Shown here: in pieces, positions 1-64,000 of the stretch
Numbering within the stretch: the first letter of the stretch is position 1
Layout of the letters: every line of letters starts with the position of its first letter
Virus record (IMG/VR): IMGVR_UViG_3300005965_000002
Location: 1-64,000 of that record
DNA: 64,000 bases
Reading direction: 5' to 3' (one strand)
The notes under the pieces: model-generated
Database searches by the model: none
Told to the model about the DNA's origin: nothing
The model's input: the letters and a program-made list of their open reading frames with translations, nothing else
Position numbers and translations under genes: made by a program

Positions 1-147
1 TTTCTCTTTAACAATCTTTTCAATATCGCTTAACTTAGCTTTAGGATTTTCCTTAAATCTATTATACGAAAATCTAATTACATTATTAAATTGCCTAATG
101 TAATCTTCGTTAATGTTTATTTGTATTTTAAATTTATAGGTTACCAT
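1..147 (-). CDS. N-terminus (runs off window) of a possible TnpB/IS607-OrfB-like protein
   Basis: MVTYKFKIQ...EDYIRQFNNVIRFSYNRFKE resembles the N-terminal helix of TnpB-like proteins; only 49 codons visible. Confidence 0.4.
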   Translation of the reverse strand, partial: MVTYKFKIQININEDYIRQFNNVIRFSYNRFKENPKAKLSDIEKIVKEK

Positions 148-351
148 AAAATATCTTTAAATGTTAAGATTTTATTATTATTTATACAATTATATTTTTA
201 CATAAAATTACAAATAAATTAAAATTATTTATCACCAGTTATAACACTTAATAGAATAGTACTGAATCTCAAACTTGTCAATTGGAATAATTAGAGTATC
301 CCAGAATTCAAAAGTATCGTTTTCGAATCCGTGATAGGCAGTTTCAGACAT

Positions 352-984
352 TTAGTCCATACCTCTTTCGGTATGTATTAATTTGATTAAATCCATTTGA
401 TTGCAGAGCATTACTTTAGCGTTCATGTATATTGATTCTTGCTGTATAAATAAGCGCCTTGCTTTTTTAATGCTTGGAAGTATAAAATTTTCAGTTTCCT
501 CTATATACCATTTTTGCCCTTTTTCCGTAAAGACATTAACCATTGTTTGGATATTATTAATCCTATCCCAGGGTTTTGTTAGGGATGCTATAGGGTCCTG
601 TGATATCTCATGGTGATACTGCTTTATATCCTTTTTTACATTTTCATACTTTTTTGTCATAGCCATTACAGATAACTGAATTCTTTCACCAAATTCATTT
701 TTTATATAACTGGAGGTTATGTCACAATCTTCTAGCACATCATGTAGAAAAATCACAGCTAAAGTTTCTTCGGAGTAGAGCAGCGTGGGCTCAAAAGCTT
801 TAGCATAGTTAGCTATTGAAAGCTGGTGCTGAAATTCAGGAGTAACACTATCTTTTCTTTTTCCGGAATGACATTTTAGCCCTAGCTCCATAGCCTTAAG
901 GGCTGTGTTGTAATTTCTCCCGAGGAGCCAGTAGCGCATCGCTATTTTTGATTTTTTGAAGAATCCCTTCGTCGTATATTCCAT
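352..984 (-). CDS. HD-domain small alarmone ((p)ppGpp) hydrolase-like protein
   Basis: H-x-G-x-RKD..P...H, LHDVLED and K..DR..N motifs of SpoT/Mesh1-type HD hydrolases. Confidence 0.8.
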   Translation of the reverse strand: MEYTTKGFFKKSKIAMRYWLLGRNYNTALKAMELGLKCHSGKRKDSVTPEFQHQLSIANYAKAFEPTLLYSEETLAVIFLHDVLEDCDITSSYIKNEFGERIQLSVMAMTKKYENVKKDIKQYHHEISQDPIASLTKPWDRINNIQTMVNVFTEKGQKWYIEETENFILPSIKKARRLFIQQESIYMNAKVMLCNQMDLIKLIHTERGMD

Positions 985-1217
985 ATTTCTTGAAACCTTC
1001 CTCTAGATAAGTACAGGTCGTATACTGTGCTAGGTATGTTTTTTTGAGTATACCCGCAATCGCTGCAAAAAAGTTCTAAAATTTCATCTTTAATCCTGGG
1101 TTCTAACTTCTTATGCTTGCTTTTAATGCAGGTCATTGGGTGTAAGAATTCCTGCTCCTGCCACCATCTTATAGCTTTGGTCTTCTCATCATTTGATAAG
1201 TTCCTTTTTTCTCTCAT
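942..1217 (-). CDS. hypothetical protein with Cys/His cluster
   Basis: ORF track; HPMTC...H...CSDC. Confidence 0.55.
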   Translation of the reverse strand: MREKRNLSNDEKTKAIRWWQEQEFLHPMTCIKSKHKKLEPRIKDEILELFCSDCGYTQKNIPSTVYDLYLSRGRFQEIWNIRRRDSSKNQK

Positions 1218-1890
1218 AAATTGTCAATCCATTGTTATTGGAATAATGCTTTTTTAACTCCCAATGGTCGTTTTCTTTCATAAACTCATCTATGGCGTCT
1301 AATATACCTCTATTATTAAACTCTCCTCTTTTACCCCATGTTTCTGTATCATGAAAAACTATATATTTTCTTGCTTTATTACCATGGCGTAAAAGTTCAT
1401 TTTTTACTTGATCGTATACGTGAAGAGAATCTACGAAAAGAAGATCCGTTTCCTCTATATTAGCTTCAAGGGTGCTTTCTATGTGGTAATGCATATCGAT
1501 GTTCATGCATAAGGCTAGTGCTTCAATTTGCTTAGCTCTTGGATGTTCGTTAATATCATATGTGTGTAATATGAAAGGTCGAGCTCTTACAAAAGCTATG
1601 GTTGAGTTCCCTCGGTGGGTGCCTAGCTCAGTGATATGTTCGCATTCTCTAGCCAGGTTATACAGGGTTTTTAAATGATCACTACAGTCGTAATTACCCT
1701 CAGTGGATTCCTTGTAATATTCTTCAATCATATCCGGTGCAGAACAAATAGATTTGAAGATGTTGATCAAAACATTATTATTCTGCAGGATGGTGCTGTT
1801 CGCAGATAGGGATCCTGAATTATGTAATTCATTTAGCTCATTTTGCGTTTCCCCTAATATGCGAAAAGCGTCTGAGAAAAGAGGGTTCAT
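1189..1890 (-). CDS. class I SAM-dependent methyltransferase (Methyltransf_24-like)
   Basis: ELGTHRGNST, DLLFVDSLH, IVFHD motifs. Confidence 0.75.
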   Translation of the reverse strand: MNPLFSDAFRILGETQNELNELHNSGSLSANSTILQNNNVLINIFKSICSAPDMIEEYYKESTEGNYDCSDHLKTLYNLARECEHITELGTHRGNSTIAFVRARPFILHTYDINEHPRAKQIEALALCMNIDMHYHIESTLEANIEETDLLFVDSLHVYDQVKNELLRHGNKARKYIVFHDTETWGKRGEFNNRGILDAIDEFMKENDHWELKKHYSNNNGLTIYERKKELIK

Positions 1891-2055
1891 TTAGTATCCT
1901 CCAATTTTTTCTTAAAATCCTTCAAGATTTCTATTAGTTCTTCTATTAGAATACCTGCATCTTCTTTAGAGAGAAGACTTACAGCATTATTCATGACCTG
2001 AGTAATTCTTTTTCTATAAAAATTAACGTTAGGCATTTGTCTATCCTTTTAAGAA

Positions 2056-2140
2056 TGGCGGAGGCGGAGAGATTTGAACTCCCAAGGCCCGAAGGCCGAA
2101 TCCTTTCCAGGGATTTCGCTTACCGTTAGCATACGCCTCC
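2056..2140 (-). tRNA. tRNA-Ser(GGA)
   Basis: Cloverleaf with long variable arm; AATCC-CTGGAAA-GGATT; CCA encoded. Confidence 0.93.
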
Positions 2141-2172
2141 AGTATCTTAATGTATTTTTATAAATCTTTTTT

Positions 2173-2610
2173 TTAAAGCTGTTTTTCCCACTTTTCTACG
2201 GGTCCAGGAATTACTTTGAAAAAAGGATTCACCTCTGGGTTATCTATGTTTTGGTACTTACTATATTTTTCAGGAGATCTTTTTCTAAGTTTATTCTGCA
2301 TTAAATGATTGAACTCATAAAACAGTTGCCCGTGAGTTACCGGAATTTTATCTATAATTTCACTGAAAGGTAGGATCTTAGAGGAGTCGTAATTGTACCC
2401 TCTTCTTGCAGCTTCTTCGTGAATTGAGGTAAGATAGCAGGAAATGTAGGAAAGAGGATCAGGCATAGATTGGAAGCGGATGAGCTGCGAGTGGTTTTTA
2501 TAACCTATCGTTTTACCTTGTAAAACTTTTTGGGCTAGGAGCGCTTCTCGCCAGCAACCTCCTAAACCTTTTTGATCAAGATAGGAAGGATGTATAGACC
2601 AAAGTCTCAT
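2173..2610 (-). CDS. pyrimidine-dimer DNA glycosylase (DenV/endonuclease V-like)
   Basis: MRLWSIHPSYLD..GL..CWREALLAQKVL signature. Confidence 0.85.
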   Translation of the reverse strand: MRLWSIHPSYLDQKGLGGCWREALLAQKVLQGKTIGYKNHSQLIRFQSMPDPLSYISCYLTSIHEEAARRGYNYDSSKILPFSEIIDKIPVTHGQLFYEFNHLMQNKLRKRSPEKYSKYQNIDNPEVNPFFKVIPGPVEKWEKQL

Positions 2611-2924
2611 TTATATCTTACCGTGCTTGTTTTCCCATTCTTCCCGGAACCTTCTAGCGTACTTATTGACCCATTCTTCACAAGCTTCTTCATCTAGGTC
2701 TCTTCCTTCTTGTTCACTTCTGATCCATTTATACTTCTCGATTTCTTCTATTTCATCCTTCATAAACTTGAAATATTTGCTGTCAGGATTAATAGGAGAA
2801 GGAGGGAAGCTGTCGTCCTTACAGCATATACCAGTAGATCCCTTTAAACACGGCATCGATACTCCCCTGTATATTGGTGCCTGAGGGGGGACTTGAACCC
2901 CCACACCTTTCGGCACTAGATCCT

Positions 2925-3716
2925 CTTACTACTCCTAGTTTCCCAGGCCCTCTCGGTTGTAGTCTGGACTATATCTTCACCCTCAGTTTTACCTGTAGGG
3001 GCCTGACGTATAGTCTCTGAGGGGTCACTAAGACTTCCCTGCGGATTGCCGATTATTATCCATACAGATTTTTACTAATAATCTGCTAATAAGTTGGCAG
3101 ACTCATAGTACTGTAGGCTTTACGGGTTTCCCGCATATAGTCAGGTTTCACGCTCCCAATTACTTGAAAGGTGCTCAGGATATGAAGAACATTTCAAAAG
3201 AACTTCTTAAAAAATACTATCTACAGCAAAAACTTACACCCTATAAAATAGGAGAACTCTTTGGAGTTAACCACAAAACTGTAAGGAGCTACTTAAAAAA
3301 ATACCAAATACCCATGCGTACTGCCTCAGAATATAATTTTTTAGCCCGTAAGAGTCATACAAGACCCGACAAAAAAAAGTTACAAAGTAAATTATCCATT
3401 GCCGGGCATTCTGCTTTTCTTTGTGAAGGTTGGCATACAGAAAAAACAAATGCTTTTTATTTCTGTAATACAGATCCCGCCCTCATTCTTTTGGTCCTTA
3501 ATACGCTAAAAAGGATTTATCAAGTTAAAAGAATCGCTATACAAATAATAGCTAAAGAAAAAACAGGAACTAAAAAATTATTTGATATCTTTCCAGAAGC
3601 CTCCTTTATTGTTGAAAAAGATAGAAAAACTCCTATAGTTCGCCTTAGGTGTGGGGGTAAAAATCTTGCTAGAGAAGTAATAGAAAATTCTTACAGAATA
3701 GTTACTTCACTTTACT
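2925..3716 (-). ncRNA. group I intron (792 nt) in anticodon of tRNA-Leu(TAG)
   Basis: Inserted after U34, ends in G; core elements TCAGAGACTA and AAGATATAGTCC present. Confidence 0.9.
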
Positions 3717-3718
3717 AA
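3182..3718 (+). CDS. HTH + LAGLIDADG-like homing endonuclease encoded antisense inside the intron
   Basis: N-terminal HTH (LTPYKIGELFGVNHKTVRSYL), then AFLCEG...F.NTDP.LI motif; ATG at 3182 preferred over TTG at 3164. Confidence 0.65.
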   Translation: MKNISKELLKKYYLQQKLTPYKIGELFGVNHKTVRSYLKKYQIPMRTASEYNFLARKSHTRPDKKKLQSKLSIAGHSAFLCEGWHTEKTNAFYFCNTDPALILLVLNTLKRIYQVKRIAIQIIAKEKTGTKKLFDIFPEASFIVEKDRKTPIVRLRCGGKNLAREVIENSYRIVTSLY

Positions 3719-3802
3719 GTCTAGCGTGTCTGCCGTTCCACCACTCAGGCATGTAAACCTCGTTAACAATATACTTATCTGTTTTTACTATTTAAACTAC
3801 AG

Positions 3803-4072
3803 CTAGCAATATTTGAAATTTTGAATAAGATATGCTATGTCTTTTGCTGCATGGACTTCGTCGGGTCCTTCCGCTCGAACTATGATAACTTCGCCTTGTA
3901 AGAAAGCAGCGGTAAGTATGTAGAGGATATTATTAGTTGGGAATATGTGAGGGTTTGTTTTTCTTCGAAGTGTTACTGTAGATTTGTAATTGCGGCAGGA
4001 AACAACGATATCACGGGAAGGCCTTGCGTGGATCCCTTTATCGTTGTTGATTCGTGCCTCAACCTCAAACAT
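3803..4072 (-). CDS. ptsH: HPr-family phosphocarrier protein
   Basis: GIHARP active-site motif; AEGPDE..A C-terminal motif. Confidence 0.85.
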   Translation of the reverse strand: MFEVEARINNDKGIHARPSRDIVVSCRNYKSTVTLRRKTNPHIFPTNNILYILTAAFLQGEVIIVRAEGPDEVHAAKDIAYLIQNFKYC

Positions 4073-4094
4073 AGAAGTCCTATTTTATTAGTAG

Positions 4095-4167
4095 TGGAGC
4101 TGCGGGGGTTCAAACCCCGGACCTCAACGCTGCCAGCGTCGCGCTCTCCCAACTGAGCTACCGCCCC
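4095..4167 (-). tRNA. tRNA-Ala(GGC)
   Basis: G3:U70 pair; loop CTGGCAG; tail CTA rather than CCA. Confidence 0.88.
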
Positions 4168-4205
4168 GGAATTTATAGTAGGCACAATTATGAATGAATT
4201 ATTAA

Positions 4206-4278
4206 AGCCGGTGGAGGGATTCGAACCCCCGACCAGAGGTTTACAAAACCCCTGCTCTGGCCACTGAGCTACACCGGC
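4206..4278 (-). tRNA. tRNA-Thr(TGT)
   Basis: Cloverleaf; loop TTTGTAA; no CCA. Confidence 0.92.
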
Positions 4279-4328
4279 ATTAAAAATATTCTATTATGGA
4301 AAACACTAAGGAAGGAATCAAGCCTATT

Positions 4329-4550
4329 TTATTTTTTGGACTTTGGCTTAATCAGTCCTTCTTCCATCTTTTTCTGCATTTCTAATTTTCTTTTGGCCGA
4401 TTCTCTTTGTACACGTTTTACAATACACGGCTTTTCGAATCTTCTTCTTTTCTTCATTTCAGAAAGAATGCCGCCATTATCAATTACTTTGGAAAAGCGC
4501 CTGATAGCTTTTTCAATATTTTCGTTATCTCTTATTCTGATGCCATTCAT
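4329..4550 (-). CDS. rpsU: ribosomal protein bS21
   Basis: ENIEKAIRRF...GILSEMKKRRRFEKP signature. Confidence 0.9.
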   Translation of the reverse strand: MNGIRIRDNENIEKAIRRFSKVIDNGGILSEMKKRRRFEKPCIVKRVQRESAKRKLEMQKKMEEGLIKPKSKK

Positions 4551-4575
4551 TTCGTTATTTGCTCCTAATAAAAAA

Positions 4576-4797
4576 AGCGGGGGGTGGGATTCGAACCCAC
4601 AGCGATTATCCCTAACCGGATTATTTTTCAGACGCTAGGGTTTCCGTTATTACGGTTCCTCATCATTGTTCGGGCTATAGCTAGCTCTGTTCAGGCCCGA
4701 ACCCAGGTAGAGGCGTGCAACCGGTCTCGCTTAACCCGGTCAGTTTGTTTTCTCCCGAACCTGGATGGGAGGCGTCTACCAATTCCGCCACCCCCGC
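4576..4797 (-). ncRNA. 222-nt tRNA-like RNA with ~140-nt structured insertion
   Basis: Acceptor GCGGGGG/CCCCCGC, Leu-type D arm, canonical T arm; several hairpins between anticodon-like arm and T arm. Confidence 0.75.
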
Positions 4798-4854
4798 TTA
4801 TTACTATAATATACCAATTCTATGGATGTTTTTAAAAAAATTATTAACAAATAA

Positions 4855-5715
4855 TTAGAATTCTACTAATTGGGTTTTCATTTTTCTTACAGTAGCATGG
4901 TGAAAAAGCTTTCTAATAGCTCTTTCTTTTATCTGTCTTACTCTTTCTCTTGTAAGATTAAGCTTATCTCCAATTTCTTGGAGATTATAGCAATGTCGGT
5001 CATATAGGCCAAAATGAAGCCTACATATCTCTTTTTCTCTTTCAGAGAGTACCTGCAACAACTCAGTTACTAATTTTTGAGTTGTCTCCGCGTGAAGAAA
5101 TTCGTTTGCAGTAATCGTATCTTGATCCTCCAGTGTATCTTTAACGGTTGCGTTTCCTTCCCCGATAGGAGAATCTATTGAGATATAAGGAGTATACATA
5201 GAATGAAGCCATTGGTACTCACTATAGCTATCGATATTAAGCTCAGCCATTATCTCCGAGGGTTCCGGTTCTCTCCTAAGCTCCTGCTGTAGCTTAATAA
5301 TGGCTTTCTTATACTGATCAAAAATAGGCACTCTGTTAATAGGTATCCGAGCAATCCTACTTTGGTTTGCTAACGCTTCTAAAACCTGCTGCCTAATCCA
5401 CCAGACAGCATAAGATATAAATTTATACCCTTTTTTATAATCAAACTTTTTAGCTGCCTTAATAAGTCCGATGTTTCCGATGTTAATCAGATCTTCTAAA
5501 GGCAACCCTTGATGCTGGTAAACACTTACTACATTTATCACAAAACGGAGGTTACCAAGAATTAGTTCTTCCTCGGCCTTTTTATCCCCTTTTGCTATAC
5601 GAATTGCCAGGTTTTTCTCTTGTTCATAGCTAAAATTTTTATATTTACTTATATCACAAAAGTAGATATCTAAAAGAGAATTACCGGTATCTGGTTTACT
5701 TTTTGTATTTTTCAT
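4855..5715 (-). CDS. sigma-70 (RpoD/RpoS-like) factor lacking region 1.1
   Basis: NLRFV, GNIGLIKAAKKFD, FISYAVWWIRQ, TRERVRQI; start moved to ATG 5715 because the upstream part of the track ORF is a tRNA. Confidence 0.92.
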   Translation of the reverse strand: MKNTKSKPDTGNSLLDIYFCDISKYKNFSYEQEKNLAIRIAKGDKKAEEELILGNLRFVINVVSVYQHQGLPLEDLINIGNIGLIKAAKKFDYKKGYKFISYAVWWIRQQVLEALANQSRIARIPINRVPIFDQYKKAIIKLQQELRREPEPSEIMAELNIDSYSEYQWLHSMYTPYISIDSPIGEGNATVKDTLEDQDTITANEFLHAETTQKLVTELLQVLSEREKEICRLHFGLYDRHCYNLQEIGDKLNLTRERVRQIKERAIRKLFHHATVRKMKTQLVEF

Positions 5716-5726
5716 AGTATAAAAAA

Positions 5727-5817
5727 TGGCGGAGGGTGAGGGACTCGAACCCCCAACACCCGAAGGTGACCGGTTTTCAAGACCGGAGCGGTCAACCAAA
5801 TTACGCTTTAACCCTCC
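5727..5817 (-). tRNA. tRNA-Ser(TGA)
   Basis: CCGGT-CTTGAAA-ACCGG, long variable arm, CCA. Confidence 0.92.
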
Positions 5818-6188
5818 TACTGTTTAGTCAAGATTCTCCAATGTTCGAATTTACCAAAAATATTGTTATTAAGGTATGTAGGTAGATTCTTTCTATCGCA
5901 TATAAATAGCAATTGGTATAGATCTTCCGTAAATGCTACTGTAGTTTCAGCGATGCCCTCTATAAAACAAATACCTTTATAGTTTGCTGTTGCCCCACTA
6001 TTAACGTCATACTTTCTTAAAAAATTCAAAAAACCTTCTAAGACTTCATGGTGGAAGCCCTCTTTCTCAAAAAGATAAACAAAAGGGTTTTTCTCCTTTA
6101 ACCTCTTTTCTTCATCTTTAAAGATTTCATAAAGGTCCCTTATATCTTCTTCCGTGTAATAGATAGGCTTAGTTATTGGCTTTTTCAT
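5817..6188 (-). CDS. hypothetical protein
   Basis: ORF track, RBS-like GAGG upstream. Confidence 0.55.
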   Translation of the reverse strand: MKKPITKPIYYTEEDIRDLYEIFKDEEKRLKEKNPFVYLFEKEGFHHEVLEGFLNFLRKYDVNSGATANYKGICFIEGIAETTVAFTEDLYQLLFICDRKNLPTYLNNNIFGKFEHWRILTKQ

Positions 6189-6532
6189 GCCTCGGTTTTA
6201 CCTCGTTATTTATTAGTATAACCTTTGGGTTCGTAACTCCTTGTGATAAATAAGAATAAAACCTTAAGCAGCTGTTGCATTCATACGTGTTAGCTCTTTT
6301 TTAGGCTCTTTTGTAGGAAAAGATCCTATACGAAAAACGTATTTTCCACACCGTGCACAATTTTTATTGACTCTTAGTGGCGTAGTCATGTTTTATCCTT
6401 TCTCTATATCATAATATACTAATTGGGTAAGATTATTTAAATTAGAATATTAGGCAGATATTAGTAATAATCTTCTAATCTTTTCCACTTTATTACTTGT
6501 AATGCTTATATAAATTTTATTGGGGTGAAACA

Positions 6533-7360
6533 ATGTTCGAATATTTACAAGGCTTACATCCTTTGCTTTCCTATTCTTTATCCACTCTCCTTGTAATAGC
6601 TGCGGTAATTATTTCTCTTTTTGCTAAAATAAAATGGGATAAACAATCTTTATCAATAGGCGGTACAGATGACGGAGATAAAAAGAATAATATTAAAGAA
6701 GCTAATCAAAAATCGAGTACCGTTAAGGTTCAGGAAAGAAATTGTATTGACTGCGTTTTTTATGTACTAGCATTAAGAGAGAAGTTTGAAATAGAATACG
6801 TGGCCGTAAAAGATAGCGTGTTAAAGGATCAGATGAATTTTGCTGAACAGAAGTTAAGCGAAGTCAAGACCACTGCTACCACTGAGTTTACTAAAAAATT
6901 GAAAGATCTAGAGCTTAATAAAAACGGAGATATTAGCATAGAAGAGCAATTTTTCAGGGAGACTACTCGTTACGAACTCTTCTGTAGTGTACTAAGAGAA
7001 GTAATGCATATTATTAAAGATGAAATAAGAAGATCCTTTAAGGAAAACGGTTATTTCGATTTTCAAGAAGGTGAGTTTTCTAACTACTTACGTAATAAAA
7101 TGGACTACTTAGAAAGTTTAGCTCTCAACCATTTTTCATCTCGTTATCCTTCATATAATAAAATTTTACCTCTTAGTGAGATCAAAGAAATTTACTTGGA
7201 TAACCGAAAAGAGCTAGAATCGACTTTAAGAGAAGTTTTTACAATTAGTAGAAGTATTAAGACTAAAGCGGATACAGAGGTTAAGAATAAAAAAGAAGAA
7301 TTCAAGAAAAGAATTGATAGCTTTATAAATAAAAGAAATAAAGCCCAGGATGAGGATTGA
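6533..7360 (+). CDS. hypothetical membrane-anchored helical protein
   Basis: N-terminal hydrophobic segment; preceded by the TAATAATCnnnTAAT motif. Confidence 0.65.
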   Translation: MFEYLQGLHPLLSYSLSTLLVIAAVIISLFAKIKWDKQSLSIGGTDDGDKKNNIKEANQKSSTVKVQERNCIDCVFYVLALREKFEIEYVAVKDSVLKDQMNFAEQKLSEVKTTATTEFTKKLKDLELNKNGDISIEEQFFRETTRYELFCSVLREVMHIIKDEIRRSFKENGYFDFQEGEFSNYLRNKMDYLESLALNHFSSRYPSYNKILPLSEIKEIYLDNRKELESTLREVFTISRSIKTKADTEVKNKKEEFKKRIDSFINKRNKAQDED

Positions 7361-7413
7361 ACTCACGACCCCTACCTTACCAAGGTAGTACTCTACCACT
7401 GAGCTACCTGGGC
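7342..7413 (-). tRNA. tRNA-Thr(GGT)
   Basis: Loop TTGGTAA; no CCA. Confidence 0.92.
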
Positions 7414-7417
7414 GTAA

Positions 7418-7495
7418 TGGGGTGACCGAGGGGAATTAAACCCCCAACCACCAGAGCCACAATCTGGTGCTCTACCCGGTTGAGCTACGGCCACC
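7418..7495 (-). tRNA. tRNA-His(GTG)
   Basis: Loop TTGTGGC; G-1:C73; CCA. Confidence 0.92.
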
Positions 7496-7836
7496 ATAAA
7501 TTCATTTATGCAGATTTTAAAATATTTGACAGATAGGAAATAATGTCTGTGCTCTCGTCAGCTCTGTTGCGGGGTAGCTTATGCAGTTTACTTAAAGCTT
7601 TCTCAACCGTCTCCCGGTCAATATCCATCGGCAGCTCATTTATCTTCTCAGGAGATAGTATTTTTACCTTGTAGTGTCCGTTTCCATTTGATGCGAATAA
7701 TACCTTTATGAGCTTACCCTGGTTGTAAAAAAATTCCTGGTAATTAGGTTTTGACATTCTTCGTCTCCGTTTGTATGATAGACGATAATAGAATGCCTAT
7801 TAAGAGATTATTAGTTGTGAACAAAATAACGAAAAA

Positions 7837-7912
7837 TGGCAGACCCGAAGGGACTCGAACCCCCAACCACTGGTTTTGGAGACCAGGACTCTACCAATTG
7901 AGCTACGGGCCT
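7837..7912 (-). tRNA. tRNA-Trp(CCA)
   Basis: CTGGT-CTCCAAA-ACCAG; CCA. Confidence 0.93.
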
Positions 7913-7914
7913 GT

Positions 7915-8811
7915 TTAATATCCTATTAATTTTCTCATTAAGTGTTTTCTATATCTGTTCATGATTTTGTGCCTACCCGCAGTTCTCCCTACGACTGTAT
8001 CTTCCGGTGCCCTCTCGTGGAGAAAGTGCTTAATGTATGTGTTTGTTATCAGCCTACACTCAACACCAGCAAACATAGAATCTACCCCAAAGGCCACGTC
8101 CTCATGGCCCCAGGATTTGAATTCAGTGTCATCGAAGTAGAATAGATCATCGTTTATTCTTCTTATTGCTTTTAAGCCTGGAACGTCTATTGCAAAGTTA
8201 CATGACCAAGTAATTCTACCTGTAAGGATAAGATCCATCTTCTCGTTAAATGAAGTCATTTTATTATACAGATCTACTATTCCTGAGATATCCCGATAAT
8301 CTTTATAATCGAGCTCGCGCTCAAAATAAAGGTTATCGTAAAGATTGTCGCTGTTCGAGTTCAAAAAAGAAGAGGGCATCTTATCTACTGGCATATAGCA
8401 ACAGGACTCATCGTCTTTTAAGAACTCTTCAAAATCTTCAGGCCGTTGTATATGCTCTCTCATTCCGTAGAAGCCCACACACTCACTACCATACTCTGAG
8501 AAAGCTTTCTCATAATTTTCTATAAAGTGTTTATTCGCTGGGAAAGAATCTCCGTCGAAGAATACCAGATAATTATTACCCATGGTGAGTGCTTTGTTGA
8601 TACCTATGTTTCTCCCCCGGGCTCTTCCTACTGATTTTTCATTACGGATCACTGTCACAAGGGTATCCACAATTGGGTAGAAAGGTTCTATGGAACCATC
8701 ATCTACGACAATGATGTTTCGAGGTAGTACTGTTTGCTCACAGAGTTTTGCTATTGCATAATTAACAAAATTTTGCTGATCTCGGCAAAGTATAATTACT
8801 GATGTGCTCAT
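7915..8811 (-). CDS. glycosyltransferase family 2
   Basis: SVIIL, IIVVDDGS, RNIG, FFDGD, WGHED motifs. Confidence 0.85.
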   Translation of the reverse strand: MSTSVIILCRDQQNFVNYAIAKLCEQTVLPRNIIVVDDGSIEPFYPIVDTLVTVIRNEKSVGRARGRNIGINKALTMGNNYLVFFDGDSFPANKHFIENYEKAFSEYGSECVGFYGMREHIQRPEDFEEFLKDDESCCYMPVDKMPSSFLNSNSDNLYDNLYFERELDYKDYRDISGIVDLYNKMTSFNEKMDLILTGRITWSCNFAIDVPGLKAIRRINDDLFYFDDTEFKSWGHEDVAFGVDSMFAGVECRLITNTYIKHFLHERAPEDTVVGRTAGRHKIMNRYRKHLMRKLIGY

Positions 8812-9010
8812 TATTTTACCAATTTAGCTTCTTTTCTAAGTACCTTTTTTCCATTATCATAGTCGTACTTAATTATATAGTCTTCATCGTTAGCTGGGCA
8901 GCTTACAAGTATATGATCACCAAAATCTCCTAAGATAGTATCTTCCTCAGTGAAGATATAACCAGTGTCTGGATCCTGTGGATATTTGGAATAGTCTAGT
9001 TTAAAACAAT

Positions 9011-11026
9011 TCATTTTTTCTTCCCATATGTTTTTCTTTTAAATTCAATAGGATTACATTCCATATCAAACATTCTCTTACATGCTGGAAAACCTGAGCA
9101 CCCTCCAAATTCTTTACCTGTCTTTGTAGACTTGCGGATAGCAACGGGCTTTCCGCACTTATCACATTTAAAAGGTTTTCCCGAGGAGTCCTTTAAGTAG
9201 TTAACTTTTTTAACGACGGGGGAGCCGTCATCACCTATTTGAAAGGTGGCTTTGCATTTAGCCTTGCCTTTTTCCATAAATCCGGCACATCCGTAGAACT
9301 CCCCATAGCGACTTTTTCGTATTACTAACTTATGAGTTTTACATATAGGACAGACAATATCTGTCTCTTCTGCTTTCTTCATACTTTTTGCTGTTTTTGC
9401 TGCGCCGATTCTTTTTTGTAATTCGCTGTAAAAATCATCTACAGTTTCATACCATACTAACGTACCCGCAGCTATCTCATCAAGTTTATCTTCGATACGG
9501 GCGGTATATTTTGTGTCCATTAATTCGGGGAATGCCCCCTTAAGAAAGTCGCTTACTGTTGTCCCGAGTTCTGTAGCTATAAACTTTTTGCCTTGTCTTT
9601 CAACATATGCTCGTTTTATTAAAGTGTCGATAATGGAAGCATACGTGGAAGGTCTACCCACACCGTTTTCTTCTAATGTCTTCACCAGGGAGGCATCATT
9701 GTAGTGTGGCGGCGGTTGGGTAAAATGCTGAGAAGGATCCACTACTAAAAGATTCGAATCCTCTCCCTTATTTATTTCAGGCAAGATCTGATCTTTAGAA
9801 GAGCCGAAGGACCAAACTTTTAAGAATCCGTCGAATTTTAACTTCTGACCGCTTGTCTGGAACTCATGCTTTTTCGACCCGCTTTCGACGGTAATCTTCA
9901 TCGTGTCGAAGATTGCGCTCTCCATTTGACTAGCTACAAATCTTTGGTAAATACCTTTATATAGTTTTATCTCGTCCGGAGAGTTAGCATTCACTACATT
10001 TAAGTCAGTAGGTCTAATGCCCTCATGAGCTTCCTGAGCAGATTTGGATTTAGTTTTAAATAAGCGAGGTTTAGAAGGTAGATATTTATTACCATAGGAC
10101 CCCTTTATATGGTCTCTCACAGCGACCATAGCTTCTTTACTAATATTTAGTGAGTCGGTCCTCATGTATGTGATTAGTCCGCTTTCATACAACTTCTGAG
10201 CTACGCTCATCGTTTTTTTACCAGGCCAGCCGTAAACAGCGGAAGCAAATTGTTGTAAAGATGAGGTGTTAAAGACAGGATAGGGGCTACGGGTTTTCTC
10301 AGATTCCTTTACATCTTTAATTTTCCAGGAATCCTCAGCCTTTATAGAATCGACAACTTCTGTAGCTTCTTTTTCGTTTTTAATCTTTTCTTTTTTTACA
10401 TAAGAAGCCTTAAAGCTATCCTTACGAGGAGTAGCAAAAGTCCCCTCAATTTCCCAATACTCCTCGGGTTTAAAGGCGTCTATCTCTTTTTGTCTCTCTG
10501 CTATGAGCATCAACCCAATAGATTGTACCCTACCGGCGCTCGTACCCTTACATACTTTTCTCCACAATACAGGAGAAACACCATATCCTACTAGCCGGTC
10601 CAGTACAGCACGGGCTTGCTGTGAGTGATACATTTCTTCATTCAGATCGCCTGGATTGGCAAAGGCTTTATGTATAGCTGATTTTGTGATCTCATGAAAT
10701 GTGGTGCGTTTGATAGGGCAAGCGTTTTTAATAGCAAATTTAGCTAGATGCCAGCCAATTGCTTCTCCCTCTCTATCAGGGTCAGAAGCTATGTAGCAGA
10801 GACTGCTTTTCTTAGCCGCCTCTTTGATCTCTTTTATTACCTTACTCTTTTTTTCAGCTATTACATATTTAGGCGCGTACTGGTTATCAACATCAATCGA
10901 AAGCCCTTTAGGATCTATTTGGTAACAGTGCCCAAAGGAAGCTTTAACCACGTACCCGGATCCCAGGTAGCTTTGTATTTTTTTAATCTTCGCAGGACTC
11001 TCAACAATAACTAAGATCTTTCCCAT
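9011..11026 (-). CDS. topA: DNA topoisomerase I (type IA) with C-terminal zinc ribbons
   Basis: IVESPAK, DPDREGE, SAGRVQS, ITYMRTDS, GRPST motifs. Confidence 0.97.
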   Translation of the reverse strand: MGKILVIVESPAKIKKIQSYLGSGYVVKASFGHCYQIDPKGLSIDVDNQYAPKYVIAEKKSKVIKEIKEAAKKSSLCYIASDPDREGEAIGWHLAKFAIKNACPIKRTTFHEITKSAIHKAFANPGDLNEEMYHSQQARAVLDRLVGYGVSPVLWRKVCKGTSAGRVQSIGLMLIAERQKEIDAFKPEEYWEIEGTFATPRKDSFKASYVKKEKIKNEKEATEVVDSIKAEDSWKIKDVKESEKTRSPYPVFNTSSLQQFASAVYGWPGKKTMSVAQKLYESGLITYMRTDSLNISKEAMVAVRDHIKGSYGNKYLPSKPRLFKTKSKSAQEAHEGIRPTDLNVVNANSPDEIKLYKGIYQRFVASQMESAIFDTMKITVESGSKKHEFQTSGQKLKFDGFLKVWSFGSSKDQILPEINKGEDSNLLVVDPSQHFTQPPPHYNDASLVKTLEENGVGRPSTYASIIDTLIKRAYVERQGKKFIATELGTTVSDFLKGAFPELMDTKYTARIEDKLDEIAAGTLVWYETVDDFYSELQKRIGAAKTAKSMKKAEETDIVCPICKTHKLVIRKSRYGEFYGCAGFMEKGKAKCKATFQIGDDGSPVVKKVNYLKDSSGKPFKCDKCGKPVAIRKSTKTGKEFGGCSGFPACKRMFDMECNPIEFKRKTYGKKK

Positions 11027-11285
11027 TTATACCTCATATGATTTGTCGTATCAATTCATTAAGTTCTGGCTCACCATACCAAAAAAAATATTGGTAATTT
11101 TCATAACTGATGTATATTATTCCTACTTCTTTTTTTATGTGTTTTCTCAAATGATCTATTACAGAGGGAGTACACATAGATACTCTTAAAGAGGCTATAA
11201 TGTGGCTCGGGAATTCTTTTATAGCATCCCGGACTCTCCTGTATATTTTTTCTTTTTCTGTAATATATCGATTCATAAGAAATAA

Positions 11286-11361
11286 TGGTGGAGCCGGTCG
11301 GGATCGAACCGACGACCGCTAGCTTGCAAAGCTAGTGCTCTCCCAATTGAGCTACGGCCCC
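11286..11361 (-). tRNA. tRNA-Ala(TGC)
   Basis: Loop TTTGCAA; G3:U70; CCA. Confidence 0.94.
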
Positions 11362-11645
11362 TTATTCAGAAAAATTGGCAGAATTCTTTATATGTTTTTT
11401 AGTTTCTATTCTATTGACTAATATCCCAATGAGGTTTGTAAAAGAATTTACCTCAGTAGCTTCAACGTAATAGCAGCCCCCGCCGAGAGCCGGTTCAATG
11501 TTGAAAAGGATACCCATCCATAAGCCGGTTACAGGGTCCTGGGCAATCTCTCTAACGAGCCATCCTTTAGGTATAAGGCTAAGGACGCTTTCTTCTTGAT
11601 TTTTGGGTTTGCTTTTAAAAAATGAAAACATAGGCATTTAATTGT

Positions 11646-11731
11646 TGGTGCTCCGGGGGAGACTCGAACTCCCAAGGGCAGTGCCCGCCAGATTTTGAAT
11701 CTGGTGCGTTTACCAATTCCACCACCGGAGC
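11646..11731 (-). tRNA. tRNA-Leu(CAA)
   Basis: CCAGA-TTCAAAA-TCTGG; CCA. Confidence 0.93.
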
Positions 11732-12406
11732 TAAAGAATGATTGTTTTGCTTTCTCTACAAGTTTCTTCCAAACGGTTGTACTCAGTTTTGGGTACTGTC
11801 TGTGTGCGGTACTGATGATATGAGGCGATACCCATTCCAAGAAGAAGGATGCTGAGGAGAGCAGCACTTATGAATAAGCCATCACCTGACGTGGCTGCTA
11901 AAGCTACTGAAAGAATGACAATAAAAAAGAGGAAAGAGATAACTATTACTAAAAAAATAGGTAGCATACTAGTCCTTTTTTGAGGCGTCGCGCTTATAGA
12001 TATCACATTTAGATATACCACATTTGCTGATGCCCTCTAGTGTTCTTTGTTCCAGGTCAGAATAGTCTTCCCACGGAATAATCGGGGTAAATGATTCTTT
12101 GGCTTTCTTCCCCATCTCAGTACGGCTTTGAATATTTTCTATGTTAGGCTTATCCAATGTTATTCCTTTACTTCTCCTGAAAATATGTGATTGTCGCATT
12201 TAACTACATCATCTTGACAGGTATCTTTTAGTACCGGATGATGCCCTCTAAATTCAGGATTGCTCATGCATTTAGGCCATTTATCAGTATGGTCACACAT
12301 AATGCATAAATTAGGTAATGTAGCTAATTCATTCATAAATACTTCCTGAAAAAATGGTACTCGGGACGAGATTCGAACTCGTACGGGGTTACCCCCAATG
12401 GATTTT

Positions 12407-13174
12407 CTTACTACTCTTGCTTTCACAAGCCGCTATAACGTTGTAGTCTGGACTATATCATCTCCTTAGTAAAACCTTAGGAGGGACGTGCATAGTCTCT
12501 GAACCTTCCCCATTTTAAAGGGGCTCGGCTGCTGATTACCCAATCTCTGATAGTTTTTTAACTTTCACACCCGCTGTTTTCAGCCATGTTGTAGTCATCT
12601 GAGCTATAAGGGCTTTCCAGCAATTCTCGTCCTGCTCACCTATTGATTTCTCAATAAGGGCTCTTTGATCCCTTATAAAAAAGTGAAGCCTGCCATGCTG
12701 CATCCTACTAATAATTATCATGTTACTTAAAGAGTTGTCTTTTATATCACCGTTAATATGATGAATAACTTCGTTATAAGAAAGTTTTCTCTTCAAAACT
12801 TGTTCAGCTATTACCCGGTGTATATCTTTAGAACTTCCTTTAAGTTTATTGTAATTACCAGTAGCATTGTTACCTATTTTTGAGACTTTTCTATAGCATT
12901 CTAAACAGTACTTTTGGTCTTTGTGGTTTAGCTTAATTTTTTTAGTGCATAAAACACAAAATCCCCAACCGTATCTATTTTTGTAAGCCGCTCCTCCTTT
13001 TTGAAGATAAAAATATTTACGTCTTTCTAGGTAACAAGGATTACAGTATCGTCTTCCTTTTGTTGGCGGGATCTTTTTACATTTAACACAAAGCCTCTCC
13101 ATAATAACTCCTTTTATTGGAAGGACCAATATTAGGAGATTATGGTGGACACAACGTGTCAAGTGTAAAAAACA
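12407..13174 (-). ncRNA. group I intron (768 nt) in anticodon of tRNA-Leu(TAA)
   Basis: After U34, ends ...AGTAGTAAG; TCAGAGACTA and GATATAGTCC core elements. Confidence 0.9.
12536..13102 (-). CDS. intron-encoded HNH homing endonuclease with zinc fingers
   Basis: HRVIAE..L.R.L...EVIHHING...DN...N motif; CxxC pairs; start at ATG 13102 with RBS GGAG. Confidence 0.85.
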   Translation of the reverse strand: MERLCVKCKKIPPTKGRRYCNPCYLERRKYFYLQKGGAAYKNRYGWGFCVLCTKKIKLNHKDQKYCLECYRKVSKIGNNATGNYNKLKGSSKDIHRVIAEQVLKRKLSYNEVIHHINGDIKDNSLSNMIIISRMQHGRLHFFIRDQRALIEKSIGEQDENCWKALIAQMTTTWLKTAGVKVKKLSEIG

Positions 13175-13268
13175 AAGTCCACAGTGTCTACCATTCCACC
13201 ACCCGAGCATGTCAAAGATCATCTCATATGAATATACTCCTTTGATTATTCTAATTAAAGTAAAAAAG

Positions 13269-13352
13269 TGCGGAGAAAGGGACTCGAACCCTTAATCTCA
13301 TTTAGAGAATTAGCTCCTCGGGCTAACGTGTATACCATTCCACCATCTCCGC
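13269..13352 (-). tRNA. tRNA-Leu(GAG), with C33
   Basis: TTAGC-CCGAGGA-GCTAA; no CCA. Confidence 0.88.
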
Positions 13353-13393
13353 AATTATCTTTTGATATCCTTTTGTAGAAAAAGGAGATATGT

Positions 13394-13825
13394 ATGATAA
13401 TCAAAAAACTGGAAAAATATGCTTCTATCTTAGAAGATAGAGGTATGAAAAAGCAGGCTTTTGAAATAGATTTAATTTGCAATAGCATAGAAAAAGCAGC
13501 TTTTAAGTTTCCATGGACTAAGAAAAAAGAGCAAGACAAAGCTGAACTTGAGCAACTTATAGGTGACCGGGTAAAGAGCGATAATAAGTTTCTGGCTAAT
13601 AAGATTGAGATCTATGATCGTCAAAAAAACTTTTCTTCTGAGGGCCGCGTAAGGACCAAAAACCCTCCTAAAGAATTTAAGAACAAGTTTGTTGAGGGTC
13701 CAGATGGGTATTGGTACCTTCAGGATGATAGAGCGATGAGCGTACAGAAGTTTCCAGATAAAATGGTTCTATACGATGACTCTAAAGACCTTGGCGTACC
13801 GGTCCAAGGGTTAGAGATAATGTAA
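13394..13825 (+). CDS. hypothetical protein carrying the recurring LExKGxxKxAxxxD motif
   Basis: RBS AAGGAG; N-terminal motif shared with ORFs 24393, 27907 and 57509. Confidence 0.7.
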   Translation: MIIKKLEKYASILEDRGMKKQAFEIDLICNSIEKAAFKFPWTKKKEQDKAELEQLIGDRVKSDNKFLANKIEIYDRQKNFSSEGRVRTKNPPKEFKNKFVEGPDGYWYLQDDRAMSVQKFPDKMVLYDDSKDLGVPVQGLEIM

Positions 13826-13931
13826 AGACCGACCTCAGCTTCATAGGTTTAGCGTTGTTTCGCCTGCCACGCCTCAGCAGAGGGCCCGGGGTTCTGCGGG
13901 CCCAGGCGCACTTCCTGGTTTCTGGTCTTTA
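13823..13931 (-). ncRNA. putative structured small RNA within the tRNA array
   Basis: GC-rich island closed by TAAAGACC/GGTCTTTA; internal GGGCCC hairpin whose loop GCAGA matches downstream TCTGC. Confidence 0.55.
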
Positions 13932-13940
13932 ATGTAAAAA

Positions 13941-14025
13941 TGGGAGCACTAGGACTCGAACCTAGGAAGGCCGCTACAGCCGCCGGAGCTACAATCCGGT
14001 GCATTCGCCGCTATGCTATACTCCC
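13941..14025 (-). tRNA. tRNA-Tyr(GTA)
   Basis: CCGGA-TTGTAGC-TCCGG, long variable arm; no CCA. Confidence 0.9.
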
Positions 14026-14041
14026 TTAATCGGTAGTTAAA

Positions 14042-14124
14042 TGCTGACGGAGAGACTCGAACTCTCATGAGCATAAGCCCACCAGGTCCTGAACCTGGCG
14101 TGTCTACCATTCCACCACATCAGC
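14042..14124 (-). tRNA. tRNA-Leu(CAG)
   Basis: CCAGG-TTCAGGA-CCTGG; no CCA. Confidence 0.92.
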
Positions 14125-14130
14125 GAAAAA

Positions 14131-14204
14131 TGGAGACGGGATCGGGATTCGAACCCGAGATGGGAGTTTTGCAGACTCCTGCCTTACCGCTTGGCTATCC
14201 CGTC
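14131..14204 (-). tRNA. tRNA-Cys(GCA)
   Basis: GGAGT-CTGCAAA-ACTCC; U73; CCA. Confidence 0.93.
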
Positions 14205-14290
14205 TTAAAAGGAAGACTCTATGAAACAGAGTCTTCCCTCTATATAAAAAGGACAATTTCCTAACTAATGTGCCTATCAATGCGTCAAAA

Positions 14291-14302
14291 TGTCAAAGAG
14301 CA
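14291..14302 (-). promoter_or_regulatory. boxA-like antitermination element TGCTCTTTGACA
   Basis: One mismatch to rrn boxA TGCTCTTTAACA; lies upstream of a hairpin+T4 (14207-14237) and the tRNA block. Confidence 0.7.
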
Positions 14303-14308
14303 ATCTAA

Positions 14309-14458
14309 CTATCGAGTTTTGATGATCTTCACTCGATCTATTCTTTTTCTAACTTCTTCTTCAGGCATCATAGCTACCATACGCCGAGCTTGAGCCTTGC
14401 TTACACAAATTCTTTTTTCAATCAATCCGTCAATGAGTTCGTTTTTCTTATCTTCCAT
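14309..14458 (-). CDS. 49-aa protein with S4-like motif (not in ORF track)
   Basis: RBS AGGAGG; MEDKKNELIDGLIEKRICVSKAQARRMV... Confidence 0.55.
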   Translation of the reverse strand: MEDKKNELIDGLIEKRICVSKAQARRMVAMMPEEEVRKRIDRVKIIKTR

Positions 14459-14474
14459 ATCTCCTCCTAAACGC

Positions 14475-14715
14475 AAAAAACCCCTCCCAGGTTTGCTGGA
14501 AGGGGTTTTTCTAACTATCGGTATCTTTTGCTTATTTCGTTAGAAGTTCCTCCCAGCTACTATTGTATTCGCACAGAGATATGAATACAATAAGGTCCAT
14601 GCGGCTGATGTCAGCACGGTATGCAAGGACTGTAGTGTGGAGGATGTCGATTTCATTTCTTTTTTCCCTTAAACAAGTTCATTCCTAATATACCTTTTTT
14701 TCGCTGGATATTCAA
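14475..14715 (-). promoter_or_regulatory. attenuator 1: promoter TTGAAT-N17-TATATT, leader ORF 14656-14540, antiterminator, terminator 14510-14475
   Basis: Leader MKSTSSTLQSLHTVLTSAAWTLLYSYLCANTIVAGRNF; GCTGGGAG..TTCTAAC pairs with GTTAGAA..CTTCCAGC of the terminator 5' arm. Confidence 0.85.
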
Positions 14716-14926
14716 AGAATTTTTTCCAGCTTTTCTTTTTGGTATGGAACCGAATAGATTCGCTTCCTTCAAATTATATTCTTCTCTAATCTTAATCAGC
14801 ATCTCTTCAGGGATAGAATCCGGGACACATAGACTTAGTAAGTCTATGAAATTAAAGGTAGTACGCAACTGCTCTCTTGAGGTACATCCCTTTATCATCC
14901 TAATACATTTCGAGTAGACGGCGTCT

Positions 14927-15334
14927 TTATTTAATGACGCCTTTGGCTCGGTCTCTTTCACACGTATCGCAGGTACAAGCCGGGGCATGAGCTTTTCCCT
15001 CCGTTTGATAGTTCACTCCGCAATCCTTCAGAAGCTCTTTAAGTTGAGAATCTGTGTGGTCATACCAGTTATCGCGGATAAATAGTTTTTCTTTTTTATT
15101 AAACAGCTTTCCTTCAGTTTCCTTATAGACAGTCATCTTGCATGAGCGGCCATTCACATAATCCAGGCTGAGCTTTATGGACGGGTCTTTTTTGTGTACA
15201 CTAATTAGACCTTTTGCCTGCTCGTCAGTAAGGGGGTCAGGGGTGAATTGTAGAAAACCCATTCCCAGAGGCCGTGATAGTTCATACACCTTCTTAACAA
15301 ACTTTACCAAGTCTATGCCGGTAACTTCAATCAT
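14927..15334 (-). CDS. hypothetical phage protein
   Basis: ORF track; PLGMGFLQ...DYVNGR motif; RBS AGGAG. Confidence 0.65.
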   Translation of the reverse strand: MIEVTGIDLVKFVKKVYELSRPLGMGFLQFTPDPLTDEQAKGLISVHKKDPSIKLSLDYVNGRSCKMTVYKETEGKLFNKKEKLFIRDNWYDHTDSQLKELLKDCGVNYQTEGKAHAPACTCDTCERDRAKGVIK

Positions 15335-15343
15335 CAGTAGCTC

Positions 15344-15961
15344 CTATTGCTTATGCTTTAAAGTAAAATTGATTGTGTCATTCAGTACTGATCTATCAAG
15401 GATCATAAATCTTCCGAAACCTGTTTTACTGATTGTAGAAGAAAAACTTATTCTATCGTTAAGAGAAAATCTATTTAGTTGACCAAGCCAGTAGTCCAAC
15501 ATTTTTTGCATAGGTTTACTGTGCGTTTTTCTTATGATCACAGAGCTATCTATCATGAGGTATTGATCGCTTGCGCTAAGAAAAAGTTCTTTTTGTTCCT
15601 TTAAAACTTCCTGGGAGGATTCTGGGCTATGTTTAATTAGGTAATCTATTTTTTCAATAAAGGATTCTTCGTCACTACTGCTAAAGAAAAGAGCATCTAA
15701 ATCAGGATCAAGAGTTACTTTTTCAATTAGACTCTTTAAATGTTCAAAATTAGTAATATGTCGATTCCCGTCCAAGTAGACATTTATTTTGTATTCATTT
15801 AAGCAAAAATGAGGTTGCAGTTTGTAGTATTTGTTACTGTAAAGACCACTATTCTCTGCACTGAACTTAGGGAAGACTTTTACGTTCCAACCCGGAGCAT
15901 AAATATTAGGGGAATCCGTGATCAGAACAAAATCAAAGCCTGAATTACTAAAACGGCTCAC
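15344..15961 (-). CDS. DUF616-like glycosyltransferase-fold protein
   Basis: LITD, KYYKLQPH, VYLDGN, DRISF; an upstream VIYTAIFGDYD segment suggests an earlier start. Confidence 0.6.
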   Translation of the reverse strand: MSRFSNSGFDFVLITDSPNIYAPGWNVKVFPKFSAENSGLYSNKYYKLQPHFCLNEYKINVYLDGNRHITNFEHLKSLIEKVTLDPDLDALFFSSSDEESFIEKIDYLIKHSPESSQEVLKEQKELFLSASDQYLMIDSSVIIRKTHSKPMQKMLDYWLGQLNRFSLNDRISFSSTISKTGFGRFMILDRSVLNDTINFTLKHKQ

Positions 15962-16276
15962 ATTCTGAGGCGCGTCATAATCCCCAAATATAGCAGTATA
16001 GATAACAGTGCGAATAGTTCAATATACTTTTTTGAAAAGGTTATTTAAATCTAAATTTCCACCAGGGGTCACATCCCTTCCCATAAAACCGATAATCAGA
16101 AATATTCCAGGAGCAGTAGTACTTTTTATACCCTCCCCCATCCGGAACAGATTCTGATCTTCTTATCTTCCGGTTTGCCTGGTTTTTGTAGTACGCCCTG
16201 GATTTACCTTCGCTGGTTATCCAGAGGTTTTTGCGGTAAGAACGAGACATGTAAAACTCCTTGAAAAAGTTGAGTC

Positions 16277-17830
16277 TTACATTTTGTCCCTCCTTTTTTT
16301 CCATCTTTTCATAAGTTCTTTCTCCATATATTCTTTGGAAGGTTTCTTACCTTCTTTTTCAACGTATTCGTCCTCGATATCATTAACTATTCCAATAGCT
16401 ACTCCAACCTCAGGTCCAGCTTTTATATCGAGCAGTTCTTTTATCTCATTGCCGTTTAGGGGCGGCTTCTTCGATACAGGTACTTTTCTAGCTTGTTCTA
16501 TTTTTTCCCTTAGCATAGGAATTGAGTTACTAGGAGGTATTTTACCTAATTGATCTGCTTCAGCTAAATCGAGTAGAGAATCTACCAATTCGTCCCCAAT
16601 GCTTCTAATGAAACGACGTAATGCCTTTTCTGTAAGCTTTCCTTCTTCTAGATCTTTCGCCAAGGCATGGGGACGCATATGGTTTCTAACCATCTTTTTA
16701 ACCTTGTCGATATCTTTGACCTTAAAGTTCAGCCTCCTCATTATGCCCTCGGCTATTTCAGAGGCGGCAGCTTCATGGCCGTGGTGCTTTATTTCACCCT
16801 CCATCATAGATCTTGTTGCGGGCTTTCCAATGTCGTGCAGCAGAGCTGCCATCTGATTATTAAGACCAGGCTTTGCATTATCAAGCACCATAAGAGTGTG
16901 CGTCAATACATCACCTTCCTGGTGATGCCTCTCTGATTGCGTTTCCTCTTGTAGTGCTTTTACCTCGGGCAGTATGTGCTCAAGAAGACCGGTATCTCTC
17001 ATAAATTTAATCATAGAGGATAGTTTACCGTAATCAGCTATTTTTTCCATTTCCTCTTGGATACGCTCACTCGAAATGATATTAATTCGGTCTGCATTTC
17101 TTTTTACGGAGTCTATCATGTACTGTGGGATCTTCCAGTTGTATTTAGCTTTGAATCTCACAAGTCTGAGCATTCTCAATGGATCGCTCGTAAACATTTC
17201 ATCCAGGTTTACTTTCGGATGACCAGTAAGGTTTCCTTCTTCTATATCCTTCCGGCTACGCCCGGTAAGATCTTTTATCTCACCGGTAGATAAATCTTTT
17301 AAGAGCATGTTGACCGTAAAGTCACGCCTCATTATATCTTCCTCTACGGTGCCCGGCTCGGTTACTCTTTGCCTGGATTTAGGATCGGGAAAGGATTCCT
17401 TCTGGGAGTCAGCAAATTCTATTACTGCGCCCTGAGTCTGGTAGAGGTCACCTTTATAGTTAATGTTTTCCTTAAAGGTAATCTGCCATATCGGGTAAGA
17501 TTTTCCCATTTGATAAGGAGTCGATACAGATCCTGGATTCTCTTTGTTTAACGTAGTATTGATATATTTGGTCAGCTCTTCTGCGCCACCCCCCTTAGGG
17601 CTATCTACCATTATATCCAGGTCTTTGGCTTTTATTGAAGGATCTTTTTTTATTTTACTCAGATACTCATCGCGGACGTAACCGCCGACAGCATAAGCCT
17701 TACCTTTCCAAGGAGTGGTTGGTAGCCAATCTTTAAAAAGTCTTTCTACTTCTTTTTCTGCATCCGCAGCTACCTTTTTTAAAAGGTGGTTAGCTGCTTC
17801 TCTCAGTTTCGCTGCTGTCTTGAGTTCCAT
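16277..17830 (-). CDS. cca: CCA-adding tRNA nucleotidyltransferase with HD domain
   Basis: AVGGYVRD, DLD, RRDFTVN, DPLRMLR, SERI, LLHDIGKP motifs. Confidence 0.92.
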   Translation of the reverse strand: MELKTAAKLREAANHLLKKVAADAEKEVERLFKDWLPTTPWKGKAYAVGGYVRDEYLSKIKKDPSIKAKDLDIMVDSPKGGGAEELTKYINTTLNKENPGSVSTPYQMGKSYPIWQITFKENINYKGDLYQTQGAVIEFADSQKESFPDPKSRQRVTEPGTVEEDIMRRDFTVNMLLKDLSTGEIKDLTGRSRKDIEEGNLTGHPKVNLDEMFTSDPLRMLRLVRFKAKYNWKIPQYMIDSVKRNADRINIISSERIQEEMEKIADYGKLSSMIKFMRDTGLLEHILPEVKALQEETQSERHHQEGDVLTHTLMVLDNAKPGLNNQMAALLHDIGKPATRSMMEGEIKHHGHEAAASEIAEGIMRRLNFKVKDIDKVKKMVRNHMRPHALAKDLEEGKLTEKALRRFIRSIGDELVDSLLDLAEADQLGKIPPSNSIPMLREKIEQARKVPVSKKPPLNGNEIKELLDIKAGPEVGVAIGIVNDIEDEYVEKEGKKPSKEYMEKELMKRWKKRRDKM

Positions 17831-18441
17831 CGATTAATTCCCAAAAATGATCGTTAACAGCTTGAGCTATATCCGGGTCTAGATCTTTTTGGCCCGATAT
17901 TAACTTTTCATGAAATCCTTTAAGGATGTTTTCTTTTTCAGCTTCTTCCATATTCACCATGTTATACAGATTGGTCCTAAGTAAAAACCCTTGCATACTT
18001 TCATTAAATGCTGAGAATTACGAGGGTCGTTCCTAGTAACCAAAAGGCGTGTGAGTCTCCAATCGAACGGGGTAAACTGGATACCAAAGTCTTCTATTTT
18101 CATATGGATTTTTACCCACCACTTTTTATCTCTTTCCTTCTGCTCTTCTTTAAATTTTTCGTAATCTTCGTCCGGGACGTAATCTGTCGGCTCAGCTTTT
18201 TTCATTTGCTCTATTACTTTTAATATGTCATCGGTTTGCTCATCTGGAAAATCGAAGCAGAGTCCTACGCCTTCATCTTCATCGTCATCAGAATCTTTTA
18301 ATAGCTGCCAGATGGCGCACCCAACCCCATCCTTATATCGAATCTTCTCACCTCTTATTTTACCACTCTTAAACCTTATAGTGTCATCCATCTTTTTATC
18401 CTTGTTATTGTTACTTTTTACACGAAGATATTATTAAAGGA

Positions 18442-18927
18442 TTATTTTAGGGAATCTCGGACTTTTGTAAGGGTCTCTCCCAACCAATTTTTTCCCTTCC
18501 AATCCTTGGGATTGTTACATCGGGGATCGTCCCATTTCAGACCTATACCCCAAATCCTATCATATGGGCTACCTTCCACAAGAATGAGGGGTGCTGTCTC
18601 AATCAGTTTTTCTTTGAGCCCGGGGTTTTGGCTGTACTTAGCGTAGTTCCCTTCAAAGACAATATCTTTAGCCTTAGCATTCCATAATTCTTCGTTAAAA
18701 CCTTTAACTTTACGACCTAAAGCTTTTTGTTCTTTGGGGTTGTTTGTCGCCATTATTGATTCGAAGGTATGAAAGTCATTAAATATCCGAGCCTTCTCAG
18801 CCATCATAAACTGCTCAGCACAGCAATACACCCGACCTGCTACTGAAAAATCGGACATGTACCATTGAGACAGAAAGCCGTGCCAAAAGAACAGATACTT
18901 ATCAGTTTTTCTCATTTTCCGCCTCAT
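18442..18927 (-). CDS. NADAR family protein (YbiA-like)
   Basis: LSQWY, AEQFMMAEKA, KALGRKV, EGSPYDRIWGIG, GKNWLG. Confidence 0.92.
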   Translation of the reverse strand: MRRKMRKTDKYLFFWHGFLSQWYMSDFSVAGRVYCCAEQFMMAEKARIFNDFHTFESIMATNNPKEQKALGRKVKGFNEELWNAKAKDIVFEGNYAKYSQNPGLKEKLIETAPLILVEGSPYDRIWGIGLKWDDPRCNNPKDWKGKNWLGETLTKVRDSLK

Positions 18928-19717
18928 CCTTATAATCGAATTTGATAGAATGTAATAAGCTTGAATAATTTCGATTGAATGGTTTGGGTGTAGTTGTTTG
19001 AGTTATTTGGCCCCAGGTAGCAGGCTCGACAAATCTACGTCTTATTTTATAGCCGTCATAAGCTCTGTAATGGGGCAGCATCAATTCATTTATTTCTTTT
19101 TCCCCTACGAGGTTTTTTAGGTTTCTTTTCTTCTTCATTATTATCTGTTTTCTTAAAGCTGTTAATGTATCTTTTTTTCATTTCCTCAGTTTCATAGTAA
19201 GGACACTTACAAGAATCCGGTTCTATGACTTTTAAAACTGTCGGTATAATGATATCACATTTACCATTTTCTTGATTTAAACAGCTTTTTAAATTGCATT
19301 CATTCGTCTTTTTCTTGGTTATCTTCTCGCTCTTTTTGCCAGACAATTTTTACATCCCTCTCTAAATTGTATATCCTGTCATCTAATAATTCCCGGAAGC
19401 TTACGCCCATTGGTACCTTTCCAAGGGATTTTATTGAAAGATAATAGGTACCGCCCATCTGGACATTAGTCTTACGAAGAAGCTGCCCTTCAATGTAGTC
19501 CAACCTCCGAGTATCGTTGATAGAGATGGCTTGTTCCGGTTTTTGATTCCATTGAGTCCTGCAATTTGGCTCATTACACTGGCAGGTTAACCGTGTGCCG
19601 TCATTACTGAAATAGGCATTGATTTTAGCGCTCTTACAGTTAGGGCAGCAGGGCAATAGTAATCGGTTGCTGTACATAATAATCCTTTAATATAGTTCTA
19701 TTAAGAGAGGTATATCT

Positions 19718-20053
19718 ATGTCTAAAGATATTTCTGATAAAGTATCCCAGCGCATACAAGCTGGAGACCGTGGCGAATTTGTTAAATTACGCTATTCCTG
19801 CGATTATGGGCACGGTTTTTTGGGGTTGTTTGCTGCTCTCTTTAAAGGTAATATCGAGGAAGTCATTGATGACCCAGGCCCTCCTTACGTTGATAAAGCT
19901 CATATGCCTATGATTGTCAGGAACCTCTATTTCCTTTATAATGAGGGCAACGGAAATGAGCACCTAAAAGATATCCCCAAAAAATACCACAAATACATAT
20001 GTGATATTTCGGAACTTAACAAGCCTTCCTCAGACTGCCTCTTTGAGTCCTGA
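19718..20053 (+). CDS. hypothetical protein
   Basis: RBS GAGG; preceded by the TAATAATCCTTTAAT motif. Confidence 0.6.
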   Translation: MSKDISDKVSQRIQAGDRGEFVKLRYSCDYGHGFLGLFAALFKGNIEEVIDDPGPPYVDKAHMPMIVRNLYFLYNEGNGNEHLKDIPKKYHKYICDISELNKPSSDCLFES

Positions 20054-20387
20054 TAGAATATACTAATTAAAATAACTATTTTAAATCACTTTTTATCGAG
20101 CATATCTAGCTTGTATAAAAGTCCTGCTGTTTTGTGATCCACCAGATGTCCGTGGAAGGTATTTGCTGAGGATCCAGGAGGGGTGTAAGGAGCATACCAT
20201 TTGGTCTTTTTCTCAACCTCTGATAGCTCCCGGGGCTCGTCGTAGGCTCCGATTTCAGTAGCATTACAGTGCTCACAGTGGTAGGGCCCACACTGTACGT
20301 ACCCTACTTCTACATCAACCCAATCTGCTTCGCATTCTGCTCCACAGTACGGGCATTTTTTCTTCGGCCTCTCGTACGCCGATCTCA

Positions 20388-21443
20388 TTAAAAATCCTCT
20401 TTAGAGTTTTTTCTTAGTATCTCATAGATTTTTCGGCCCTGCTCTATGTTTTCCTTGGGCTCTTTTTTGCCTTCATTTTCTATCATTGATTCAATAAAGG
20501 CCTTTGTTTGTTCTTCATTGAGAGGAGGAGTACAGCGTATTCGTAGCCGTGGCTCGTCATCATATTCCAGAGTACCATAAATATCCTCATACTCCTTTAA
20601 AGCTTGCCGCTCAGCTTCATCAACAATCAAAGAAATGTTGCAATCATACAGTCCGGCACAGGAGAACGAACCTATCTCTAACAATCTCATTTCCCCTTCG
20701 GCAGTTTCACAGATGTCTATGACATACATAGGATCCGGATTGTAGCCCTCATTAGCTATTTCCTGTGCCTTTTTTAATGCAGCTTTATCTTTTGGGAAGT
20801 TAACGATATCGATTTCTCGGTATTTACCAGAGCTTATAGGTCCTATTCTTTCTTTGTACAAGCTGCCTGTAACTACTTTTTTATCTGATATAATAAATCG
20901 CCATTCCCTGATAATAACTTTAGGGGAGCTGATAATGACCAAAGAATGTGGCTCTGTGAATTCCTCTACCCAGTCCCAGTCGCTTTCAAAATGCTTCTCA
21001 TGGAAAACTTTTCCAGTAAAAGTTTTGTGCCCGGAACTCGGGCGCATAAAGAGAGCGTTTTCCTCACTACCAAAGGTCTTTTTAAGAAAACCCATTTGGC
21101 GAGGGACTTCTGCTCGGGGAAGCATTACGTAGTCGGAATTAAGATGGTGATGCCCTAAAGATGCATAATAACGAGAGCACTCGTACGCGATGCTGTTTAG
21201 CCAGGGACCTGGTACCCAGTAGTCCTCTTTTTGTAATTGTCTACAAAGATTAATAGATCCTTGCACAACAACGCAATCATGTCCTTTAAAAAAATGACTA
21301 TACTTCCCGCTTTTAAATGGGCGATATTTTACTACCTCGGTCTGTAGCCCCCGTCTACGGGTTTCTTCAGCTAATTTGTCAAACTTGTTATCCGCTTCGA
21401 AATCTTCTATTAACCATCTTGGTCTTACTTTAGCTATAGCCAT
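20388..21443 (-). CDS. ATP-grasp domain protein (DUF4343/R2K-like)
   Basis: FMRPSSGHKTFTG, EWRF, YVIDIC, EIGSFSCAGLY. Confidence 0.75.
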   Translation of the reverse strand: MAIAKVRPRWLIEDFEADNKFDKLAEETRRRGLQTEVVKYRPFKSGKYSHFFKGHDCVVVQGSINLCRQLQKEDYWVPGPWLNSIAYECSRYYASLGHHHLNSDYVMLPRAEVPRQMGFLKKTFGSEENALFMRPSSGHKTFTGKVFHEKHFESDWDWVEEFTEPHSLVIISSPKVIIREWRFIISDKKVVTGSLYKERIGPISSGKYREIDIVNFPKDKAALKKAQEIANEGYNPDPMYVIDICETAEGEMRLLEIGSFSCAGLYDCNISLIVDEAERQALKEYEDIYGTLEYDDEPRLRIRCTPPLNEEQTKAFIESMIENEGKKEPKENIEQGRKIYEILRKNSKEDF

Positions 21444-21612
21444 TTTTCAATTAAACCTTATAGTTATCACTTATTGAGTTTTTGTAGTTCTTGTTTTACT
21501 TCAGAAATATTTGTGTCAATACTTTCCAGCTTATCACATATGATAAGTAAAGAAAATAAAACTATGATTCCATATAGATATCGCATTATTAGGGTTCCTA
21601 ATTAAAATAAGA

Positions 21613-21699
21613 TGGCGGAGGGTGAGGGATTTGAACCCCCGTGCCCTTTCGGACGCTTGTTTAGCAAACAAGTGGTTTTACCGATTCACCCAACCCTCC
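21613..21699 (-). tRNA. tRNA-Ser(GCT)
   Basis: CTTGT-TTGCTAA-ACAAG; long variable arm; CCA. Confidence 0.93.
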
Positions 21700-21725
21700 G
21701 TTATCCTTGTACCGGAATGTATATA

Positions 21726-21996
21726 TTAGACCAAGCAAATGGATATGAATGTGCTTGGGGGTAGAACTTCTAACATTAATTTTCTTCCGCCCTGATTGAG
21801 GGAATGGACATAAACTTCTGGCGGACATCTATCTAAATTCCTTGATAGCCATTCTGCTACCTCGTATCCGGTACCCTCTCCGGAAGGGACATAGACTTTA
21901 CCGTCTAAGTCGTGATCAAGATATAAAAGATCCCACAAATTTGCGACGAAATAGCTTCATCCTATCCAAATCATCTTCGAGTATTAAAACATTCAT
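21726..21996 (-). pseudogene. cyclic-phosphate-processing receiver-like domain, frameshifted or internally deleted
   Basis: MNVLILEDD..R in one frame; LDHDL..GTGYEVA.WL..HSLN in another. Confidence 0.6.
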
Positions 21997-22502
21997 GAGC
22001 ATGCTTTCATAATTAAATAGCTATCAATTTTTCTTTTAATGTTGTCTATATGTTTGTCCAGACTCCAAGAAATATCTTCACCTAATTCTGGGTGGATAAG
22101 ATTTAGCTGAATAAACACATCTTTTTCTCTTTTATACCCGGGTTCTACGCCGACTGCAATCTCATGTAGATAGTCAGCTTTGTATTGTCTAAGGGCTACC
22201 TGTCTGCCGAGTTCATACATGCAAATAGGCTGGTCGCTAGGGGCATCGCTAAACCACATTGAAAATATGTCACATTGGTTTAGTGCGTGGAATTCCCAAG
22301 TAATTTGTTCCTCAGAAGCGTTTGGGTCATCGATAGGAAAGTTTTCTCTCCGAGGATTTAAAATGATACAATCAGTACCTTCTAATCCTTTGATTACTTC
22401 ATCCTGCCAATTTGGGCAGTTTGTTATACCTCCGGCTAAAAACACGGAAGGTAATCCTTGTACCCCCAACGTAAACGGACGAGGAGCTGTGTACAGTATC
22501 AT
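21993..22502 (-). CDS. nucleoside 2-deoxyribosyltransferase-like protein
   Basis: VFLAGGI..CPNWQ, LNPRR, QITWE, ELG motifs. Confidence 0.8.
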   Translation of the reverse strand: MILYTAPRPFTLGVQGLPSVFLAGGITNCPNWQDEVIKGLEGTDCIILNPRRENFPIDDPNASEEQITWEFHALNQCDIFSMWFSDAPSDQPICMYELGRQVALRQYKADYLHEIAVGVEPGYKREKDVFIQLNLIHPELGEDISWSLDKHIDNIKRKIDSYLIMKACS

Positions 22503-23616
22503 TTTATCTCCTGGAAAATCCCATGGTTTTATTTTTATTTTTTATCTGATTTAGAGTGTACTTCAGCTTTATAATTGCATTTGCGTAAACAGAAAAAGCT
22601 GTAATCAGGTTAGCAGTCAGCATTAAAATATAGGCTGCTTTCGCAAATGCTTTTTTTGTTCTCATATTGAGCATTACTGTTGGACCTCAAACACCTCTTC
22701 ACAGAGATGGTAGCTGTCTCTTTTTTCTTTTGCGATGGCTCTACATTTATCGCATTCGCCATCAGGCTTCCTATGCACGCAAACTACATTCTCATAAAGA
22801 GGATCCCAGGTTACGTAAACCTTTTCTTTATCTTTATTGTGTGAGTAGGATTTCTGAGCCTCAAGTACCCAACCGATATTTAAATTAAAAAGATGCTCAA
22901 GAGAATCGTACTCTTTATCTGGTATATGTCCCTTTAGGGGTATTAACCGACCAACACAGCTAGTCCAGTATCTACCCTCCCCCAAGGATTGTAAATCATA
23001 ATAGTAGTCATCTTTATCCGTTTTGAAATCTATCAAACGTACTACCGTCGTTCCGTCTATCAGCAGATCACCTTTATGTTTTTCAACAAACTGGATTAAA
23101 TCAGTTTTAGAAGATTGAGGGAAGTATGAATCGCAATCTTTGAGGTTGGTTTCTTCCTCGGCGCATTCAGATTTGGGGAGAGGAGTTACTTCGCCGGTTA
23201 GATATTCAAACTTATATCTGCAGGATTCACAAGGACCCTTCATACGTCATTCCTTTTCCATCCGTAGTTAAAAATAAACCAGTCTGCAGCTTTTTTTAGT
23301 TCTGTTTTTCTTCTCGATGATGGGAAGCGAAGCATCTCAAGTCGAGCTTCTTTGGTTTTGTACCAATAATCTACAAGCCAGTCATGAAATGAGATCTCTT
23401 CTTTTTTATTCCATGTGTGTGAGCAGTACCATTGGGGGTCAAAGAAATCAACATCTTCATATTTGACATTTACTCTGCTACACATTTCTTTCAGTGCCGC
23501 TTTTACATGGGTTCCAAACTCTCTTTTTTGAGGTTTATCTTGAGTGTCCATAGATATCTCCTTTTCAAAGCACAGAATAATGTATTATTTGGAGATCCGT
23601 ATTTAAAGAAAATTAG

Positions 23617-23688
23617 AGAAGAAGGCAGGAATCGAACCCACGCCTTCTCCCGGACAGGGAGTGTTCAACCAGCTTAAACTACTTCTTC
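23617..23688 (-). ncRNA. atypical tRNA-Asp(GTC)-like RNA
   Basis: Acceptor GAAGAAG/CTTCTTC, normal T arm, anticodon arm CTCCC-TGTCC-GGGAG (5-nt loop). Confidence 0.6.
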
Positions 23689-23872
23689 TCTAACATAGAG
23701 GCGGCTAAGGCCTTCAGGTGGCTACAAGGTTTTTCCTTGTTATCCATATTTATCACGCAACCACAAACTGTGCAGATTACGTTTGATACCTTAAGTGTGT
23801 GGGTTTCTACTCGTTCGAAGGCTTTTTTAATTTCTTCTACATCAATAGTCATATTATATTCTCCTAAAAAAA

Positions 23873-23947
23873 TGGCGGGCCCACGGAGAATTGAACTCCG
23901 GTTACGAGATTGACAGTCTCGCGTCCTAGCCACTAGACGATGAGCCC
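23873..23947 (-). tRNA. tRNA-Asp(GTC)
   Basis: CGAGA-CTGTCAA-TCTCG; CCA. Confidence 0.93.
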
Positions 23948-23953
23948 TTAAAC

Positions 23954-24031
23954 TGGTAGGGACGCCCGGGATTGAACCGGGGACAACGCGGATTTTCAGT
24001 CCGCTGCTCTACCAAACTGAGCTAAGTGGCC
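23954..24031 (-). tRNA. tRNA-Phe(GAA) with mismatched (chimeric) acceptor stem
   Basis: GCGGA-CTGAAAA-TCCGC; 5' GGCCACT versus 3' CGTCCCT has 3 mismatches. Confidence 0.75.
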
Positions 24032-24081
24032 TTAAATTTATTTTAAAGCCACTAAAGTCAGAATCTCCCATCATTGCCTCC

Positions 24082-24304
24082 AAAAAGAGAAACCCCGCTG
24101 AACTTTCGCTCGGCGGGGTTTCTCTTGAATTCACTTTTATAAAAAGTTATCTTCGAGACCCCCGCCCGGGCATAATATCATCGCCACTATCAAAATCGAT
24201 AGCGCTCATGCTGATGATAAAAATGCTGGTTACGATAGTCATTGAAGATAAACTCCTATTCATTGGTTCGTTTCTAATATACCCTTTTGTTACAAGGAAT
24301 TCAA
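24082..24304 (-). promoter_or_regulatory. attenuator 2: promoter TTGAAT-N17-TATATT, leader ORF 24242-24147, antiterminator, terminator 24126-24082
   Basis: Leader MTIVTSIFIISMSAIDFDSGDDIMPGRGSRR (RBS AGGAG); GGCGGGGGTCTC pairs with GAGAAACCCCGCC. Confidence 0.85.
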
Positions 24305-24392
24305 ATACTTTTTTCAGAAAGTTTAGGAACCCATTAATAATCTTATAATATTTTCTTGTTATAAGATATTTTCTGTAAAGAGGGGCTACATA

Positions 24393-26543
24393 ATGGATTG
24401 GGTAGGATTAAGTTTATTTGGATATAGAGAAGCTGCAAGAAAATTTAAAAAACCTGCAGATCTTCAGTCTATACTAAAGACCATCAATATCACCTCAGAA
24501 CAATTTGAAGAGATTCGAAAAGAGGTGGCTCAAAAAGATACAGCCGGGTTAAAAGTAACTGCTCAGACTTCTGGGGCTATTGAATTATATGATCCGATCA
24601 TCACCTACCTTACTTGGATAGTACTACACGACAAGTTTAAATCTAAAAAAGAAAAGCCTGAATATCCTACTCACCAAGAATATGATTTCTTTCATGATTT
24701 ATTAGTTGCTGGTAAATTTGATGATATAAGAAAAATCATATCTAATGATAATGTTCCTCGTAACCAGCTACAGCAATATATACAGAAATTTCAGTCTTCC
24801 AATAAGTCAGATAATAAGCTCACCAAAGAAGATTTGAAAGTTTTAAATAATAAAAAAGAAGTAGTTGATTTAGGGGGAGGGTGGTCTTGGATAACCCTAG
24901 TAGATGATCAAGGCAACATAAAAGGTGGTTCTACGGTACTTACTAAAATACTAGGTCACTGTGGTAACGGTGAAGGTTTACCTGGAGATAAAATGTATCT
25001 ATTAAGTAATAAAACCATGGGACTTATACCTACTATCAAAGCTACAGTTATTGTTGATGGTGAAGGAAAAATCAGGGAGTCTAAGGCTTCTTTCAATAGA
25101 AAGATAAACATTAATAAATATGGGGGTGCCTTCTTAAAACTTCTTGAGCAACCTTTCGTAAAAGGCCTAGACGATAGTGGTGCTTACATGGCTGATTCAA
25201 ATCTCCATATGAGTGACTTTTCTGGTACTCCTTTTGAAGAACAAGCCAAGGCTCTTATAGAGAAAAAACCTAATCTTATGAATAATGATTTTGATCAAGT
25301 TATTACTAAATATAAAGATGAAGTATCAAGTCTCTCCCCAGAAGATAAAAAAGACGAATTACGGAAATTATTAGAAGATGGTCATATAAATTTAGTACAA
25401 GCTCGCGCCTTGAATGGCGGAAAATTTCCCTTTACAGACGACGAGTTGGTCGGTATGATTGATGGGGGATTAGATATAGGAAAGATAATTTCTGCCGGTA
25501 ATAGCTTATTTAGCCTTAAAGTGCAGCAAGCTTTAGCAAAAAAAGATCCTTCAAAAAACATCTCTTACATGCTTTACATGGCAGCTACTTTAAATAACAG
25601 TCCTATAGATAAAAAAATTCTTATAGAGGGTCTTAATTCCGCAAAAAAATTTAAAATGAATAGCTTTGCAGGTGATGTAGGAGATGAGACAAAAAATAAA
25701 TTAACTTCTTACTTGAAAAAGAATACTGATTTATTGTCCGCTTATCTTAAGAAAGATCCCTCGGCTATAGATTATTTCCCTGAAGACCAGCGAATGCATA
25801 TATTTAATAAAATGCCCGAGGCGTTCGCCGAAGTGTTTAAAAAAGTTCCTTCGGCTATACGTTATTTCCCTGAAGATAAAAGGATGGATATCTTTAACCA
25901 AATGCCCGAGGCGTTCGCCGAAGGGTTTTATGAAGACCCCTCGTCTATTGGTTATTTCCCTGAAGATAAAAGGATGGATATCTTTAACCGAATGCCCGAG
26001 GTGTTCGCCGAAGGGTTTAAAGAAGTTCCTTGGTCTATAAGTTATTTCCCTGAAGATAAAAAGATGGATATCTTTAACCGAATGCCCGAGGCGTTCGCCG
26101 AAGGGTTTAAAAAAATTCCTTCGGCTATAGGTTATTTCCCTGAAGACCAACACGGTTATATAAAGGAAACTATAAGAAAAATAAATGAGAAGAATAGAAC
26201 AAAGGAAGCGGCTACTATGAACAAGATATCTACCCTGTTAGACACAATAGCCAACCGATTGGAAGCAAAAGGCCTAATTAAGGAAGCTTTCAGCTTAGAT
26301 ACAATAGCAAATACTCTTGAAAAATGTGCTGCTATAGATCCATATGCGGCTACCTTGATAGCCCATGCAAAAGGTAATATGAATCAAATTCAGCAAGCTG
26401 CTCAAGATGTTAAGCAACTAGGGAAGAAAGGTATAGAATCGGTAGGCCCTGTAGAAGAAGTATTAGAAAAGCATAACTTAACTTTAAAGTCCAAGGATGA
26501 GGCTGCTTTAGAAAATCTTTGTGCTAATCTTTTAAAGATCTAA
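24393..26543 (+). CDS. large hypothetical protein with 30-aa tandem repeats and the shared motif near the C-terminus
   Basis: 716-aa ORF; preceded by TAATAATCTTATAAT. Confidence 0.75.
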   Translation: MDWVGLSLFGYREAARKFKKPADLQSILKTINITSEQFEEIRKEVAQKDTAGLKVTAQTSGAIELYDPIITYLTWIVLHDKFKSKKEKPEYPTHQEYDFFHDLLVAGKFDDIRKIISNDNVPRNQLQQYIQKFQSSNKSDNKLTKEDLKVLNNKKEVVDLGGGWSWITLVDDQGNIKGGSTVLTKILGHCGNGEGLPGDKMYLLSNKTMGLIPTIKATVIVDGEGKIRESKASFNRKININKYGGAFLKLLEQPFVKGLDDSGAYMADSNLHMSDFSGTPFEEQAKALIEKKPNLMNNDFDQVITKYKDEVSSLSPEDKKDELRKLLEDGHINLVQARALNGGKFPFTDDELVGMIDGGLDIGKIISAGNSLFSLKVQQALAKKDPSKNISYMLYMAATLNNSPIDKKILIEGLNSAKKFKMNSFAGDVGDETKNKLTSYLKKNTDLLSAYLKKDPSAIDYFPEDQRMHIFNKMPEAFAEVFKKVPSAIRYFPEDKRMDIFNQMPEAFAEGFYEDPSSIGYFPEDKRMDIFNRMPEVFAEGFKEVPWSISYFPEDKKMDIFNRMPEAFAEGFKKIPSAIGYFPEDQHGYIKETIRKINEKNRTKEAATMNKISTLLDTIANRLEAKGLIKEAFSLDTIANTLEKCAAIDPYAATLIAHAKGNMNQIQQAAQDVKQLGKKGIESVGPVEEVLEKHNLTLKSKDEAALENLCANLLKI
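25758..26150 (+). repeat. 90-nt (30-aa) tandem repeat, 4 full copies plus 1 partial
   Basis: TATTTCCCTGAAGA recurs at 25773, 25863, 25953, 26043 and 26133. Confidence 0.95.
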
Positions 26544-26713
26544 AGAGTATCGGGTATTGATGCTTTTTCGGTTTCTTCTAATTCTTTTTGTAACGCCTTT
26601 ATATTTTCACGAGTTTCGTATATTATGCAGTGGTAGCTGTCATCAGTGTTATGTAGAAAATGCTCAAGCAATTTTATTGATTTTCTTAGCGTCTGTGCCT
26701 TCATTTTTATACC

Positions 26714-27334
26714 TCACAGAAAAACATGGTCTGCGTTTTTAACAAGAGCCTCGACGGCAGCACATTCTTTTGTGACAACTTTTTTTCTAAAGTTGTCTGT
26801 TTCGTTTTCTTTTTTCCTTTTCTTTCGGAAATCGTAGGTAGATTCTGGATCCGTCTTTCCTATGTGTACTTTAATATTAGAAGGAATATTAGAATGACAG
26901 CCATACAATCCTTCAAAAATTAATACATCACAGCTAGATTTATCTATGCTTGCATTAATTACTGCAGTGGAGAATTTTGACATTTGAAAGAACTGCACCC
27001 TATTGTAGAGTGGGTTATAAAAGGTCTCGTATGTCCAAGCCAGGCGTTTCCAGTCCATCTCTTTAGGTCCAATTACTTTGTTTTTCTTCCGTATATCATT
27101 ACGGGTGTGCCAGGGAGTCATGTAATAGTCATCCCCAGATATTATATGGCACTGCTTACCGGAACAGATGAGCATCTCGGCCAGTTTATGTGCTGTCTCC
27201 GATTTGCGCGTTCCTGAGATACCACCAATAGAGATGGTGAAGCGCTTTAATAAAAGCTTTTTATCTAGACCCTCAAAAATTTGTTTAGAATACTTTTCGC
27301 TAATAGCATCCCAAACCAAATAATCGCCGAACAT
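26714..27334 (-). CDS. uridine-kinase-like P-loop protein
   Basis: ISIGGISGTRKS, ISGDDYY, LIFEGLY. Confidence 0.7.
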   Translation of the reverse strand: MFGDYLVWDAISEKYSKQIFEGLDKKLLLKRFTISIGGISGTRKSETAHKLAEMLICSGKQCHIISGDDYYMTPWHTRNDIRKKNKVIGPKEMDWKRLAWTYETFYNPLYNRVQFFQMSKFSTAVINASIDKSSCDVLIFEGLYGCHSNIPSNIKVHIGKTDPESTYDFRKKRKKENETDNFRKKVVTKECAAVEALVKNADHVFL

Positions 27335-27371
27335 AATACACTCGCTATCAGTTATTGCTTAGACTGAACAT

Positions 27372-27410
27372 AAAAAAAAGGCCCCGTCAATAGATAATAT
27401 CAGCGGAACC
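27372..27410 (-). terminator. intrinsic terminator after the 81-aa ORF 27439-27684
   Basis: GGTTCCG...CGGGGCC followed by T8. Confidence 0.6.
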
Positions 27411-27906
27411 TAAACCTTAGACTTTTAAGCTAGGCCACTTACAGGTTATTAGCAATCCAGCTAGGAGCTCCTGCATACATCTTCAAGTAACCGCCTCCAG
27501 CCGATCCCTGTGTTTGGGTAGGCTTAACCTCAGTCTCAGTAGAGGGGGCACCATTTACCGGGTTGTTTCCGGCAGAATTATCCACAACGTCTCCACTAGG
27601 ATTACCCATGTTGGTATCTTTGGTCTCGAAAGTTGTGTTAATAGAGAATCCGCTCATTCCAGCATAAGAAGTATCTGTAGACATAATTTCCCCTTTATTG
27701 AGTTATTTTCAACGATTGTCTCAAAAGTATCGCTATGAACTATTAAATATTAAATGATTATTAATTTTTGTATGGAGGAGTTAAGTCACCATTTTTATCG
27801 ATAAATCCTTTTTTCTCAAGGAAAGCTCGTGCCGCTTTTTTACTCCTGCATATCTTTCTAGAGTATGCCCTTAGAGCTTTTATTTCTCTTTTTAGTTCTT
27901 TTTGTG

Positions 27907-28539
27907 TCATTTTATAAGGTTATGCTTATGAGCTATATCTAAAATGATTTTACATGTCCAGGCATCAACACCCGTAACCTCAGCAACTGAGTGCTCGGTG
28001 TCTGCTCCCTTATTAAAAGCTTGAATAACAAGATAGGCTTTTTCGGGGGGGATATCATTGTTCGCTATTTCATCGCTGAAACTAATTACGTTAATAGAAT
28101 CCCAGTTGGACTCGATGGTATTAGCTATAATATCCATTAAGTAAGATTCTTCGAAGGCTCCTTTTTCTTCTAAAGAATTTGCTATCTTTTCAATAGCCTG
28201 TATGGCGAGCTTAAGCGATAATTGCTCAGCTTCTTGCTTAGGTTCCTGCTTAGGTTTTTTCTCGGGCTTTTGCTTTTTTGCTCCTATCCTATCTATATCT
28301 AAATATTTTCTCCATTCCGAGAATGAAAAAGGATCCTTGCCCTTTTTTGGGCATACATAATCGACAAATTTAAAAAATTTTTGAAGTTTGTCGTAGCGGG
28401 TAGAGGATAAGGAGCGGGGCTCCCATTCCTTTAAAGGAATAGGAGTAACGGTATACTCTTTACCGTTATATAGAAAGGAAAACTGGCGTAAACCGGTATC
28501 GTGGTCTTTTGTCTCGCTTGTTACAATCGGATTCTGCAT
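27907..28539 (-). CDS. hypothetical protein with the shared IANxLExKG motif
   Basis: AIEKIANSLEEKGAFEESYLMDIIANTIE. Confidence 0.7.
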   Translation of the reverse strand: MQNPIVTSETKDHDTGLRQFSFLYNGKEYTVTPIPLKEWEPRSLSSTRYDKLQKFFKFVDYVCPKKGKDPFSFSEWRKYLDIDRIGAKKQKPEKKPKQEPKQEAEQLSLKLAIQAIEKIANSLEEKGAFEESYLMDIIANTIESNWDSINVISFSDEIANNDIPPEKAYLVIQAFNKGADTEHSVAEVTGVDAWTCKIILDIAHKHNLIK

Positions 28540-29563
28540 ATTTCCTCCTGCAACAATCGAGTTATAATGAATAGATAATTATAACGTAAGAATCTCTGTT
28601 TCACCAACGTCTTCAGGTAGTTCTTCGACTACCATCTTTGTGCTTTTATCCTTAGTGTTAAACCAGAAAAATATCTGATTATGATGGGTTGTAAAGGATT
28701 TTTCATCAAATTTGTCATTAGATGTGGTAGGGAATATCTCCTTATGTTCCTTTATAGCTCTTTCAATTAATCTTTTTCTTATGCTTTCCATGATTGTTTC
28801 CTTCTTTATTTTTTAACTGATTAAACAGTTTTTTTGTATTATTTATCATTGTTTTTAAGATATTAGGATCTTCTATATATTTTACGTTATCAGGGTTACT
28901 CTCGCTTACACAAATTAAATCAGATAGTATTGTGTCTGATATATCGTGAGACTCAACAATGTTGAAGAAAAAGTCGATCCCTTTTTCTGTAAATATTTTT
29001 TCCTTTAAATTAGCACAACACCGGGGCGTGCGGCTATTCTCATTATCTAAAAATTCCCTGGAGTTATCCAATAGAGTTGTGAATAAATCATACTCATAAA
29101 AATAGCTTTTTTGTCTCTGATATAACGTTTTAGTTCTTCATATGTAATTGATATTTTGTATGTTCTTTTAGACTGAATCTTCAAGGATCCATTATGCCTT
29201 GAAATATTAACCTTTGCTGGATCTGTTTTTTTATAGTTTTTTGACATCCATATAGGTTCATAATTATCGACTGAACGGTATCTATCTATATCTTCTTCTA
29301 CGTTATCGGAGTGGACATAGCCGGAGGAAGCCCACTCATCCAGATCATTATCATATATCGCTCTAGAAGCAACTTCCCAGGCTACTGAGTTACCACCTGT
29401 CTCCTTGCTTATAGTCTGATACAATACATAATACTTTTTCAGATCAAATTCTATGCCCATATGGTTTTCAACGGTATCGCCCACTTTATCTGTTTTAAGT
29501 ATAGCAATGAGCTCAACTTCTTTCAAGTCTTTAAAAGCTTCTAAGCATTTATCAATAAATACG

Positions 29564-30108
29564 TTATCTTGCATCATAGCTCCGTAAATCTGATTTTTTA
29601 GAGACACCCTCGTTTAGCTGGGTCTCCCAGAAATTTTGATAACACGCATTTAAGCCTGAGGTTTCCATAAGGGTGTTCAGAACAAACACATTTGGTAAGA
29701 CATTATTGTCTTTCCGAAAATTTTTTTCGTCCAACCCCAGAAATCTGTTAGCAAATAGGCCTACGGCTCCTGACCGGCTAATACCGGCATCGCAGTGGGC
29801 TACTAATGTATCTACCCGATCCTTGTTCCTATCAATAAACTCTATAATTCTAAGAGCGCATTCTTTCGAGAACAAAGTTATATCTTCATGCTTGGAAAGC
29901 CTGTTGTACTCCTCAAGGGTAACATCAGAAAATACACATTCCAGATAGTCTTTACAACCTTTTTTCTTCAGTTTATCTTTATCGACAATTGTCTCATCTT
30001 TTGTAGTGGTAATCGATATTAAAGACCAATTATCCCATATTTTTATGGAATCATCTAAAATCATGTCTTTAATAACCATTCTTGGTACTACTATTATTTT
30101 TTGAATCA
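29564..30108 (-). CDS. protein-tyrosine/dual-specificity phosphatase-like protein
   Basis: HCDAGISRS (CX5R) motif. Confidence 0.8.
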
Positions 30109-30807
30109 TACTATCTTCTTTATCGAATGATAGAGCATATGGAATCTTCCAGAATCCCATTCATCGTGCCAGTGTCCGCAATAATATTCAGCGTTTCTGC
30201 ACGTACGGAACACGTCATCTAGGTATAACCTTGTAGAATCCAGCTCCGTAAATCTGGAGCTTAGCCCTATAGTAGCAAAATACATGCGTATAAGAGTCTC
30301 CGGAGCGGTATGAGAGATTACGAAGTCTATTTGGTCTCCCATTTTTTCTAAAATCTTATAGCCTTTTTCTTTTTCCTCAGGTGACGGCACTTCCTGGGGC
30401 CACCAAGTTTTTCCCGGCTTACGCGAGTTCCGGTCGATGCTTTTTGCTCCACCCATAGTAAAAAAGAGTTTACCTTCGATATTATATACGTTACCTCTTT
30501 TTAGGTGAAAAACACTGTCAGAAGTCTTTCCAACAGAGCTGCCAAACATATCCACATCTTCGAACTCTTCAGCCAACCTTGCGTGATTCTCGTGGTTTCC
30601 GTCAACCCAGAGTGTTGTCCAGGGTTTATCATTCAACCACTTTAACCAGTATTCTTCAACGTTATCTTTTTTCGTCCATATCAGACCAAAATCCCCGGCG
30701 ATTATTAAATAATCTTTTTTAGTAAGCGTTTTCCCCTCAGGCCAATTTTTGGAAGAAAGATCGCCCATCCCTAATTCGCCGTGCTTATCTCCAGTAACAA
30801 AAATCAT
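30106..30807 (-). CDS. calcineurin-like metallophosphoesterase
   Basis: GDKHG, GDFG, GNHE, SHT, GHWH. Confidence 0.9.
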   Translation of the reverse strand: MIFVTGDKHGELGMGDLSSKNWPEGKTLTKKDYLIIAGDFGLIWTKKDNVEEYWLKWLNDKPWTTLWVDGNHENHARLAEEFEDVDMFGSSVGKTSDSVFHLKRGNVYNIEGKLFFTMGGAKSIDRNSRKPGKTWWPQEVPSPEEKEKGYKILEKMGDQIDFVISHTAPETLIRMYFATIGLSSRFTELDSTRLYLDDVFRTCRNAEYYCGHWHDEWDSGRFHMLYHSIKKIV

Positions 30808-30968
30808 TTTAATACTCTACTTTATCCGTCTCAAAGGATATACCAGTTTTTTTGACGATAACAGTTACCTGTATATGCTTTAAAGGGATTGGTAAAGGCG
30901 GTAAATAAATGTCTTTTCTATACGGATCATATCTTTTAATCGAAGGAACGAATGGTAACAGTTTTAAG

Positions 30969-31041
30969 CGCCCCCGAAAGGATTCGAACCTTTGACTGAC
31001 TGGTTTTAGGGACCACTCCTCTACCACTGAGGTACGGGGGC
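30969..31041 (-). tRNA. putative amber-suppressor tRNA (anticodon CTA), Trp-like anticodon arm
   Basis: TGGT-CCCTAAA-ACCA; perfect acceptor GCCCCCG/CGGGGGC; G73; C33. Confidence 0.7.
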
Positions 31042-31081
31042 TGATAGTCATTAATATACCTTTGTGATATATTTATTTTAA

Positions 31082-31393
31082 CTACTTTACGATATCAAGG
31101 CTTTTGAAGATACTTCCCAGATCGAAACAAGCTAGTGCTGTTTCTTGGTTGTCCAGGTCTGGCTCCCGAAAAACCGAAAAAATCTTCTCTTCTTTTTCTA
31201 GTTTTTCTTTCCAATACCTGAGGCCCCTCAAATGAGGGACCCCAAGATAAATGAGAGTGCCATTACCCCATGCCTTAAAAAGAGATTCATGTTCTAAGGC
31301 ATACTGTGAAAGCGCGTGGCCTCCTTGTACCAAACCGTAGACTTTGGAAAGATCAAGCCTCACTAGCACATACATCTTTGGCTGTGTAGGCAT
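31082..31393 (-). CDS. Pth2-like peptidyl-tRNA hydrolase
   Basis: KMYVLVRLDL....VQGGHA, FREPDLDNQETALA. Confidence 0.7.
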   Translation of the reverse strand: MPTQPKMYVLVRLDLSKVYGLVQGGHALSQYALEHESLFKAWGNGTLIYLGVPHLRGLRYWKEKLEKEEKIFSVFREPDLDNQETALACFDLGSIFKSLDIVK

Positions 31394-31661
31394 CTTTGAT
31401 CTCCTGAATAGTCTTCCAGTTAGGTTCGTTACCTTCTCTACAATGGTTCTCAATTTCTTCATATTTTCGTCCTCTAAGCAGGCAGTAGGCAATATGACTG
31501 TGGCGGTAGTCAGCCTTTAGAGAAAGAACCTCTGCTTGTTCTCTCCAAGCATTCCCGGTTCCTGACTCCCTTTGGATTGATCTAATCTTGTTTTTGAGTT
31601 CACGTAGACCTAAAGCCTTCTTCTTCAGCGTATTTTTCAGAATTGAATATGAGGTATGCAT
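31353..31661 (-). CDS. hypothetical protein upstream of the Pth2-like gene
   Basis: RHSHIAYCLLRGRKYEEIE; RBS lies inside a hairpin. Confidence 0.7.
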   Translation of the reverse strand: MHTSYSILKNTLKKKALGLRELKNKIRSIQRESGTGNAWREQAEVLSLKADYRHSHIAYCLLRGRKYEEIENHCREGNEPNWKTIQEIKDAYTAKDVCASEA

Positions 31662-31965
31662 TCCGCACTCCTTTAATTAAGTGAATAGTTAATAGATAGC
31701 ACTTAAAAAAGGAATGCTTTAAGGAGGCTTAAAAACTCGGAGGACCTATGTGAATCCGGAAACCTACACAGGTGAGAAAAAGTGGGTCATTTTATTTTCC
31801 TATTAAGATTTAATATTTAAATACCGATAATTTCATCATCGTAAAAATAGGTATCTTTTTCGTGACCACTCTTCATTTTATAGATGAAATAAGTAGCTAC
31901 TAATGCAAGAATACCCGATATAGCGATAATTTTTTTCATACTATGACTCTCAGATTAAAAGATTA

Positions 31966-32793
31966 TTAGATACCCAAGTAATGATGCCCATATTGCTGGA
32001 AGTTATATACTGGGTTTTCTACAATAATTCTTTTGTATTTTTCAATGTAAGCTAAAAACTTTTTTGATTCCTGCGCCCATGATTTTAGGGAATTGCAGGT
32101 AGGGACTGTTCTTACTTTAAGCTTATGCAATAAATCATGTTCCCATTTAAAATGATGAACAAAATTTTTGGAGAAACAGCTATCTACTTCCGGAAAATAT
32201 GTTTCTGTTCGGTAGCCGTTTACTTTTTCTCCGTTCTCCCGCAACAAAACATGATGACCTCCTCCGATGTCTCTCGATGCCTTCGCGGCCATTACCTTTT
32301 TATCCCAGGCACCTAACAGGTAGTGTGTAATAAACCCACCCAGTGAGAATATTTCTTCTAAAGAATATTCTTCTTTAAATAAAGGTAAGTCACCGCTGGA
32401 ATAGACTCTATCTAGTAACCTACCCTCGATTGAATCTAAGAAATGCTCTGAACAATAATTGATTTGATCACGTAAAGGAGGATCAAAGTAATGAAATTCA
32501 TCGCTATCCGCGTAAATCACCCAGTCCTGGTCGTCACAGACCTCATTTTTGGCTTTATTTTCGATCTCTATCTTTTTGTCCTCACTAAAATGTCCGTGCC
32601 AGGATCCATTTCCTTTTACATTATACCGGTTACAGACCTTACTAATACCCTGCAGTATATCGTATGAAAAATCTGGATAAGGCTGGTGGTTAGTAACTAT
32701 AAATTGATCGACACCAAGTCTCTGATAATAGCCAAAGAAACGATCCAGATACTTAATATCAGGACCTATCGTTGTGACTAAATAAATCTTCAT
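31966..32793 (-). CDS. glycosyltransferase family 2-like protein
   Basis: YYQRLGVD, WVIYADSDEF, GGGHH, HHFKW. Confidence 0.75.
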   Translation of the reverse strand: MKIYLVTTIGPDIKYLDRFFGYYQRLGVDQFIVTNHQPYPDFSYDILQGISKVCNRYNVKGNGSWHGHFSEDKKIEIENKAKNEVCDDQDWVIYADSDEFHYFDPPLRDQINYCSEHFLDSIEGRLLDRVYSSGDLPLFKEEYSLEEIFSLGGFITHYLLGAWDKKVMAAKASRDIGGGHHVLLRENGEKVNGYRTETYFPEVDSCFSKNFVHHFKWEHDLLHKLKVRTVPTCNSLKSWAQESKKFLAYIEKYKRIIVENPVYNFQQYGHHYLGI

Positions 32794-33690
32794 TTTTTAA
32801 CTTTTGGGATAAGGTAAATTTCAGAAGTATCGTAAGATCCATCATCATTCTTGTTTAAGCGCCCATGATAGATTGGAATGTGTGGGCCTATCTTCCTGGC
32901 GGTATCCCGCGCCTCATTCAATGCTGTGTAGGGGCCTTCATATTTTTTGCCTTTTTCTACTTCTACGAAAAATCCTTGCATTTGTCCTCACTTGTTATAC
33001 CATACCCAACCTACGAAAATTACCTGGTCACCGTTATCAAGATTTACCAAAAATCTTTTTAATTCGTTATCACCATCACAGGGAAGAGTGCAGGTAGTAT
33101 AGCCATGGCCTAAAGAAGCTCTTTCAATATGAGAGAGTACTCGTATACCATTTAGCACAAACGATGCATCAAACTTGTATTCAAACATAGCAGAATCAAA
33201 GTTTGGCTTTCTGTACTGATCTACATCGTTTTTTACGATAATAGCAGTAGGTATCATCCAGAAGTATCTGTTGCCTATGATATAGGGGCACTCATAAATT
33301 ACTTTATCTCTGATCTTTGATAGATCAACATTAAGTCGTTCCGCTTCATGCCAGGGGTCTGGTCTGATTAAAGATATTAAACCTATTTTTTCAGATTTAA
33401 TAGATTCTAATTTATCGAAGTCATAGGTGTGGGAAACATACTCTGACCCATACAAAATATCTCCGTAATCTTCACCCTGAAAAGTCTTAGCGACTACTGG
33501 CTTAATCATGATTCCTCCGTACTTATTTCGTCTATTTCCTTTTGTATTTCCTTTTGTATTTCTTTCTTAGCTTTTTGTCTTTCGGTCTTCTTATTAAGAC
33601 TATCTAACTCTGCCTCCCACCAATTGATGTATCCTTTGGGAGGATGGTTATCTTCGTAGTTATGACTTTTTGGTTTACGCCCGTAAGGTT

Positions 33691-34161
33691 TCATTTTTCA
33701 CAGACAAATTCTAGTTTTGTCCCACCATCGTAAGGTACAGCTAGACCGGCTGTAATTAGCATTTCAGCCAAATTCTGACCATCAATAAGAACATCAGCTA
33801 AAATCCTAAAATATTTACCTCTTTGTATATTGGTAAGCTCAATTTTTTTAGCATTTGAAAGCTTATCTATGACGAAGGCTTTAGCTTCTTTAGCTTTGGC
33901 TTTTTCACAGGGGCGGCTTCCCCTTATCTCCGGTGCGTCTATTCCTTTTACACGTATAGATACTGTGTCGCCGATGAGGGGGTGAACATTATTGATATTA
34001 GCGTGAAAAGTATCGCCATCATAAACTTTAACGATGTTTTTCACCTTCAGGGATCCGTACGTCTTATCAGCAGCGTGAAGAGAATTAACTACGCAGAAAA
34101 ATAAAATCAATAAAACAAACAAGTTTTTGAAAATTTGATTGTAAAGGTTCGATCCAAACAT
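33691..34161 (-). CDS. thermonuclease (SNase-like), probably secreted
   Basis: VYDGDT, IRVKGIDAPE, GKYFRILA, GLA motifs; hydrophobic signal-like segment; start uncertain. Confidence 0.85.
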   Translation of the reverse strand: MFGSNLYNQIFKNLFVLLILFFCVVNSLHAADKTYGSLKVKNIVKVYDGDTFHANINNVHPLIGDTVSIRVKGIDAPEIRGSRPCEKAKAKEAKAFVIDKLSNAKKIELTNIQRGKYFRILADVLIDGQNLAEMLITAGLAVPYDGGTKLEFVCEK

Positions 34162-34938
34162 TGGGTGGTATCCTGTGTTAGAGCTATCCGTCCCAACCTC
34201 TATATCTTTGGGTGTAGACTCCATTTTACGCAGCTTTGGCGAATGTTTTGTACTGTTGCCAAGCATCCTCCCACCTCTGGGATTTGACAAGCGTACGGAA
34301 TGTCAGGATGTTCTGACCACCTTCACAGGACCAACGCATGCCGCTTCGCTGAGATTGCTGGTCATCTTCTCTACAAGCTCGGCGTTGAGCTGCGAAAAGT
34401 TGAAGTCGTGGCATAAATCTACCATTTTTTGTTTAAATGTACTGACAAAGCGATCGACTATTCGGCCAATAGATATCATCGGATCCTCCTGAATTTCCCT
34501 TTAACTTGTTGTTCAATAAGCAGTTAGGGAATACGATGGGGGATCCTTTTTTCCTGAATACATGCGTAAAAACGAGTCTACACCCAAATCTTTCCAAAGA
34601 TCTTTCGGCATTGTGACACTAAACTTTTCCATTAATTTGTTTAATTCAGTATACGGTGTAGATTTTATTTTGTATGGATCGTATGCTCTAAATGCTGTCC
34701 GGTTGGTAGTTGTAGCTGTTGTACGGCCTATAACAGACCCGTTTACAGCTAAATCGTTTTCATGGGAATTATATACTCCATGAGGTTTACCTACAGGTTT
34801 ACCAAGCCAGCACTCGTCAGTGCGTCCTATAGATAATTCTGAAGCTTTGAATATGTCATTATTTCTATTTGGTGGTAACATAGGCATATTATAATATACT
34901 CCACAGATAAAAGTATTTAAAGGAGAGAAATAAGAAAA

Positions 34939-35013
34939 TCGAGGTGCCCGGATTTGAACCGAGGACCCCCGCCTCCCAAAGACGGTGCTCTAGCCAAGCT
35001 GAGCTACACCTCG
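34939..35013 (-). tRNA. tRNA-Pro(TGG)
   Basis: Loop TTTGGGA; no CCA. Confidence 0.92.
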
Positions 35014-35255
35014 TTAGATTATGATTTTTAGAGCACTCACAACATTTTGGATGCGGTTGATGACAGTTGTCGTACTACTCCCGGCAAAAAGAAGACCTAC
35101 GGCGTTATTTTGACCGTTAAATACCACTGACCCACTATCGCCTCCTTGGCTCATAGGTCCTGCAATAAGCTGGTCAGTAAAAACAGCCACTTTATTGGCT
35201 CCGTAGCTTACTTGTACTGTAGCATCTATCTGCTGAATAGTACCTTCTGTGTACC
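35014..35255 (-). pseudogene. C-terminal fragment of a trypsin-like serine protease
   Basis: TGYTEG..., SQGGDSGS, VGLLFAG; N-terminus replaced by IS DNA. Confidence 0.75.
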
Positions 35256-35830
35256 CGGTAGACATCCCACAGAAGAGAGCTGTCGGTGGGATAGTGGATG
35301 TTCGACTCACACACCGTGCTGTCCACCCGCAGCCTCTCGGCGGTGATCTTGCCGCTGCGCTGAGCAGCATCCAGGACAATCGCATTGATCTTTTGCCATG
35401 TCGAAGCCTGGATATGCTTGAATGCCGTACACAGCTGGTTAAAGCTCATCACCTTGCCCATGCCGATGCGGGTGAAATTGAGCAAAAAATCGCTATCTGC
35501 GATACGAATCACCGTCTCGCGGTAAGGAAGGTCTTCTATAATCATAACAATACTCATCCGCAATACCTGTTCGCTGCTATAACTGGCTCCACGCCCCTTG
35601 CTCGAGCCACATCGGCGCAGGTCTTTATGAACGACATTCAGAATCTCTGGATGCTCGTCCAGGAAGCGGTCAATCGAATCGTATTTGGCTCGGTACTCAC
35701 GAATCACCTTCTGTTCACTGAATACATTGAAGGGAAAACATGGCTGTGCGTGAACTATTTTTCTCACTGGGATGCCCTCCGTTTTCTGTAAAACCCTTTT
35801 GGTTTTTTGATCAACAGAAAAATAGGATAA
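35255..35830 (-). mobile_element. truncated IS transposase (ISNCY/IS5-like), 5' part only
   Basis: Higher GC; GR....EQVLR...YRE, RVDSTVCESNIHYPTDSSLLWD; fused out of frame to the protease fragment. Confidence 0.8.
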
Positions 35831-35844
35831 GGCATCCCTTTTTG

Positions 35845-36852
35845 TTAACCCTTAGTGCTTTCTGAACAGAAACTAACTAATACTCTTTTGTTTTTTACTA
35901 TGATTCTGAAATACGGGCATTTTCCATTTATCGACAAATCTTTTCCATCATTACCTTTTCTAAATTTAACAATCTCAAATTGGTCAGGATTGAATTTGTG
36001 TAGGAACGTTATGGGGACACCCATATATCCATTATAATCGATTGGTATATCCTGTGTTTTATTGACATTTATCCCATCATAATTATCATACTTTGGATAT
36101 TCAGCTTCATTACCAAGATATTTCCTTTTTAGTTCAATGTCTTCATGACGTTTAAAAGTGTCCAAATTAGTTAGCCATAGACAATTATTTGGCGAAACTA
36201 TTCTATTTCCAGCATCATCTATGCGTGCTTCTGTTCCATAGAGATCATAGTGGTCAGGTACAATAAAACCAGAAACGCCTCTACCAAGACCTATTCCTAG
36301 CCAAGCATTGTTTTCCTTAATTAACTTAAAAATTTCCTTATACGTTATGGCATTAACATTCCCAATTATCAAAAATTGTTTATCATAGTTTACCAATTGA
36401 GCGACATACTCTCTGAATAGCGAAAAAGGAGGATTAGTAACAATAATATCTGATTGTTTCAAGAGTTCAATGCTTTCAGCACTTCTAAAGTCTCCATCTC
36501 CTTTGAAATAAACTATATCCGTTGTATCTGGTATCTTTTTCTCGCCCTCAGTTCCTGTATATGCATAGAAAAAACCATTTTCATCTTCTTGCGTATTAAA
36601 TAAATCTCTTGTTTGTTCCTTATAACATGACGCGATTACTTTTTTAAGGCCAAGTTCCTCAAAGTTTGAAGTAAAATAACGGAAGAAGTTGCTGATACGA
36701 GGGTCATCACAATTACAATAAACAACTTTATTCTTAAAATGACTCTTATAATGTTGTAATTCACTTTCTATATCCGCAAGCTGGGTGTAAAATTCATCAC
36801 TTTTCGATTTTTTTGCCTTTTGAAGTAATTTATTTGTTGCATTTCGTGCCAT
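35845..36852 (-). CDS. EcoRI-family adenine DNA methyltransferase
   Basis: AKKSKSDEFYT, VYCNCDDP, GDGDFRS.E, VTNPPFSLFREY, GVPITF. Confidence 0.9.
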   Translation of the reverse strand: MARNATNKLLQKAKKSKSDEFYTQLADIESELQHYKSHFKNKVVYCNCDDPRISNFFRYFTSNFEELGLKKVIASCYKEQTRDLFNTQEDENGFFYAYTGTEGEKKIPDTTDIVYFKGDGDFRSAESIELLKQSDIIVTNPPFSLFREYVAQLVNYDKQFLIIGNVNAITYKEIFKLIKENNAWLGIGLGRGVSGFIVPDHYDLYGTEARIDDAGNRIVSPNNCLWLTNLDTFKRHEDIELKRKYLGNEAEYPKYDNYDGINVNKTQDIPIDYNGYMGVPITFLHKFNPDQFEIVKFRKGNDGKDLSINGKCPYFRIIVKNKRVLVSFCSESTKG

Positions 36853-36861
36853 TAATTCACC

Positions 36862-37488
36862 TTAGTTGTTATTTGTTAATTGATTGAATATGTCGCTTCC
36901 CAATACTTTGAGCGAGGTCTTCGAAATTTCAATCATAACATCAAACATATCCTTAGTATCCCACCTTTCTCCGTTCCCCTGTGTATAAATAGATGTTGCT
37001 TGAAGCATAATTGTTTTATCAATATGCTTAACAAACTTATTCATACATAAATTGGTGTTGATGGGCATACCATAATTTGCTGATGTCAACCTATCTAGTC
37101 TATTTAGCATTCCTGAGTTATATTCAAGAGTTACAACTCTTCCGTCTGGCCTTTGAATTGAAATAGTTTCTGTTAAGAAATTTGAGCCTTCCAAAAACAG
37201 TACGTAAGGGAAATGAGATTCAGCTAGCATAAAGTTAGCTATTTCTGATATGTTTTTATGAGACCTTTCAATCGCATTTCCAGCGGCCATCAAGTCTTGG
37301 TTATTACCAGTGCCAACTAATTGACCATTTCTAATGTTTTCAATGTCTTTTCCCTGATGTTTGGCTTCTGAAACCAAAACTACTCTCCAATTGCCGTTGT
37401 CGTCTTTTACTTCAATAATTCCGCCATCAGGTTTAATACTAGAATTACCTAAATCTTTTCTCATTACTATGACTTGTTTGTAATTCAT
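36862..37488 (-). CDS. N-truncated EcoRI-like restriction endonuclease fused to a Pth2-like N-terminus
   Basis: KPDGG..EAKHQG..MAAGNAIERSHKN closely match EcoRI; first 14 aa MNYKQVIVMRKDLG are Pth2-like. Confidence 0.85.
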   Translation of the reverse strand: MNYKQVIVMRKDLGNSSIKPDGGIIEVKDDNGNWRVVLVSEAKHQGKDIENIRNGQLVGTGNNQDLMAAGNAIERSHKNISEIANFMLAESHFPYVLFLEGSNFLTETISIQRPDGRVVTLEYNSGMLNRLDRLTSANYGMPINTNLCMNKFVKHIDKTIMLQATSIYTQGNGERWDTKDMFDVMIEISKTSLKVLGSDIFNQLTNNN

Positions 37489-37743
37489 GCGTCTTCCATT
37501 TCCTGCTTTACCCGTTTATTCTTTTTCTTTACCTGTTTGCGGCACCCTTCAATAAACTCTTTGCTTACTTTTTTACTGGGCACTTTAACTAATTTAATTG
37601 TAAAAACGCCTTCACACTTAGGACAGTACATTGCTTTTGAAAACCAGCCGTTTGAGACCTCTTCAAGACCTGTCCCGCATTTGTTGCAGACTGCATTGGT
37701 AATAAAAGGACTTGCGTGTATTTCGAAGTTATCAAATTTCATA

Positions 37744-38310
37744 TCAACTCCTAAGTTCTCTTTCGCCTGAGCGGGATAAATAGTTTTTATCTGCTGGTGA
37801 ATCGTAAAACCAGCAGGGCCAGTGCTTTTTAAAGCTTTCAATTACTGCTTGGTTACAAGTAATCACTAAACTCCAAGGACGAAAGAGTACCATATCAAAC
37901 ATTACCCAGCCGGGCTGGAGGGTCACCGCGTGGAAATTGTATTGGCTCTGTTCGCTGTCGTGGGAGACAATGATATCTGTGTTTTTCTGTAGTCGGTCTA
38001 AGAGTTGCCATCTTAACTCGACATCATTGTCTACGAAAATCATATCCCACTTACCGGATAAGCGGGATGCATAATTTAAGACCTGATCGTGATCGGGTAA
38101 GTATAGCGAGTTAGGGTTGATTTTTTGAGAAGAATCAAACCATTGTTCATTCTGGGTTTCTATAGAGGTAAGTACGCAACCTCTCTCTACAAAATATCTC
38201 GTGCTAAAGTCTCCGGTACCGAACTCAAGTACTTCCTTTGGATTCACCGTATTGAACACACGATCCAAAACTGGTATATGACTCATAATCCCATCAAATT
38301 TAAATATCAT
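37744..38310 (-). CDS. methyltransferase-like protein
   Basis: VLEFGTGDFST, DMIFVD, VSHD. Confidence 0.65.
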   Translation of the reverse strand: MIFKFDGIMSHIPVLDRVFNTVNPKEVLEFGTGDFSTRYFVERGCVLTSIETQNEQWFDSSQKINPNSLYLPDHDQVLNYASRLSGKWDMIFVDNDVELRWQLLDRLQKNTDIIVSHDSEQSQYNFHAVTLQPGWVMFDMVLFRPWSLVITCNQAVIESFKKHWPCWFYDSPADKNYLSRSGERELRS

Positions 38311-38326
38311 ATTATCTCTCCAAAAA

Positions 38327-38404
38327 TGGTCGGGACGCCCGGATTTGAACCGGGGACCCCAAGTCCCCCAGACTTGTGCGCTGACCAGGCTGCGCCACGT
38401 CCCG
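38327..38404 (-). tRNA. tRNA-Pro(GGG)
   Basis: Loop CTGGGGG; CCA. Confidence 0.92.
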
Positions 38405-38418
38405 AAAAAAACTAGTAA

Positions 38419-38937
38419 TCAATTTTTAACGTTTCCTTTTTTAAACTCTACGTGATAGTTTGTAAACTGCTGCTCTGATCTGTTTTCCAAATTACTTAAT
38501 TCAGGGTGCTCGGATTTTCTATATTTACATTTTTTTATGTTTATAAATCCTAGAATCTTAGCTATATACTCTAATTCTTCAAAGGCAGGAAAATGAATGT
38601 GTCCGAATCTTTTTACATTGATTTCCTCTAAAATGCAAAATTCTCTATAACCATACCCTATATAAAGGAGCGTATCTATGGGTGGGAATGATGCCCGAAA
38701 AACACCGTTGGGTTTTAATATTCTATAGATCTCTGAAAGAAACTTCATCACGTCTATTTGCGATAAGTGCTACAATACATCTTGGCAGTATACGAAGGAA
38801 GCGGTACTATCTTTAAAGGGGTGTTGCTTTGTTATATCTGCTATAAGCTGCGTGTCCGGGTTGTCTGCGTCAAAGCGTAGGTCAACGTTTAGCCTCCCCT
38901 CTTTGTAATCGTTACCACTGCCGTAATGGATCTTCAT
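38419..38937 (-). pseudogene. type 11 methyltransferase with in-frame TAG at 38772-38770 (pseudogene or read-through)
   Basis: MKIHYGSG...NVD...DIT..PF.D...QDVL*HL...EIYRILKPNG. Confidence 0.75.
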
Positions 38938-40155
38938 AGTGAATTCTTTAATATTTATGGTACGCCTAATTTTTTATTTCCACTACTCTACCGCTGTCAT
39001 ACACGAGATCTTTTTTATCGAAAAGGCTTGCGTTCATCACACAGGAGGCATCCCACCCCTTAGAAGTGTCTTCTGCTTCTCCATATAGGTCTGAGGATGT
39101 TTTCCCGCAACAAACACAAACCCAAATTTTACCTTCCGGGGCTATCTTATTTTTGCTCACGAGACTGCTCCCATTCTTTTATAAATGCTATAGCTGTATA
39201 GTTGGTATCACATTTACGCATTAGTATACACTGCCCATTTTTTAATGTCACATTAAATGCGTTATTCTCATCGGATAGTGTAGATATAATATCAACGGCC
39301 ACTACCTGATTAAGCATAAAAGCACCTTTGGGATGTTTGATAATTTTTTCAGAGTTCATCAGTCTTCCCTGACTATGTCAAATCGTTCTATTTTGCTGAA
39401 ATCTTCCACAATGTCTTTTGAAAAAATAAGTCTCCAGGAACCATCCGGGAGTCCATCAAGATGCAGCATCTCAAGATCTGATTTTATAGAGGTAGCTTTA
39501 GATAGCTCCAATTCCTTATAAGACCCATCTTTCATAACAATTCGGATAGCACGCCTAATACTCATGCTACAGATCCTCTCGTGGTTGAAACTGCTTCATA
39601 AAGTGGACAACGTTTTTGTATTCCTCAGGTTTATCGCAGGAGACGTAGCCGCTGGTTTCCCTTTGTTTCGTTCCACTACACTCCGCATACAGCAAAGGTA
39701 TACCCGATTTTACTCGCACCCGCCGCTGTTTTTAGGATGTGCTTTACCCGTTAAGCTACAGCCACCATAAACTCTTGGTAAATTTTTTATTTGGGTATAG
39801 ATACTCATTGCTTTCCAGTAACTTTTTCCTTCATCGTCTTTATAACACTTAATAAGCTGAATCTTCTTATCAAGTAATTCTGAAAAGACTAAAGCCATTC
39901 CCAAATCAAAATGAGATCCTTTTGAATCTACATCCCAGAACACATGTATCTCATCAGCATCCTTCATCCCTATGTAATGGCCCATGACGATACTGTAGCC
40001 AGTATCGTCATTTTGATTCACTTTTTTGTAGGAATGAACATCATGTCCTTGGCTTTCAAGGTTAGAGATATACTCGTCTAATTCCTCTTTTTGCTCATCT
40101 GTCATTTTTCTTACGGGACAGAGAATGTAGATGTTCATTTTGTCTCCTTAAAAAA

Positions 40156-40235
40156 TGGAAGGGGTGCCCGGATTCGAACCGGGGAAAAATAACGGGACCA
40201 AAACCCGTCGTGTTAAGCCGCTTCACCACACCCCT
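40156..40235 (-). tRNA. tRNA-Gln(TTG)
   Basis: ACGGG-TTTTGGT-CCCGT; CCA. Confidence 0.88.
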
Positions 40236-40434
40236 CTAATTACCGAAACTAATACCTGATCGCTTGTACGGTTTCGTTATTGCCCAGTATATAAAGATAA
40301 ATCTTCTTTCGAACCAAAGAGTATACGGCCCATACATAGTACCGCCCTCTTCCGGATCGTACCGGGCAAAGGATTCTCCTTTGGTGTAGAATAGATTTAA
40401 ACCGAGTTTACCTATCCAAATAAACATGATAAAT

Positions 40435-40511
40435 TGGCTGGCGCGGCAGGGCTCGAACCTGCGACCTGGTGGTTAACAGCCACCCGCTACTGCCAACTGA
40501 GCTACGCGCCA
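40435..40511 (-). tRNA. tRNA-Asn(GTT)
   Basis: GGTGG-CTGTTAA-CCACC; CCA. Confidence 0.93.
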
Positions 40512-40596
40512 GTACTTGGTATTGAGTTTTTCAGAATTTCAAGAATACGCTTATCTTCATCGCGTACTATATCATTCATAGCTTTTATGGTATATG

Positions 40597-40648
40597 CTGA
40601 CGTACTCCCACGACTGAAGTCGTGGGCTTTCCCGCTCACTCTCGTAAA
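40597..40648 (-). mobile_element. 52-nt palindromic IS200/IS605-end-like element, copy 1
   Basis: Identical to 53619-53670; hairpin CCCACGAC-TTCA-GTCGTGGG. Confidence 0.75.
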
Positions 40649-40925
40649 TCCTGCCAGTGCTCAAGAGCCCAACGAGGAAGATACTTAGCGTAATTTTTTC
40701 TAAATTTTTTATTCAATCTTTTGTTGTTTAACCAACGCTTAGGTCTACGAACTTTTGCGTACCGTGCCATTTCCGGTAGAGTAATACTCGTAGGGATTTC
40801 TACAGCACCTTTTAGATCAAAAGACGCCTTAATCGTAAATTTTTTAGAGTTTTTTAAAATGCCTTTAACAGCCTTATCATTCATACAAGAATATACTCAT
40901 TAGAATAAGCATTTTAAAGTAAAAG

Positions 40926-41001
40926 TGGCTGGGGTGCCAGGATTTGAACCCGGGATCTTCTGGGCCAGAACCAGACGTTCTACCAACTGAACTACACCCC
41001 A
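40926..41001 (-). tRNA. tRNA-Gln(CTG)
   Basis: TCTGG-TTCTGGC-CCAGA; CCA. Confidence 0.92.
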
Positions 41002-41008
41002 GTAAAAA

Positions 41009-41081
41009 CTGGCAGGGTCGGGATCGAACCGACAGTCACCTGGGTAACAACCAGGCCGCTTGCCAATTTGCGTACCTGCCA
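41009..41081 (-). tRNA. tRNA-Asn(GTT), divergent second copy
   Basis: CCTGG-TTGTTAC-CCAGG; no CCA. Confidence 0.85.
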
Positions 41082-41106
41082 ATGAAATGTACTACCACCA
41101 AATAGA

Positions 41107-41312
41107 TATCAAAGAACAAATAAAAAACCCCGGAGAACTCTTGGTTCGCCGGGGTTTTTGATTCTCTTATTGAGCTTTAATCTAGGCCAAAAGAATCCCT
41201 CCCAACGAACCTTCTGTTCGCGGTTGTTGTGGATTAGGATTATTCTGGTTCATGATAAACATAATTTTTCCTCGTCAGTACTAATATACCCTTTTGCAGT
41301 AAAAAATACAAA
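41107..41312 (-). promoter_or_regulatory. attenuator 3: promoter TTGTAT-N17-TATATT, leader ORF 41262-41182, terminator 41159-41122, boxA-like 41118-41107
   Basis: Leader MFIMNQNNPNPQQPRTEGSLGGILLA; GGTTCGTTGGG pairs with CCCGGCGAACC. Confidence 0.88.
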
Positions 41313-41319
41313 TACTTTT

Positions 41320-42057
41320 TTAGTAGGGTAGAATTACTTCAAGCTCTACCTGTTGATCGATTCTAATATCAGTGCCGTCGATAAGCTCTCTAATATCGCT
41401 ACTCGGGAATTTCCAGGTACCACAATCTTGCACGGATCCGAAAAATAGGATAGCTTTACCGACTCCTGACTGGAAGTTTATTCTTAAAAAGGAGTCTAAT
41501 GTATTAGTCGTAACAGGTATATTATTGGATTTATTATATCCAGCAACGACTCCTGACTTATCCGGCTTTAGAAGTTCTACCGTAAGTTCAGCAGCAGCGC
41601 AAATACGAGACCAATCGCTATTATCGACAGCCGGTTCCGATGTTGTTGAGTTGGCAACTACGCACTGCCAGATAGCTCCATTGTGGTAGACATAATCATT
41701 CTGTGAGTAAGTTTCCGCAGTCCAAATACTGATGTTTTCGATCTCTAAATCAGAAGGTGCGTTAGCTTTAATACCAATATCACTACAGCTAAATCTTAAC
41801 CATTGTTTGGCGAATTCAATTGAGAAATCTAGGCCGGTGATTTGACCATCGGTCCATACTAGTGTGTAGTCACTATCGATAGATATTCTATCTTCTTCCT
41901 CCTGGGTGGTCTGGTAATAAGCGATATCGGTGACATCACCACCTGTGTAGTTGGTTGCTAGTGCATCTAAAAATCCTTGAGCGGGATCTGAAGATAATCT
42001 TCTTTTTTCCAGCTCCTGCTGTGTTGAAATTTGACCGAAAATGTAGAGGCTTGACAT
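41320..42057 (-). CDS. hypothetical protein with CBM5/12-like module
   Basis: W.AETYSQNDYVYHNGAIWQC...P.....W. Confidence 0.6.
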   Translation of the reverse strand: MSSLYIFGQISTQQELEKRRLSSDPAQGFLDALATNYTGGDVTDIAYYQTTQEEEDRISIDSDYTLVWTDGQITGLDFSIEFAKQWLRFSCSDIGIKANAPSDLEIENISIWTAETYSQNDYVYHNGAIWQCVVANSTTSEPAVDNSDWSRICAAAELTVELLKPDKSGVVAGYNKSNNIPVTTNTLDSFLRINFQSGVGKAILFFGSVQDCGTWKFPSSDIRELIDGTDIRIDQQVELEVILPY

Positions 42058-43008
42058 TTTCTAACCTTTCTTTAATTGTTCTTTGTATTCACCCTTTGTG
42101 ATTCTTTCATAGTATATCAATGTGTATCTTATGTTAGGGTTTTTCTTCTGTTGCTTTAATATCCAGTCTTTAGGGTCTTCTCTTTTATCTTTTGATTTCA
42201 ATATTTTGGTGTGATATAATGGTGCAGATAAACTCTTCGTGTTCTGGGTAGTATACGTGACATAGTAATAAAACTCTCTACCCCAGTAAATCTTTATTTT
42301 CATTTATTTCTCCTTATTTAATTAAGTTAAATAAGTATGCGTATATAAGGAGATAATTACACTTTTTTGCTCCTTAAGATGAATTTAACAATAAACCTGA
42401 TAAAGGATTTACCAGGCTTTATAGATAATATGTAGGAACGGTTAAAAGAGGCTTTTGCGGTATTTGACTACTTTAAATCTACCGTCGCGGACATGGATAG
42501 TGTCTATATCGACAATCTTCTTTTCTTCTACCCAGATAGGGTCGGTTAAGGTAAAATGGGCAGTCTTTATAGTACAGCTTACCGTGAGTAGGAAAAACAA
42601 AATTATACCTAATTTCATTTGGTGCGATACCTTTCCTTTAAACTATCCATGTAAGCGACCTCAGACTTAGGGACTACTGTAGGATCGCTATCGACCAGAT
42701 TTCCAACATAAATGGTTATAGCTTTGTCTATCCAGGGGGCGGTTAGTCTTAATTCTCGTGTCTTTTTATTTTCCCAGATTACCATAGCATAAGCAATGTG
42801 TTTACCGCCGAGTTCGTTTGTATACTCGACTTTCAATGCGTGAGAAGTGTCATTCGGGGTTATATAGTATTTAAGTTCCCAAGGACTAGAAGATCCTACC
42901 AGAGTTGTGTCCGGGTTCCAAGGAGCTCTAGTTTTTGGTTCAGGAAGTTTATTGTTTCTTTGACAGCTATATATACTTAGAAGCAATAAGATAAGGAATA
43001 GAATAGTT

Positions 43009-43707
43009 TTAATCATCTTTTTCCTCTTTTATTTTTGCTAACTTTTCTTGTATCAATTCTTCGGCTTCTTGGACACCTTTACCTACGAGGTGCTCGTTTT
43101 CAGGATCTATTCTAGCTAAGAGTTCCTCGAATTCTCCAACGTGTTCCTTCTCTTCATTAGCTACATCCTGCATTATCTTTCTAACCGCTGCATCCGGTGT
43201 GGAATCAGCGATAAGCTCATATAGGTGCACAGCATCGTGCTCGGCTGTAATAGCTAATCTGATAGCTCTAGCGAGCTCTCGTACAGTCATAAACCGATTA
43301 GGGTTAAGAGTGGGCTCTATAGATGTGAACTCTACGGCTGTCTTTTGCTGGAGAGAGGGGTCATCGCTAAAGATAGGCTTAACAATATATCGGATAGATC
43401 CGTGTTGTTGATTCATTTTCTCAGCTTGAGTTCTAGCCCTATTTTTGTGGTACTCACTTTTTGGAGGAGGGTAAGAGCCGCCTACTTGCTGTTTTGTTTG
43501 TTTATCGTAAATTCTGTATTCAGCGATTTCTCTGGGGTTATTTTTATCCACTAACCCCCCTGGAATGGTATCCTGTGCTTGAATAAACATATAGGCTACT
43601 CTCTGAGCAGCCTCTTTAATTTTGTTTGCAGATTCCATTTGTTTTACCACCTTTTTTGCCCAGGAATATCCGGGATCACCACCCCAACACTTTTCAGGCT
43701 TAGCCAT
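43009..43707 (-). CDS. protein with C-terminal ferritin-like domain
   Basis: AIRLAITAEHDAVHLYE...DVANEEKEHVGEF. Confidence 0.75.
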   Translation of the reverse strand: MAKPEKCWGGDPGYSWAKKVVKQMESANKIKEAAQRVAYMFIQAQDTIPGGLVDKNNPREIAEYRIYDKQTKQQVGGSYPPPKSEYHKNRARTQAEKMNQQHGSIRYIVKPIFSDDPSLQQKTAVEFTSIEPTLNPNRFMTVRELARAIRLAITAEHDAVHLYELIADSTPDAAVRKIMQDVANEEKEHVGEFEELLARIDPENEHLVGKGVQEAEELIQEKLAKIKEEKDD

Positions 43708-43763
43708 ATAAAATCCTCCTAAACTATTAATATAAGTTAAAAGGATTTTATATTAGTTGATTA

Positions 43764-44063
43764 TTATCCAGCCTGAATTTCGGTGCAGAGGCGCAAAGGC
43801 GGGCCCGCTAGTCTGCTTTCGACCATTTCGCAGGTTTCCAAATTTCCCTGGTACGCTATAGCTTTACCATTATTGTGGGCTTCTATAGTAATAGAGTAAG
43901 CTTTGTTTAAATCGCATTTGACTGATCTTTGTACATGGATCACCACTTCTTCGAAAGAATGGTGCTCATCGTTAAAAAGCACTACCTTATGCGGCTTACC
44001 TAAAAGCGTGCTTATATCTGTTGTGGTCTTTAGATCGGGAGTTTGAATACTACCGCTATTCAT
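43764..44063 (-). CDS. clpS: ClpS-like N-degron adaptor
   Basis: KVVLFNDEHHSFEEV...AHNNGKA. Confidence 0.85.
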   Translation of the reverse strand: MNSGSIQTPDLKTTTDISTLLGKPHKVVLFNDEHHSFEEVVIHVQRSVKCDLNKAYSITIEAHNNGKAIAYQGNLETCEMVESRLAGPPLRLCTEIQAG

Positions 44064-44173
44064 TAGTATACTCCGGGAGGCTATATTTGTTAAGAATGTA
44101 GAAATAACTTATTGTAATAGCGCTTACAATAAATAAAGCAAGACCTAAGAATAACCGTTTAAACATTTTCATT

Positions 44174-45184
44174 TTAATGCCTATCGAAGATTTCGGACAT
44201 TGAGTTTTGGAAGTAGACACAAAGAATAGCATCAGAAAACATATCAGCCATTGAGATATATTCAAAAGTTTCCTGGATATTACTATCATTGGATATTTCA
44301 TTATCGATTGATTCCCTATAGACCGTATCGGTAAGATAAACTTTTTGAATACAAGACTCAGCTATCTTCTTAGGCGCTCCCTCGGTAAGCACGCCATGGA
44401 CGGCAAACACTTCTATGCTGTTGGCTCCAAGTTCCTTTAGTTTTTCAGCAGCTTTTATTACTGAGTTACCCGAGGCTATTTCATCATCCATTATAAGGCA
44501 GTTCTTGCCTTTTACATTCCCGGCTACATTAGTAATGGTGGGAGATTCGCTGTCATCGACTCTGATTTTATTCATATACGCCACAGGCGTACCAAAATAC
44601 TCAGCGTATCCAGCTACCATTTTACTACTCCCGGTGTCGGGAGCTACAAGTACAACATTATCCTTTAGCTTATCCTTCATGTATTTCCGAATAGTTATAG
44701 CAGGCAATAGATGATCTACTGGTATCCGAAAAAACCCTTGTACCTGAGGGGAATGAAGATTCATCGTAATTACCCGGTCAGCTCCTGCTGTTTCCAGCAT
44801 GTCAGCTACGAGTCTGGCTGTTATAGATATTCTGGCTTCATCCTTCTTATCTGATCGGCTATAGGGAAAATAGGGCAAAACAGTTGTTATACGCCCTGCG
44901 CTTGCATGCTTTAGGGCATCTATTAATATCAGAAGTTCTACCAACCGTTCATTTTGGTTGGGATAATTAGGCTGAATGATAAAGATATCATCGCCTCTTA
45001 CACATTTTTCTATTTTTACTTTTATGTTGTCGTTCGAAAATTTTACACAACTTACAGGTACTATAGGCTGTTCGCCCTGATAAGCTTCTTGGATATTTTT
45101 TGCAACAAGATCATAAAGGGGATAATAAGAGGATCCAGTAATAATCCCTAAACTTTTTGTCATAATATTTAACTGATAATTCAT
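44174..45184 (-). CDS. prs: ribose-phosphate pyrophosphokinase family protein
   Basis: PYFPYSRSDKK, LHSPQVQGFF, APDTG, MDDEIASG. Confidence 0.9.
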   Translation of the reverse strand: MNYQLNIMTKSLGIITGSSYYPLYDLVAKNIQEAYQGEQPIVPVSCVKFSNDNIKVKIEKCVRGDDIFIIQPNYPNQNERLVELLILIDALKHASAGRITTVLPYFPYSRSDKKDEARISITARLVADMLETAGADRVITMNLHSPQVQGFFRIPVDHLLPAITIRKYMKDKLKDNVVLVAPDTGSSKMVAGYAEYFGTPVAYMNKIRVDDSESPTITNVAGNVKGKNCLIMDDEIASGNSVIKAAEKLKELGANSIEVFAVHGVLTEGAPKKIAESCIQKVYLTDTVYRESIDNEISNDSNIQETFEYISMADMFSDAILCVYFQNSMSEIFDRH

Positions 45185-45563
45185 AGTATATCCTTAAGCG
45201 TCTGTTTAAAAATTATTAATAGAGGCACGCTCCCCAAGATTTCACACTGAGTAGCCCTTAGAAGAATATACTTATTTGAGACAAGATATTAAATCAGCTA
45301 TGGTATTTCATTGAGAGGGAGCAGGCACCTGCCACAATATAATAGAAAAAGCTCATGGGATGCTTTGTCGTGTCGGGTAGCTTGAAGAGCTTGTAGAGTG
45401 TATGTTCTACTTCTCGGTGGGATAATAATAGAGGGATATGAATGGATCTGTTTTCACATTTCAGAGAGGGCATGTAACCCGCATTTTTCTCTCTGAAGAT
45501 AACTTTGCAGCTTCCTTCTAAGATATCGAACTGATCTTCTATTAAATTGTTCATGTTGTCCAT

Positions 45564-45637
45564 TACGCCCGGTAGGATTCGAACCTACGACTACCGGCTT
45601 CGGAAGCCGGGACTCTATTCCGCTGAGTTACGGGCGC
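45564..45637 (-). tRNA. tRNA-Arg(CCG)
   Basis: CCGGC-TTCCGAA-GCCGG; no CCA. Confidence 0.92.
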
Positions 45638-45942
45638 TTGCCTAATATGGAAATTCTTTGGCAGACTTTAGCCAGGTTGAGCCCCTCCACATCGGATACG
45701 TCAACCCCGTAGATTTCTTCTATTTTTTTAAAGTCTTCTCTTCTGTCTCTTTGAATTCCATCTTCTGTGAGCTCAAAGTTAAAATCATCTAACGAAGATT
45801 CGTCTGTAATAAAAGATTGCTTTATTCCATAGACCCTAAATAAAAGGTCATGTGCGATATCTTTGTAAGATTCGATTTCTATTTGAGGAGCAAAGTAAAA
45901 CTTTAGTTCGGGTTTTTCTTTCTTCATAATAACCTTTATAAA

Positions 45943-45982
45943 TGGTGGGCACAGTAGGATTCGAACCTACGACCCCCTGCTT
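45943..45982 (-). pseudogene. orphan 3' half of a tRNA (Val-like)
   Basis: AAGCAGG-GGGTC-GTAGGTTCGAATCCTAC-TGTGCCC-ACCA; no matching 5' half seen. Confidence 0.7.
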
Positions 45983-46051
45983 ACTAAGAACTATATAATA
46001 ATCTTTTAATATAATATACTTTTTTGTACCACTAAAATACAAAGGAATATT

Positions 46052-46843
46052 ATGAAAAATTGTTTATTGTGCGGAGACCTTATTCCAAATTGGATTAAAA
46101 TAGACGGGAAAAGGAAAAATATATCCAGTCGAAAATACTGTTTAAAATGTTCGCCTTATAAAAAACACAACACAAAAAAGTTACACTTAAATAGTAACTC
46201 CGAAAAATTTAAAAAATGTAAAAGCTGCGGTAAAAAACAATCTATTGATAAATTCAGAAAAAGAACAGATAGAGAAAATTTAAGGGTGCCTTATTGTAAA
46301 AAGTGCCAAAATAAAGAGATGCTGATTAGATATAAAAAAAGACACTATAAATTAAAACTCAAAGCTGTTAAATACCTGGGCGGGAAATGTCATGTTTGTG
46401 GTTATAGTAAAAACATACATGTTTTAGACTTTCACCATAAGAACCCAAAAATTAAAAAAGGAGAATTTATAAAATTTAAAAGCGAAGCACGCATTGAGAA
46501 AGAACTAGATAGGTGCGTGTTACTTTGCTCTAACTGCCATAGGGAGCTCCACTATAATGTAAAGAGTTCTAAAATAATTAAAAAAGACACAATAAGAATA
46601 AAAAAGCTGTTGCTTAGTCTAAAGCAAAAAGCTGTTACATACCTGGGAGGGAAATGTTCTGCCTGCGGCTATAAAAAATGTATAGCCGCGCTTGAGTTTC
46701 ACCATATTTCAAAGAGCAAAGAATTTAATATATCAAAGCCTAAATCAATAGTATTTGAAAAAATAAAAACCGAATTAGATAAGTGCTCCCTATTATGCTC
46801 TAACTGTCACAGGGAAACACATCATAATAGTTGCAAAAAATAG
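46052..46843 (+). CDS. free-standing endonuclease with two HNH domains
   Basis: Two copies of GGKC..CGY....L.FHH...C.LLCSNCHRE.H. Confidence 0.88.
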   Translation: MKNCLLCGDLIPNWIKIDGKRKNISSRKYCLKCSPYKKHNTKKLHLNSNSEKFKKCKSCGKKQSIDKFRKRTDRENLRVPYCKKCQNKEMLIRYKKRHYKLKLKAVKYLGGKCHVCGYSKNIHVLDFHHKNPKIKKGEFIKFKSEARIEKELDRCVLLCSNCHRELHYNVKSSKIIKKDTIRIKKLLLSLKQKAVTYLGGKCSACGYKKCIAALEFHHISKSKEFNISKPKSIVFEKIKTELDKCSLLCSNCHRETHHNSCKK

Positions 46844-46914
46844 GCGATCAGGGATTTGAACCCTGGATCTTTTGAATGTAACTCAAACGCTTTTACCAAC
46901 TAAGCTAATCGCCT
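46841..46914 (-). tRNA. tRNA-Val(TAC)
   Basis: TTTGA-GTTACAT-TCAAA; no CCA. Confidence 0.88.
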
Positions 46915-47109
46915 ATGTAAACTCTGTGGGCTATTTAGCAAACTTTATGAAATCTCAATATGGTGCTCTTTCCACATTTCTTTACTTACCAATCTTTTTG
47001 CGCCTACCAAGATGATTAATCTCCATCCATACAGATAAGCTAATTCTTCTCTACGTTCTTTAATAGCATCTTTTTCATTATGTCTCTGTATAAAAGTGAT
47101 GACCAGTAA

Positions 47110-47184
47110 CACCCCCGCCAGGATTCGAACCTGGAACTAACCGGCGTTCGTAGCGCCGTGCTCTATCCATTGAGCTACGGGGGC
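47110..47184 (-). tRNA. tRNA-Arg(ACG)
   Basis: CGGCG-CTACGAA-CGCCG; no CCA. Confidence 0.9.
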
Positions 47185-47187
47185 GTA

Positions 47188-47273
47188 AAGCAGATAGACA
47201 AATCGGTAGCTGGTCTCACATGATTGTCTCAAAGCCCTGGCTTTCAGTTTTCACGTCACTGCCCTCTCTGCTT
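47188..47273 (-). ncRNA. putative structured small RNA between tRNA-Lys and tRNA-Arg
   Basis: Closing stem AAGCAGAGAGGGCA/TGTCTATCTGCTT; interior rich in TGAAA/TGAGA. Confidence 0.55.
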
Positions 47274-47278
47274 ATAAA

Positions 47279-47353
47279 TGGTACGCCCGGCTGGGCTTGA
47301 ACCAGAAACTCTCGCCTTAAGAGGGCGATACTCTACCATTGAGTTACGGGCGC
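47279..47353 (-). tRNA. tRNA-Lys(CTT)
   Basis: TCGCC-CTCTTAA-GGCGA; CCA. Confidence 0.92.
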
Positions 47354-47443
47354 ATATCATCAAAGAACATGGGCTTGCCCAGAATATAACCGGAGGCTCA
47401 ATGCCAAAGAGGCATTTTAACCATCTGAGCTATAAAGGCATAC

Positions 47444-47977
47444 CTATAAAAATTTTTTTATGTTTATTAGCTTTCCGTGTACTTCCGCGTGGCAACTCCT
47501 GCACAAGCATATGCATTTGTTTAGTTCTTTTTTTACTTTATCTAAATTTAACAGTTTGGATTTTGATATTATATAATCTTTTTTAGAAGGTTCTAAATGA
47601 TGAAATTCCAATGCTCCATAATACTTATTATATCCACAGATTAAACACTTACCGCCTAAATACTCTACCGCTTCTTTTTTTAATTTTATTTGCCTATCTT
47701 TAGTGCTGTTGCTACAACATAATTTACAGTAAGAGCTATACCCTCCGCTCTCCCTTTTATAAAACTCATTTAACTTCTTTTTTTTGTTGCATTTTGGGCA
47801 TAGCTTTTCTGACTTAATATCGATTCCTAATTCATCCGGTACGTGTAGCTTTTTTGTGTTATGCTTTTTATAGGGAGAACACCTTAAACAATATTTTCTA
47901 GAAAATAGATACTTCCATTCACCGTTTATTTTTTGATATCCCTTAAACTCTTTATTACATTTTTTACATATTGGCAT
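47444..47977 (-). CDS. HNH endonuclease, paralog of 46052-46843
   Basis: SRKYCL.CSPYKKHNTKKLH shared; GGKCLICGY..LEFHH..CRSCHAEVH. Confidence 0.88.
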   Translation of the reverse strand: MPICKKCNKEFKGYQKINGEWKYLFSRKYCLRCSPYKKHNTKKLHVPDELGIDIKSEKLCPKCNKKKKLNEFYKRESGGYSSYCKLCCSNSTKDRQIKLKKEAVEYLGGKCLICGYNKYYGALEFHHLEPSKKDYIISKSKLLNLDKVKKELNKCICLCRSCHAEVHGKLINIKKFL

Positions 47978-48051
47978 AATAACCTACACTATTTAATTGC
48001 TAAACCTTTGTGTTTAACAACTATAAATTAGTAGATTAGTACATATAATAG

Positions 48052-48125
48052 TGGGTTAGGAGGGACTCGAACCCTCGACTCCGATATTAAAAGTATCGTA
48101 CTCTAGCCATCTGAGTTACTAACCC
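48052..48125 (-). tRNA. tRNA-Lys(TTT)
   Basis: CGATA-CTTTTAA-TATCG; CTA tail. Confidence 0.92.
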
Positions 48126-48429
48126 ATTTTCCTTCCTTCAGCAGCGATGTCCCGACTTTCCTCTGCTAAATTCCCAGGTCTCCCAAGGCGTAGGGTCAGA
48201 GTATTCTATCTCTTTATCTTAGCACTAGGAGGATCCGGTGGAGCCGGAGGAGCATTTGAGTTATCAAACTGTCTCATAGCTCCTTGCTTCTTACCTTCTG
48301 TTAGTCGAATACTCCTATTATGATTTCTATCATCTTCAGCTCTATGAAAATTGACCATAGGGTCAGACTTCATATCAGCTTCGCTCTTTTTAAATATATA
48401 AGGTTTCTTTTTCATATTATCCCAGAAAT

Positions 48430-48637
48430 AAAAAAGCCCTCCGGATTCCTCCAGAGGGCTTTGTATCTTAAAAATGCTTTCGCTTTTAGATAAAAAGCCT
48501 AAATTCCCCCCTGTGGCTACCTTTACGGCGCTTTACTACGACTTTTACCTTTTTCACGATCATCAGCATAATTCCACCTAATTTCTTCAGTTTTCTTCTC
48601 GTACTTATAATATACCACTTAGAACTCCTTATTTCAA
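48430..48637 (-). promoter_or_regulatory. attenuator 4: promoter TTGAAA-N17-TATATT, leader ORF 48569-48486, terminator 48462-48430
   Basis: Leader MLMIVKKVKVVVKRRKGSHRGEFRLFI; GGCTTTTTATCT pairs with AGATACAAAGCC, and CAGGGGG with CCCTCTG. Confidence 0.88.
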
Positions 48638-49512
48638 ACACTTCCTAAATATTTTTTTACTAAGTCTTTGTATACGGATAGGTACTTTAGGTATATCTCA
48701 TTAAAATACACTGCGTTAGGATAGGCCCAGTCCCACGATAAAAATTTATCACTATCTGGAGCGTTAGGTCCTGTAAAATGTACAATGCGTGCTGATTGGG
48801 GAGGAGACCCGACGTCACGCAGGGAGCCGAATGATACCTGATAATTATACAGATAGCTTTGGCTAATTGGTATGTTTAAGACGTTACACCATAGTGTTAT
48901 AATACTTTGATCGGCATACGCACAATACTTAATAAAATCCTTTGAGAGGTCACATAATAGATTATAATAAAAAGGTGTCCTGTACTTTTTGGGAATCATA
49001 AAGACACCAGCGTTTGCCATGCTATTAGGACCGTCTGGGTATTTAATACCGTATCTATTAAGTTTTCTTTGTAGTTTCTTATCGTGCCTTTTATCCTGGC
49101 CAAAGACCCTGACTATTGTATAGGGCTCGTGATTAGAAACTATAAAGAAATCGTGTTCTTCAAAAATATAGTCCAAATTTCTTTGTACAATAGTATCGCA
49201 ATCTAAATAAAGCACATTATCGTATTCATCAAAATCTGATGTCCATAGGTTGTACTTAAGGTAGACCCCTGGATGATTCACAGGCCCTAAACTCTTTTTT
49301 TGAGCCCTAAAATTTTCCCTGTAGAACATATCCTTTAACTCTACGTTTACTAGAGTTCTTAAAAGATTTCTAATCTCTGTGTTTTGTCCTTCGTAATAGA
49401 CTAAAATTTTTGGGTGTGATGGGTAGTTAGTTACTATACTACCCACCAGCGCCCTGGCATAATTCAAGTATCTATCATCGAAGTAAAAAGCTATTGCGTT
49501 TTTCTTAGACAT
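48634..49512 (-). CDS. glycosyltransferase family 8
   Basis: VLYLDCD, NAGV, ADQS, YNYQ, IVHFTG. Confidence 0.85.
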   Translation of the reverse strand: MSKKNAIAFYFDDRYLNYARALVGSIVTNYPSHPKILVYYEGQNTEIRNLLRTLVNVELKDMFYRENFRAQKKSLGPVNHPGVYLKYNLWTSDFDEYDNVLYLDCDTIVQRNLDYIFEEHDFFIVSNHEPYTIVRVFGQDKRHDKKLQRKLNRYGIKYPDGPNSMANAGVFMIPKKYRTPFYYNLLCDLSKDFIKYCAYADQSIITLWCNVLNIPISQSYLYNYQVSFGSLRDVGSPPQSARIVHFTGPNAPDSDKFLSWDWAYPNAVYFNEIYLKYLSVYKDLVKKYLGSV

Positions 49513-50071
49513 AATCCTCTGGAAAGTTTAACCGGCTAACGTCTTTAGTTCTTTTATAAACAGCTTGATCATATGCTGCGGCAGCATCTGTTTCTTCACT
49601 AAAGAAACCAAGTTCCATTCTTTTACCAGCTATGCAAGCTCTGGCTCTCCATTTACTGTACGACTCAGCCCAGCTCACTCCTCGAAAGGCGCTACTTTTC
49701 CCTCTTGGAGATACTCTATTAGCTTTTCTTTTATTTAGTTTCTTAGCTTTTCTGTTAGTAGACTTTAGATGAGGGGTTCTGCGCCTATCTACTAAAGTCT
49801 TTTTTTCTACTAGGTTCATCGGACCATCTATACCTTCAGATTCGATGGCTATATTCGAACTTTGCGGGAGGCTCTTTGTACCCCTGTCGGACATTGTTGT
49901 ATCATTTAAGCACTCCGAGAGCCAATCTTCTTCCTCAATAGTAATCTCAGGAAACTCTGCCTCAATAAAATTCTTAATCTCAAGGATTTCATTGAAGAGA
50001 GTTTTGATTTTTTCTTTCGCTGTCACTATCATTGTGCCTTTAAGTGCCGGGGGAATCGAGCTGGTGCTCAT
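49505..50071 (-). CDS. AP2-domain DNA-binding protein
   Basis: SAFRGVSW...KWRAR....LGFF.EE.DAAAAYD....LNFP. Confidence 0.8.
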   Translation of the reverse strand: MSTSSIPPALKGTMIVTAKEKIKTLFNEILEIKNFIEAEFPEITIEEEDWLSECLNDTTMSDRGTKSLPQSSNIAIESEGIDGPMNLVEKKTLVDRRRTPHLKSTNRKAKKLNKRKANRVSPRGKSSAFRGVSWAESYSKWRARACIAGKRMELGFFSEETDAAAAYDQAVYKRTKDVSRLNFPEDYV

Positions 50072-50080
50072 TACTACCTC

Positions 50081-50620
50081 CTAGTTTGAATTATAGAATT
50101 TATCCCATGCTGATTTAATAGCTTTTATGTGTAGACTTACTGTTTGATCAGTAACACATAATTTTTTTGCTATCTCTTTACGTGTTCTCTTTATGATTAA
50201 TTCCTCGAAAATTTTTCTTCTTATAGGCGACACCTTTGGATCTTCGTAGTATAAAGAAACAAAAAGATTCCAATCTGATTTTAAATCCATTTCCTTTGCT
50301 AAATCAGAATCCTCCGAGTGTAGAGACTCATCGTATTCAACTTTTACAATATTAGCACCACGTTTTACGCTTTTTTCTTTGTTGGCCTCTTTTTGCGCGA
50401 ACCTTAACAGACATGTAGTGATGTAGGTGTTATACTTAGCAATCTTTTCATTGAACTTCTCCAATATTTCATTTTCTATCATATGAAGCACAAACTTGGA
50501 TATTAACTCATCGACTAAATCCGGATCCCTGACTCTGGTCTTCCAGATAAACATCTTCCTGAGGTCATCCAGGTTTTTTCTATAGAAGGTATCGTATGAT
50601 TTAGTTTCAATCATTTGCAA
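50081..50620 (-). CDS. ECF/sigma-like transcription factor
   Basis: Region-2-like KFNEKIAKYNTYI and C-terminal HTH RKEIAKKLCVTDQTVS. Confidence 0.65.
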   Translation of the reverse strand: MQMIETKSYDTFYRKNLDDLRKMFIWKTRVRDPDLVDELISKFVLHMIENEILEKFNEKIAKYNTYITTCLLRFAQKEANKEKSVKRGANIVKVEYDESLHSEDSDLAKEMDLKSDWNLFVSLYYEDPKVSPIRRKIFEELIIKRTRKEIAKKLCVTDQTVSLHIKAIKSAWDKFYNSN

Positions 50621-50647
50621 TTATTGGGTTTAAATTAAACTTCATAG

Positions 50648-51229
50648 TCAATTATGTACAAACAGTGCTTTGCTGATATACTCTGCTCTTTGGTTCATTG
50701 CTTTCTTATAATCTTCCAGAAAAAAACCATCGGCACAATAATGAGTGGAATTAAATCCTACTTCTTTAGCTTTTTTTGTCCTGGTGACAAATGCTCCCAT
50801 GTCTATTTTACTAATTTCTGGATAGCTCTTATAATAATTGTAATCCTGGTGGCTATGTACAAAATCATAGTATAGCAGATCCACATCATCTTTAAAGTTA
50901 GAAAGAACTGTGTCTACATATGTAGGTACATAGTAATTATCAAAATTGGTTATTAAAAGCAGCTCCCCGTCGTTTGGGTCTATTTTCGAAAGCATGGTTG
51001 ATCTATTTATATGACCCCAGACACCGGTTGGGGGATCAACTCCTAAAATTCTAACGTCACAAAAGTTTCTGTAATGATTTATTAAGTCTGTGACGGGAAG
51101 GGTCACTATTCCATCATGTATAAAATGTATCACATAGTTTTGGTTAGTTTGTAATAGAAAACTATTAATAAATACGTTGAAGTTAAAAATCTGGTTTTGG
51201 TAACAAGCCGCTATAATCTGTAATCTCAC
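50648..51229 (-). CDS. glycosyltransferase family 2-like protein
   Basis: IHDG, WGH.NR, TNFDNYY, IDMG, ADG. Confidence 0.7.
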   Translation of the reverse strand: MRLQIIAACYQNQIFNFNVFINSFLLQTNQNYVIHFIHDGIVTLPVTDLINHYRNFCDVRILGVDPPTGVWGHINRSTMLSKIDPNDGELLLITNFDNYYVPTYVDTVLSNFKDDVDLLYYDFVHSHQDYNYYKSYPEISKIDMGAFVTRTKKAKEVGFNSTHYCADGFFLEDYKKAMNQRAEYISKALFVHN

Positions 51230-52258
51230 TTATCCCTCCAGGACCTTCTGAATCATTTTCACATAGGCTACTCCTATAGTGTGTATGCCATACTTCTGAA
51301 AGGATGATGCTTTAGCGTTTATACCTATATATTGGCGCAGTTTTGGGTCTTTAAGCATCGTAAGGTATTTTACCCAGTCTTCTTTTGTCTCAGCTATAAA
51401 TCCATTCCTACCGTGCTCTATAGCTTCTATATACGAGGTAAGTGGGCAGGCTATAACAGGCATCCCCAGAGACATAGCGGTGGATGCCTTAACGTTACTT
51501 TTTGCCGGGAACTTATTTATGTCATGATAGCACAAGGCAACGTCACAGCTTGTTAAATCTCCAATCCAAGAATAGGGAGTATACTCCAGACATTCGAATC
51601 GTTTATCAAAATTGGTCTTGTATATCGATGTAAATTTGTAACCTGCTTCATCACATATTTCAAGTAAAAAGTCACTGTAAGGCTGGATATTAGCCCCGAG
51701 TAAACAAGATTTGTTACTTTGGTCATAAGTAGGAAGCTTACTGTACTTGGTCCCAGTATCGACAGGGTCGTATATCGTGAAAACAGGTACCTGCCAGGAA
51801 TTTATAGCAGCAAGATGGCCGTCAGTATATTGAGAAAGTAATGAGCTACAACATGAGATCCCGGCAGCATTCCTCATTATATCATCTTCGTTAGGTAAGG
51901 AAAAAATAGACTCACTATGATCAAAAATGCATTTTGTTTTGCTCCCAGCTAGTCCTATAAAGATGTCTTTATCCTCAACTTCTAAGTCGAAGATGACTAC
52001 TATATCGTATCTTTTTAGGTACTCTATAAAGTTCTCTGTATCATCGCAATGGTATCCTGTGCCGTTGTAATTTTTGTGTCCACCAACTATAACTGTTGAT
52101 TCACTTACCAGGTATTTAAGATTCTCTAAATACCTATGAATTAGATACCTTCTGAGCCTGAACGCAGGATCCGAGATAATATTCATCGAGGGAAAAAGCC
52201 ATGCTATAGAAAAGGGCTTTAGCTCTTTGACTTTATACTGGTCAATACCAATGATCAT
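51230..52258 (-). CDS. GT-B fold glycosyltransferase (GT4-like)
   Basis: KSNVK...AMSLGMPVIA...Y.EAIEHGRNGF. Confidence 0.8.
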   Translation of the reverse strand: MIIGIDQYKVKELKPFSIAWLFPSMNIISDPAFRLRRYLIHRYLENLKYLVSESTVIVGGHKNYNGTGYHCDDTENFIEYLKRYDIVVIFDLEVEDKDIFIGLAGSKTKCIFDHSESIFSLPNEDDIMRNAAGISCCSSLLSQYTDGHLAAINSWQVPVFTIYDPVDTGTKYSKLPTYDQSNKSCLLGANIQPYSDFLLEICDEAGYKFTSIYKTNFDKRFECLEYTPYSWIGDLTSCDVALCYHDINKFPAKSNVKASTAMSLGMPVIACPLTSYIEAIEHGRNGFIAETKEDWVKYLTMLKDPKLRQYIGINAKASSFQKYGIHTIGVAYVKMIQKVLEG

Positions 52259-52731
52259 ATAGGATAACCTACAAAAATCGCTTTATAAACTGTTTTTAGA
52301 TCCGAAAAAGAGTTGCTTATTGGAAGACCCTGATTCTTGAGAGATTTGATAACATCAACTCCCATTGCTTCCGGGCAGGAAGTGTGTGCCACCCCACGCT
52401 TTGTTTTTACAAATTCTATGGCTTTTTCTTTTAAGGATTTATTGACTCGGGATTGCCAGTAGAGAACACAGCGGCATTGAAGCTCCGTCCAGTCCGGGTG
52501 CCTGGACTTCATTTTCTTTTTATGAGACTCTAAATCAAAGGTAGTATATATAAACCAATGAGGCTTTGTTAGGTCAAATACGTCCTGTAAAAAAGGTACT
52601 TTGGGAGGACAGGTGTCTTTCTTCCCGTAGTTAGGGCAACCACGGGGGTGGTTAGGGTATGGTAGCTTACACCATTCCCTGGCTCTAGGATTAAGCACAA
52701 GATTGCCGGTTACTTCAACGACACCGTTCAT
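52255..52731 (-). CDS. DUF2284-like metal-binding protein
   Basis: C..GCPNYGK..TCPP, PEAMGVDV. Confidence 0.75.
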   Translation of the reverse strand: MNGVVEVTGNLVLNPRAREWCKLPYPNHPRGCPNYGKKDTCPPKVPFLQDVFDLTKPHWFIYTTFDLESHKKKMKSRHPDWTELQCRCVLYWQSRVNKSLKEKAIEFVKTKRGVAHTSCPEAMGVDVIKSLKNQGLPISNSFSDLKTVYKAIFVGYPI

Positions 52732-52752
52732 ATTATCTTATTTATTAAAAAA

Positions 52753-52828
52753 TGGCACGCCCGCCAGGACTCGAACCTGGAACCCTGGGATTAGAAATCC
52801 CATGCTATCTCCATTTAGCTACGGGCGC
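52753..52828 (-). tRNA. tRNA-Arg(TCT)
   Basis: TGGGA-TTTCTAA-TCCCA; CCA. Confidence 0.92.
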
Positions 52829-53618
52829 ATTAATACCTCTTCAATATACCCACGAATTACTTTAGGAGTAATCCGTATCTGTTTTTTACGATTTGCTTCC
52901 TCGAATTCTTCTTTCGACATTTCTACGAATTCCCAGATTTTCATCATATAGAAGTCTTGTTCTGGGGAAAGAAATTTAATGTTTTTCTTTTGTATCTCCC
53001 ATCTCCAGCAGTGCTCATTTACCATTATTTTTCGAGCTAATGCTACCGATCTTCTTTTTTTCGGAGATGTTTTTGATTTCATGTATTTTTGTACATTATA
53101 CGGCTTCCGACTTGTTCTATGGGTTTTACACATAAAGTGCAAACTCCCTGGTATTCAACATACTAACCACCTGAAGCTGTGATGAATACCTCCCGGTCAT
53201 AATCTTCAGAACATTCAGTTGAACAGACGTATTCAAATTCTGCGGTTTTCATAAATTTTAGCGGAAGATTAATTACCGGGTGAGGTATGGGTTTTCCGCA
53301 ATGAATACATCTGGAAGCGTATTTCTTTAAACGCTTCAGTGGTGGTTTTCTTATGAATAAATTATTAAACCATTTCATCCAAGAGCCCTCGGTTTTTCAG
53401 CTCTTCATTAATCATGTCAACAATAGAATCAAGAACATGCTCAGGGGTTCCATATAATTCATCAAGATTGTCACTCTCTGACTGTTCTATTAATTTAGAG
53501 CGTACATCAGAGATCACGCTTTTATATTTGTCGCCATTAAGAGCATCTTTGAATGCTTGTTCTTCGGCATACATATCAAATTTTAATATCAGCTTAGGCA
53601 TACTAACTCCAAGGGCTT

Positions 53619-53670
53619 CTGACGTACTCCCACGACTGAAGTCGTGGGCTTTCCCGCTCACTCTCGTAAA
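53619..53670 (-). mobile_element. 52-nt palindromic IS200/IS605-end-like element, copy 2
   Basis: Identical to 40597-40648. Confidence 0.75.
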
Positions 53671-53868
53671 AGGCGAGCAATACATAGCTGCCTTTTGGAT
53701 ACCACTGTAACTAAGGATTTCAGAGATTTTAATTGCTGTAATTTCGGCCTGATTTTTTCCTGCTTCTGTAAGCTCAATCTTGTAATCCGGGACTGTAAGA
53801 TACACGTCTTTATCAACATTCCCTGTTGATTGGCCGTGACGTACTAAAAAAATTTTACGGGGTTTCAT
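53665..53868 (-). pseudogene. histidine phosphatase (phosphoglycerate-mutase family), truncated at the palindromic element
   Basis: IFLVRHGQS..N, LT..G..QA, YCSPFTR, then element-derived sequence. Confidence 0.75.
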
Positions 53869-53931
53869 CTGATACCTTTATGCTTCGCGTAGGGCCTATT
53901 ACAATATACTTATCAGAAGCTATTTTTTAAA

Positions 53932-54543
53932 TCAATAAACGAATTCTTCCCAAGGAGTTTGGGAATAGATTTTCCAGATAAAAGAGTCTAATTCAGCTGG
54001 GGTCATTTTCCTTTTATGGGACTCCAGGGCAAATTCTTTTTCTTTTTCGAGATAATCTTTCGAATTTTTAGGAGGATCCCACAGCATATATTTGATTATA
54101 TGGGTATCTATTATGGCTAATTCTATAGCTCCAAGATTTCTAAGGAAATGGCTGGATGTTTTCATACCGAAGCCGTTAACGTTTTTACAAAGCCACTCCC
54201 TTACTTCTACCCAAGGCCTTTCGCTTCTAATCAAGTCATAGATTTGGTTAAATTGAGATTTGGCCAGCAGGAGCCTGTTAGCTTTAACCTTATGGAATCG
54301 GGTAGTCCAAATCAATGAATCCACCTGCTTGAGGCTCAGGGTATTGCAATAAAAACCACTCGAAATGATGTTACTAATAGCAATACAATTACTCTTGTAG
54401 GTAGTTTGGGGTGTCATGAGACAAAAGCACATATCATAGAAGATCTGTTCTTTTGACTTCAATATTCTGAAGGAATTTATGACTTTTTTTAAGAATTTTC
54501 TATCAGCATCTGGAATCGAGTAGCGAGAATTCTTAGTATACAC
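53932..54543 (-). CDS. 8-oxoguanine DNA glycosylase/AP lyase (Ogg-like)
   Basis: FCL.TPQ, RF..VKA, REWL..V.G.G.K.SSHFLRN.G, AIIDTHI. Confidence 0.88.
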   Translation of the reverse strand: MYTKNSRYSIPDADRKFLKKVINSFRILKSKEQIFYDMCFCLMTPQTTYKSNCIAISNIISSGFYCNTLSLKQVDSLIWTTRFHKVKANRLLLAKSQFNQIYDLIRSERPWVEVREWLCKNVNGFGMKTSSHFLRNLGAIELAIIDTHIIKYMLWDPPKNSKDYLEKEKEFALESHKRKMTPAELDSFIWKIYSQTPWEEFVY

Positions 54544-54593
54544 TCTAATCTCCGGTTTATACCTAAATACTATTTTGAAAAAGTTATTTAAAA

Positions 54594-54666
54594 TAGCCCA
54601 GCAGGGACTCGAACCCCGAGACCAGGATTAGGAATCCTGTGCTTTGTCCTGTTAAGCGACTGGGCC
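54594..54666 (-). tRNA. tRNA-Arg(CCT)
   Basis: CAGGA-TTCCTAA-TCCTG; no CCA. Confidence 0.88.
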
Positions 54667-55482
54667 TTTTTTCTTTTTCAGTATAAACCCGATTATCCAG
54701 GTCATTACTCCGCTACTAATTATAAACCCGATAATGGTTTTCCAGTTGTTTTCCCAAAATCTGCCAGCTATAAAAGTAGGATTTACAGCCACTTTTATAG
54801 TGTCCGTATATGTTACGATATCATAGGTTTCATCCGAGAATCCTTCTCTTTTCAAGATGCATACTATTTTCATTTTTAATATATTTGTGCCACCGCTTAC
54901 AGGAGTAATCCCCCATTTCCATACGGTAGGCTTATCAAATTTTCGTAACTGAGTGGATGAGCTATAAGTGGTATCAATGCGGAACCCGTCACCAGATAAT
55001 TCAGCTTTCATTGTCTGGCTTACATCGATAATTTTTAGAGTATATTTTTCTCCTAAACCTTCAGTTAGTGCCTCAGAAATTTTATTATCGATTCTGAGCT
55101 TAACTTGATACTCTTTTCCCATTTTAATTGTATCTGGTACCTCGTAAGCTATTGCTCCAGAGGTAAGTTGAGACTGAAGGACCCAGGCGGCATCTCTATG
55201 AGAAAAATCCTCTCCGGCTGCTGCTGGAGAGGATCCTTCAATCTGTATAGTTCTTAAATTGATACGATCTAATTGTTTGGTTTCTTCTTCCCAGCTTGAA
55301 GGAGCTGGGGGAGGCATCCCAGCCCAATAGTCTTCTTCGTACTCATAGGTATCGGGGGAGGGTGTCATCTCTTGATAATCTGGTGAGATTACCGGAGGGG
55401 GTGCTGATGTATCATCTTTAAAAGTTTTTTTACCTCCACAAGAAACAATAGTAGCCAATAAGATTAAAAACATCCACTTCAT
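54652..55482 (-). CDS. putative lipoprotein with C-terminal transmembrane segment
   Basis: Lipobox-like IVSC; hydrophobic C-terminus followed by KKKK. Confidence 0.65.
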   Translation of the reverse strand: MKWMFLILLATIVSCGGKKTFKDDTSAPPPVISPDYQEMTPSPDTYEYEEDYWAGMPPPAPSSWEEETKQLDRINLRTIQIEGSSPAAAGEDFSHRDAAWVLQSQLTSGAIAYEVPDTIKMGKEYQVKLRIDNKISEALTEGLGEKYTLKIIDVSQTMKAELSGDGFRIDTTYSSSTQLRKFDKPTVWKWGITPVSGGTNILKMKIVCILKREGFSDETYDIVTYTDTIKVAVNPTFIAGRFWENNWKTIIGFIISSGVMTWIIGFILKKKKGPVA

Positions 55483-55496
55483 AATTACTCCTTTAA

Positions 55497-55568
55497 AGCC
55501 GGTGAAGGGACTCGGACCCCCAACCTACGCATTACGGGTGCGTTGCTCTACCGTTGAGCTACACCGGC
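55497..55568 (-). tRNA. tRNA-Thr(CGT), with C33
   Basis: ACGCA-CCCGTAA-TGCGT; no CCA. Confidence 0.85.
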
Positions 55569-56269
55569 TAGTATCCTAATTCAGATGCTGCTTGAACAAT
55601 TGGATCTGGCATCTTGATCTGCGTATAGGATGTCTTATTTTTATATACCTGGAGTTTCTCTATTTTCTCCCCCACAAAATCAGAGATTCTTTTTAATTCG
55701 TGATCCTGGTTTTCTATAAAATCTTCCATTTTTACCACTATCGATCTTTCTGGGTAAGGAACAGATTTTATAATGTCGTATTGAAGCTTCCAGCTCCATA
55801 AGCTTATATTTGCGTTTTTTAATCCACCAAACGCTCCAAAATGATTTAACAGCTTATCGCTATAGTGAGGGGCATTTCTCATTGGATTGCGAAACCAGAG
55901 TACATAGTAAAACTCAGGATATAGCCTAGTAAGCCAGGGATAGATAAAAGTTGTTTCTGGAAGCTTCCACCCTTTTTTTGGAGATTTATCGAGTAGAATG
56001 TCATGCAGATACCGGCGAATATCCTCGGCATCTTTAGCAGTGCAGCCTTCTATTGCTGGTTGTAGATTATAGTGATTGCCATCAAATTTAATTTGACTGA
56101 TAAACCTTTTGGCAATATCATACATTAAAGCATAGGGTTCCTTATCATAGCTTACATTCCTAAACTGAGGGGAACCCATAAAAAATCCGCTACTAGAAAA
56201 AGTTTTTGCTATTAATCTAGAAGCAGAAGATCCACGACCAATGATTGTTACAATCTTAGGACTCATCAC
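55568..56269 (-). CDS. sulfotransferase-family protein
   Basis: IIGRGSSASR, GWKLPET, FRNP, VKMEDF. Confidence 0.7.
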   Translation of the reverse strand: MMSPKIVTIIGRGSSASRLIAKTFSSSGFFMGSPQFRNVSYDKEPYALMYDIAKRFISQIKFDGNHYNLQPAIEGCTAKDAEDIRRYLHDILLDKSPKKGWKLPETTFIYPWLTRLYPEFYYVLWFRNPMRNAPHYSDKLLNHFGAFGGLKNANISLWSWKLQYDIIKSVPYPERSIVVKMEDFIENQDHELKRISDFVGEKIEKLQVYKNKTSYTQIKMPDPIVQAASELGY

Positions 56270-56489
56270 CTTCCTCTACTTCGTTACAGGCTATGCTTGC
56301 GTTTGCCCACATGATCGCTTCGCGTAGCTTTTCTATCGCTTTGTTAGTTTCCTCGCCTTCGGGGCAAAGCTTGACAATCTTTTTCGCTAGTCTTTTTCCT
56401 GCAGTCCTGAGAGTTTCATAACGATCGGGTTGGTCTCCACCCGGTCTGTGGTAGCTAAAAATGTTTTCGATTTGGTCTTTTGTAATCAT
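56256..56489 (-). CDS. Acb2/Tad1-like small helical protein
   Basis: FSYH.P..Q..RY..LR...CP...AIEKLREAIMWANASIA; start at ATG 56489. Confidence 0.65.
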   Translation of the reverse strand: MITKDQIENIFSYHRPGGDQPDRYETLRTAGKRLAKKIVKLCPEGEETNKAIEKLREAIMWANASIACNEVEEGDES

Positions 56490-56509
56490 CTTATCTTCTC
56501 CATAAAAAT

Positions 56510-56584
56510 TGGAGCAGGAGACGAGACTCGAACTCGCAACAATCACCTTGGAAGGGTGGGGCTCTACCATTGAGCTACTCCTGC
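56510..56584 (-). tRNA. tRNA-Gly(TCC)
   Basis: Loop CTTCCAA; U73; CCA. Confidence 0.92.
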
Positions 56585-57508
56585 ATATATTTAAATGTTT
56601 TTGGTTTTCTCTATATTTTCACTAATAAATTGCCTGACTTTTTTCCTAGATTTTTTCTTTTCCTTTATTTTCTACAAACTCTTCGCCTCTTTCCCAGGCT
56701 GCTATCTTAGCGTCTGCCTCTGATTCATGCATAATTATAAGAGACCCGTCCTTGCAGTCGAAACCAACAGGACCTGAAATAGAAACTTCTTTGAAATCGT
56801 AAATCACCAGATATTGCTTAGAATCCTCTGTTATCAATATCGCTGGTGTCTCGTCTAATCTTAACTTTCCTTTATAGCCTTTTTCCAGTAAATGACCAAC
56901 GGCTTTAGAAAGTATCTTCAGTTTTTTTGGAGAGGCTAGTCCCTCATAACTGAGGCGCAGAAACTCCTTAAAATTTTCCTTCGTTAGTAGTCCTGACTCA
57001 AGAGCTTCAAAAATAGCATCCGATGCATTTTCTACTGTGAGCTCAGGATCCAAATCCGGGCTATCCTCAAAGTTTATCATTCTCAGCTCAACTCTTTAAA
57101 CAAACTTATATAATTGTCTGCGATTTCCCTGTCTGACTTCTTCTCTTCTTCGCTGAGATTTTCATACTCGGAAAGCATTTGCCTTACCCAGCGGGCGACC
57201 TTTTCCTCGGGGATCAAAATAGCACCAAAAGAAGTAGGCTCACATTGCTTAAAAAGGTACTTCATTTAGTGAGACCATACATCATGGCAGTGCCTAGCGA
57301 TCTCTTCCTTAGGATCCTTATCTTTTTTAGAAAAAGGATTAATTTTCTCAGGGTTTACTGGTAATTCCCCAGCTTCGGCATTTTCTCTAATCTGGCGTAA
57401 GCTCCAGGGTTCGCTGTCTCTCATAATATGTTTTACCAATATTTTGATATTAAAGAATTATTTCACTGATTAACTACTAATATTCTGCAATTTAAAAAGG
57501 AGTATCCT

Positions 57509-57922
57509 ATGCATAGAATATCAGAATATTTAGACTCTCTTTCTAATATATTAGAGAGCAAAGGATTTTTAAAGCAGGCTGAGCATATTGATATGCTTAC
57601 TAACACAGTAGATGGGTTATGGCTCTGCTCATGCTGTCAGAAGCCCACGGTAAATAGTATAGAAGATCGTTACATGGTAAACGATGATATATGGAGAGAG
57701 CTGGGTTTCCCGGGCCAAGTAGATGGCATTCCTGATGACTACTTTTTATGTTGGAGCTGTCTTATTATGGCAGTTTCGAAAAAGTTAGGTAGAGGGCTTT
57801 CATCTGCCGATTTTGCTCAATATATGCAGTACCCTATAAACGTAAATAATCCGAATATAATTGATCTTATGAGGGGAGAAATGGACCAGGTAGGACTCGA
57901 ACCTACGACTGCTCGATTATGA
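57509..57922 (+). CDS. hypothetical protein with the shared N-terminal motif
   Basis: RBS AAGGAG; LDSLSNILESKGFLKQAEHIDML. Confidence 0.7.
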   Translation: MHRISEYLDSLSNILESKGFLKQAEHIDMLTNTVDGLWLCSCCQKPTVNSIEDRYMVNDDIWRELGFPGQVDGIPDDYFLCWSCLIMAVSKKLGRGLSSADFAQYMQYPINVNNPNIIDLMRGEMDQVGLEPTTARL

Positions 57923-57955
57923 GTCGAGAACTCTAACCAACTGAGTTACTGGTCC
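57882..57955 (-). tRNA. tRNA with CAT anticodon (Ile2 likely, Met possible)
   Basis: CTCGA-CTCATAA-TCGAG; no CCA; its leader contains ATA twice. Confidence 0.88.
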
Positions 57956-58145
57956 TAAAAATTCTCAAAATTTTCTGCAAAGTGTATTCTTTCATTTTGA
58001 CGGCATTCTCCCAATCTTAAAGAGACTGATTTGCCAAATTCTTTTCTTTTCTTTTAATATAATAGCACTTGTCTGTGTCAGGGCAATATATGCACATTAC
58101 ATCTGTAGTACTCATTATAACCTCTTTGAGCTACTTGATAAATAG

Positions 58146-58270
58146 AGCCCCGGGTTGGATTCGAACCAACGATGGAGGTCTTCAGTCACCCAGCAAACAG
58201 CCTCTCAACTGGTCGCGAGTTCAATTTAACCACTGGGTATTGTCGCCGTGTGCCTTCTCGGCTCCAGGGC
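58146..58270 (-). ncRNA. 125-nt tRNA-like RNA (acceptor and T arm, long helix replacing anticodon arm)
   Basis: GCCCTGG/CCGGGGC-U; GTTGG-TTCGAAT-CCAAC; ACCCAGT/GCTGGGT helix. Confidence 0.65.
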
Positions 58271-58569
58271 ATTCTGTGTCTATTTTAACATACTTTTTAG
58301 TATCTTAGTTTTAAAACGTATCTTTTCTTTTACTAAGTTTTTTCAAGCACTTCTTTGCTGTTTTTTCGAGCTCTGTAATAACAAGAACACAATCGTTGAC
58401 TTCGCCCTCGTAATAAAAATGAACAAACCCACCCTCTTTGTCATCACTTAGTTTAGAGGCTATAAGTTTCATTTTATGGTCTAAATAGGTGTTTTCCATG
58501 TTTCTCCTTTCTCTTACCATAAAAATATAGTAAAAGATAAGGAGATAATTAATGAGGATTGTGTTAGAA

Positions 58570-58644
58570 TGGAGCAGGGGACGGGAGTCGAACCCGCAAC
58601 AACCACCTTGGCAAGGTGGAGCTCTACCGTTGAGCTACCCCTGC
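58570..58644 (-). tRNA. tRNA-Gly(GCC)
   Basis: CCACC-TTGCCAA-GGTGG; CCA. Confidence 0.93.
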
Positions 58645-58645
58645 T

Positions 58646-59104
58646 TTATCTGAGATTATAGAAGTAAAGTAGACCAGCCCACCCCGAGGGTAAACACCTA
58701 GGTGCTTCTTCTAACTCTTCTCCATATTTTACCGCCATTTCAAGGAAGTACTTAGCATGGAAAAAGGCCTCTACCATAGGTCTCGTGTGTTTAAGCCAAT
58801 TTTTGTTATGCTTGTCTTGGAAGGTTTTGCCTGAAGCACCTTCCTTAAGTATCTCTTCTAAAAAACAGTTAGGCTTTACTCCCTCAGGTGCTAAGCTGTT
58901 AAGCTTTTCAATAATCTCTTTGGTAATCCCTTGGATGTAATAAACCTTAAAAGATTGGTGGTAGAACCGGTATATATGGTCTTCATAAAACCAATGACCG
59001 TTTATCTTCTCTAACAGTTCTTTAAGCTCCTTGTGATTACGCTTTATATTTTCTAAAAGCGCGTTAGCTTGCTTATGCATGTTCTCAAAATAATTATGAT
59101 CCAT
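58646..59104 (-). CDS. conserved hypothetical protein
   Basis: YRFYHQSFKVY...EAFFHAKYFL...LPSGWA. Confidence 0.7.
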   Translation of the reverse strand: MDHNYFENMHKQANALLENIKRNHKELKELLEKINGHWFYEDHIYRFYHQSFKVYYIQGITKEIIEKLNSLAPEGVKPNCFLEEILKEGASGKTFQDKHNKNWLKHTRPMVEAFFHAKYFLEMAVKYGEELEEAPRCLPSGWAGLLYFYNLR

Positions 59105-59162
59105 AAAAACCCTCCTTCTTTAATATAACTATTTACAGAAAGGTTTTTTGAAAATAATAAAA

Positions 59163-59234
59163 TAGCCCGTACCGGAGTCGAACCGATGCGTCCTGGCTGA
59201 GAACCAGGTATCCTGACCACTAGATGAACGGGCC
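59163..59234 (-). tRNA. tRNA-Glu(CTC)
   Basis: CCTGG-TTCTCAG-CCAGG; no CCA. Confidence 0.9.
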
Positions 59235-59239
59235 ATTAA

Positions 59240-59313
59240 TAGAGGTAGGGGGATTCGAACCCCCGATCTACGCCGTGAAAGGGCGTTGAGTTTGACCACT
59301 ACTCTATACCTCC
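59240..59313 (-). tRNA. tRNA-Glu(TTC)
   Basis: ACGCC-CTTTCAC-GGCGT; no CCA. Confidence 0.9.
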
Positions 59314-59318
59314 ATATA

Positions 59319-59400
59319 TGGAGCTGGGAGAGGGTGTTTCACCCACACAGAGCTCATTCCCCTGAGCAAGGGGTCCGCTGCCTATTTCTGGAGTCCCAGC
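59319..59400 (-). ncRNA. 82-nt tRNA-like RNA ending UCCA
   Basis: GCTGGGA/TCCCAGC-TCCA; non-canonical T loop TGAAACA; CCCCT-TGCTC-AGGGG arm. Confidence 0.65.
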
Positions 59401-59592
59401 ATAGTAACTAATCTAAGGTGCGTTCTTATGCTTATTCCTGTCAAAGAGCTTCGGCTTCCACTGAGTGCAGTGATCTGCGCACCTAACGTAGATAGCCTGT
59501 TTTTTGGCCGTGCACACACGATAGCCCTGTCTTATGGATCTACACCCATTAGCACAGTTGTAACAGCTTTCGTCATGTATTTTAGTGGCCAT

Positions 59593-59784
59593 AAAAAAAA
59601 CCCTGTCAGTTTTAGTCCTGACAGGGTTTTATTCGACTTATGCAATAGATACCCCATCAGGACATTATAGTACCCTCGCCTTCTCCTTCTCTTCCTTCTA
59701 TCCTGATGGTAGTCGTAGCAATCATAATTTTTCCTTAAATTGGTTCGTTATCTTTAATATACCAATTAACGACCGAAAATTCAA
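59593..59784 (-). promoter_or_regulatory. attenuator 5: promoter TTGAAT-N17-TATATT, leader ORF 59725-59657, terminator 59630-59593 (boxA-like at 59450-59439)
   Basis: Leader MIATTTIRIEGREGEGEGTIMS; GTCCTGATGGGGT pairs over 13 bp with ACCCTGTCAGGAC. Confidence 0.9.
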
Positions 59785-59787
59785 ATA

Positions 59788-60210
59788 CTAAATTACAACT
59801 CTACCATTTTCCCAATAACCAAGTTTTCCCACGACATCAAAAGGCTCTATTTGGGAAAAATTTAAATGCTTAGTATCGACAGCTTTACCCCCGGCCCCTA
59901 AAGACATAGTTATATGAGGAGTAGCCGGGTTTCTATAGAGATCCTTTAATGATATTTTCTCACCACCAGCTACAAGTATTATGTTTGGTATTTTTACCTC
60001 AAACCCGTGATTTTTATCGTTACTACCCTCACCAACAACTTTTATAGGAATTTCTTTTCCTATTAGTTCTTTCGGTAGCTTATCTTCTTTATTGGGGTTG
60101 AAGTTAAAAGTTACATGCAAATCCTCTATAGGTTTATCAAGGGATGTGCTTACTTTATCCCGTAGCAGGTCGTCAAAAGGACCTTCGAAAAATACGCCTG
60201 AGTAGTACAT
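59788..60210 (-). CDS. 2H phosphoesterase-like protein
   Basis: Two HxT motifs (LHVT, PHIT). Confidence 0.65.
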   Translation of the reverse strand: MYYSGVFFEGPFDDLLRDKVSTSLDKPIEDLHVTFNFNPNKEDKLPKELIGKEIPIKVVGEGSNDKNHGFEVKIPNIILVAGGEKISLKDLYRNPATPHITMSLGAGGKAVDTKHLNFSQIEPFDVVGKLGYWENGRVVI

Positions 60211-60212
60211 GC

Positions 60213-61124
60213 TTATCCTTTAATAAAAGAGTAATCTACTTGTTTTGAAAGTTCTTCACCTATTTGTTGGTATTCGGACAAGTATCTAATCTTATCCATT
60301 CCATCGAATTTCTTTTCTTTACCGCTAAACGTATATTGCAGTCGCTGGAAAGAAAAGTTTTCAGAGGTTTCTGTTAGCTGCTGCAGCCAGCACACCTGAG
60401 TGTCGGCAGCAACCACCCGGGCGAGCCCGCCATTTTTTGGATTTAAGTAATAGCTTACTTGTCGAATATTTTTGTAATTTTTAGCTTTATTAAATGGTAT
60501 GCTGTAATCGGTTTTTCCGCATCCTAATGAAATAACGTGCGCGGGTGTGTCTCCCGTCCACCCTTGCCTCAAGATTTCAACATAGCTTTCAACAAGAGGG
60601 CAATTATTATTGCTCGTACCCCCATCCAGCCATACAGCACTATTATCTTTATCCACTATAGAGCCAAAATATAAAGGGGCTGCAAAAGATCGAGCTACTG
60701 TATCCAGGGCAGGAAGACTGCCGTCTGCTTGCTCCCAGGATTTGAAGAAGTGCGTCCTCCCCGTTACCATGTCTACTGATGTGAACATAAATTTAGATTT
60801 AGCATCAGCCAGAAACTTCCCACCTAAGTAAGGGGCCAATTTCTTCTTCGCAGTTCTCATGCTATATTTAGGCTGAATAATAGGTATTCGGATTCTGGGT
60901 TTGAAAATGACTTTTACATCTTCAAGAAACTCTTCTAAGGCCTGTTCTGCTGATTTATCCCCTATCAAGATAGAGGATCCTATAATACTACCTACTGAGG
61001 TACTAACTACTAAATCAGCCCATTCATGGAGAGGCTTACCTATTTCTTTTTCCATGTTCTTTAGGATCGTAAGAGGGATTACGCCTTTAGCTCCTCCACC
61101 ATCTATCTCAATGACGACTCTCAT
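60213..61124 (-). CDS. patatin-like phospholipase
   Basis: IDGGGAKG, STSVG, SFAAPLYF, LDGG..NN.P. Confidence 0.88.
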   Translation of the reverse strand: MRVVIEIDGGGAKGVIPLTILKNMEKEIGKPLHEWADLVVSTSVGSIIGSSILIGDKSAEQALEEFLEDVKVIFKPRIRIPIIQPKYSMRTAKKKLAPYLGGKFLADAKSKFMFTSVDMVTGRTHFFKSWEQADGSLPALDTVARSFAAPLYFGSIVDKDNSAVWLDGGTSNNNCPLVESYVEILRQGWTGDTPAHVISLGCGKTDYSIPFNKAKNYKNIRQVSYYLNPKNGGLARVVAADTQVCWLQQLTETSENFSFQRLQYTFSGKEKKFDGMDKIRYLSEYQQIGEELSKQVDYSFIKG

Positions 61125-61522
61125 ATTAAACTCCTCTTTATTCTAATTAATCTATATCCCAGTTTTCGTCACTTCCACATTTTGGGCATGACGCGCATTT
61201 GGCATTATAATCTTTTTTAAAGCTTTTTTGTGTCCACCATTTTTGAGTAAATAGTCTGACAAAATGTCTTCTTATTTCCCACCACATTATACGCCAAGAA
61301 AATATATGGTTACTCTTAAAACCGTTTTCTTTCGCCCACTGAGAATCATACTTAATAAACCGAGGGCGTGCGTATTCAGCTATATCTTCTAGGACTAATG
61401 ATAGGGGATTGTGCCCTAAGGGCCTCCGCGACCACTGCCAAAAACGTAGTAGTCCTTGCCATTTCCATGACCAAAAATCGTCTTGACTCCAAGAACATTT
61501 ATGGCAATGTAGATATGACATA

Positions 61523-61972
61523 TCAATTCCCCTCAATTCGGATATTAAATGTTTTTTCTATCTTTTCAGTAAGATCTTTAAAGAAAGCATCTCCAGGAAC
61601 AAAATGTACAAAAGGAGTAGTAAAATGCTCTAGGTATTTCATTGAATCATCAATATGCAGATCTATATTTTCTTTGTCACAGTAGTGGCCCTTTGTTTTA
61701 TTCCACGTACCTTCATCCATCCAGGGCGTTCCCTTTTCATCGTACCATATGTTTGTGCCCTGTTTTGTGTGGTGGTCCACTATTGAAAAAAAATGAGTAT
61801 AGCCTTTTAATAGGCCACACTCATAATTAAGTTTATAATAAATCTCTTCAGAATACTTAGCACCGGTTATAATATGTACCTGGTGACCAGCATTAATCAA
61901 AGTTTTTGTTATGGGCTGAAAAAATTTAGGGTATGCTTCAACAACACCGTGAAAATCTAATCCAAGCTTCAT
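61523..61972 (-). CDS. HAD-superfamily-like protein
   Basis: LGLDFHGV, IITG, HIDDS. Confidence 0.65.
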   Translation of the reverse strand: MKLGLDFHGVVEAYPKFFQPITKTLINAGHQVHIITGAKYSEEIYYKLNYECGLLKGYTHFFSIVDHHTKQGTNIWYDEKGTPWMDEGTWNKTKGHYCDKENIDLHIDDSMKYLEHFTTPFVHFVPGDAFFKDLTEKIEKTFNIRIEGN

Positions 61973-61975
61973 CTT

Positions 61976-64000
61976 TTAACCTTGCCATTTTTGAACTATA
62001 GGTATCCTTCGACCGATACCGAAAGCTTTTTCGTGTATCTTTAAGGTTATAGGTGCCTGATTTCTTTTAAATTCGTTTCTTCTAACCATACGACCAATCT
62101 GGTGGTAGTCGCTTGCACTCATTTGATTTTGTACCCGCAGTATCTCTGCCCAGTCTTCCCTATATGCTTCTCTTCCTTCAATAAATACCTTTAGTCTCGC
62201 ATCTAGAAGAGGATAAGGGGGCAAATTATCAGTATCCTCCTGTCCGGGAGCTAGCTCAGCGGAAGGAGCCTTATTAATGATAGACTCCGGTATTAATTCT
62301 TTATTATGAAATTCATTATAGTACCTGGCAAGCTCATAGACTTCCATCTTATAAAGATCACTTAAAGGGGCCAGGCCCCCATTCATGTCCCCGTATATTG
62401 TGCAATTATGCGTTTTTACGCCATTTACTGTGTATTCATGGTCTTTTTCTACTGTGAAATCGAACATTTCAACTTCTGTTTCCACAGTTTCTAATTTTTT
62501 AATAGCGGCGTAGTATGTCTTACTCTTAATTCTATCTTCCAAAGCAACCGTGATATCACTTTTATTTTTAATTGTATCAAGAAATTTTTTAAGAATACTT
62601 CTTCCAATCCACTTACTATTTTTATTTAAGTGCCTTCGAATAGTCCCATTTACCTTCCAATGTGTGTTGTCCTTGATGTGTGATAATTCACAGTGTGTTA
62701 TAGGAACAACATCATAGCTGGTTTTTATTTTTTTTGTGTTTTTTGTGTTATTATATAGTCTATTAGCTATACTTTTCTTCAGGATTTTAAAATTTAACAA
62801 TTTTTCTGATTCTATTGCCGGTATATACACTTCGTGTAAGTTTTTCCTGGACCTAATATAGGAAACTACCCCCAAATTCAACAAAATTAGATGTAACTTT
62901 TCTACTAATTTATAGCTAACACTATGGTATAGGATTTCTGACGTATTTTTGTTACCGTTGCTAGTACTATCTAAAAAAACACCTTCAATGAAAGGTTTTA
63001 CAAGATTTAGCGGGGCTCTCATAATGCACGCCGGTACATCTTTATTATGGGAACCATGTTCAATTCCTAAATGTCTTAAAAAACTGTTAAACTGAACACT
63101 ACATATTTCTATAAAAAAGCAACCTCTTTGGTCTTTTTTTGTAACTTTATACGAGCTTTCTTTTAGCCTTATGCTCTTAAAAAACATTACACAGAAATCA
63201 GAAACATACTTTTTAGAAGTACGTATTCTATAGATACTATCATTTATCCCGGAATAAGAGCCGTCAGCAACACAGATACCTATAAATTTAGATAGATTTT
63301 CATTCAAGTGAGATGGAAAATTAATATCTTGGGATATATAGTCAAATTCTTTTTTTTTGTAAGAAAACGTTATGTCGGTACTTCTGCCCCATATGTTTTC
63401 ACCAAAACTTACTATAGACATGTCTCCTACTTTTAGATTTTTAGCCTCTATAAATTCTTCTTTTCCATTTTTGTGTATCTTTATTTTGTGGTCTTCCGAT
63501 ATCTTTATTATATCCCCAAGTATGTTAGTAATTTTGATAAATCTATTTTTAACATTCCTAAATGAGTGCGTAACAGGCATGTCCTTGATAGAATAGGAAT
63601 TTTTTTCGTCAAAAACGCTACGAGCGCTAATTATGCCATTATCCGTAAATATGTAACTATCTCCATGGACACAATAACCCACGGACATCTCACTTTTGTT
63701 TCCTGTGGAAACTAGTAGATACCCAAATTGGTTAGAAAAAGCCATCAAAAGGAGCCCTCTTATACGGGCTTGCATGTTTTGCCTAGTCAAATCTGCGTCT
63801 GGAAGGTCGCCGACAGCGAAAAGAAAATCAGTGAAAACTTTTTCAAATATCCCTTTGATAGGTAGATTCTTTAGCTCTACTCCCAAGTTACTGCATAGCT
63901 TCTCAGAGTCCGTCACACTTCCTATACTAGAATACTCTGATGGCATTGTTACCGCAAAAACTTTGTCCGGACCAATAGCATCAGCGGCCATAGCTATTGC
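61976..64000 (-). CDS. nadE: NAD+ synthetase (5' end outside window) containing an intein
   Basis: MPS.YS, NMQARIRG, TGNKSE..VGY|CTIYGD, DLYK, KAPSAEL..GQ.D, EFKR.QAP. Confidence 0.92.
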   Translation of the reverse strand, partial: AIAMAADAIGPDKVFAVTMPSEYSSIGSVTDSEKLCSNLGVELKNLPIKGIFEKVFTDFLFAVGDLPDADLTRQNMQARIRGLLLMAFSNQFGYLLVSTGNKSEMSVGYCVHGDSYIFTDNGIISARSVFDEKNSYSIKDMPVTHSFRNVKNRFIKITNILGDIIKISEDHKIKIHKNGKEEFIEAKNLKVGDMSIVSFGENIWGRSTDITFSYKKKEFDYISQDINFPSHLNENLSKFIGICVADGSYSGINDSIYRIRTSKKYVSDFCVMFFKSIRLKESSYKVTKKDQRGCFFIEICSVQFNSFLRHLGIEHGSHNKDVPACIMRAPLNLVKPFIEGVFLDSTSNGNKNTSEILYHSVSYKLVEKLHLILLNLGVVSYIRSRKNLHEVYIPAIESEKLLNFKILKKSIANRLYNNTKNTKKIKTSYDVVPITHCELSHIKDNTHWKVNGTIRRHLNKNSKWIGRSILKKFLDTIKNKSDITVALEDRIKSKTYYAAIKKLETVETEVEMFDFTVEKDHEYTVNGVKTHNCTIYGDMNGGLAPLSDLYKMEVYELARYYNEFHNKELIPESIINKAPSAELAPGQEDTDNLPPYPLLDARLKVFIEGREAYREDWAEILRVQNQMSASDYHQIGRMVRRNEFKRNQAPITLKIHEKAFGIGRRIPIVQKWQG
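62405..63673 (-). mobile_element. 423-aa intein with LAGLIDADG endonuclease in NadE
   Basis: Starts CVHGDS, ends FDFTV..DHEY.VNG..THN followed by Cys; IGICVADG and FIEGVFLDS blocks. Confidence 0.93.

Follow-up and report, generated by a model that had tools for sequence, protein, structure and literature searches.

Analysis of a giant phage from a salt lake revealed that each of five groups of its tRNA genes is preceded by a short leader open reading frame and an intrinsic transcription terminator, and that each leader is rich in codons read by the tRNAs of its own group. The arrangement is best explained as a set of ribosome-mediated (leader-peptide) transcription attenuators, and the phage probably makes a given tRNA set only when ribosomes run short of it. 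We consider this reading likely, although it rests on sequence alone, without RNA or ribosome data for this phage. We examined a 64,000-nucleotide window (positions 1 to 64,000 of IMG/VR record IMGVR_UViG_3300005965_000002) together with the 258-kb contig to which it belongs, which represents about 55% of the genome. The five cassettes and all tRNA genes found lie on the minus strand of the window.

An initial annotation had described five cassettes of promoter, leader ORF, terminator and tRNA block, and all five were confirmed. Each promoter consists of a sigma-70-type -35 element followed by 17 nt and TATATT. These are located at 14687..14715 (cassette 1, TTGAAT), 24276..24304 (cassette 2, TTGAAT), 41283..41311 (cassette 3, TTGTAT), 48609..48637 (cassette 4, TTGAAA, with TG) and 59756..59784 (cassette 5, TTGAAT, with TG). 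Four were recovered with a 17-nt spacer by a promoter scan, while the promoter of cassette 3, whose -35 element is too weak for the scan, was read by eye. The sequence GGTATATTA occurs 10 times on the minus strand of the contig, 8 of them in the tRNA region. The leader ORFs comprise 38, 31, 26, 27 and 22 codons, and each has an AGGAG-, GAGGA- or AAGGA-like Shine-Dalgarno site 5-10 nt upstream. Scanning for intrinsic terminators identified 20 on the minus strand of the contig, and the five cassette terminators have the longest stems in the window. No similar cassette lies elsewhere in the contig.

We next defined the tRNA content of the blocks. ARAGORN identified 37 tRNA genes, all at 2056-59314 on the minus strand, and two further tRNA-Leu genes, (UAA) and (UAG), were found to carry group I introns. 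The initial annotation had assigned a Ser(UGA) tRNA, and this proved right, since the gene at 5727-5817 that ARAGORN called Ala-CGC folds with a CUUGAAA anticodon loop. Block 1 (2056..14204) encodes Cys, Leu CAG, Tyr, Leu GAG, Leu UAA (group I intron), Leu CAA, Ala UGC, Trp, His, Thr GGU, Ser UGA, Thr UGU, Ala GGC, Leu UAG (group I intron) and Ser GGA, interspersed with protein genes (topoisomerase I, sigma factor and others). Block 2 (21613..24033) encodes Phe GAA, two Asp GUC and Ser GCU. Block 3 (34939..41082) encodes two Asn GUU, Gln CUG, Gln UUG, Pro GGG and Pro UGG, while an amber-suppressor tRNA at 30968-31041 has its own promoter. Block 4 (45564..48125) encodes Lys UUU, Lys CUU, Arg ACG, Val UAC and Arg CCG, and block 5 (52753..59314) encodes Glu UUC, Glu CUC, Gly GCC, a CAU tRNA (probably Ile2), Gly UCC, Thr CGU, Arg CCU and Arg UCU. 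The "operons" of the initial annotation are mixed tRNA and protein blocks of 2.4-12 kb. At least two further promoters (4807 and 31052) drive RNA genes directly, and a recurrent TCTTTGACA motif lies before many tRNAs. The attenuators are therefore not the only control.

After determining the content of the blocks, we compared it with the codons of the leaders. Leader 1 (14540..14656) is rich in S/T/L/A/H/W/Y/C, and 27 of its 37 codons are readable by block 1 tRNAs. Leader 2 (24147..24242) is rich in I/F/D/S, with Ser as AGY in the sensing part. Leader 3 (41182..41262) contains ten consecutive N/Q/P codons and is the only leader that ends in TAG. Leader 4 (48486..48569) has a V/K/R core in which Arg is CGC/CGT in the sensing part. 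Leader 5 (59657..59725) has a run of 11 codons (AGG ATA GAA GGA AGA GAA GGA GAA GGC GAG GGT), all read by block 5 tRNAs, plus ACG. In total, 27, 10, 10, 11 and 14 codons of leaders 1 to 5 match the anticodons of their own blocks, against 0-6 for the other blocks. The true leader-to-block assignment scores 72 and is the best of 120 permutations, for which the next best score is 57 and the mean is 25.4. Leaders 1, 3, 4 and 5 are each the single maximum for own-codon run length among 1,602 short ORFs in the contig. Moreover, the isoacceptor-level details claimed in the initial annotation (Ser TCN versus AGY, Arg CGY versus AGR, and ACG only in leader 5) all hold, and resampling of synonymous codons gave 66/104 observed matches against 58.3 +/- 2.3 (p about 0.0014). 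However, the match is not complete. Leader 2 has seven Ile ATC/ATT codons, but no tRNA-Ile(GAU) gene was found in block 2 or anywhere in the 258-kb contig, and GTC in leader 4 and ACT/ACC in leader 5 also have no tRNA in their own block.

Since any leader-peptide attenuator responds to charged-tRNA supply, we considered whether the cassettes instead sense amino-acid starvation in general (charged tRNA of any origin) and regulate mixed operons whose protein products matter most, with the tRNAs as passengers. In keeping with this view, the blocks hold many protein genes, including topoisomerase, sigma factor, CCA-adding enzyme and glycosyltransferases, and in four lineages a conserved small ORF directly follows the cassette 1 terminator. 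However, codon choice follows the isoacceptor genes present in the block and not just the amino acids, the amino-acid sets are those of the block's tRNAs, and the block proteins annotated by Pfam show no amino-acid biosynthetic function. Furthermore, the first genes after the terminators are tRNAs or a tiny ORF followed by tRNAs. We therefore regard this alternative as unlikely.

To investigate whether the leaders could form mutually exclusive structures, we folded the cassette RNAs. The terminators are located at 14474..14510 (cassette 1, a 10-bp GC-rich stem plus T run), 24081..24125 (cassette 2, a 14-bp stem), 41122..41159 (cassette 3), 48427..48462 (cassette 4, 13 pairs) and 59593..59630 (cassette 5, 13 pairs). 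Near the 3' end of each leader lies an antiterminator strand (region 2). In leader 1 this is GCTGGGAGG at 14549..14557, a near copy of the terminator's 3' arm. The corresponding strands are CCCGGGCGGGGGTCTC at 24153..24170 in leader 2, GGTTCGTTGGGAGGG at 41197..41211 in leader 3, CCACAGGGGGG at 48506..48516 in leader 4 and TCCTGATGGGGT at 59651..59662 in leader 5, where it overlaps the stop codon. Leader 5 also contains a region 1 (CCATCAGGA, 59701..59709) that is the exact complement of the start of region 2. The full-length leader RNAs whose terminator was captured folded as a leader-internal hairpin plus the terminator, and all five full-length folds contained the terminator hairpin. In RNAs cut before the 3' arm, the leader's 3' end paired with the terminator's 5' arm in four of five cassettes. 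The folds thus correspond to the classical 1:2 / 2:3 / 3:4 attenuator geometry.

We then placed a ribosome footprint at different positions on the leaders. With the footprint on the block-matched codons the 5' arm was sequestered 63-84% of the time, and with the footprint on the last codons this fell to 2-40% in four cassettes. The contrast for leader 1 was weak (66% to 47%). In cassette 4 the antiterminator strand lies 18-28 nt before the stop, so a terminating ribosome would not cover it fully. Duplexes between the leader tail and the terminator's 5' arm, calculated for these five cassettes and the seven from relatives described below, averaged -17.3 kcal/mol for own pairs against -11.7 for pairs of different cassette types, and all 12 lay in the lowest 3% of shuffles. 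The distance from stop codon to terminator was 22-34 nt in all 12 cassettes.

Five diverged relatives (R2 to R6; flanking proteins 30-70% identical to those of the present phage, R1) carry seven further cassettes at syntenic places: cassettes 5, 4 and 1 in R2, cassette 4 in R3, and cassette 1 in R4, R5 and R6. Several relatives of the same phage clade have no tRNAs at these places. Between R1 and R3, flanking genes are 68-71% identical in DNA and the promoter plus 5' UTR 55%, while the leader-to-terminator segment is 89% identical, with 25/25 third positions identical against 137/292 in the neighbouring gene. Between R1 and R2, 11/11 third positions in the leader core are identical against 84/175 in the neighbouring gene. 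Compensatory pairs in the terminators were found at 6 of 14 for cassette 1 and 3 of 13 for cassette 4. Region 2 changes together with the arms, being CTGGGAGG in R1, GGGCGGG in R4 and R5 (GGGTGGG in R2) and TTAGCGGGGCT in R6, and the cassette 4 antiterminator strand likewise co-varies with both terminator arms in R2. In R3 the tRNA follows the terminator at once.

The frozen synonymous sites could also come from RNA-structure constraint, and part of the leader is base-paired. We therefore considered that the short ORFs might not be translated sensors, the conserved leader being instead an RNA-only switch (direct tRNA binding as in T-boxes, or a protein-bound element) or simply a terminator that insulates modules, with an incidental codon match. 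Nevertheless, no Rfam family, T-box included, matched the cassettes, and all 12 keep a Shine-Dalgarno site, an ATG, an open frame and a stop before the terminator. The cassette 1 leaders of different lineages differ in residue order but keep S/T/L/A/H/Y/C, and four of the five keep W, which structure alone does not explain. In addition, the promoter lies upstream of the terminator rather than after it, and the own-codon runs of leaders 1, 3, 4 and 5 are unique among the short ORFs. We therefore regard this alternative as very unlikely. The same comparison bears on the possibility that the ORFs encode functional micropeptides (for example small membrane peptides) and that the terminators are ordinary gene ends. 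Although leader 1 and its relatives are hydrophobic and rich in S/T/L/A, peptide sequence is not conserved while composition is, the five leaders have entirely different compositions, each equal to its block's tRNA set, and the peptide tails are dictated by the antiterminator strand. We consider this possibility very unlikely.

Leader codon sets also partly track tRNA gene content across lineages. In four of five lineages the leucine codons in the leader track which tRNA-Leu genes are present: CTG and CTC occur only where Leu CAG and GAG genes exist (R1 and R2), CTT occurs only in R5, which alone has Leu AAG, and R4 uses only TTA, TTG and CTA and has only the UAA, CAA and UAG genes. Similarly, ACG and Thr CGU are both present in R1 and both absent in R2. 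Absences in relatives rest on only 13-17 kb of sequence downstream of each cassette, and R6 fits poorly, as its leader has TGC, three AGC and CTC without matching tRNA genes in a 20-kb contig that carries an insertion.

The closest known systems are the leader-peptide attenuators of amino-acid biosynthetic operons (trpL, hisL, leuL, pheL, and the multivalent thrL and ilvL/ivbL), which combine a promoter, a short translated ORF enriched in regulatory codons, mutually exclusive 1:2 / 2:3 / 3:4 hairpins and an intrinsic terminator just after the leader. Leaders sensing several amino acids occur in thr (Thr, Ile) and ilv (Ile, Val, Leu). In the phage the controlled genes are tRNAs (with passenger proteins) rather than biosynthetic enzymes, up to eight amino acids are sensed per leader, synonymous codons are chosen to fit the isoacceptor genes downstream, and several differently addressed attenuators sit in series in one genome. 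Attenuation of pheST by the pheM leader in E. coli likewise controls a component of the translation apparatus in response to charged-tRNA supply, but it controls a synthetase, uses one amino acid and is bacterial. T-box riboswitches (RF00230) also make a terminator/antiterminator decision addressed to one tRNA species by codon-anticodon reading, and control translation-related genes. However, they bind uncharged tRNA directly, need no ribosome, and have a specifier loop and a conserved T-box sequence, whereas the phage cassettes have translated-ORF features. Finally, tRNA gene clusters of large phages (T4, T5, jumbo phages and megaphages) also contain many tRNAs mixed with small ORFs and homing endonucleases, and are thought to offset codon-usage differences, host tRNA loss or anticodon nucleases. 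Leader-peptide attenuation of such clusters was not found in full-text literature searches, and here the tRNAs are split into five codon-addressed modules over 58 kb.

Every computational test that we could run favored leader-peptide attenuation, as the initial annotation had proposed. In the working that we propose, host RNA polymerase starts at the sigma-70-type promoter and a ribosome loads on the leader ORF. If the ribosome reads the leader without delay, it reaches the last codons or the stop and covers region 2, or lets it re-pair with region 1, whereupon the GC-rich terminator forms and transcription ends 22-34 nt after the stop. If instead the ribosome stalls on a sensing codon because the cognate charged tRNA is scarce, region 2 stays free and pairs with the terminator's 5' arm, and polymerase reads through into the block. 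That the leaders are translated and that stalling causes read-through are inferences, as is the cause of the shortage in nature, and the suggestion in the initial annotation that the phage senses anticodon-nuclease defence is inference only. With few other strong terminators inside the blocks, each attenuator probably also acts as a conditional insulator for transcripts arriving from the module upstream. Since the sensing codons are those read by the tRNAs of that block, down to the isoacceptor, each cassette would on this reading be a negative-feedback, on-demand switch for one codon-addressed tRNA module.

The window covers bases 1-64000 of a 258,580-bp IMG/VR virus record that derives from a hypersaline-lake metagenome and was judged about 55% complete. 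We first established its tRNA content. ARAGORN identified 37 tRNA genes, all on the minus strand between 2056 and 59314 and none elsewhere in the contig. When introns were allowed, two more genes were added, tRNA-Leu(UAA) at 12355-13208 and tRNA-Leu(UAG) at 2875-3750 (both minus strand), each of which is split by a group I intron of about 770-790 nt that is detected by Rfam (RF00028); the first intron holds an HNH endonuclease ORF at 12536-13222. The gene at 5727-5817 was labeled tRNA-Ala(CGC) by ARAGORN with an odd fold and was scored weakly as tRNA-Sec by Rfam. However, manual folding revealed a CCGGT/ACCGG stem with a CTTGAAA loop and a long variable arm, so it is a class II tRNA-Ser(UGA), as the initial annotation had stated. 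The tRNAs are spread among protein genes that include topoisomerase I, a sigma-70 family protein (4855-5799), a CCA-adding enzyme (16277-17830), glycosyltransferases and a methylase, and the tRNA region also encodes an NAD synthase interrupted by an intein with a LAGLIDADG domain (61976-63991). Less regular tRNA-like elements were also found. A gene at 4575-4840 (minus strand) has a good acceptor stem, a Leu-type D arm and a T arm, but carries a 147-nt insert in the anticodon region; it ends in a T run and is not called as tmRNA. A second expanded tRNA-like element lies in block 5 (58140-58270, minus strand), a block being the tRNA-bearing stretch behind a cassette. In block 4 there is an orphan tRNA 3' half ending in CCA (45940-45990, minus strand) next to an antisense HNH ORF (46052-46843). 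We considered whether this might be part of a split tRNA-Val(GAC) at 45.9-46.9 kb, but no 5' half was found.

Examination of the minus strand confirmed the five cassettes described in the initial annotation. Each consists, in order, of a TTG(A/T)A(T/A)-N17-TATATT promoter, a Shine-Dalgarno-like site, an ATG-started ORF, 22-34 nt of spacer, and a GC-rich hairpin with a stem of 9-14 bp followed by a T run. The leader ORFs are of 38, 31, 26, 27 and 22 codons and lie at 14656-14540, 24242-24147, 41262-41182, 48569-48486 and 59725-59657, respectively. Four of the promoters were listed with a 17-nt spacer by a promoter scan. The extended -10 word GGTATATTA occurs ten times on the minus strand of the contig, eight of them in the tRNA region. 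A terminator scan found only 20 terminators on that strand, and the five cassette terminators have the longest stems in the window. No comparable unit of promoter, short ORF and terminator lies elsewhere in the contig. An ordinary operon-end terminator followed by the next promoter is excluded, because here the promoter and ORF come before the terminator.

We next asked whether the match between leader codons and block anticodons was more than chance. Leader codons readable by the tRNAs of each block were counted using standard wobble rules, which gave 27, 10, 10, 11 and 14 for a leader's own block and 0-6 for any other block. The true assignment scores 72, as compared to 57 for the next best of 120 permutations and a mean of 25.4. 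We also compared the leaders against all 1,602 ATG-started ORFs of 15-60 codons in the six frames of the contig. Leaders 1, 3, 4 and 5 are each the single maximum for the longest run of own-block codons (15, 10, 6 and 11 codons), although leader 2 is not, with a run of 4 that is equalled by 15 ORFs. When the peptides were kept and synonymous codons were redrawn from the phage's codon usage, 58.3 +/- 2.3 matches were obtained against 66 observed (p about 0.0014), and the fit therefore holds at the isoacceptor level. The isoacceptor details claimed in the initial annotation check out: Ser is TCN in leader 1, whose block has GGA and UGA, and AGY in the sensing part of leader 2, whose block has GCU; Arg is CGC/CGT in leader 4 (ACG) and AGG/AGA in leader 5 (CCU, UCU); and ACG occurs only in leader 5 (CGU). 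In addition, leader 1 uses CTA, TTG, CTG, TTA and CTC, and block 1 holds all five matching tRNA-Leu genes. The single CAU tRNA of block 5 has C4 and C5 in the acceptor stem; if these are TilS determinants, as seems possible, it would be a tRNA-Ile2 reading the two ATA codons, although we regard this only as a lead. There are exceptions. Leader 2 has seven ATC/ATT codons, yet no tRNA-Ile(GAU) was found by ARAGORN with introns, by Rfam at E up to 1, or by a T-loop scan, and the enrichment of this leader is accordingly weaker; since about 45% of the genome is missing, absence is not proven. Likewise, GTC in leader 4 and ACT/ACC in leader 5 have no tRNA in their own block.

To determine whether the leaders could form alternative structures, we folded the leader RNAs. 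The full-length RNAs whose terminator was captured (leaders 1, 3 and 5) fold into a leader-internal hairpin plus the terminator, and all five full-length folds contain the terminator hairpin. In leader 5 the segment CCATCAGGA in codons 6-8 is the exact 9-nt complement of TCCTGATGG at the stop codon, and pairing of an upstream segment within the sensing codons (region 1) with the end of the leader (region 2) was also seen in the consensus fold of cassette 4. In RNAs cut just before the terminator's 3' arm, which is the state in which the decision is made, the minimum-energy fold pairs the leader's 3' end with the terminator's 5' arm in cassettes 2-5. This is the trp/his/thr geometry, with region 1 in the sensing codons, region 2 at the leader's end, and regions 3 and 4 forming the terminator. 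A 29-nt ribosome footprint was then slid along each leader. The 5' arm is sequestered 63-84% of the time while the A site is on the block-matched codons, and this falls to 2-40% on the last codons in cassettes 2-5. For cassettes 2-5 and for relatives, the simulations are consistent with a ribosome at the end of the leader masking region 2 and a stalled ribosome leaving it free, although leader 1 shows only a weak contrast (66% to 47%) and in cassette 4 region 2 lies 18-28 nt before the stop. We also considered an RNA-only switch of the T-box type. However, no Rfam family, including the T-box and known leaders, matches the cassettes, even at E up to 1.

We then searched for the cassettes in related phages. 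Megablast of the cassette 5 region against GenBank phages found nothing, a shared promoter/5' UTR pattern in IMG/VR gave only four chance hits inside an unrelated gene, two leader-core patterns in IMG/VR gave no hits, and a homologue search with the small ORF after cassette 5 found nothing. Contigs of four DNA runs cover cassette 5 at about 94-95% identity. Using a patatin-like gene upstream of cassette 5, we reached a 202-kb metagenome contig (lineage R2; loci L019, L024, L027 and L031) whose proteins are 30-54% identical to those of the window. At the syntenic place R2 has a promoter, a 22-codon leader with the core I-G-I-E-G-R-E-G-E-G-R and a terminator, behind which lie tRNA-Glu UUC, CAU, Gly GCC, Gly UCC, Arg UCU and a second CAU; it has neither Thr(CGU) nor an ACG codon. 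A further 7 kb on, R2 has a cassette 4 homologue with a V/K/R leader ahead of Lys CUU, Lys UUU, Val UAC, Val GAC and Arg ACG. A second lineage (R3, flanking proteins 63% identical) has a cassette 4 leader identical to the window's apart from a 9-nt deletion, followed at once by tRNA-Lys. Topoisomerase homologues led to cassette 1 homologues in R2 and in three further lineages, R4, R5 and R6. In total, the promoter and the short ORF with its ribosome-binding site and start codon are present in five of five cassettes in the window and seven of seven in relatives. In contrast, several other relatives found through the CCA-adding enzyme and through topoisomerase have no tRNAs nearby. A complete 253-kb relative (IMGVR_UViG_3300017917_002466) has 37 tRNAs in one compact 8-kb array, which is preceded by a TTGACA-N17-TATATT promoter, a 41-codon ORF using 19 different amino acids and a terminator (locus L010:2900-3300); since the composition is not significant (p = 0.07) and the pairing geometry differs, this case was inconclusive. 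Relatives also carry hairpin-forming mini-introns of 25-28 nt right after the anticodon in tRNA-Arg(UCU), Tyr, Ser(UGA) and Ala(UGC) (L024:4395-4497, L028:5360-5460, L031:8702-8813, L031:15416-15526 and L036:15690-15800, loci of relatives), whereas direct comparison showed the window's orthologues of Arg(UCU), Tyr and Ser(UGA) to be uninterrupted.

The pattern of conservation was then examined. Between the window and R3, the flanking genes are 68-71% identical in DNA and the promoter plus 5' UTR 55%, while the stretch from the leader ATG to the terminator is 89% identical. All 25 aligned third codon positions of the leader are identical, against 137 of 292 in the neighboring gene. Against R2, 11 of 11 third positions in the leader core are identical, against 84 of 175 in the neighboring gene. 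Synonymous sites are therefore under strong constraint, as expected if codon identity or pairing is what matters. RNAalifold revealed compensatory double changes in 6 of 14 terminator pairs for cassette 1 and 3 of 13 for cassette 4. The antiterminator strand changes along with the arms: it is CTGGGAGG in the window, GGGCGGG in R4 and R5 (GGGTGGG in R2), and TTAGCGGGGCT in R6, each being a near copy of that lineage's own 3' arm. In cassette 4 an A:T:A triplet across region 2, the 5' arm and the 3' arm becomes T:A:T in R2. Leader-tail to 5'-arm duplexes average -17.3 kcal/mol for own pairs, as compared to -11.7 +/- 3.0 for pairs of different cassette types, and all twelve are in the lowest 3% of shuffles, seven of them at 0 of 300.

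We also investigated whether leaders track tRNA content. The five cassette 1 leaders cannot be aligned residue by residue, yet all are built from S, T, L, A, H, Y and C, and four of the five include W. A functional micropeptide is unlikely, because composition is conserved while sequence is not, and the peptide tails are set by the antiterminator strand. The Leu codons provide the clearest case. CTG and CTC appear only in the window and R2, the two lineages with Leu(CAG) and Leu(GAG); CTT appears only in R5, the only lineage with Leu(AAG); and R4 uses only TTA, TTG and CTA and has only Leu(UAA), (CAA) and (UAG). R6 has no Trp codon and no tRNA-Trp was seen, but it also has TGC, three AGC and CTC codons without matching genes, in a contig of only 20 kb that carries a resolvase insertion between the cassette and the first tRNA. 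Absences rest on 13-17 kb of downstream sequence, and the lineages are not independent. We regard these data as suggestive support rather than proof. A small basic ORF (47-57 aa, motif KR-C-S-A-ARR) directly follows the cassette 1 terminator (14315-14458, minus strand; L031:7504-7677, L033:3678-3830 and L036:8475-8618 in relatives) and, from reading the translated sequences without a formal alignment, appears conserved in four lineages.

The attenuators are one layer of control among others. The blocks, of 2.4-12 kb, mix tRNAs with protein genes, and the phage has its own sigma factor. Promoters of the same type sit directly in front of the tRNA-like gene with the 147-nt insert (4807; TTTAAA-N17-TATATT) and of an amber-suppressor tRNA with anticodon CUA (31052). 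The latter tRNA (30968-31041) lies directly behind a GGTATATTA promoter with no leader. Leader 3, in whose block it lies, is the only leader ending in TAG (41182-41184), and the next in-frame stop is 15 nt further on, 7 nt before the terminator arm. However, the contig shows no sign of TAG recoding, as reading TAG as sense lengthens ORFs less than the control stop codons do. The motif TCTTTGACA (or TCTTTGATA) recurs 2-90 nt upstream of many tRNA genes in this phage and its relatives (window 14298, 13217, 41114 and 59446; L031:7770; L033:3839 and 4223; L036:8613; L019:13440; L010:3286), and its variable distance, sometimes only 2 nt, argues against a simple -35 box. Because few strong terminators lie inside the blocks, we infer that each attenuator probably also decides whether transcripts from the module upstream continue.

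Taken together, the anatomy, statistics, folding and comparative data support ribosome-mediated attenuation well, and, although translation of the leaders and read-through on stalling are inferred in the absence of RNA data, we consider this reading likely with good confidence. The mechanism class is classical. New here are its use on tRNA genes, leaders addressing up to eight amino acids at isoacceptor resolution, and several differently addressed units in series in a virus. Full-text literature searches for leader-peptide attenuation of tRNA genes, in phages or bacteria, found nothing relevant, and the region upstream of E. coli pheV holds only a promoter. A more far-reaching possibility, which we judge about as likely as not, is that a clade of giant phages carries a modular tRNA homeostat, in which several attenuators in series each read out the cell's decoding capacity for one subset of codons at isoacceptor resolution and switch on only the tRNA module that repairs the shortage. 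This would let the phage detect and counter host tRNA cleavage or decay (anticodon nucleases, stress-induced tRNA loss) codon by codon, and shut the module off again once its own tRNAs have accumulated. That ecological reading, the sensing of tRNA depletion by host defenses, is at present no more than plausible.

How phage tRNA genes are regulated is largely unknown, and they are usually treated as constitutively expressed helpers. Attenuators whose leader peptides list the codons of the tRNAs behind them would offer compact, codon-addressed sensors of tRNA availability for synthetic biology, and would give a sequence signature (promoter, codon-biased short ORF, terminator mimic) for finding such control in other large phages. 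They would be the first case of leader-peptide attenuation feeding back on tRNA supply itself, would give a directly testable link between phage tRNA sets and host tRNA-targeting defenses, and would show that a virus measures the host's decoding capacity codon by codon.

Follow-up and report, generated by a model that had tools for sequence, protein, structure and literature searches.

Group I introns that encode homing endonucleases are well-known mobile elements, but a 2014 review states that all phage introns then known were in protein-coding genes, despite the many phage tRNA genes (PMC3984707). Classical tRNA-Leu(UAA) introns are inserted between anticodon bases 34 and 35, and their elements follow the order 5' splice site, guide GAG(C), P2 with a GNRA loop, and then P3-P9. 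The tRNA-fMet intron of Synechocystis encodes I-Ssp6803I, an endonuclease aimed at the anticodon region of the intronless tRNA gene (Bonocora and Shub 2001, cited in PMC3984707). Antisense endonuclease genes in group I introns are documented for nuclear rDNA introns such as Dir.S956-2, where the gene sits in a peripheral loop on the strand opposite to the ribozyme and needs its own transcription (PMC3679873). Free-standing phage homing endonucleases are found beside their targets, as with T4 SegB in the tRNA cluster (PMC13096335) and F-CphI beside the psbA intron site ("collaborative homing"), and a route has been proposed by which such genes enter introns (PMC3984707; PMC6083498). Single-domain LAGLIDADG enzymes, including I-CreI, I-MsoI and I-CeuI, act as homodimers.

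The locus described here lies in the first 64 kb (hereafter the window) of IMG/VR virus record IMGVR_UViG_3300005965_000002, a 258,580-bp genome of a huge phage that CheckV estimates to be about 55% complete and whose DNA occurs in hypersaline-lake and microbial-mat metagenomes. The original prediction was a group I intron in tRNA-Leu(UAG) containing an antisense endonuclease gene with its own promoter, an arrangement regarded as unusual. The structural claims are supported, and the split tRNA, the intron, the antisense ORF and the phage motif are all present in the sequence (Table 1). The promoter is plausible but is not shown.

Table 1. Features of the tRNA-Leu(UAG) intron locus. Positions are those of the window.
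Feature	Position	Strand	Description
5' exon of tRNA-Leu(UAG)	3717..3750	-	34 nt, G1 to U34: acceptor GCCUGAG, 3-bp D stem, anticodon stem 5' strand CUAGA, then C32 U33 U34
Group I intron	2925..3716	-	792 nt; starts with A (+1) and ends with G (omega-G at 2925)
3' exon of tRNA-Leu(UAG)	2875..2924	-	A35 G36 G37 A38, anticodon stem 3' strand UCUAG, long variable arm (13 nt), T arm, acceptor CUCAGGC, A73, CCA
Internal guide sequence	3174..3179	-	CCUGAG; GAG (3176-3174) pairs with C32-U33-U34 (P1, U34.G wobble at the splice site) and CCU with A35-G36-G37 (P10)
P2 hairpin	3153..3170	-	7 bp, GUAA loop, directly 3' of the guide
Ribozyme core P3-P9	2925..3152	-	Includes the extended P5a/b/c arm
P5c hairpin	3082..3101	-	UCUGC/GCAGA; carries the motif on its other strand
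Antisense ORF	3182..3718	+	178 aa plus TAA; fills the loop of P1 (L1); predicted N-terminal HTH (about residues 1-50) and one predicted LAGLIDADG-fold domain (57-178)
Stop codon of the ORF	3716..3718	+	TAA, the complement of intron +1 (A), U34 and U33
Promoter-like phage motif	3076..3090	+	TAATAATCTGCTAAT, inside the ribozyme and pointing at the ORF, 92 nt upstream of the ATG
Possible Shine-Dalgarno sequence	3167..3172	+	AAGGTG, 9 nt before the ATG; complement of the conserved segment just 3' of the guide (inferred from sequence only)

The intron and its host gene

ARAGORN finds 37 tRNA genes in the window, all on the minus strand, but does not call tRNA-Leu(UAG) because it is split. The cloverleaf, which was read by hand from the two exons, is that of a class II tRNA-Leu(UAG) in which all seven acceptor pairs are Watson-Crick. 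The intervening sequence scores 79 bits against the Rfam group I model RF00028 (gathering score 50, E 2e-18, full model 1-253). Rfam reports two group I introns in the window, at 3239-2944 and 12677-12433, both on the minus strand. Metagenome contigs that carry other, intronless tRNA-Leu(UAG) genes align to the 3' exon exactly up to its first base and then continue with the complement of ...GCGCUAGACUU, so the predicted junction CUU-AGGA is exactly where intronless genes are continuous.

The Rfam alignment places P1 at 3239-3200, inside the ORF. This is a forced local fit, since the true 5' splice site is 480 nt further upstream. Alignment of the 3' 260-300 nt of the homologous introns revealed a conserved block, (A/U/C)CUGAGC, lying 0-8 nt after the complement of the ORF's start codon and followed by a P2 hairpin with a GNRA loop and then by P3. 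The guide is thus complementary to anticodon-loop bases 32-37. Base 32 and the guide covary perfectly across 14 independent loci, as 11 loci have C32 with GAG and three have U32 with GAA. The P10 pairing of CCU with A35-G36-G37 is present in 9 of the 14 loci, while the other five have ACU or UCU. A 7-bp match, GAGUCUG at 3098-3104 inside P5, is absent from the close relative L013 (one of the 14 intron loci) and from the other loci, and was rejected as the guide.

All 14 introns follow a U and end in G. RNAalifold predicted 57 pairs from the 14 cores, of which 32 have compensatory double changes covering P2, P3, P5, P5a/b, P6 and P9, and every P2 pair except the loop-closing one shows such changes. 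P7 is a pseudoknot and was not scored, but its two strands are invariant. This is the signature of selection for structure, and the intron is inferred to be splicing-competent on the basis of sequence and covariation, without RNA data.

The antisense gene and its predicted product

The ORF occupies the loop of P1 and fills it completely. One DNA segment therefore carries a splice site and a stop codon, and another carries the guide sequence and the translation start region. The start codon lies 2 nt from the guide, and the conserved neighbouring sequence GAGC(A/C)CUU gives AAGG on the other strand, 9-13 nt before the ATG in the introns. By manual comparison, the stop codon is built in the same way in 12 of the 14 intron loci. 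In the other two (L004 and L028) the frame differs and the ORF reads antisense through the whole 5' exon, which accounts for their C-terminal tails. Recoding of TAG was considered because the window has a tRNA with a CUA anticodon, but it was rejected. The standard code already gives 96-100% long-frame coverage over most of the genome beyond the tRNA region (0.91-0.92 in two 20-kb bins), and reading TAG as sense adds no more than reading any other stop.

Family scans detect only a weak N-terminal HTH (HTH_23, below the Pfam cut-off), a match over the first 55 residues to PHROG families annotated as HNH endonuclease (E 5.8e-7), and weak NUMOD1 matches in 6 members. A word search found 38 homologues of 175-201 aa (with two outliers of 168 and 233 aa), none with an informative name. 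Their alignment has 21 invariant residues, including E82, G83, H85, T86, N96, R148, G158 and G159, with the block C-E82-G83-W-H85-T86. None of the 38 members matches the Pfam models LAGLIDADG_1, _2, _3 or WhiA at E up to 1, and a profile search against PDB sequences and, for the C-terminal domain, an ESM Atlas feature search gave nothing. There was no protein match in GenBank phages by tblastn, and DNA matches were limited to neighbouring tRNAs.

A single-sequence AlphaFold prediction was uninformative for the C-terminal domain (pLDDT below 50), but with the alignment AlphaFold gives a model with pLDDT 92.5. The model has three helices (6-40), a linker, and helix 70-82 ending in E82-G83, followed by strands and helices in the order expected for a LAGLIDADG domain with one extra helix. 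Structural matches to the model were obtained; Foldseek against the PDB returned nothing below E 0.04. A two-copy prediction of residues 57-178 scored 0.75 against a best control of 0.01, a mark reached by 20 of 30 proteins solved as pairs and by 1 of 23 solved as single chains. The three runs agreed in at least 97% of contacts, and the partner pLDDT was at least 85. The predicted symmetric interface comprises residues 68-82, 96-107 and 171-178 and is made by helix 70-82 packing on itself, as in I-CreI-type dimers. Assignment to the LAGLIDADG group rests on the predicted fold, on the invariant Glu-Gly and on context.

Distribution of the gene family

Twenty-one distinct loci were obtained. In 14 of these, including the window, the gene lies antisense in a group I intron of 789-817 nt, and the host is always tRNA-Leu(UAG) split at U34|A35. 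The 13 introns outside the window score 55-79 bits against RF00028, and this recurrence shows that the arrangement is not due to chance. The remaining seven genes are free-standing and have no intron. Six of them lie within 76 nt of a tRNA with a UAG anticodon, on either side of it, while the seventh does not. In all 11 loci with gene calls every neighbour is on the opposite strand, and in the rest all tRNAs and introns are.

On a maximum-likelihood tree of the protein the intron-borne and free-standing states are interleaved, with 5 changes by parsimony and at least 2 forced by well-supported branches. The intron-borne L004 and the free-standing L030 are sisters (support 89/84, below the starred level of the method) and share flanking genes (SLT and HAD_SAK_2). 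The gene has evidently moved between the two states while staying attached to this tRNA gene, as expected of a homing endonuclease whose target is that gene. A core-pattern scan of IMG/VR returned 95 loci, and the four in tRNA-Leu(UAG) are all about 800 nt and carry the ORF, although the pattern is narrow and does not show that ORF-less introns are absent. The matching metagenome contigs showed neither an intronless allele nor an ORF-less allele of this phage lineage. Homing itself is therefore inferred rather than seen.

A phage motif upstream of the ORF

The motif, generalised to TAATAATCNNNTAAT, occurs 13 times in the 258.6-kb genome against 0.23 expected under a first-order model, and nine of the copies are in the tRNA-rich window. 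Twelve of the 13 copies are followed within 110 nt by an ORF of 50 or more codons on the same strand, against 43% for random positions, making it a real gene-upstream signal. The phage encodes its own sigma-70-family factor 1.1 kb away. A sigma-70 consensus scan found no match upstream of the ORF on the plus strand, and its three plus-strand matches lie inside or beyond the ORF. The intron copy lies opposite P5c, in the one part of the core whose length varies from 0 to about 40 nt among relatives. L013 keeps the motif and has a compensatory change in P5c (UCUAC/GUAGA) that falls on free positions of the motif, while a second relative, L023, keeps the motif with one mismatch. A degenerate copy also lies 28 nt before the ATG of the HNH gene in the second intron of the window.

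Proposed mechanism and alternatives

The most likely explanation is that this is a mobile group I intron of the cyanobacterial tRNA-Leu type (IC3-like) whose P1 loop has been expanded to about 540 nt by a gene on the opposite strand. After transcription of the minus strand the ribozyme is inferred to remove itself and leave a normal tRNA-Leu(UAG). The antisense gene is most likely transcribed on its own from the motif embedded in the dispensable P5c hairpin, although this is inferred. The protein is inferred to act as a homodimeric homing endonuclease whose likely target is the intronless tRNA-Leu(UAG) gene of co-infecting relatives, where the anticodon arm is a natural 5+7+5 palindrome (CTAGA-CTTAGGA-TCTAG) centred on the insertion site. 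Repair of the break would copy the intron and the gene into the cut allele. Free-standing relatives beside intact tRNA(UAG) genes suggest that the endonuclease and the intron joined, or separated, more than once. The orientation may simply be inherited from the free-standing ancestor; it also frees the ribozyme from ribosome traffic and lets the gene be timed independently of the tRNA.

Other explanations have been considered. WhiA shows that this fold plus an HTH can be a non-cutting DNA binder, and the protein could be a maturase that helps the intron fold or a regulator of tRNA-cluster transcription. This appears unlikely, since the invariant E82-G83 is at the position of the catalytic Asp/Glu in LAGLIDADG enzymes, seven relatives exist without any intron (unlike a dedicated maturase), and the scattering of intron-borne and free-standing states across the tree is the pattern of a mobile gene. 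It remains possible that the motif is not the promoter of the ORF but is part of the P5c structure or a chance copy, with the ORF transcribed from elsewhere or poorly expressed. The overlap with a base-paired element, the lack of an upstream sigma-70 match and the distance to the ATG, which is longer than the 26-64 nt of most other copies, are in keeping with this view. However, given the expected number of copies genome-wide, a chance copy within 100 nt upstream of, and pointing at, the only plus-strand gene in the neighbourhood is unlikely, and the motif is kept in L013 and L023 and has a degenerate counterpart before the HNH ORF of the second intron.

A decaying intron in a tRNA pseudogene, with only the endonuclease gene maintained, is very improbable. 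The phage does have four other tRNA-Leu genes and splicing has not been directly observed, but covariation is extensive from P1 to P9 across the 14 loci, the cloverleaf exons are perfect, and omega-G and the U.G wobble are kept in all loci. A more speculative and rather unlikely possibility is that the fixed antisense orientation is functional. The endonuclease mRNA would be fully complementary to the L1 part of the pre-tRNA and the two would be transcribed convergently, so that expression of the endonuclease and maturation of tRNA-Leu(UAG) would exclude each other through transcriptional interference or a double-stranded RNA, giving a timed switch. In this view the intron would also act as immunity, as the enzyme could cut intronless tRNA-Leu(UAG) genes with the same anticodon arm in rival phages or perhaps the host, while sparing the phage's own split copy. 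Such intronless genes do occur in the same communities.

Comparison with known systems

No description of this element, and no report of a phage tRNA intron later than the 2014 review, was found in an incomplete survey of the open literature. The original view that the arrangement is unusual is fair. The ribozyme is a close relative of the classical tRNA-Leu(UAA) intron, with the same insertion point and the same order of elements. One such intron, which carries a sense-strand HNH gene in the same L1 position, lies 9 kb away in the window; the core sequences share 74% column identity with it, and the P2 position and GAGCC block match its layout. The present intron differs from the classical one in its UAG host anticodon (U34 A35 G36 in all 14 loci), its phage setting, the gene in L1 and the additional pairing of the guide with G36 and G37.

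Like the Synechocystis tRNA-fMet intron, this is a group I intron in a tRNA anticodon loop with an endonuclease (inferred here) aimed at the anticodon region of the intronless gene, but the enzyme has a predicted LAGLIDADG fold with an HTH, is antisense and is in a phage. The nuclear rDNA introns share the antisense gene in a peripheral loop, but they are eukaryotic nucleolar introns with His-Cys box enzymes, whereas here the antisense state is fixed in the whole family (21 of 21 loci). SegB is GIY-YIG and F-CphI is EndoVII-like. In the present case one protein family is caught both in the intron and free-standing at the same tRNA gene, which fits the proposed route by which a free-standing endonuclease gene enters an intron (PMC3984707; PMC6083498) and provides a natural series for testing how endonuclease genes and introns come together. 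As in I-CreI, I-MsoI and I-CeuI, the predicted protein has one alpha-beta-beta-alpha-beta-beta-alpha-type domain, a predicted dimer formed through the first helix with an acidic residue and Gly at its end, and an expected palindromic target, the last making it a simple candidate for studying how a homodimeric LAGLIDADG enzyme recognises its site. It differs from these enzymes in having no detectable sequence similarity, an extra N-terminal HTH, an extra helix between strands, and a motif that reads ...AFLCEGWHTEKT rather than LAGLIDADG.

A second split tRNA and a phage sequence motif

The window contains a second split tRNA gene, tRNA-Leu(UAA), which is interrupted by a group I intron of 768 nt (RF00028, 67 bits). 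The L1 loop of this intron carries a sense-strand HNH endonuclease gene (Pfam HNH_3) whose last ~45 codons overlap the ribozyme core. A degenerate copy of the phage motif (CCATAATCTCCTAAT) lies 28 nt before the ATG of the HNH gene. In its general form, TAATAATCNNNTAAT, the motif has 13 copies against 0.23 expected, nine of which are in the tRNA-rich first 64 kb. Nearly all copies lie 26-105 nt upstream of a same-strand ORF, and the motif is probably a phage-specific promoter class. The phage also possesses a sigma-70-family gene, and the start of this mechanically called ORF is overlapped by a 91-nt sequence that ARAGORN calls as tRNA-Ala(CGC). This is an odd or doubtful tRNA, with the anticodon at position 28 and an Rfam score of only 31 bits.

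Coordinates of features in the window and in related contigs
Sequence	Position	Strand	Feature
Window	12355-13208	-	Split tRNA-Leu(UAA) gene
Window	13208-13175	-	5' exon of tRNA-Leu(UAA)
Window	13174-12407	-	Group I intron
Window	12406-12355	-	3' exon of tRNA-Leu(UAA)
Window	13102-12536	-	HNH endonuclease gene
Window	13145-13131	-	Degenerate copy of the motif
Window	6465	+	Motif copy
Window	7813	-	Motif copy
Window	19677	+	Motif copy
Window	24335	+	Motif copy
Window	43766	-	Motif copy
Window	45996	+	Motif copy
Window	4855-5799	-	Sigma-70-family gene
Window	5727-5817	-	Doubtful tRNA-Ala(CGC)
Window	30968-31041	-	tRNA with anticodon CUA
L021	4151-4454	-	Second group I intron
L007	374-690		tmRNA
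L025	2574-3001		tmRNA
L003	2848-2925		tRNA with anticodon UAG
L009	3027-3103		tRNA with anticodon UAG
L017	2075-2152		tRNA with anticodon UAG

Introns and RNA genes in related phages

Phage tRNA introns seem not to be rare in metagenomic viral contigs. Five IMG/VR contigs (L055, L065, L068, L091, and L123) have group I introns with the same core, followed by what look like tRNA 3' halves starting GTTAA plus a T arm. These appear to be introns in phage tRNA-Asn(GUU), inserted before G34, and a further contig, L039, may represent yet another tRNA host. In L021, a contig with the intron-borne endonuclease gene, a second group I intron (RF00028, 50.6 bits) lies 1.7 kb from the tRNA-Leu(UAG) intron. 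Additionally, two of the related huge phages (L007 and L025) encode a tmRNA within 2 kb of the intron locus.

The window also encodes a tRNA with anticodon CUA, an amber suppressor that ARAGORN labels Pyl. The available 258 kb of the phage sequence shows no sign of TAG recoding since the standard code already gives near-complete long-frame coverage. Similar CUA tRNAs lie near the homologous locus in two other contigs, L004 and L020.

Several members of the endonuclease family have C-terminal tails that are simply antisense read-through of a neighboring tRNA or of the 5' exon (for example, ...GGEGVEPSD and ...KPDAVTNFATVA), as seen at the 3' ends of the ORFs in L009 and L017 and in L004 and L028. 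Gene callers will report these tails as protein sequence. The amino-acid identity of the tRNAs with anticodon UAG that lie next to three free-standing endonuclease genes (those of L003, L009, and L017) is unclear, since these tRNAs are only 77-78 nt long and have a short variable arm, unlike normal bacterial class II tRNA-Leu.

Follow-up and report, generated by a model that had tools for sequence, protein, structure and literature searches.

What kind of gene is the 222-nt element between the sigma-70 and bS21 genes of a huge phage from a hypersaline lake or microbial mat? The question arose within a window of 64,000 nucleotides of phage DNA, the whole stretch that was analysed, and the gene lies at 4576–4797 on its minus strand. 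The original prediction was that it specifies a tRNA-like RNA whose anticodon-like loop is locked by a pseudoknot, and that it might represent a new class of tRNA mimic. We find that every sequence feature listed in that prediction is present, that homologues occur in other phages, and that comparison of these supports the interpretation, although some details require correction. Known tRNA-like RNAs include tmRNA, Y RNA modules, the plant-virus TLS and mascRNA. What is new here is a complete and apparently authentic tRNA top half combined with a covariation-supported pseudoknot between the anticodon-like loop and a large conserved domain in the position of the variable arm, in an RNA for which searches of Rfam 15 found no family.

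Sequence features and genomic setting

In the description that follows, RNA position p corresponds to window coordinate 4798 − p on the minus strand. The acceptor stem is a perfect 7-bp helix, GCGGGGG/CCCCCGC, formed by p1-7 (4791–4797) and p215-221, and is followed by a discriminator U at p222 (3′ strand and discriminator together, 4576–4583). No CCA is encoded, but about half of the phage's ordinary tRNA genes also lack an encoded CCA, and the phage encodes a protein of the CCA-adding/poly(A)-polymerase family (PF01743). The D arm, GCGGAAUUGGUAGACGC (4772–4788), is of the Leu type (class II), with a 3-bp stem, A14 and G18G19, and the T arm, GUGGG-UUCGAAU-CCCAC (4584–4600), is canonical. Between them lies an anticodon-like hairpin (4752–4771), in which a 5-bp stem (p27-31/42-46) closes the 10-nt loop AUCCAGGUUC, which lacks U33. 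Where a variable arm should be, there is instead an insert of about 151 nt (p47-197), somewhat more than the approximately 140 nt originally proposed.

The insert comprises several helices. Hairpin H1 (4719–4741), GACCGG-GUUAAGCGAGA-CCGGUU, contains the ACCGG/CCGGU pairing of p58-62 with p74-78. Hairpin H2 (4668–4702) pairs GUUCGGGC with GCCCGAAC (p96-103/123-130) and is enclosed by a further helix, P5, absent from the original prediction, in which CCUC (p85-88; 4710–4713) pairs with GAGG (p137-140; 4658–4661). Hairpin H3 (4644–4655), CCGU-AAUA-ACGG (stem p143-146/151-154), is flanked by the conserved GGAA...GGAAACC, and hairpin H4 (4610–4640) pairs CCCUAGC with GUUAGGG (p158-164/182-188). The loop sequence AUCCAGGU (p32-39) is complementary to ACCUGGGU (p90-97), as originally noted, but only p34/35-39 with p90-94/95 is supported as the pseudoknot, here termed PK1; p96-97 belong to H2. 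The 5′ strand of PK1 is CCAGGU (p34-39; 4759–4764), and the 3′ strand is ACCUGG (p90-95; 4703–4708), a codon-like stretch.

Upstream lies the phage sigma-70 family gene (4855–5715, minus strand), with Pfam regions 2, 3 and 4 and a 286-aa product that is present in the protein database. Downstream is the gene for a phage ribosomal protein, bS21 (4329–4550, minus strand; PF01165, E = 1.8e-15), whose AGGAG Shine–Dalgarno sequence starts about 13 nt after the 3′ end of the RNA. A promoter-like motif, TTTAAA-N17-(TGG)TATATT (4808–4836, minus strand), precedes the RNA, its −10 element ending 10 nt before p1. Such sites are no more frequent than in shuffled sequence, but the TTnAAAA and GTATATT blocks are invariant in two related phages although the spacer around them has diverged. 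The element is present in single copy in the 258,580-bp phage record, and its GC content is 55%, against 38% for the window.

In a single sequence, most of this would not exceed chance. The MFE z-score is only −1.8, and a 6-bp complement to the loop somewhere in 150 nt is, by our estimate, expected by chance roughly 40% of the time. It is comparison with homologues that makes it more than chance.

Homologues and covariation

Homologues were found in two ways. Synteny between the sigma-70 and bS21 genes yielded copies in two related phages (L002 and L003), whose sigma proteins are only 59–60% identical to the window's. A search for the invariant H1 21-mer yielded L007, L009 and L010, a 257-nt copy only 59% identical to the window's, which lies 3 nt after an L7/L12 gene in an unrelated phage. 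The element is at least as conserved as the flanking genes (74–82% against 64–75%). The family was found only in hypersaline-lake and microbial-mat samples. It is absent from GenBank phages by a blastn search with the window's copy, and exact-pattern scans of IMG/VR gave only hits that proved on inspection to be chance matches, as did a scan of species genomes, with one chance hit in a Poribacteria MAG. A tblastn search of phages with the sigma protein gave only hits below 40% identity, and look-ups of L7/L12 and bS21 homologues gave only the same phages or cellular loci.

Across the four sequences (window, L002, L003 and L010), 93.6% of the proposed pairs form. Sixteen pairs show changes on both sides, against 5.5±1.9 in shuffles (0 of 500 reach this number) and 0–2 when the partners are slid. 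These are spread over the acceptor stem (3), D arm (1), anticodon-like stem (2), PK1 (3), P5 (1), H2 (4), H4 (1) and T arm (1). Only four distinct sequences in two clades exist, however, so most of the covariation rests on the single divergent L010 copy, and in the MAFFT alignment used, H2 and H4 of L010 and L002 are partly misaligned. A strain variant seen in metagenome contigs provides further evidence. It has 12 differences, comprising one compensatory pair (C99-G127 to U-A, in H2), two pair-preserving changes (G163A and C164U, in H4), and others confined to loops or linkers, and it breaks no pair.

Element by element, all seven acceptor pairs form in all four copies, and three have compensatory changes. 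The ‘Gly-like’ acceptor set claimed originally (G1-C72, G3-C70 and U73) is not conserved; L002 and L003 have A3-U70, and L010 has A1-U72, A3-U70 and C73. Because the acceptor identity bases vary, no charging enzyme can be predicted. The tertiary signature bases of tRNA (U8, A14, G18G19, R15:Y48 and the T loop) are invariant or covarying in the four copies. In the alignment, judged by eye, A15 accompanies U197 in the window clade and G15 accompanies C in L010, matching the 15:48 Levitt pair. The T-stem has one compensatory and one one-sided change. The anticodon-like stem changes from CUCCC/GGGAG to CGUCC/GGACG in L010, and its loop is 9–10 nt in all copies. In PK1, three of the six pairs change on both sides in L010, in the same alignment columns, and 87.5% of pair cells form. 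The geometry is that of an H-type pseudoknot, with a stem 1 of 5 bp, a loop 1 of 2 nt in all copies, and a stem 2 of 5–6 bp.

Within the insert, H1 is the most conserved block; p55 and p57-78, including the whole 11-nt loop, are invariant in all four copies. P5 was predicted by RNAalifold and has one compensatory and one one-sided change, with 100% of pair cells forming. A hairpin forms at the position of H2 in the window, the variant, L002 and L003; in L010, the segment folded was cut short and did not fold, and its H2 was paired by eye. The stem of H3 is conserved while its loop varies (GAAA in the strain variant), and L002 has a tandem duplication of this module. The three inner pairs of H4 differ in the window, L002 and L003 but pair in each, and in L010 the hairpin is extended to about 79 nt. 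Just 5′ of the T stem, AAUCGCU (4601–4607), of which AAUCGC is invariant in all four copies, is a candidate partner of AGCGA in the H1 loop; this second pseudoknot (PK2) is possible, but there is no variation by which to judge it. Two alternative pairings from the MFE fold were rejected. One, p38-44 with p124-130, would acquire a C41·A127 mismatch in the strain variant, whose C99U/G127A pair compensates within local H2. The other, p28-34 with p134-141, would be broken by the variant's G134A and is replaced by P5. A C/D-box-like UGAUGA...CUGA motif in the window is not conserved in L003 or L010.

These observations bear on the possibility that the element is a dead tRNA-Leu gene, disrupted by an insertion such as a miniature mobile element. 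The motif GGUU(C/A)GGG occurs three times (p36-43, 95-102 and 181-188) and could be mistaken for duplications made by an insertion. But the element persists through divergence that left the adjacent sigma protein only 59–60% identical, it occurs in an unrelated phage, its insert helices show compensatory changes, and nothing similar turned up in the phage or viral collections searched. We regard a functionless pseudogene as very improbable.

Relation to tRNAs, introns and tmRNA

Neither ARAGORN, in its default and tmRNA modes, nor Rfam 15 recognizes the element. Rfam, at gathering and at permissive thresholds, gives nothing consistent on four homologues. Could it nevertheless be a decoding class II tRNA (Leu, anticodon CAG) with an extraordinarily large variable arm, the pseudoknot being a transient or regulatory alternative fold? 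The 5′ half closely resembles tRNA-Leu, the loop contains UCCAGGU where E. coli tRNA-Leu(CAG) appears to have UUCAGGU, one intron-mode run of ARAGORN called Leu(CAG), and metagenome contigs of ordinary tRNA-Leu(GAG) align to its D and T arms. Yet no copy has U33, the base at that position being C, A, A and C, and the loops (10, 9, 9 and 10 nt) differ by an indel between close relatives. The discriminator is U, U, U and C rather than the A73 that LeuRS needs, which is present in all five ordinary Leu tRNAs of this phage. The Rfam tRNA model (RF00005) scores 15.3 bits against a gathering score of 29, on a spurious sub-alignment of the 3′ part only. Further, the variable arm, usually 13–20 nt, is replaced by a domain of about 150–190 nt built from several helices. 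The phage already has five Leu isoacceptors, CAA, GAG and CAG (the last at 14042–14124), plus intron-containing UAG and UAA, and a sixth is not needed. We consider this reading very unlikely.

A tRNA gene with an intron is a further alternative, and had to be excluded explicitly. ARAGORN's intron mode reads tRNA-Trp(CCA) with a 147-nt intron, and the same phage does carry two tRNA-Leu genes interrupted by group I introns. But the program calls Leu or Trp, Pro, Gly, Arg, or nothing on the five sequence versions, with different splice sites in every copy and none in L010, so that the reading is an artefact; tRNA finders either miss such genes or mis-annotate them as intron-containing tRNAs. The anticodon-like stem closes locally and covaries, and the supposed 3′ anticodon-stem strand, AGGGA, is the covarying 3′ strand of H4, with no equivalent in L010. 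Splicing at the equivalent sites would give a 6-nt loop in L002 and L003. The two real introns, located 1–8 kb away on the same strand, are about 0.8 kb, lie between U34 and A35, match RF00028 at 79 and 67 bits, and leave normal exons with A73 and CCA; the element has none of these properties and no RF00028 hit even at E ≤ 10. At 147 nt, the supposed intron also seems shorter than self-splicing group I introns. Inspection by hand revealed no bulge–helix–bulge motif, at most 2 bp of the required 4-bp central helix being possible at the ARAGORN splice sites, and the host signals (sigma-70 and bS21) are bacterial. We consider an intron-containing tRNA very unlikely.

Also very unlikely is a tmRNA-like RNA for trans-translation. 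Like tmRNA, the element has a tRNA-like domain joined to a pseudoknotted body; it sits in a translation-related neighbourhood, and some huge phages are reported to encode tmRNAs. But the 3:70 pair is G3-C70 or A3-U70, never G3·U70. The element is much smaller than tmRNA, and has a full D arm and an anticodon-like stem, which tmRNA lacks. No tag reading frame is conserved; an 18-codon frame exists in the window, but the same frame stops after three codons in L003, and H2 evolves by compensatory changes. ARAGORN's tmRNA mode is negative on all copies, Rfam's tmRNA model matches only 18 nt of the T loop of L010, and no SmpB gene was found in the 258-kb record, which is 55% complete.

Possible function

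Our favoured explanation, held with moderate confidence in the absence of expression evidence, is that this is a gene for a stable, non-decoding, tRNA-shaped RNA that descends from a class II (Leu-type) tRNA. We infer that the top half lets the RNA be cut out by RNase P, receive CCA and be held by proteins that recognize tRNA by shape. The bottom half probably cannot read codons, because the loop has 9–10 nt, has no U33, and has its anticodon-like triplet already paired to a codon-like triplet in cis. The RNA would therefore act as a tRNA mimic, or handle, carrying a functional RNA domain. Because both phage clades place it beside a phage-encoded ribosomal-protein gene, we infer that it is probably part of the phage's translation-takeover genes, although this link rests on only two independent contexts. 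It may act on the ribosome, or on a tRNA-directed enzyme or defence nuclease; no binding partner was found, and the 55%-complete genome revealed no Ro60, SmpB or class Ia aminoacyl-tRNA synthetase. If expressed, it offers a tractable model for what huge phages do with their translation genes, a possible new ribosome-directed or tRNA-enzyme-directed effector or anti-defence decoy, and a natural example of the tRNA-scaffold design used in RNA engineering.

A cis-acting role is the strongest of the alternatives, but still unlikely. The tRNA-like fold would serve as an RNase P/RNase Z ‘punctuation mark’ that releases or stabilizes the neighbouring ribosomal-protein mRNA, and the excised RNA would have no job of its own. 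In keeping with this, no intrinsic terminator separates the element from bS21, and in L010 it follows the L7/L12 stop codon with no room for a promoter, so it must be co-transcribed and cut out. All 37 tRNAs of the phage are interspersed with genes on the same strand. But an ordinary tRNA or a bare acceptor/T minihelix would be enough for punctuation, which does not explain a conserved 150-nt domain, an invariant H1 loop, or a covarying pseudoknot with the anticodon-like loop. And the flanking gene differs between the clades in identity and in side, bS21 being downstream and L7/L12 upstream.

A more speculative possibility, which we consider improbable but of great interest if true, is that the RNA is a ready-paired ‘tRNA plus codon’ mimic. 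The pseudoknot would present a preformed anticodon–codon helix (CAG:CUG in the window clade, GAG:CUC in L010) on a full tRNA body, allowing it to enter a ribosomal tRNA site without mRNA, in the way that tmRNA–SmpB or pseudoknot I of the dicistrovirus IGR IRES do. Together with phage bS21 or L7/L12, it would reprogram, park or rescue host ribosomes during infection, a new way for a bacterial virus to manipulate the ribosome with an RNA. The IRES pseudoknot likewise appears to be an anticodon-stem-loop-like hairpin whose loop pairs in cis with a codon-like triplet, but it lies in an mRNA of a eukaryotic virus and seems to have no acceptor, T or D domain; here, a whole tRNA body is attached, and no ORF follows the codon-like strand.

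Two other RNAs invite comparison. The YrlA (Y RNA) module of bacteria and phages is a non-coding RNA that mimics tRNA, carries tRNA-type modifications, and is a substrate of tRNA-recognizing enzymes, including for RNase P cleavage and CCA addition (PMC4201824). In YrlA, the ends of the RNA probably form the Ro60-binding stem, the tRNA-like part being internal, whereas here the ends form the acceptor stem; there is no Rfam Y RNA hit, and no Ro60/TROVE gene in the incomplete phage record. RNA C and RNA D of phage T4 (species 1 and 2) are small stable RNAs of unknown function encoded in a phage tRNA cluster (PMC3014915). Without a direct alignment, we noticed no sequence resemblance to the element beyond the T arm. 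RNA C is 139 nt long, with no recognizable D arm and no loop-to-insert pseudoknot, but it has paired ends and a canonical T arm (CCGGG-UUCGAAU-CCCGG).

The element and its genomic surroundings

The element lies on the minus strand at 4576-4797, and RNA position p corresponds to window coordinate 4798 - p. Read 5' to 3', it begins with an acceptor-stem strand, GCGGGGG (p1-7), that pairs with CCCCCGC (p215-221); this is followed by U, and no CCA is encoded. After U8 and G9 comes a D arm, GCGGAAUUGGUAGACGC, of the kind seen in class II Leu tRNAs, then a hairpin, CUCCC-AUCCAGGUUC-GGGAG (p27-46), an insert of about 151 nt (p47-197), and a textbook T arm, GUGGG-UUCGAAU-CCCAC. The original prediction, of a tRNA-like RNA with four named hairpins and a loop complementary to the insert, is accurate: all four hairpins are present, as is the loop-to-insert complementarity. 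The upstream TTTAAA-N17-TATATT motif is at 4836-4808, with a TGG just before the -10 element. An 83-aa ORF on the opposite strand (4584-4835, plus strand) covers the RNA gene, but length differences among the homologues that are not multiples of three (222, 220, 234 and 257 nt), together with compensatory substitutions, argue that it is not a gene.

The 258,580-bp IMG/VR phage record, of which the window is the first 64 kb, is estimated by CheckV to be 55% complete, and comes from a hypersaline-lake or microbial-mat metagenome. The element sits between a sigma-70 family gene and a ribosomal protein bS21 gene, with an HPr gene a little further on. All 37 tRNA genes that ARAGORN finds in the record lie in this window on the minus strand, interspersed with genes. 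About half of the ordinary tRNA genes lack an encoded CCA, as this element does, and, in keeping with this, the phage encodes a protein of the CCA-adding/poly(A)-polymerase family (PF01743, 51.6 bits; 17228-17698, minus strand, within a 518-aa open frame). Two of the tRNA genes merit comment. A 91-nt gene at 5727-5817 (minus strand) is called tRNA-Ala(cgc) by ARAGORN, with the anticodon at position 28, but it has the loop CUUGAAA and a long variable arm and so looks like tRNA-Ser(UGA); Rfam scores it at only 31 bits. Another, at 30968-31041 (minus strand), has the anticodon CUA (labeled ‘Pyl’ by ARAGORN), that is, it is an amber-suppressor-type tRNA, and hints that the phage may read TAG as a sense codon in some genes.

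Two further tRNA genes, Leu(UAG) and Leu(UAA), are interrupted by group I introns of about 0.8 kb between U34 and A35, and ‘tRNA with an intron’ was therefore a serious alternative for the element. The tRNA-Leu(UAG) gene (2877-3750, minus strand) is split by an intron of about 792 nt: the 5' exon is 3750-3717, the Rfam RF00028 hit is 2944-3239, and the 3' exon starts at 2924, with A73 and CCA encoded. This intron carries an ORF on the opposite strand (3164-3718, plus strand), called as a 178-aa gene in sister contigs. L002, a contig of a related phage, has the same tRNA without the intron (L002:4088-4171), so the intron looks mobile. In the tRNA-Leu(UAA) gene (12350-13208, minus strand), the 5' exon starts at 13208, the intron includes the RF00028 hit at 12433-12677, and the 3' exon has A73 and CCA. 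This intron occupies the same U34/A35 position as the classic cyanobacterial and plastid tRNA-Leu intron.

The element itself matches no known family in these searches. Default ARAGORN and its tmRNA mode skip it, and Rfam 15 finds nothing at gathering thresholds. A permissive local scan gives only noise—15 bits for the tRNA model on a spurious sub-alignment, and nothing for group I introns, tmRNA or ribozymes—and the same holds for the homologues. The intron mode of ARAGORN does call tRNA-Trp(CCA) with a 147-nt intron. On the other copies, however, it calls Pro(CGG), Gly(CCC), Arg(CCG), Leu(CAG) or nothing, each with different splice sites. A real intron-containing tRNA would keep the same exons and anticodon, and this reading is thus an artefact.

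Homologues and their distribution

A blastn search against GenBank phages and exact-pattern scans of IMG/VR found nothing, but homologues were recovered by two other routes. First, the sigma protein has only two phage relatives, at 59-60% identity, in a collection of 5.8 billion proteins. Their contigs, L002 and L003, show the same order, sigma - about 300 nt - bS21 - HPr, and the gap holds a clear homologue of the element. The L002 copy has a tandem duplication of about 27 nt (L002:3020-3075, plus strand) covering the module GAGGAACCGU-loop-ACGGAAACCCU, which comprises the 3' strand of helix P5 plus hairpin H3; this part of the insert therefore tolerates a repeat. Second, the 21-mer ACCGGGTTAAGCGAGACCGGT (hairpin H1), invariant in those three copies, was scanned against JGI metagenome contigs, and found the window's own record plus three contigs of an unrelated phage, L007, L009 and L010.

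In that unrelated phage, a 257-nt version begins 3 nt after the stop codon of a phage L7/L12 gene, among ORFans. Its L7/L12 is closest to Firmicutes proteins (55-62% identity), whereas the sigma factor of the window phage is closest to primary sigma factors of the Fibrobacterota-Bacteroidota group (about 46-49%). We infer from this that the two phages probably infect different phyla. Further degenerate-pattern scans returned only chance matches, and look-ups of bS21 and L7/L12 added no new lineage. The family is real, but rare in the collections searched.

Covariation, the loop-to-insert pseudoknot and strain variation

On a MAFFT alignment of the four distinct copies, RNAalifold recovers the acceptor, D, anticodon-like and T stems, and hairpins H1, H2, H3 and H4. 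It also adds a helix, P5 (p85-88 with p137-140), that encloses H2. We then scored a structure that includes, in addition, two pseudoknots: PK1 (p34-39 with p90-95), and a speculative PK2 (H1-loop AGCGA with UCGCU at p193-197). Of the pair cells, 93.6% form standard pairs, against 87.3% in shuffles. Sixteen pairs have changes on both sides, against 5.5±1.9 in shuffles (0 of 500 reach it) and 0-2 when the partners are slid by 1-3 columns. These are distributed as follows: acceptor stem 3, D arm 1, anticodon-like stem 2 (CUCCC/GGGAG becomes CGUCC/GGACG), PK1 3, P5 1, H2 4, H4 1 and T arm 1. In PK1, CCAGG facing CCUGG in the window becomes ACGAG facing CUCGU in L010, in the same alignment columns, and the core, p35-38 with p91-94, pairs in all four copies. 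These counts rest on four sequences in two clades, aligned by MAFFT rather than by a covariance model, and H2 and H4 are partly misaligned in L002 and L010. Folding each segment alone gives a hairpin at both places in the window, the strain variant described below, L002 and L003, and at H4 in L010; the L010 H2 segment was cut short and did not fold, and was paired by eye. The three inner pairs of H4 are A-U, G·U, C-G in the window; C-G, U-A, C-G in L002; and G-C, G-C, G-C in L003. H1 and the AAUCGC block are invariant, and so neither support nor refute PK2.

Contigs from other mat and lake runs include a strain whose element differs at 12 places, and this evidence is independent of the homologue alignment. 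G22U falls in the D loop. C99U occurs together with G127A, a compensatory pair in H2. G163A and C164U change G·U to A-U and C-G to U·G in H4, and A147G and U149A turn the H3 loop AAUA into GAAA. The remainder are in loops and linkers. No change breaks a helix, and p38-95 (apart from loops) is untouched.

The top half of the molecule looks like a working tRNA core. U8, A14, G18G19 and the T loop are invariant, and position 15 and the base before the T stem are A and U in the window clade and G and C in L010, as expected for the Levitt pair. The bottom half does not. The loop has 9-10 nt, with an indel even between close relatives, and no copy has U33. Five to six loop bases are paired in PK1, with the geometry of a classical H-type pseudoknot: loop 1 is 2 nt in every copy, and loop 3, which carries H1, is partly A-rich. 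The discriminator is U, U, U and C, whereas all five ordinary Leu tRNAs of this phage have the A73 that LeuRS requires. The first three acceptor pairs are not conserved, and so no synthetase can be predicted. The triplet paired inside PK1 is a Leu anticodon facing a Leu codon in both clades (CAG:CUG and GAG:CUC), although one column out of register. By itself, this has roughly a 1-in-4 chance expectation, and we treat it as a hint about the origin of the RNA and not as proof.

Expression signals, related RNAs and possible functions

The promoter-like motif is not statistically special in this AT-rich region. Its two blocks are nonetheless conserved in L002 and L003, while the spacer and flanks diverge. 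In those two copies, the -10 element ends only 4-6 nt before p1, and transcription, although unproven, may start at or next to the mature 5' end. No terminator follows, so bS21 is probably co-transcribed. In L010, the gene has no room for its own promoter and must be cut out of the L7/L12 transcript. The main rival to a trans-acting RNA is that the fold is merely a processing signal for the neighboring mRNA, but this does not explain the conserved insert or the pseudoknot. The element is at least as conserved as its protein-coding neighbors (74-82% against 64-75% DNA identity), and is a GC island of 55% against 38%.

The element is, then, a conserved, structured, tRNA-shaped RNA gene whose anticodon-like loop is sequestered. 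We infer that it is processed and stabilized like a tRNA, and works as a mimic that carries a 150-nt functional domain. In this it would resemble other tRNA mimics: tmRNA, the tRNA-like module of bacterial and phage Y RNAs (PMC4201824), and perhaps the still-unexplained T4 RNA C, which also has a T arm and paired ends (PMC3014915). It fails the defining tests of each of these. What appears to be new is the architecture—a complete class II tRNA body, a multi-helix domain in the variable-arm position, and a pseudoknot from that domain to the anticodon-like loop—which we did not find described in two full-text literature searches aimed at it.

In two unrelated phages the element lies directly beside a phage-encoded ribosomal-protein gene, bS21 in one and L7/L12 in the other. 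Such genes are rare in phage genomes, and for this reason we infer that the element belongs to the translation-takeover module. How it might act is conjectural. It could bind a ribosomal tRNA site as a preformed tRNA-codon mimic; it could titrate an enzyme that recognizes the tRNA elbow and acceptor stem; or it could act as a decoy for tRNA-directed defence nucleases. Phage tRNAs are known to evade anticodon nucleases (PMC10264068). Relatives of the window phage carry PNKP and RNA ligase genes, which in T4 repair nuclease-cut tRNA. In L002 (7327-12732, plus strand), two PNKP-like genes, an RNA ligase and an HNH nuclease occur in a row; this looks like a T4-style tRNA repair set, and suggests that these phages face tRNA-cleaving host defences.

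What the first reader, a model, noticed from the sequence alone, without database searches (positions are those of the whole stretch)
13210..59450. rrn-type boxA elements follow the attenuators
TGCTCTTTGACA (14302-14291), AGCTCTTTGACA (59450-59439), TGATCTTTGACA (13221-13210), TGTTCTTTGATA (41118-41107) and TGTTCTTTGATG (47369-47358) all lie on the minus strand just upstream of tRNAs. boxA recruits NusB/NusE for processive antitermination in rRNA operons and CRISPR arrays (established). Inference: a two-tier design in which attenuation decides and host Nus factors carry polymerase through many kb. I saw none after attenuator 2.
Basis: partly seen in the sequence, partly recalled or inferred. 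Interest (0 to 1): 0.68.

Follow-up and report, generated by a model that had tools for sequence, protein, structure and literature searches.

The report
Conserved boxA-like motif before phage tRNAs
A giant phage carries a short conserved sequence, identical in its key positions to the bacterial boxA signal that makes RNA polymerase resist termination, just after the attenuators that gate three of its five gated tRNA gene clusters, so it probably borrows the host's ribosomal-RNA antitermination machinery, though this is not proven.

Summary
The window is the first 64 kb of a 258.6-kb jumbo phage contig and holds at least 37 tRNA genes, all on the minus strand.

A whole-window count is not significant. 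In strictly intergenic DNA on the transcribed strand, GHTCTTTRA occurs 4 times against 0.48 expected, and never on the other strand.

Three sites (14302, 41118, 59450) lie downstream of promoter / leader-peptide / terminator attenuators. They are kept at the same place in diverged relatives: four genomes for 41118, three for 59450 and two for 14302. The flanks have diverged, and in one relative the overlapping small ORF is gone.

The invariant positions are those that NusB-NusE reads in boxA. A second conserved box, (G)CACAUU, lies 14-18 nt downstream. It equals the NusA-binding start of the lambda nutR spacer.

Each conserved site sits where translation ends and the untranslated tRNA stretch begins. 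I therefore favour a nut-like Nus-loading site (about 0.5). A weak secondary promoter is the main rival (about 0.2).

Sites 13221 and 47369 are not conserved. Attenuators 2 and 5 have no motif directly after them. Binding and antitermination are untested.

The parts
14291..14302 (-). Site 1, TGCTCTTTGACA. It begins 7 nt after the stop of a conserved 49-aa ORF that follows attenuator 1.
   Evidence: The orthologue AGCTCTTTGACA is at L025:1925-1936. The ORF is conserved at 74% aa identity.
14268..14273 (-). Second box GCACAT, 17 nt after site 1.
   Evidence: Identical in L025, where the gap is 18 nt.
14215..14250 (-). Hairpin followed by a short T run, directly before tRNA-Cys.
   Evidence: The stem is kept in L025 through G-U changes and one compensatory change.
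59439..59450 (-). Site 2, AGCTCTTTGACA, within the last 12 codons of a conserved 59-aa Cys-rich ORF (59592-59413) that follows attenuator 4.
   Evidence: Orthologues: L018:10761-10772 AGATCTTTGACA (inside the ORF) and L022:6321-6332 TGTTCTTTGACA (no ORF there).
59416..59421 (-). Second box GCACCT, 17 nt after site 2.
   Evidence: L018 has GCACCT at 17 nt and L022 has GCACAT at 15 nt.
59315..59393 (-). Conserved tRNA-like structure (7-bp acceptor stem, ends in CCA) between site 2 and tRNA-Glu.
   Evidence: cloverleaf-like consensus with 12 compensatory pairs over three genomes. ARAGORN does not call it, and Rfam gives no match at E up to 1.
41107..41118 (-). Site 4, TGTTCTTTGATA, 3 nt after the T-tract of the attenuator 3 terminator and 25 nt before tRNA-Asn.
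   Evidence: In the four-genome alignment A2 the T-tract plus motif is the longest invariant run, while the 3' flank has diverged. Orthologues: L015:4589-4600, L020:11906-11917, L016:13000-13011.
41087..41092 (-). Second box variant GTACAT, 14 nt after site 4.
   Evidence: L015 has GCACTT, L020 GCACTA and L016 GAACAT.
13210..13221 (-). Site 3, TGATCTTTGACA. It lies at about +4 to +15 of the transcript predicted from a strong internal promoter (-10 at 13236-13231) and 2 nt before the 5' exon of an intron-containing tRNA-Leu. No second box.
   Evidence: There is no orthologue in L025, where the tRNA-Leu arrangement differs.
47358..47369 (-). Site 5, TGTTCTTTGATG, 4 nt before tRNA-Lys(ctt). No second box and no orthologue found.
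   Evidence: The Lys/Arg/Val block of L020 has no motif.
41122..41311 (-). Attenuator 3: promoter TTGTAT-N17-TATATT, leader ORF 41262-41182 (MFIMNQNNPNPQQPRTEGSLGGILLA), terminator 41154-41122. Downstream tRNAs: Asn, Gln, Asn, Gln, Pro, Pro.
14475..14715 (-). Attenuator 1: promoter TTGAAT-N17-TATATT, leader ORF 14656-14540 (contains ...LLYSYLC...), terminator 14505-14475. Downstream tRNAs: Cys, Leu, Tyr, Leu, Leu.
59593..59784 (-). Attenuator 4: promoter TTGAAT-N17-TATATT, leader ORF 59725-59657 (MIATTTIRIEGREGEGEGTIMS), terminator 59626-59593. Downstream tRNAs: Glu, Glu, Gly, Met, Gly, Thr, Arg.
24082..24304 (-). Attenuator 2 (leader ORF 24242-24147, terminator 24124-24082; downstream tRNAs Phe, Asp, Asp, Ser). 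No boxA-like motif follows it.
   Evidence: The orthologue in L023 also lacks the motif.
48430..48637 (-). Attenuator 5 (leader ORF 48569-48486, MLMIVKKVKVVVKRRKG...; terminator 48459-48430; downstream tRNAs Lys, Lys, Arg, Val, Arg). No motif lies next to the terminator.
   Evidence: In the L020 orthologue tRNA-Lys starts directly after the terminator.

Best explanation
The three conserved sites (14302, 41118, 59450) are nut-like RNA elements. Each is a boxA, G-H-U-C-U-U-U-G-A-N-A, followed 14-18 nt later by (G)CACAUU.

Proposed mechanism:
1. A strong phage promoter starts transcription (inferred from sequence).
2. A leader-peptide attenuator lets polymerase through when ribosomes stall on the codons served by the tRNAs downstream. 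The structure is shown by covariation; the mechanism itself is inferred.
3. The boxA RNA emerges just past the terminator, or at the end of the short ORF that follows it. This is exactly where the transcript stops being translated.
4. Host NusB-S10 binds boxA, and NusA may bind the CACAUU box (inferred from sequence identity only).
5. The modified polymerase then resists Rho, and perhaps helps RNA folding, through the untranslated tRNA, tRNA-like and intron stretches (inferred).

Placing the site after the terminator keeps it from overriding the attenuation decision. Sites 13221 and 47369 may be extra lone boxA copies inside blocks, like the spacer boxA of rrn operons, but the evidence for them is weak.
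For: - Enrichment. GYTCTTTRA gives 5 matches in minus-strand untranslated DNA against 0.59 expected and 0 in 45 kb of minus-strand CDS. In strict intergenic DNA GHTCTTTRA gives 4 against 0.48, with 0 on the other strand.
- Conservation. Site 4 is kept in four genomes whose neighbouring PRPP synthetase is down to 56% identical. The T-tract plus motif is the longest invariant run of the regulatory region, and the 3' flank has diverged. Site 2 is kept in L018 and also in L022, where the overlapping ORF is absent. Site 1 is kept in L025.
- Pattern of invariance. G2, U4, C5, U6-8 and A10 never vary. Positions 3, 9 and 11 vary as they do between the E. coli and B. subtilis boxA. NusB-NusE reads an 8-nt boxA core, with G2, C5 and U6 critical and G9 or A9 tolerated.
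- Second box. CACAUU equals the first six bases of the lambda nutR spacer. NusA binds that spacer, and deleting those six bases abolishes antitermination.
- Position. The motif lies 3 nt after the T-tract (site 4), 7 nt after the stop of a conserved 49-aa ORF (site 1), and in the last 12 codons of a conserved 59-aa ORF (site 2).
- Not a main-class promoter. The PWM scores of all sites are strongly negative.
Against: - There are no binding, transcript or genetic data, and the host is unknown.
- The second box also resembles a degraded -10 (GTATATT becoming GCACATT) behind a perfect -35 (TTGACA). A promoter reading therefore explains both boxes too.
- In lambda the CACAUU spacer abuts boxA. Here it lies 14-18 nt away.
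- L016 has U at boxA position 9.
- Site 2 lies in a translated ORF in two genomes.
- A terminator-like hairpin sits between site 1 and tRNA-Cys.
- Two of the five attenuators have no adjacent motif.
- The untranslated stretches after sites 2 and 4 are only about 240-300 nt, so the need for anti-Rho protection is not obvious.
- Predicted RNA accessibility is unremarkable.
- No Nus-like or N/Q-like protein domain was found in the 50 window ORFs scanned against Pfam.
Confidence: 0.5

Rival explanations
1. The element is a weak secondary sigma-70-type promoter placed after the attenuator. TTGACA (or TTGAAA, TTGATA, TTTAAA) is the -35 and CAC[AC]TT a weak -10 that keeps A-11 and usually T-7. It gives the tRNA genes a basal expression that does not depend on attenuation.
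For: - Both boxes are conserved.
- The second box with its flanks, G-CACATT-AG, resembles the main promoters' G-TATATT-AG.
- Real promoters of this phage group carry TCTTTGAAT at -35: window 14720 and L015:4391.
- L022's main promoter is TTGACA-N17-TATATT.
- TTGACA is rarer in the window than base composition predicts: 23 observed against about 43 by my own estimate.
Against: - The gap between the two hexamers ranges from 15 to 19 nt over nine instances, and it differs between orthologues (18 in the window, 19 in L025).
- T-12 is lost in eight of the nine instances, and T-7 in two.
- For site 4 and its L015 orthologue the start site would fall inside tRNA-Asn.
- A -35 reading does not predict the invariant G and UC upstream of the hexamer, whereas the 3' half of the hexamer varies.
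- PWM scores run from -14 to -34, against +24 to +36 for real promoters.
- Sites 3 and 5 would have their -10 inside a tRNA.
Confidence: 0.2
2. The conserved element has another sequence-specific role. Examples are a binding site for a phage or host protein, a sigma-dependent pause or factor-loading site (Q-like), or an RNA-processing signal for the tRNA precursors.
For: - Conservation of two boxes with a flexible linker.
- The phage encodes its own sigma-70-family factor at 4855-5799.
- The second box lies a constant 15-16 nt before the tRNA-like element in three genomes.
Against: - No candidate binding protein or known processing signal has this sequence.
- The exact bipartite pattern occurs only twice in the 258-kb contig and in no other IMG/VR contig.
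- The match to boxA at precisely the NusB-NusE contact positions would then be a coincidence.
Confidence: 0.17
3. The motifs have no function. They are T-rich intergenic sequence next to terminator tails, picked out because they look like boxA.
For: - The whole-window count is not above chance.
- The motif carries little information.
- Sites 3 and 5 and the match at 46718 have no conserved counterpart.
- Site 4 continues a T-rich terminator tail.
Against: - Strand- and compartment-specific enrichment.
- Conservation at three loci across two to four diverged genomes while the flanks diverge, including a genome where the overlapping ORF is lost.
- 6 of 7 TCTTTGA matches in minus-strand untranslated DNA have G two bases upstream.
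Confidence: 0.08

Closest known systems
rrn-operon boxA (leader and spacer antitermination sites; NusB-S10, NusA, NusG, SuhB complex)
   Same: - The same 8-9-nt core, within the range spanned by the E. coli UGCUCUUUAACA and B. subtilis AUGAUCUUUGAAA consensus.
- It lies in the transcribed strand ahead of structured, untranslated RNA that includes tRNAs.
- Possible second copies occur inside the transcription unit, like the rrn spacer boxA.
   Different: - It is phage-borne and precedes tRNA arrays interspersed with small ORFs, not rRNA.
- It lies downstream of a leader-peptide attenuator.
- No boxB-like hairpin lies directly upstream, except that the attenuator terminator itself precedes site 4.
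- Position 9 is G, and U in one relative.
- Function is untested.
Lambda nutR / nutL (boxA - spacer - boxB)
   Same: - A phage element that uses host Nus factors.
- boxA plus a CACAUU sequence identical to the start of the nutR spacer that NusA binds.
   Different: - CACAUU lies 14-18 nt from boxA instead of adjacent to it.
- No boxB hairpin with an N-type loop was found, and no N-like protein among the 50 window ORFs scanned.
- The boxA is of the full rrn type (CUUUG), not the weakened lambda type (CUUA).
boxA upstream of CRISPR arrays and in the suhB 5' UTR (Wade laboratory work)
   Same: A lone boxA placed at the start of a long untranslated transcript, or a 5' UTR, outside rrn operons.
   Different: - Those are chromosomal, mostly in gamma-proteobacteria, and follow GYTCTTTAANA.
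- Here the element is in a phage, has G at position 9, and comes with a second conserved box.
trp/his/leu-type ribosome-mediated attenuators
   Same: The upstream units have a promoter, a short leader ORF rich in particular codons, a 1:2 helix over those codons, and a terminator. The terminator's 5' arm can pair with region 2 instead.
   Different: - They control tRNA genes, not amino-acid biosynthesis genes.
- The enriched codons are those read by the tRNAs downstream.
- They are followed by the boxA-like element.

Membership tests
boxA / Nus-factor antitermination site | Sequence matches the boxA core read by NusB-NusE (G2, C5, U6 critical; 8 nt). | tested here: met
   All 11 instances (5 in the window, 6 orthologues) have G2, U4, C5, U6-8 and A10. 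Positions 3, 9 and 11 vary within, or nearly within, the E. coli / B. subtilis / Aquifex range. L016 has U9, which is outside that range.
boxA / Nus-factor antitermination site | Lies on the transcribed strand, in RNA downstream of a promoter. | tested here: met
   All sites are on the strand of the tRNAs and genes, 4 to about 400 nt downstream of predicted promoters of the TTGAAT/TTTAAA-N17-GTATATT family. The promoters are predicted from sequence; there are no transcript data.
boxA / Nus-factor antitermination site | Precedes a long untranslated or structured transcript. | tested here: inconclusive
   Each conserved site marks the end of translation and the start of a tRNA stretch. That stretch is about 1.9 kb after site 1 but only about 240-300 nt after sites 2 and 4, before the next ORF.
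boxA / Nus-factor antitermination site | Conserved at the nucleotide level in relatives. | tested here: met
   Site 4 in 4 genomes, site 2 in 3 and site 1 in 2. Sites 3 and 5 are not conserved.
boxA / Nus-factor antitermination site | Binds NusB-S10 and confers Nus-dependent read-through of Rho-dependent terminators. | not testable with these tools
   No RNA-protein prediction or experiment is available, and the host is unknown.
Lambda-type nut site | boxA, NusA-binding spacer and a boxB hairpin bound by an N protein. | tested here: not met
   CACAUU is present but 14-18 nt away. No conserved boxB-type hairpin lies between the boxes, and no N-like domain was found in the 50 ORFs scanned.
Sigma-70-type promoter | -35 and -10 hexamers 16-18 nt apart, with T-12, A-11 and T-7. 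| tested here: not met
   The -35 is perfect at sites 1-3. The -10 lacks T-12, the spacer ranges from 15 to 19 nt, and PWM scores run from -14 to -34. A weak promoter is not excluded.
Ribosome-mediated (leader-peptide) attenuator (the units upstream) | Leader ORF with regulatory codons, alternative helices, and an intrinsic terminator. | tested here: met
   Five units were found. The terminator of unit 3 has 3 compensatory pairs over 4 genomes. The MFE fold pairs the N/Q/P codons with region 2. The true leader-to-tRNA pairing ranks 1 of 120 permutations. The L016 leader is rich in N, P and Q and is followed by tRNAs Asn, Pro, Gln, Pro.

The most novel reading that the evidence does not exclude
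The phage runs a demand-sensing tRNA supply circuit with two tiers.

Tier 1: leader peptides rich in the codons of the downstream tRNAs work as trp-style attenuators. A tRNA block is transcribed when ribosomes stall for lack of exactly those charged tRNAs.

Tier 2: a phage nut-like site (rrn-type boxA plus a NusA-type CACAUU box) sits at the first untranslated nucleotides after the checkpoint. It loads host Nus factors so that polymerase carries through the tRNA, tRNA-like and intron RNAs.

I found no report of attenuator-gated phage tRNA genes in the paper library searched, nor, to my knowledge, of boxA sites serving phage tRNA arrays.
Probability: 0.35. Interest if true: 0.85.

Novelty: new member of a known kind. 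Interest (0 to 1): 0.6.

Why it matters
- If the sites load Nus factors, rrn-type antitermination serves a phage's own translation-supply genes. That goes beyond the known cases of rRNA operons, lambdoid nut sites, CRISPR arrays and suhB.
- It would be placed with single-nucleotide logic behind a regulatory terminator.
- Together with the leader-peptide attenuators, it would show how a jumbo phage both decides when to make tRNAs and makes sure that whole multi-kb arrays are completed.
- It gives a compact, mutable 12-40-nt element for testing Nus recruitment in non-model hosts.

Tried and rejected
- **Whole-window enrichment of the consensus:** not significant. The degenerate pattern fitted to the five sites (6 against 0.2) is circular, so I did not use it as evidence.
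- **Main-class promoter reading:** rejected by PWM.
- **Sigma-54 reading of GGCAC:** rejected by eye, because the GG is present only at site 1.
- **Local duplication as the source of the site 1 / site 2 similarity:** the flanks do not align.
- **Exact bipartite pattern in IMG/VR:** found only as the two window copies.
- **Close relatives in other collections:** INPHARED phages, IMG/VR and JGI metagenomes gave only the same phage or relatives at 40-57% aa identity without tRNAs nearby. Relatives came only through the large protein collection. Three look-ups returned no DNA.
- **RNA accessibility of the motif:** uninformative.
- **Host identification:** only a weak hint. The nearest cellular PRPP synthetases, about 50% identical, are from Fibrobacter and Chitinispirillales. 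Strong Shine-Dalgarno use and TTGACA/TATATT promoters argue against a Bacteroidota host.
- **Site at 46718:** set aside, because it lies in a plus-strand HNH coding repeat.
- **ORF start at 13222 covering site 3:** judged an artefact. The HNH gene has its own ribosome-binding site and ATG at 13102, as in L025.
- **Papers not held in the library:** Arnvig 2008 and Stringer 2020.

Full report
**What the window is.** The window equals bases 1-64000 of IMGVR_UViG_3300005965_000002, a 258,580-bp phage contig. A second assembly of the same phage is 99.99% identical. ARAGORN finds 37 tRNA genes, all on the minus strand, including a CUA suppressor. Rfam adds two group I introns. Nearly all genes are on the minus strand. 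Identified genes include a sigma-70-family factor, topoisomerase I, a CCA-adding enzyme, PRPP synthetase, an intein-containing NAD synthase and an EcoRI restriction-modification pair. The nearest annotated phages are the huge uncultured phages LR756500-LR756503, at 33-38% aa identity.

Over the whole window the boxA consensus is not enriched: 8 matches against 5.7 expected at up to 2 mismatches. Location changes the picture:
- All five minus-strand matches to GYTCTTTRA lie in the 16.2 kb that is not translated on that strand. The expectation is 0.59, and 0 of 2000 dinucleotide shuffles reach 5.
- The 45 kb of minus-strand coding sequence has none.
- With a strict mask (9.9 kb, no gene on either strand, no tRNA, tRNA-like element or intron), GHTCTTTRA occurs 4 times against 0.48 expected (P = 0.0015) and never on the other strand.
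- 6 of 7 TCTTTGA matches in minus-strand untranslated DNA have G two bases upstream. The exception is a genuine promoter -35.

**Real promoters and attenuators.** Repeat families in the window turned out to be about 17 minus-strand promoters of the form TTGAAT or TTTAAA, N17, G-TATATT.

Five of them head a unit made of a promoter, a ribosome-binding site, a leader ORF of 22-38 codons and a strong intrinsic terminator, followed by tRNAs. Each leader peptide is rich in the amino acids of the tRNAs that follow:
- MFIMNQNNPNPQQP... precedes Asn, Gln, Asn, Gln, Pro, Pro.
- MIATTTIRIEGREGEGEGTIMS precedes Glu, Glu, Gly, Met, Gly, Thr, Arg.
- ...LLYSYLC... precedes Cys, Leu, Tyr, Leu, Leu.
- ...AIDFDSGDD... 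precedes Phe, Asp, Asp, Ser.
- MLMIVKKVKVVVKRRKG... precedes Lys, Lys, Arg, Val, Arg.

The true leader-to-block pairing ranks first of 120 permutations. For the Asn/Gln unit, the terminator helix has three compensatory pairs across four genomes. The minimum-energy fold pairs the regulatory codons with a region that can instead pair with the terminator's 5' arm. A distant relative whose leader is rich in N, P and Q is followed by tRNAs Asn, Pro, Gln, Pro.

**Where the motifs sit.**
- Site 4 (41118) starts 3 nt after the T-tract of the attenuator 3 terminator.
- Site 1 (14302) starts 7 nt after the stop of a 49-aa ORF that follows the attenuator 1 terminator. The ORF is 74% identical in a relative.
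- Site 2 (59450) lies in the last 12 codons of a 59-aa Cys-rich ORF that follows the attenuator 4 terminator. That ORF is 54% identical, with the same length, in a relative.
- In all three, the motif marks the point where the transcript stops being translated and the tRNA stretch begins.
- Site 3 (13221) lies at about +4 of a transcript from a strong internal promoter, 2 nt before the 5' exon of an intron-containing tRNA-Leu.
- Site 5 (47369) lies 4 nt before tRNA-Lys.
- Attenuators 2 and 5 have no motif next to them.

**Relatives.** IMG/VR, INPHARED and the JGI metagenome scan gave nothing useful. Relatives came through neighbouring proteins in the large protein collection and their contigs.

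*Site 4.* L015, L020 and L016 keep the promoter, leader, terminator and T-tract, followed by A-TTT(T)-GTTCTTT-[G/T]-A-[A/C/T]-A. Their PRPP synthetases are 76%, 55% and 56% identical to the window's. In the four-way alignment this is the longest invariant run, longer than the -10 box. The roughly 30 nt between it and tRNA-Asn have diverged.

*Site 2.* L018 has AGATCTTTGACA inside the conserved ORF. L022 is a more distant relative (neighbouring protein 51% identical). It has no ORF there but keeps TGTTCTTTGACA. The constraint is therefore on the nucleotides, not on the protein.

*Site 1.* L025 has AGCTCTTTGACA 5 nt after the stop of the orthologous ORF.

*No orthologue or no motif.* No orthologue was found for sites 3 and 5. 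Attenuators 2 and 5 lack the motif in relatives too.

**Which positions are constrained.** Over 11 instances, G2, U4, C5, U6-U8 and A10 never vary. Position 3 is C, U or A. Position 9 is G, and U once. Position 11 is C, A or U.

This is the pattern expected for boxA:
- NusB-NusE recognises an 8-nt boxA core, with G2, C5 and U6 critical and G or A tolerated at position 9 (PMC3177189).
- The E. coli consensus is UGCUCUUUAACA, and the B. subtilis rrn consensus, shown to bind NusB, is AUGAUCUUUGAAA (PMC13753749).
- The gamma-proteobacterial search consensus is GYTCTTTAANA (PMC5725501).

A -35 hexamer would predict the opposite pattern: a conserved TTGACA and free upstream bases.

**A second box.** At sites 1, 2 and 4 and all their orthologues, a second box lies 14-18 nt after the motif. 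It reads GCACAT, GCACCT, GCACTT or GCACTA, with GTACAT at window site 4 and GAACAT in L016.

It has two readings:
1. *A -10 remnant.* With its flanks it looks like a mutated version of the phage's own -10 (G-TATATT-AG against G-CACATT-AG), behind a perfect -35. That suggests a weak secondary promoter.
2. *A NusA site.* (G)CACAUU equals the first six bases of the lambda nutR spacer CACAUUCCA. NusA binds that spacer, and deleting those six bases abolishes antitermination (PMC2724277).

Against the promoter reading:
- The gap between hexamers ranges from 15 to 19 nt and differs between orthologues.
- T-12 is lost in eight of the nine instances.
- The predicted start site would fall inside tRNA-Asn for site 4.
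- The main-promoter PWM gives -14 to -34, against +24 to +36 for real promoters.

Against the nut reading: the box is not adjacent to boxA as it is in lambda.

**Verdict.** The motif is a real, conserved, strand-specific element at three of the five attenuator-gated tRNA blocks. Its sequence, its pattern of constraint and its position at the first untranslated nucleotides after the regulatory checkpoint fit a Nus-loading boxA best (about 0.5). A weak internal promoter is the main rival (about 0.2). Another sequence-specific role (about 0.17) and chance (about 0.08) remain possible.

Sites 3 and 5 are individually weak. Given 0.15-0.5 expected matches in strict intergenic DNA, one of them could be chance.

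Nothing here shows Nus binding or antitermination. Predicted RNA accessibility was uninformative. No Nus-, N- or Q-like domain was found in the 50 ORFs scanned.

A paper search found no report of leader-peptide attenuation of phage tRNA genes. I made no search for boxA in phage tRNA arrays and know of no report.

Noticed in passing
window 14715-14475, 24304-24082, 41311-41122, 48637-48430, 59784-59593 (minus strand): Five leader-peptide attenuators control tRNA blocks. Each leader is rich in the amino acids of the tRNAs downstream. The true pairing ranks 1 of 120 permutations, the terminator shows covariation, and the leader composition co-varies with the tRNA set in relative L016. This looks like trp-style attenuation applied to tRNA genes. 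A paper search found no report of it.
   Followed up: partly
window 59393-59315; L018:10822-10897; L022:~6370-6450: A 79-nt tRNA-like RNA with a 7-bp acceptor stem, a long anticodon-type arm, a T-like arm and a 3' CCA. It is conserved, with 12 compensatory pairs over three genomes. Neither ARAGORN nor Rfam recognises it, even at E up to 1.
   Followed up: partly
window 13208-12350 and about 3750-2944 (minus strand): Two tRNA genes are interrupted by group I introns (Rfam hits at 12677-12433 and 3239-2944). The first is a tRNA-Leu whose intron carries an HNH homing endonuclease ORF (13102-12536). ARAGORN misses both split genes.
   Followed up: partly
window ~47440-47372, ~46039-45954, ~58215-58140, ~4640-4568 (minus strand): Further tRNA-like pieces with canonical T-arm and acceptor 3' ends that ARAGORN does not call (repeat families D2, D3). 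The one at 46039-45954 gives only a partial Rfam tRNA match (21 bits) and follows its own promoter.
   Followed up: partly
window 31086-31041 (minus strand): The CUA suppressor tRNA (called tRNA-Pyl by ARAGORN) has its own promoter, with the -10 ending 11 nt before the tRNA and no attenuator. Relatives L016, L020 and L021 also carry a CUA suppressor, which hints at TAG recoding somewhere in these genomes.
   Followed up: no
window 35845-37488 (minus strand): A complete EcoRI-type restriction-modification pair (methylase 35845-36852, endonuclease 36862-37488; Pfam E-values 2e-132 and 4e-116) lies inside the phage tRNA region.
   Followed up: no
window 61976-63991 (minus strand): The NAD synthase gene carries an intein with a LAGLIDADG domain. 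Relatives L018 and L022 have the gene without the insert, judging from their lengths.
   Followed up: no
window 24393-26543 (plus strand), repeats 25663-26202: A 716-aa plus-strand ORF with no Pfam match contains five tandem 90-nt (30-aa) repeats. It is one of the few genes that run against the main transcription direction.
   Followed up: no
window 24098-24040 (minus strand); L023:1262-1316: A second mini-ORF with its own ribosome-binding site (MMGDSDFSGFKI) lies between the attenuator 2 terminator and tRNA-Phe. It is again rich in Asp and Phe codons, and it is conserved in L023.
   Followed up: no
L020:3796-4974 and 19323-20342; L016:18224-19480; contig of P0123: Relatives carry IS605-type OrfB/TnpB (Cas12f-like) genes beside their tRNA blocks. 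HNH genes sit at equivalent places in the window (47977-47444, 46052-46843), so mobile elements seem to reshuffle these arrays.
   Followed up: no
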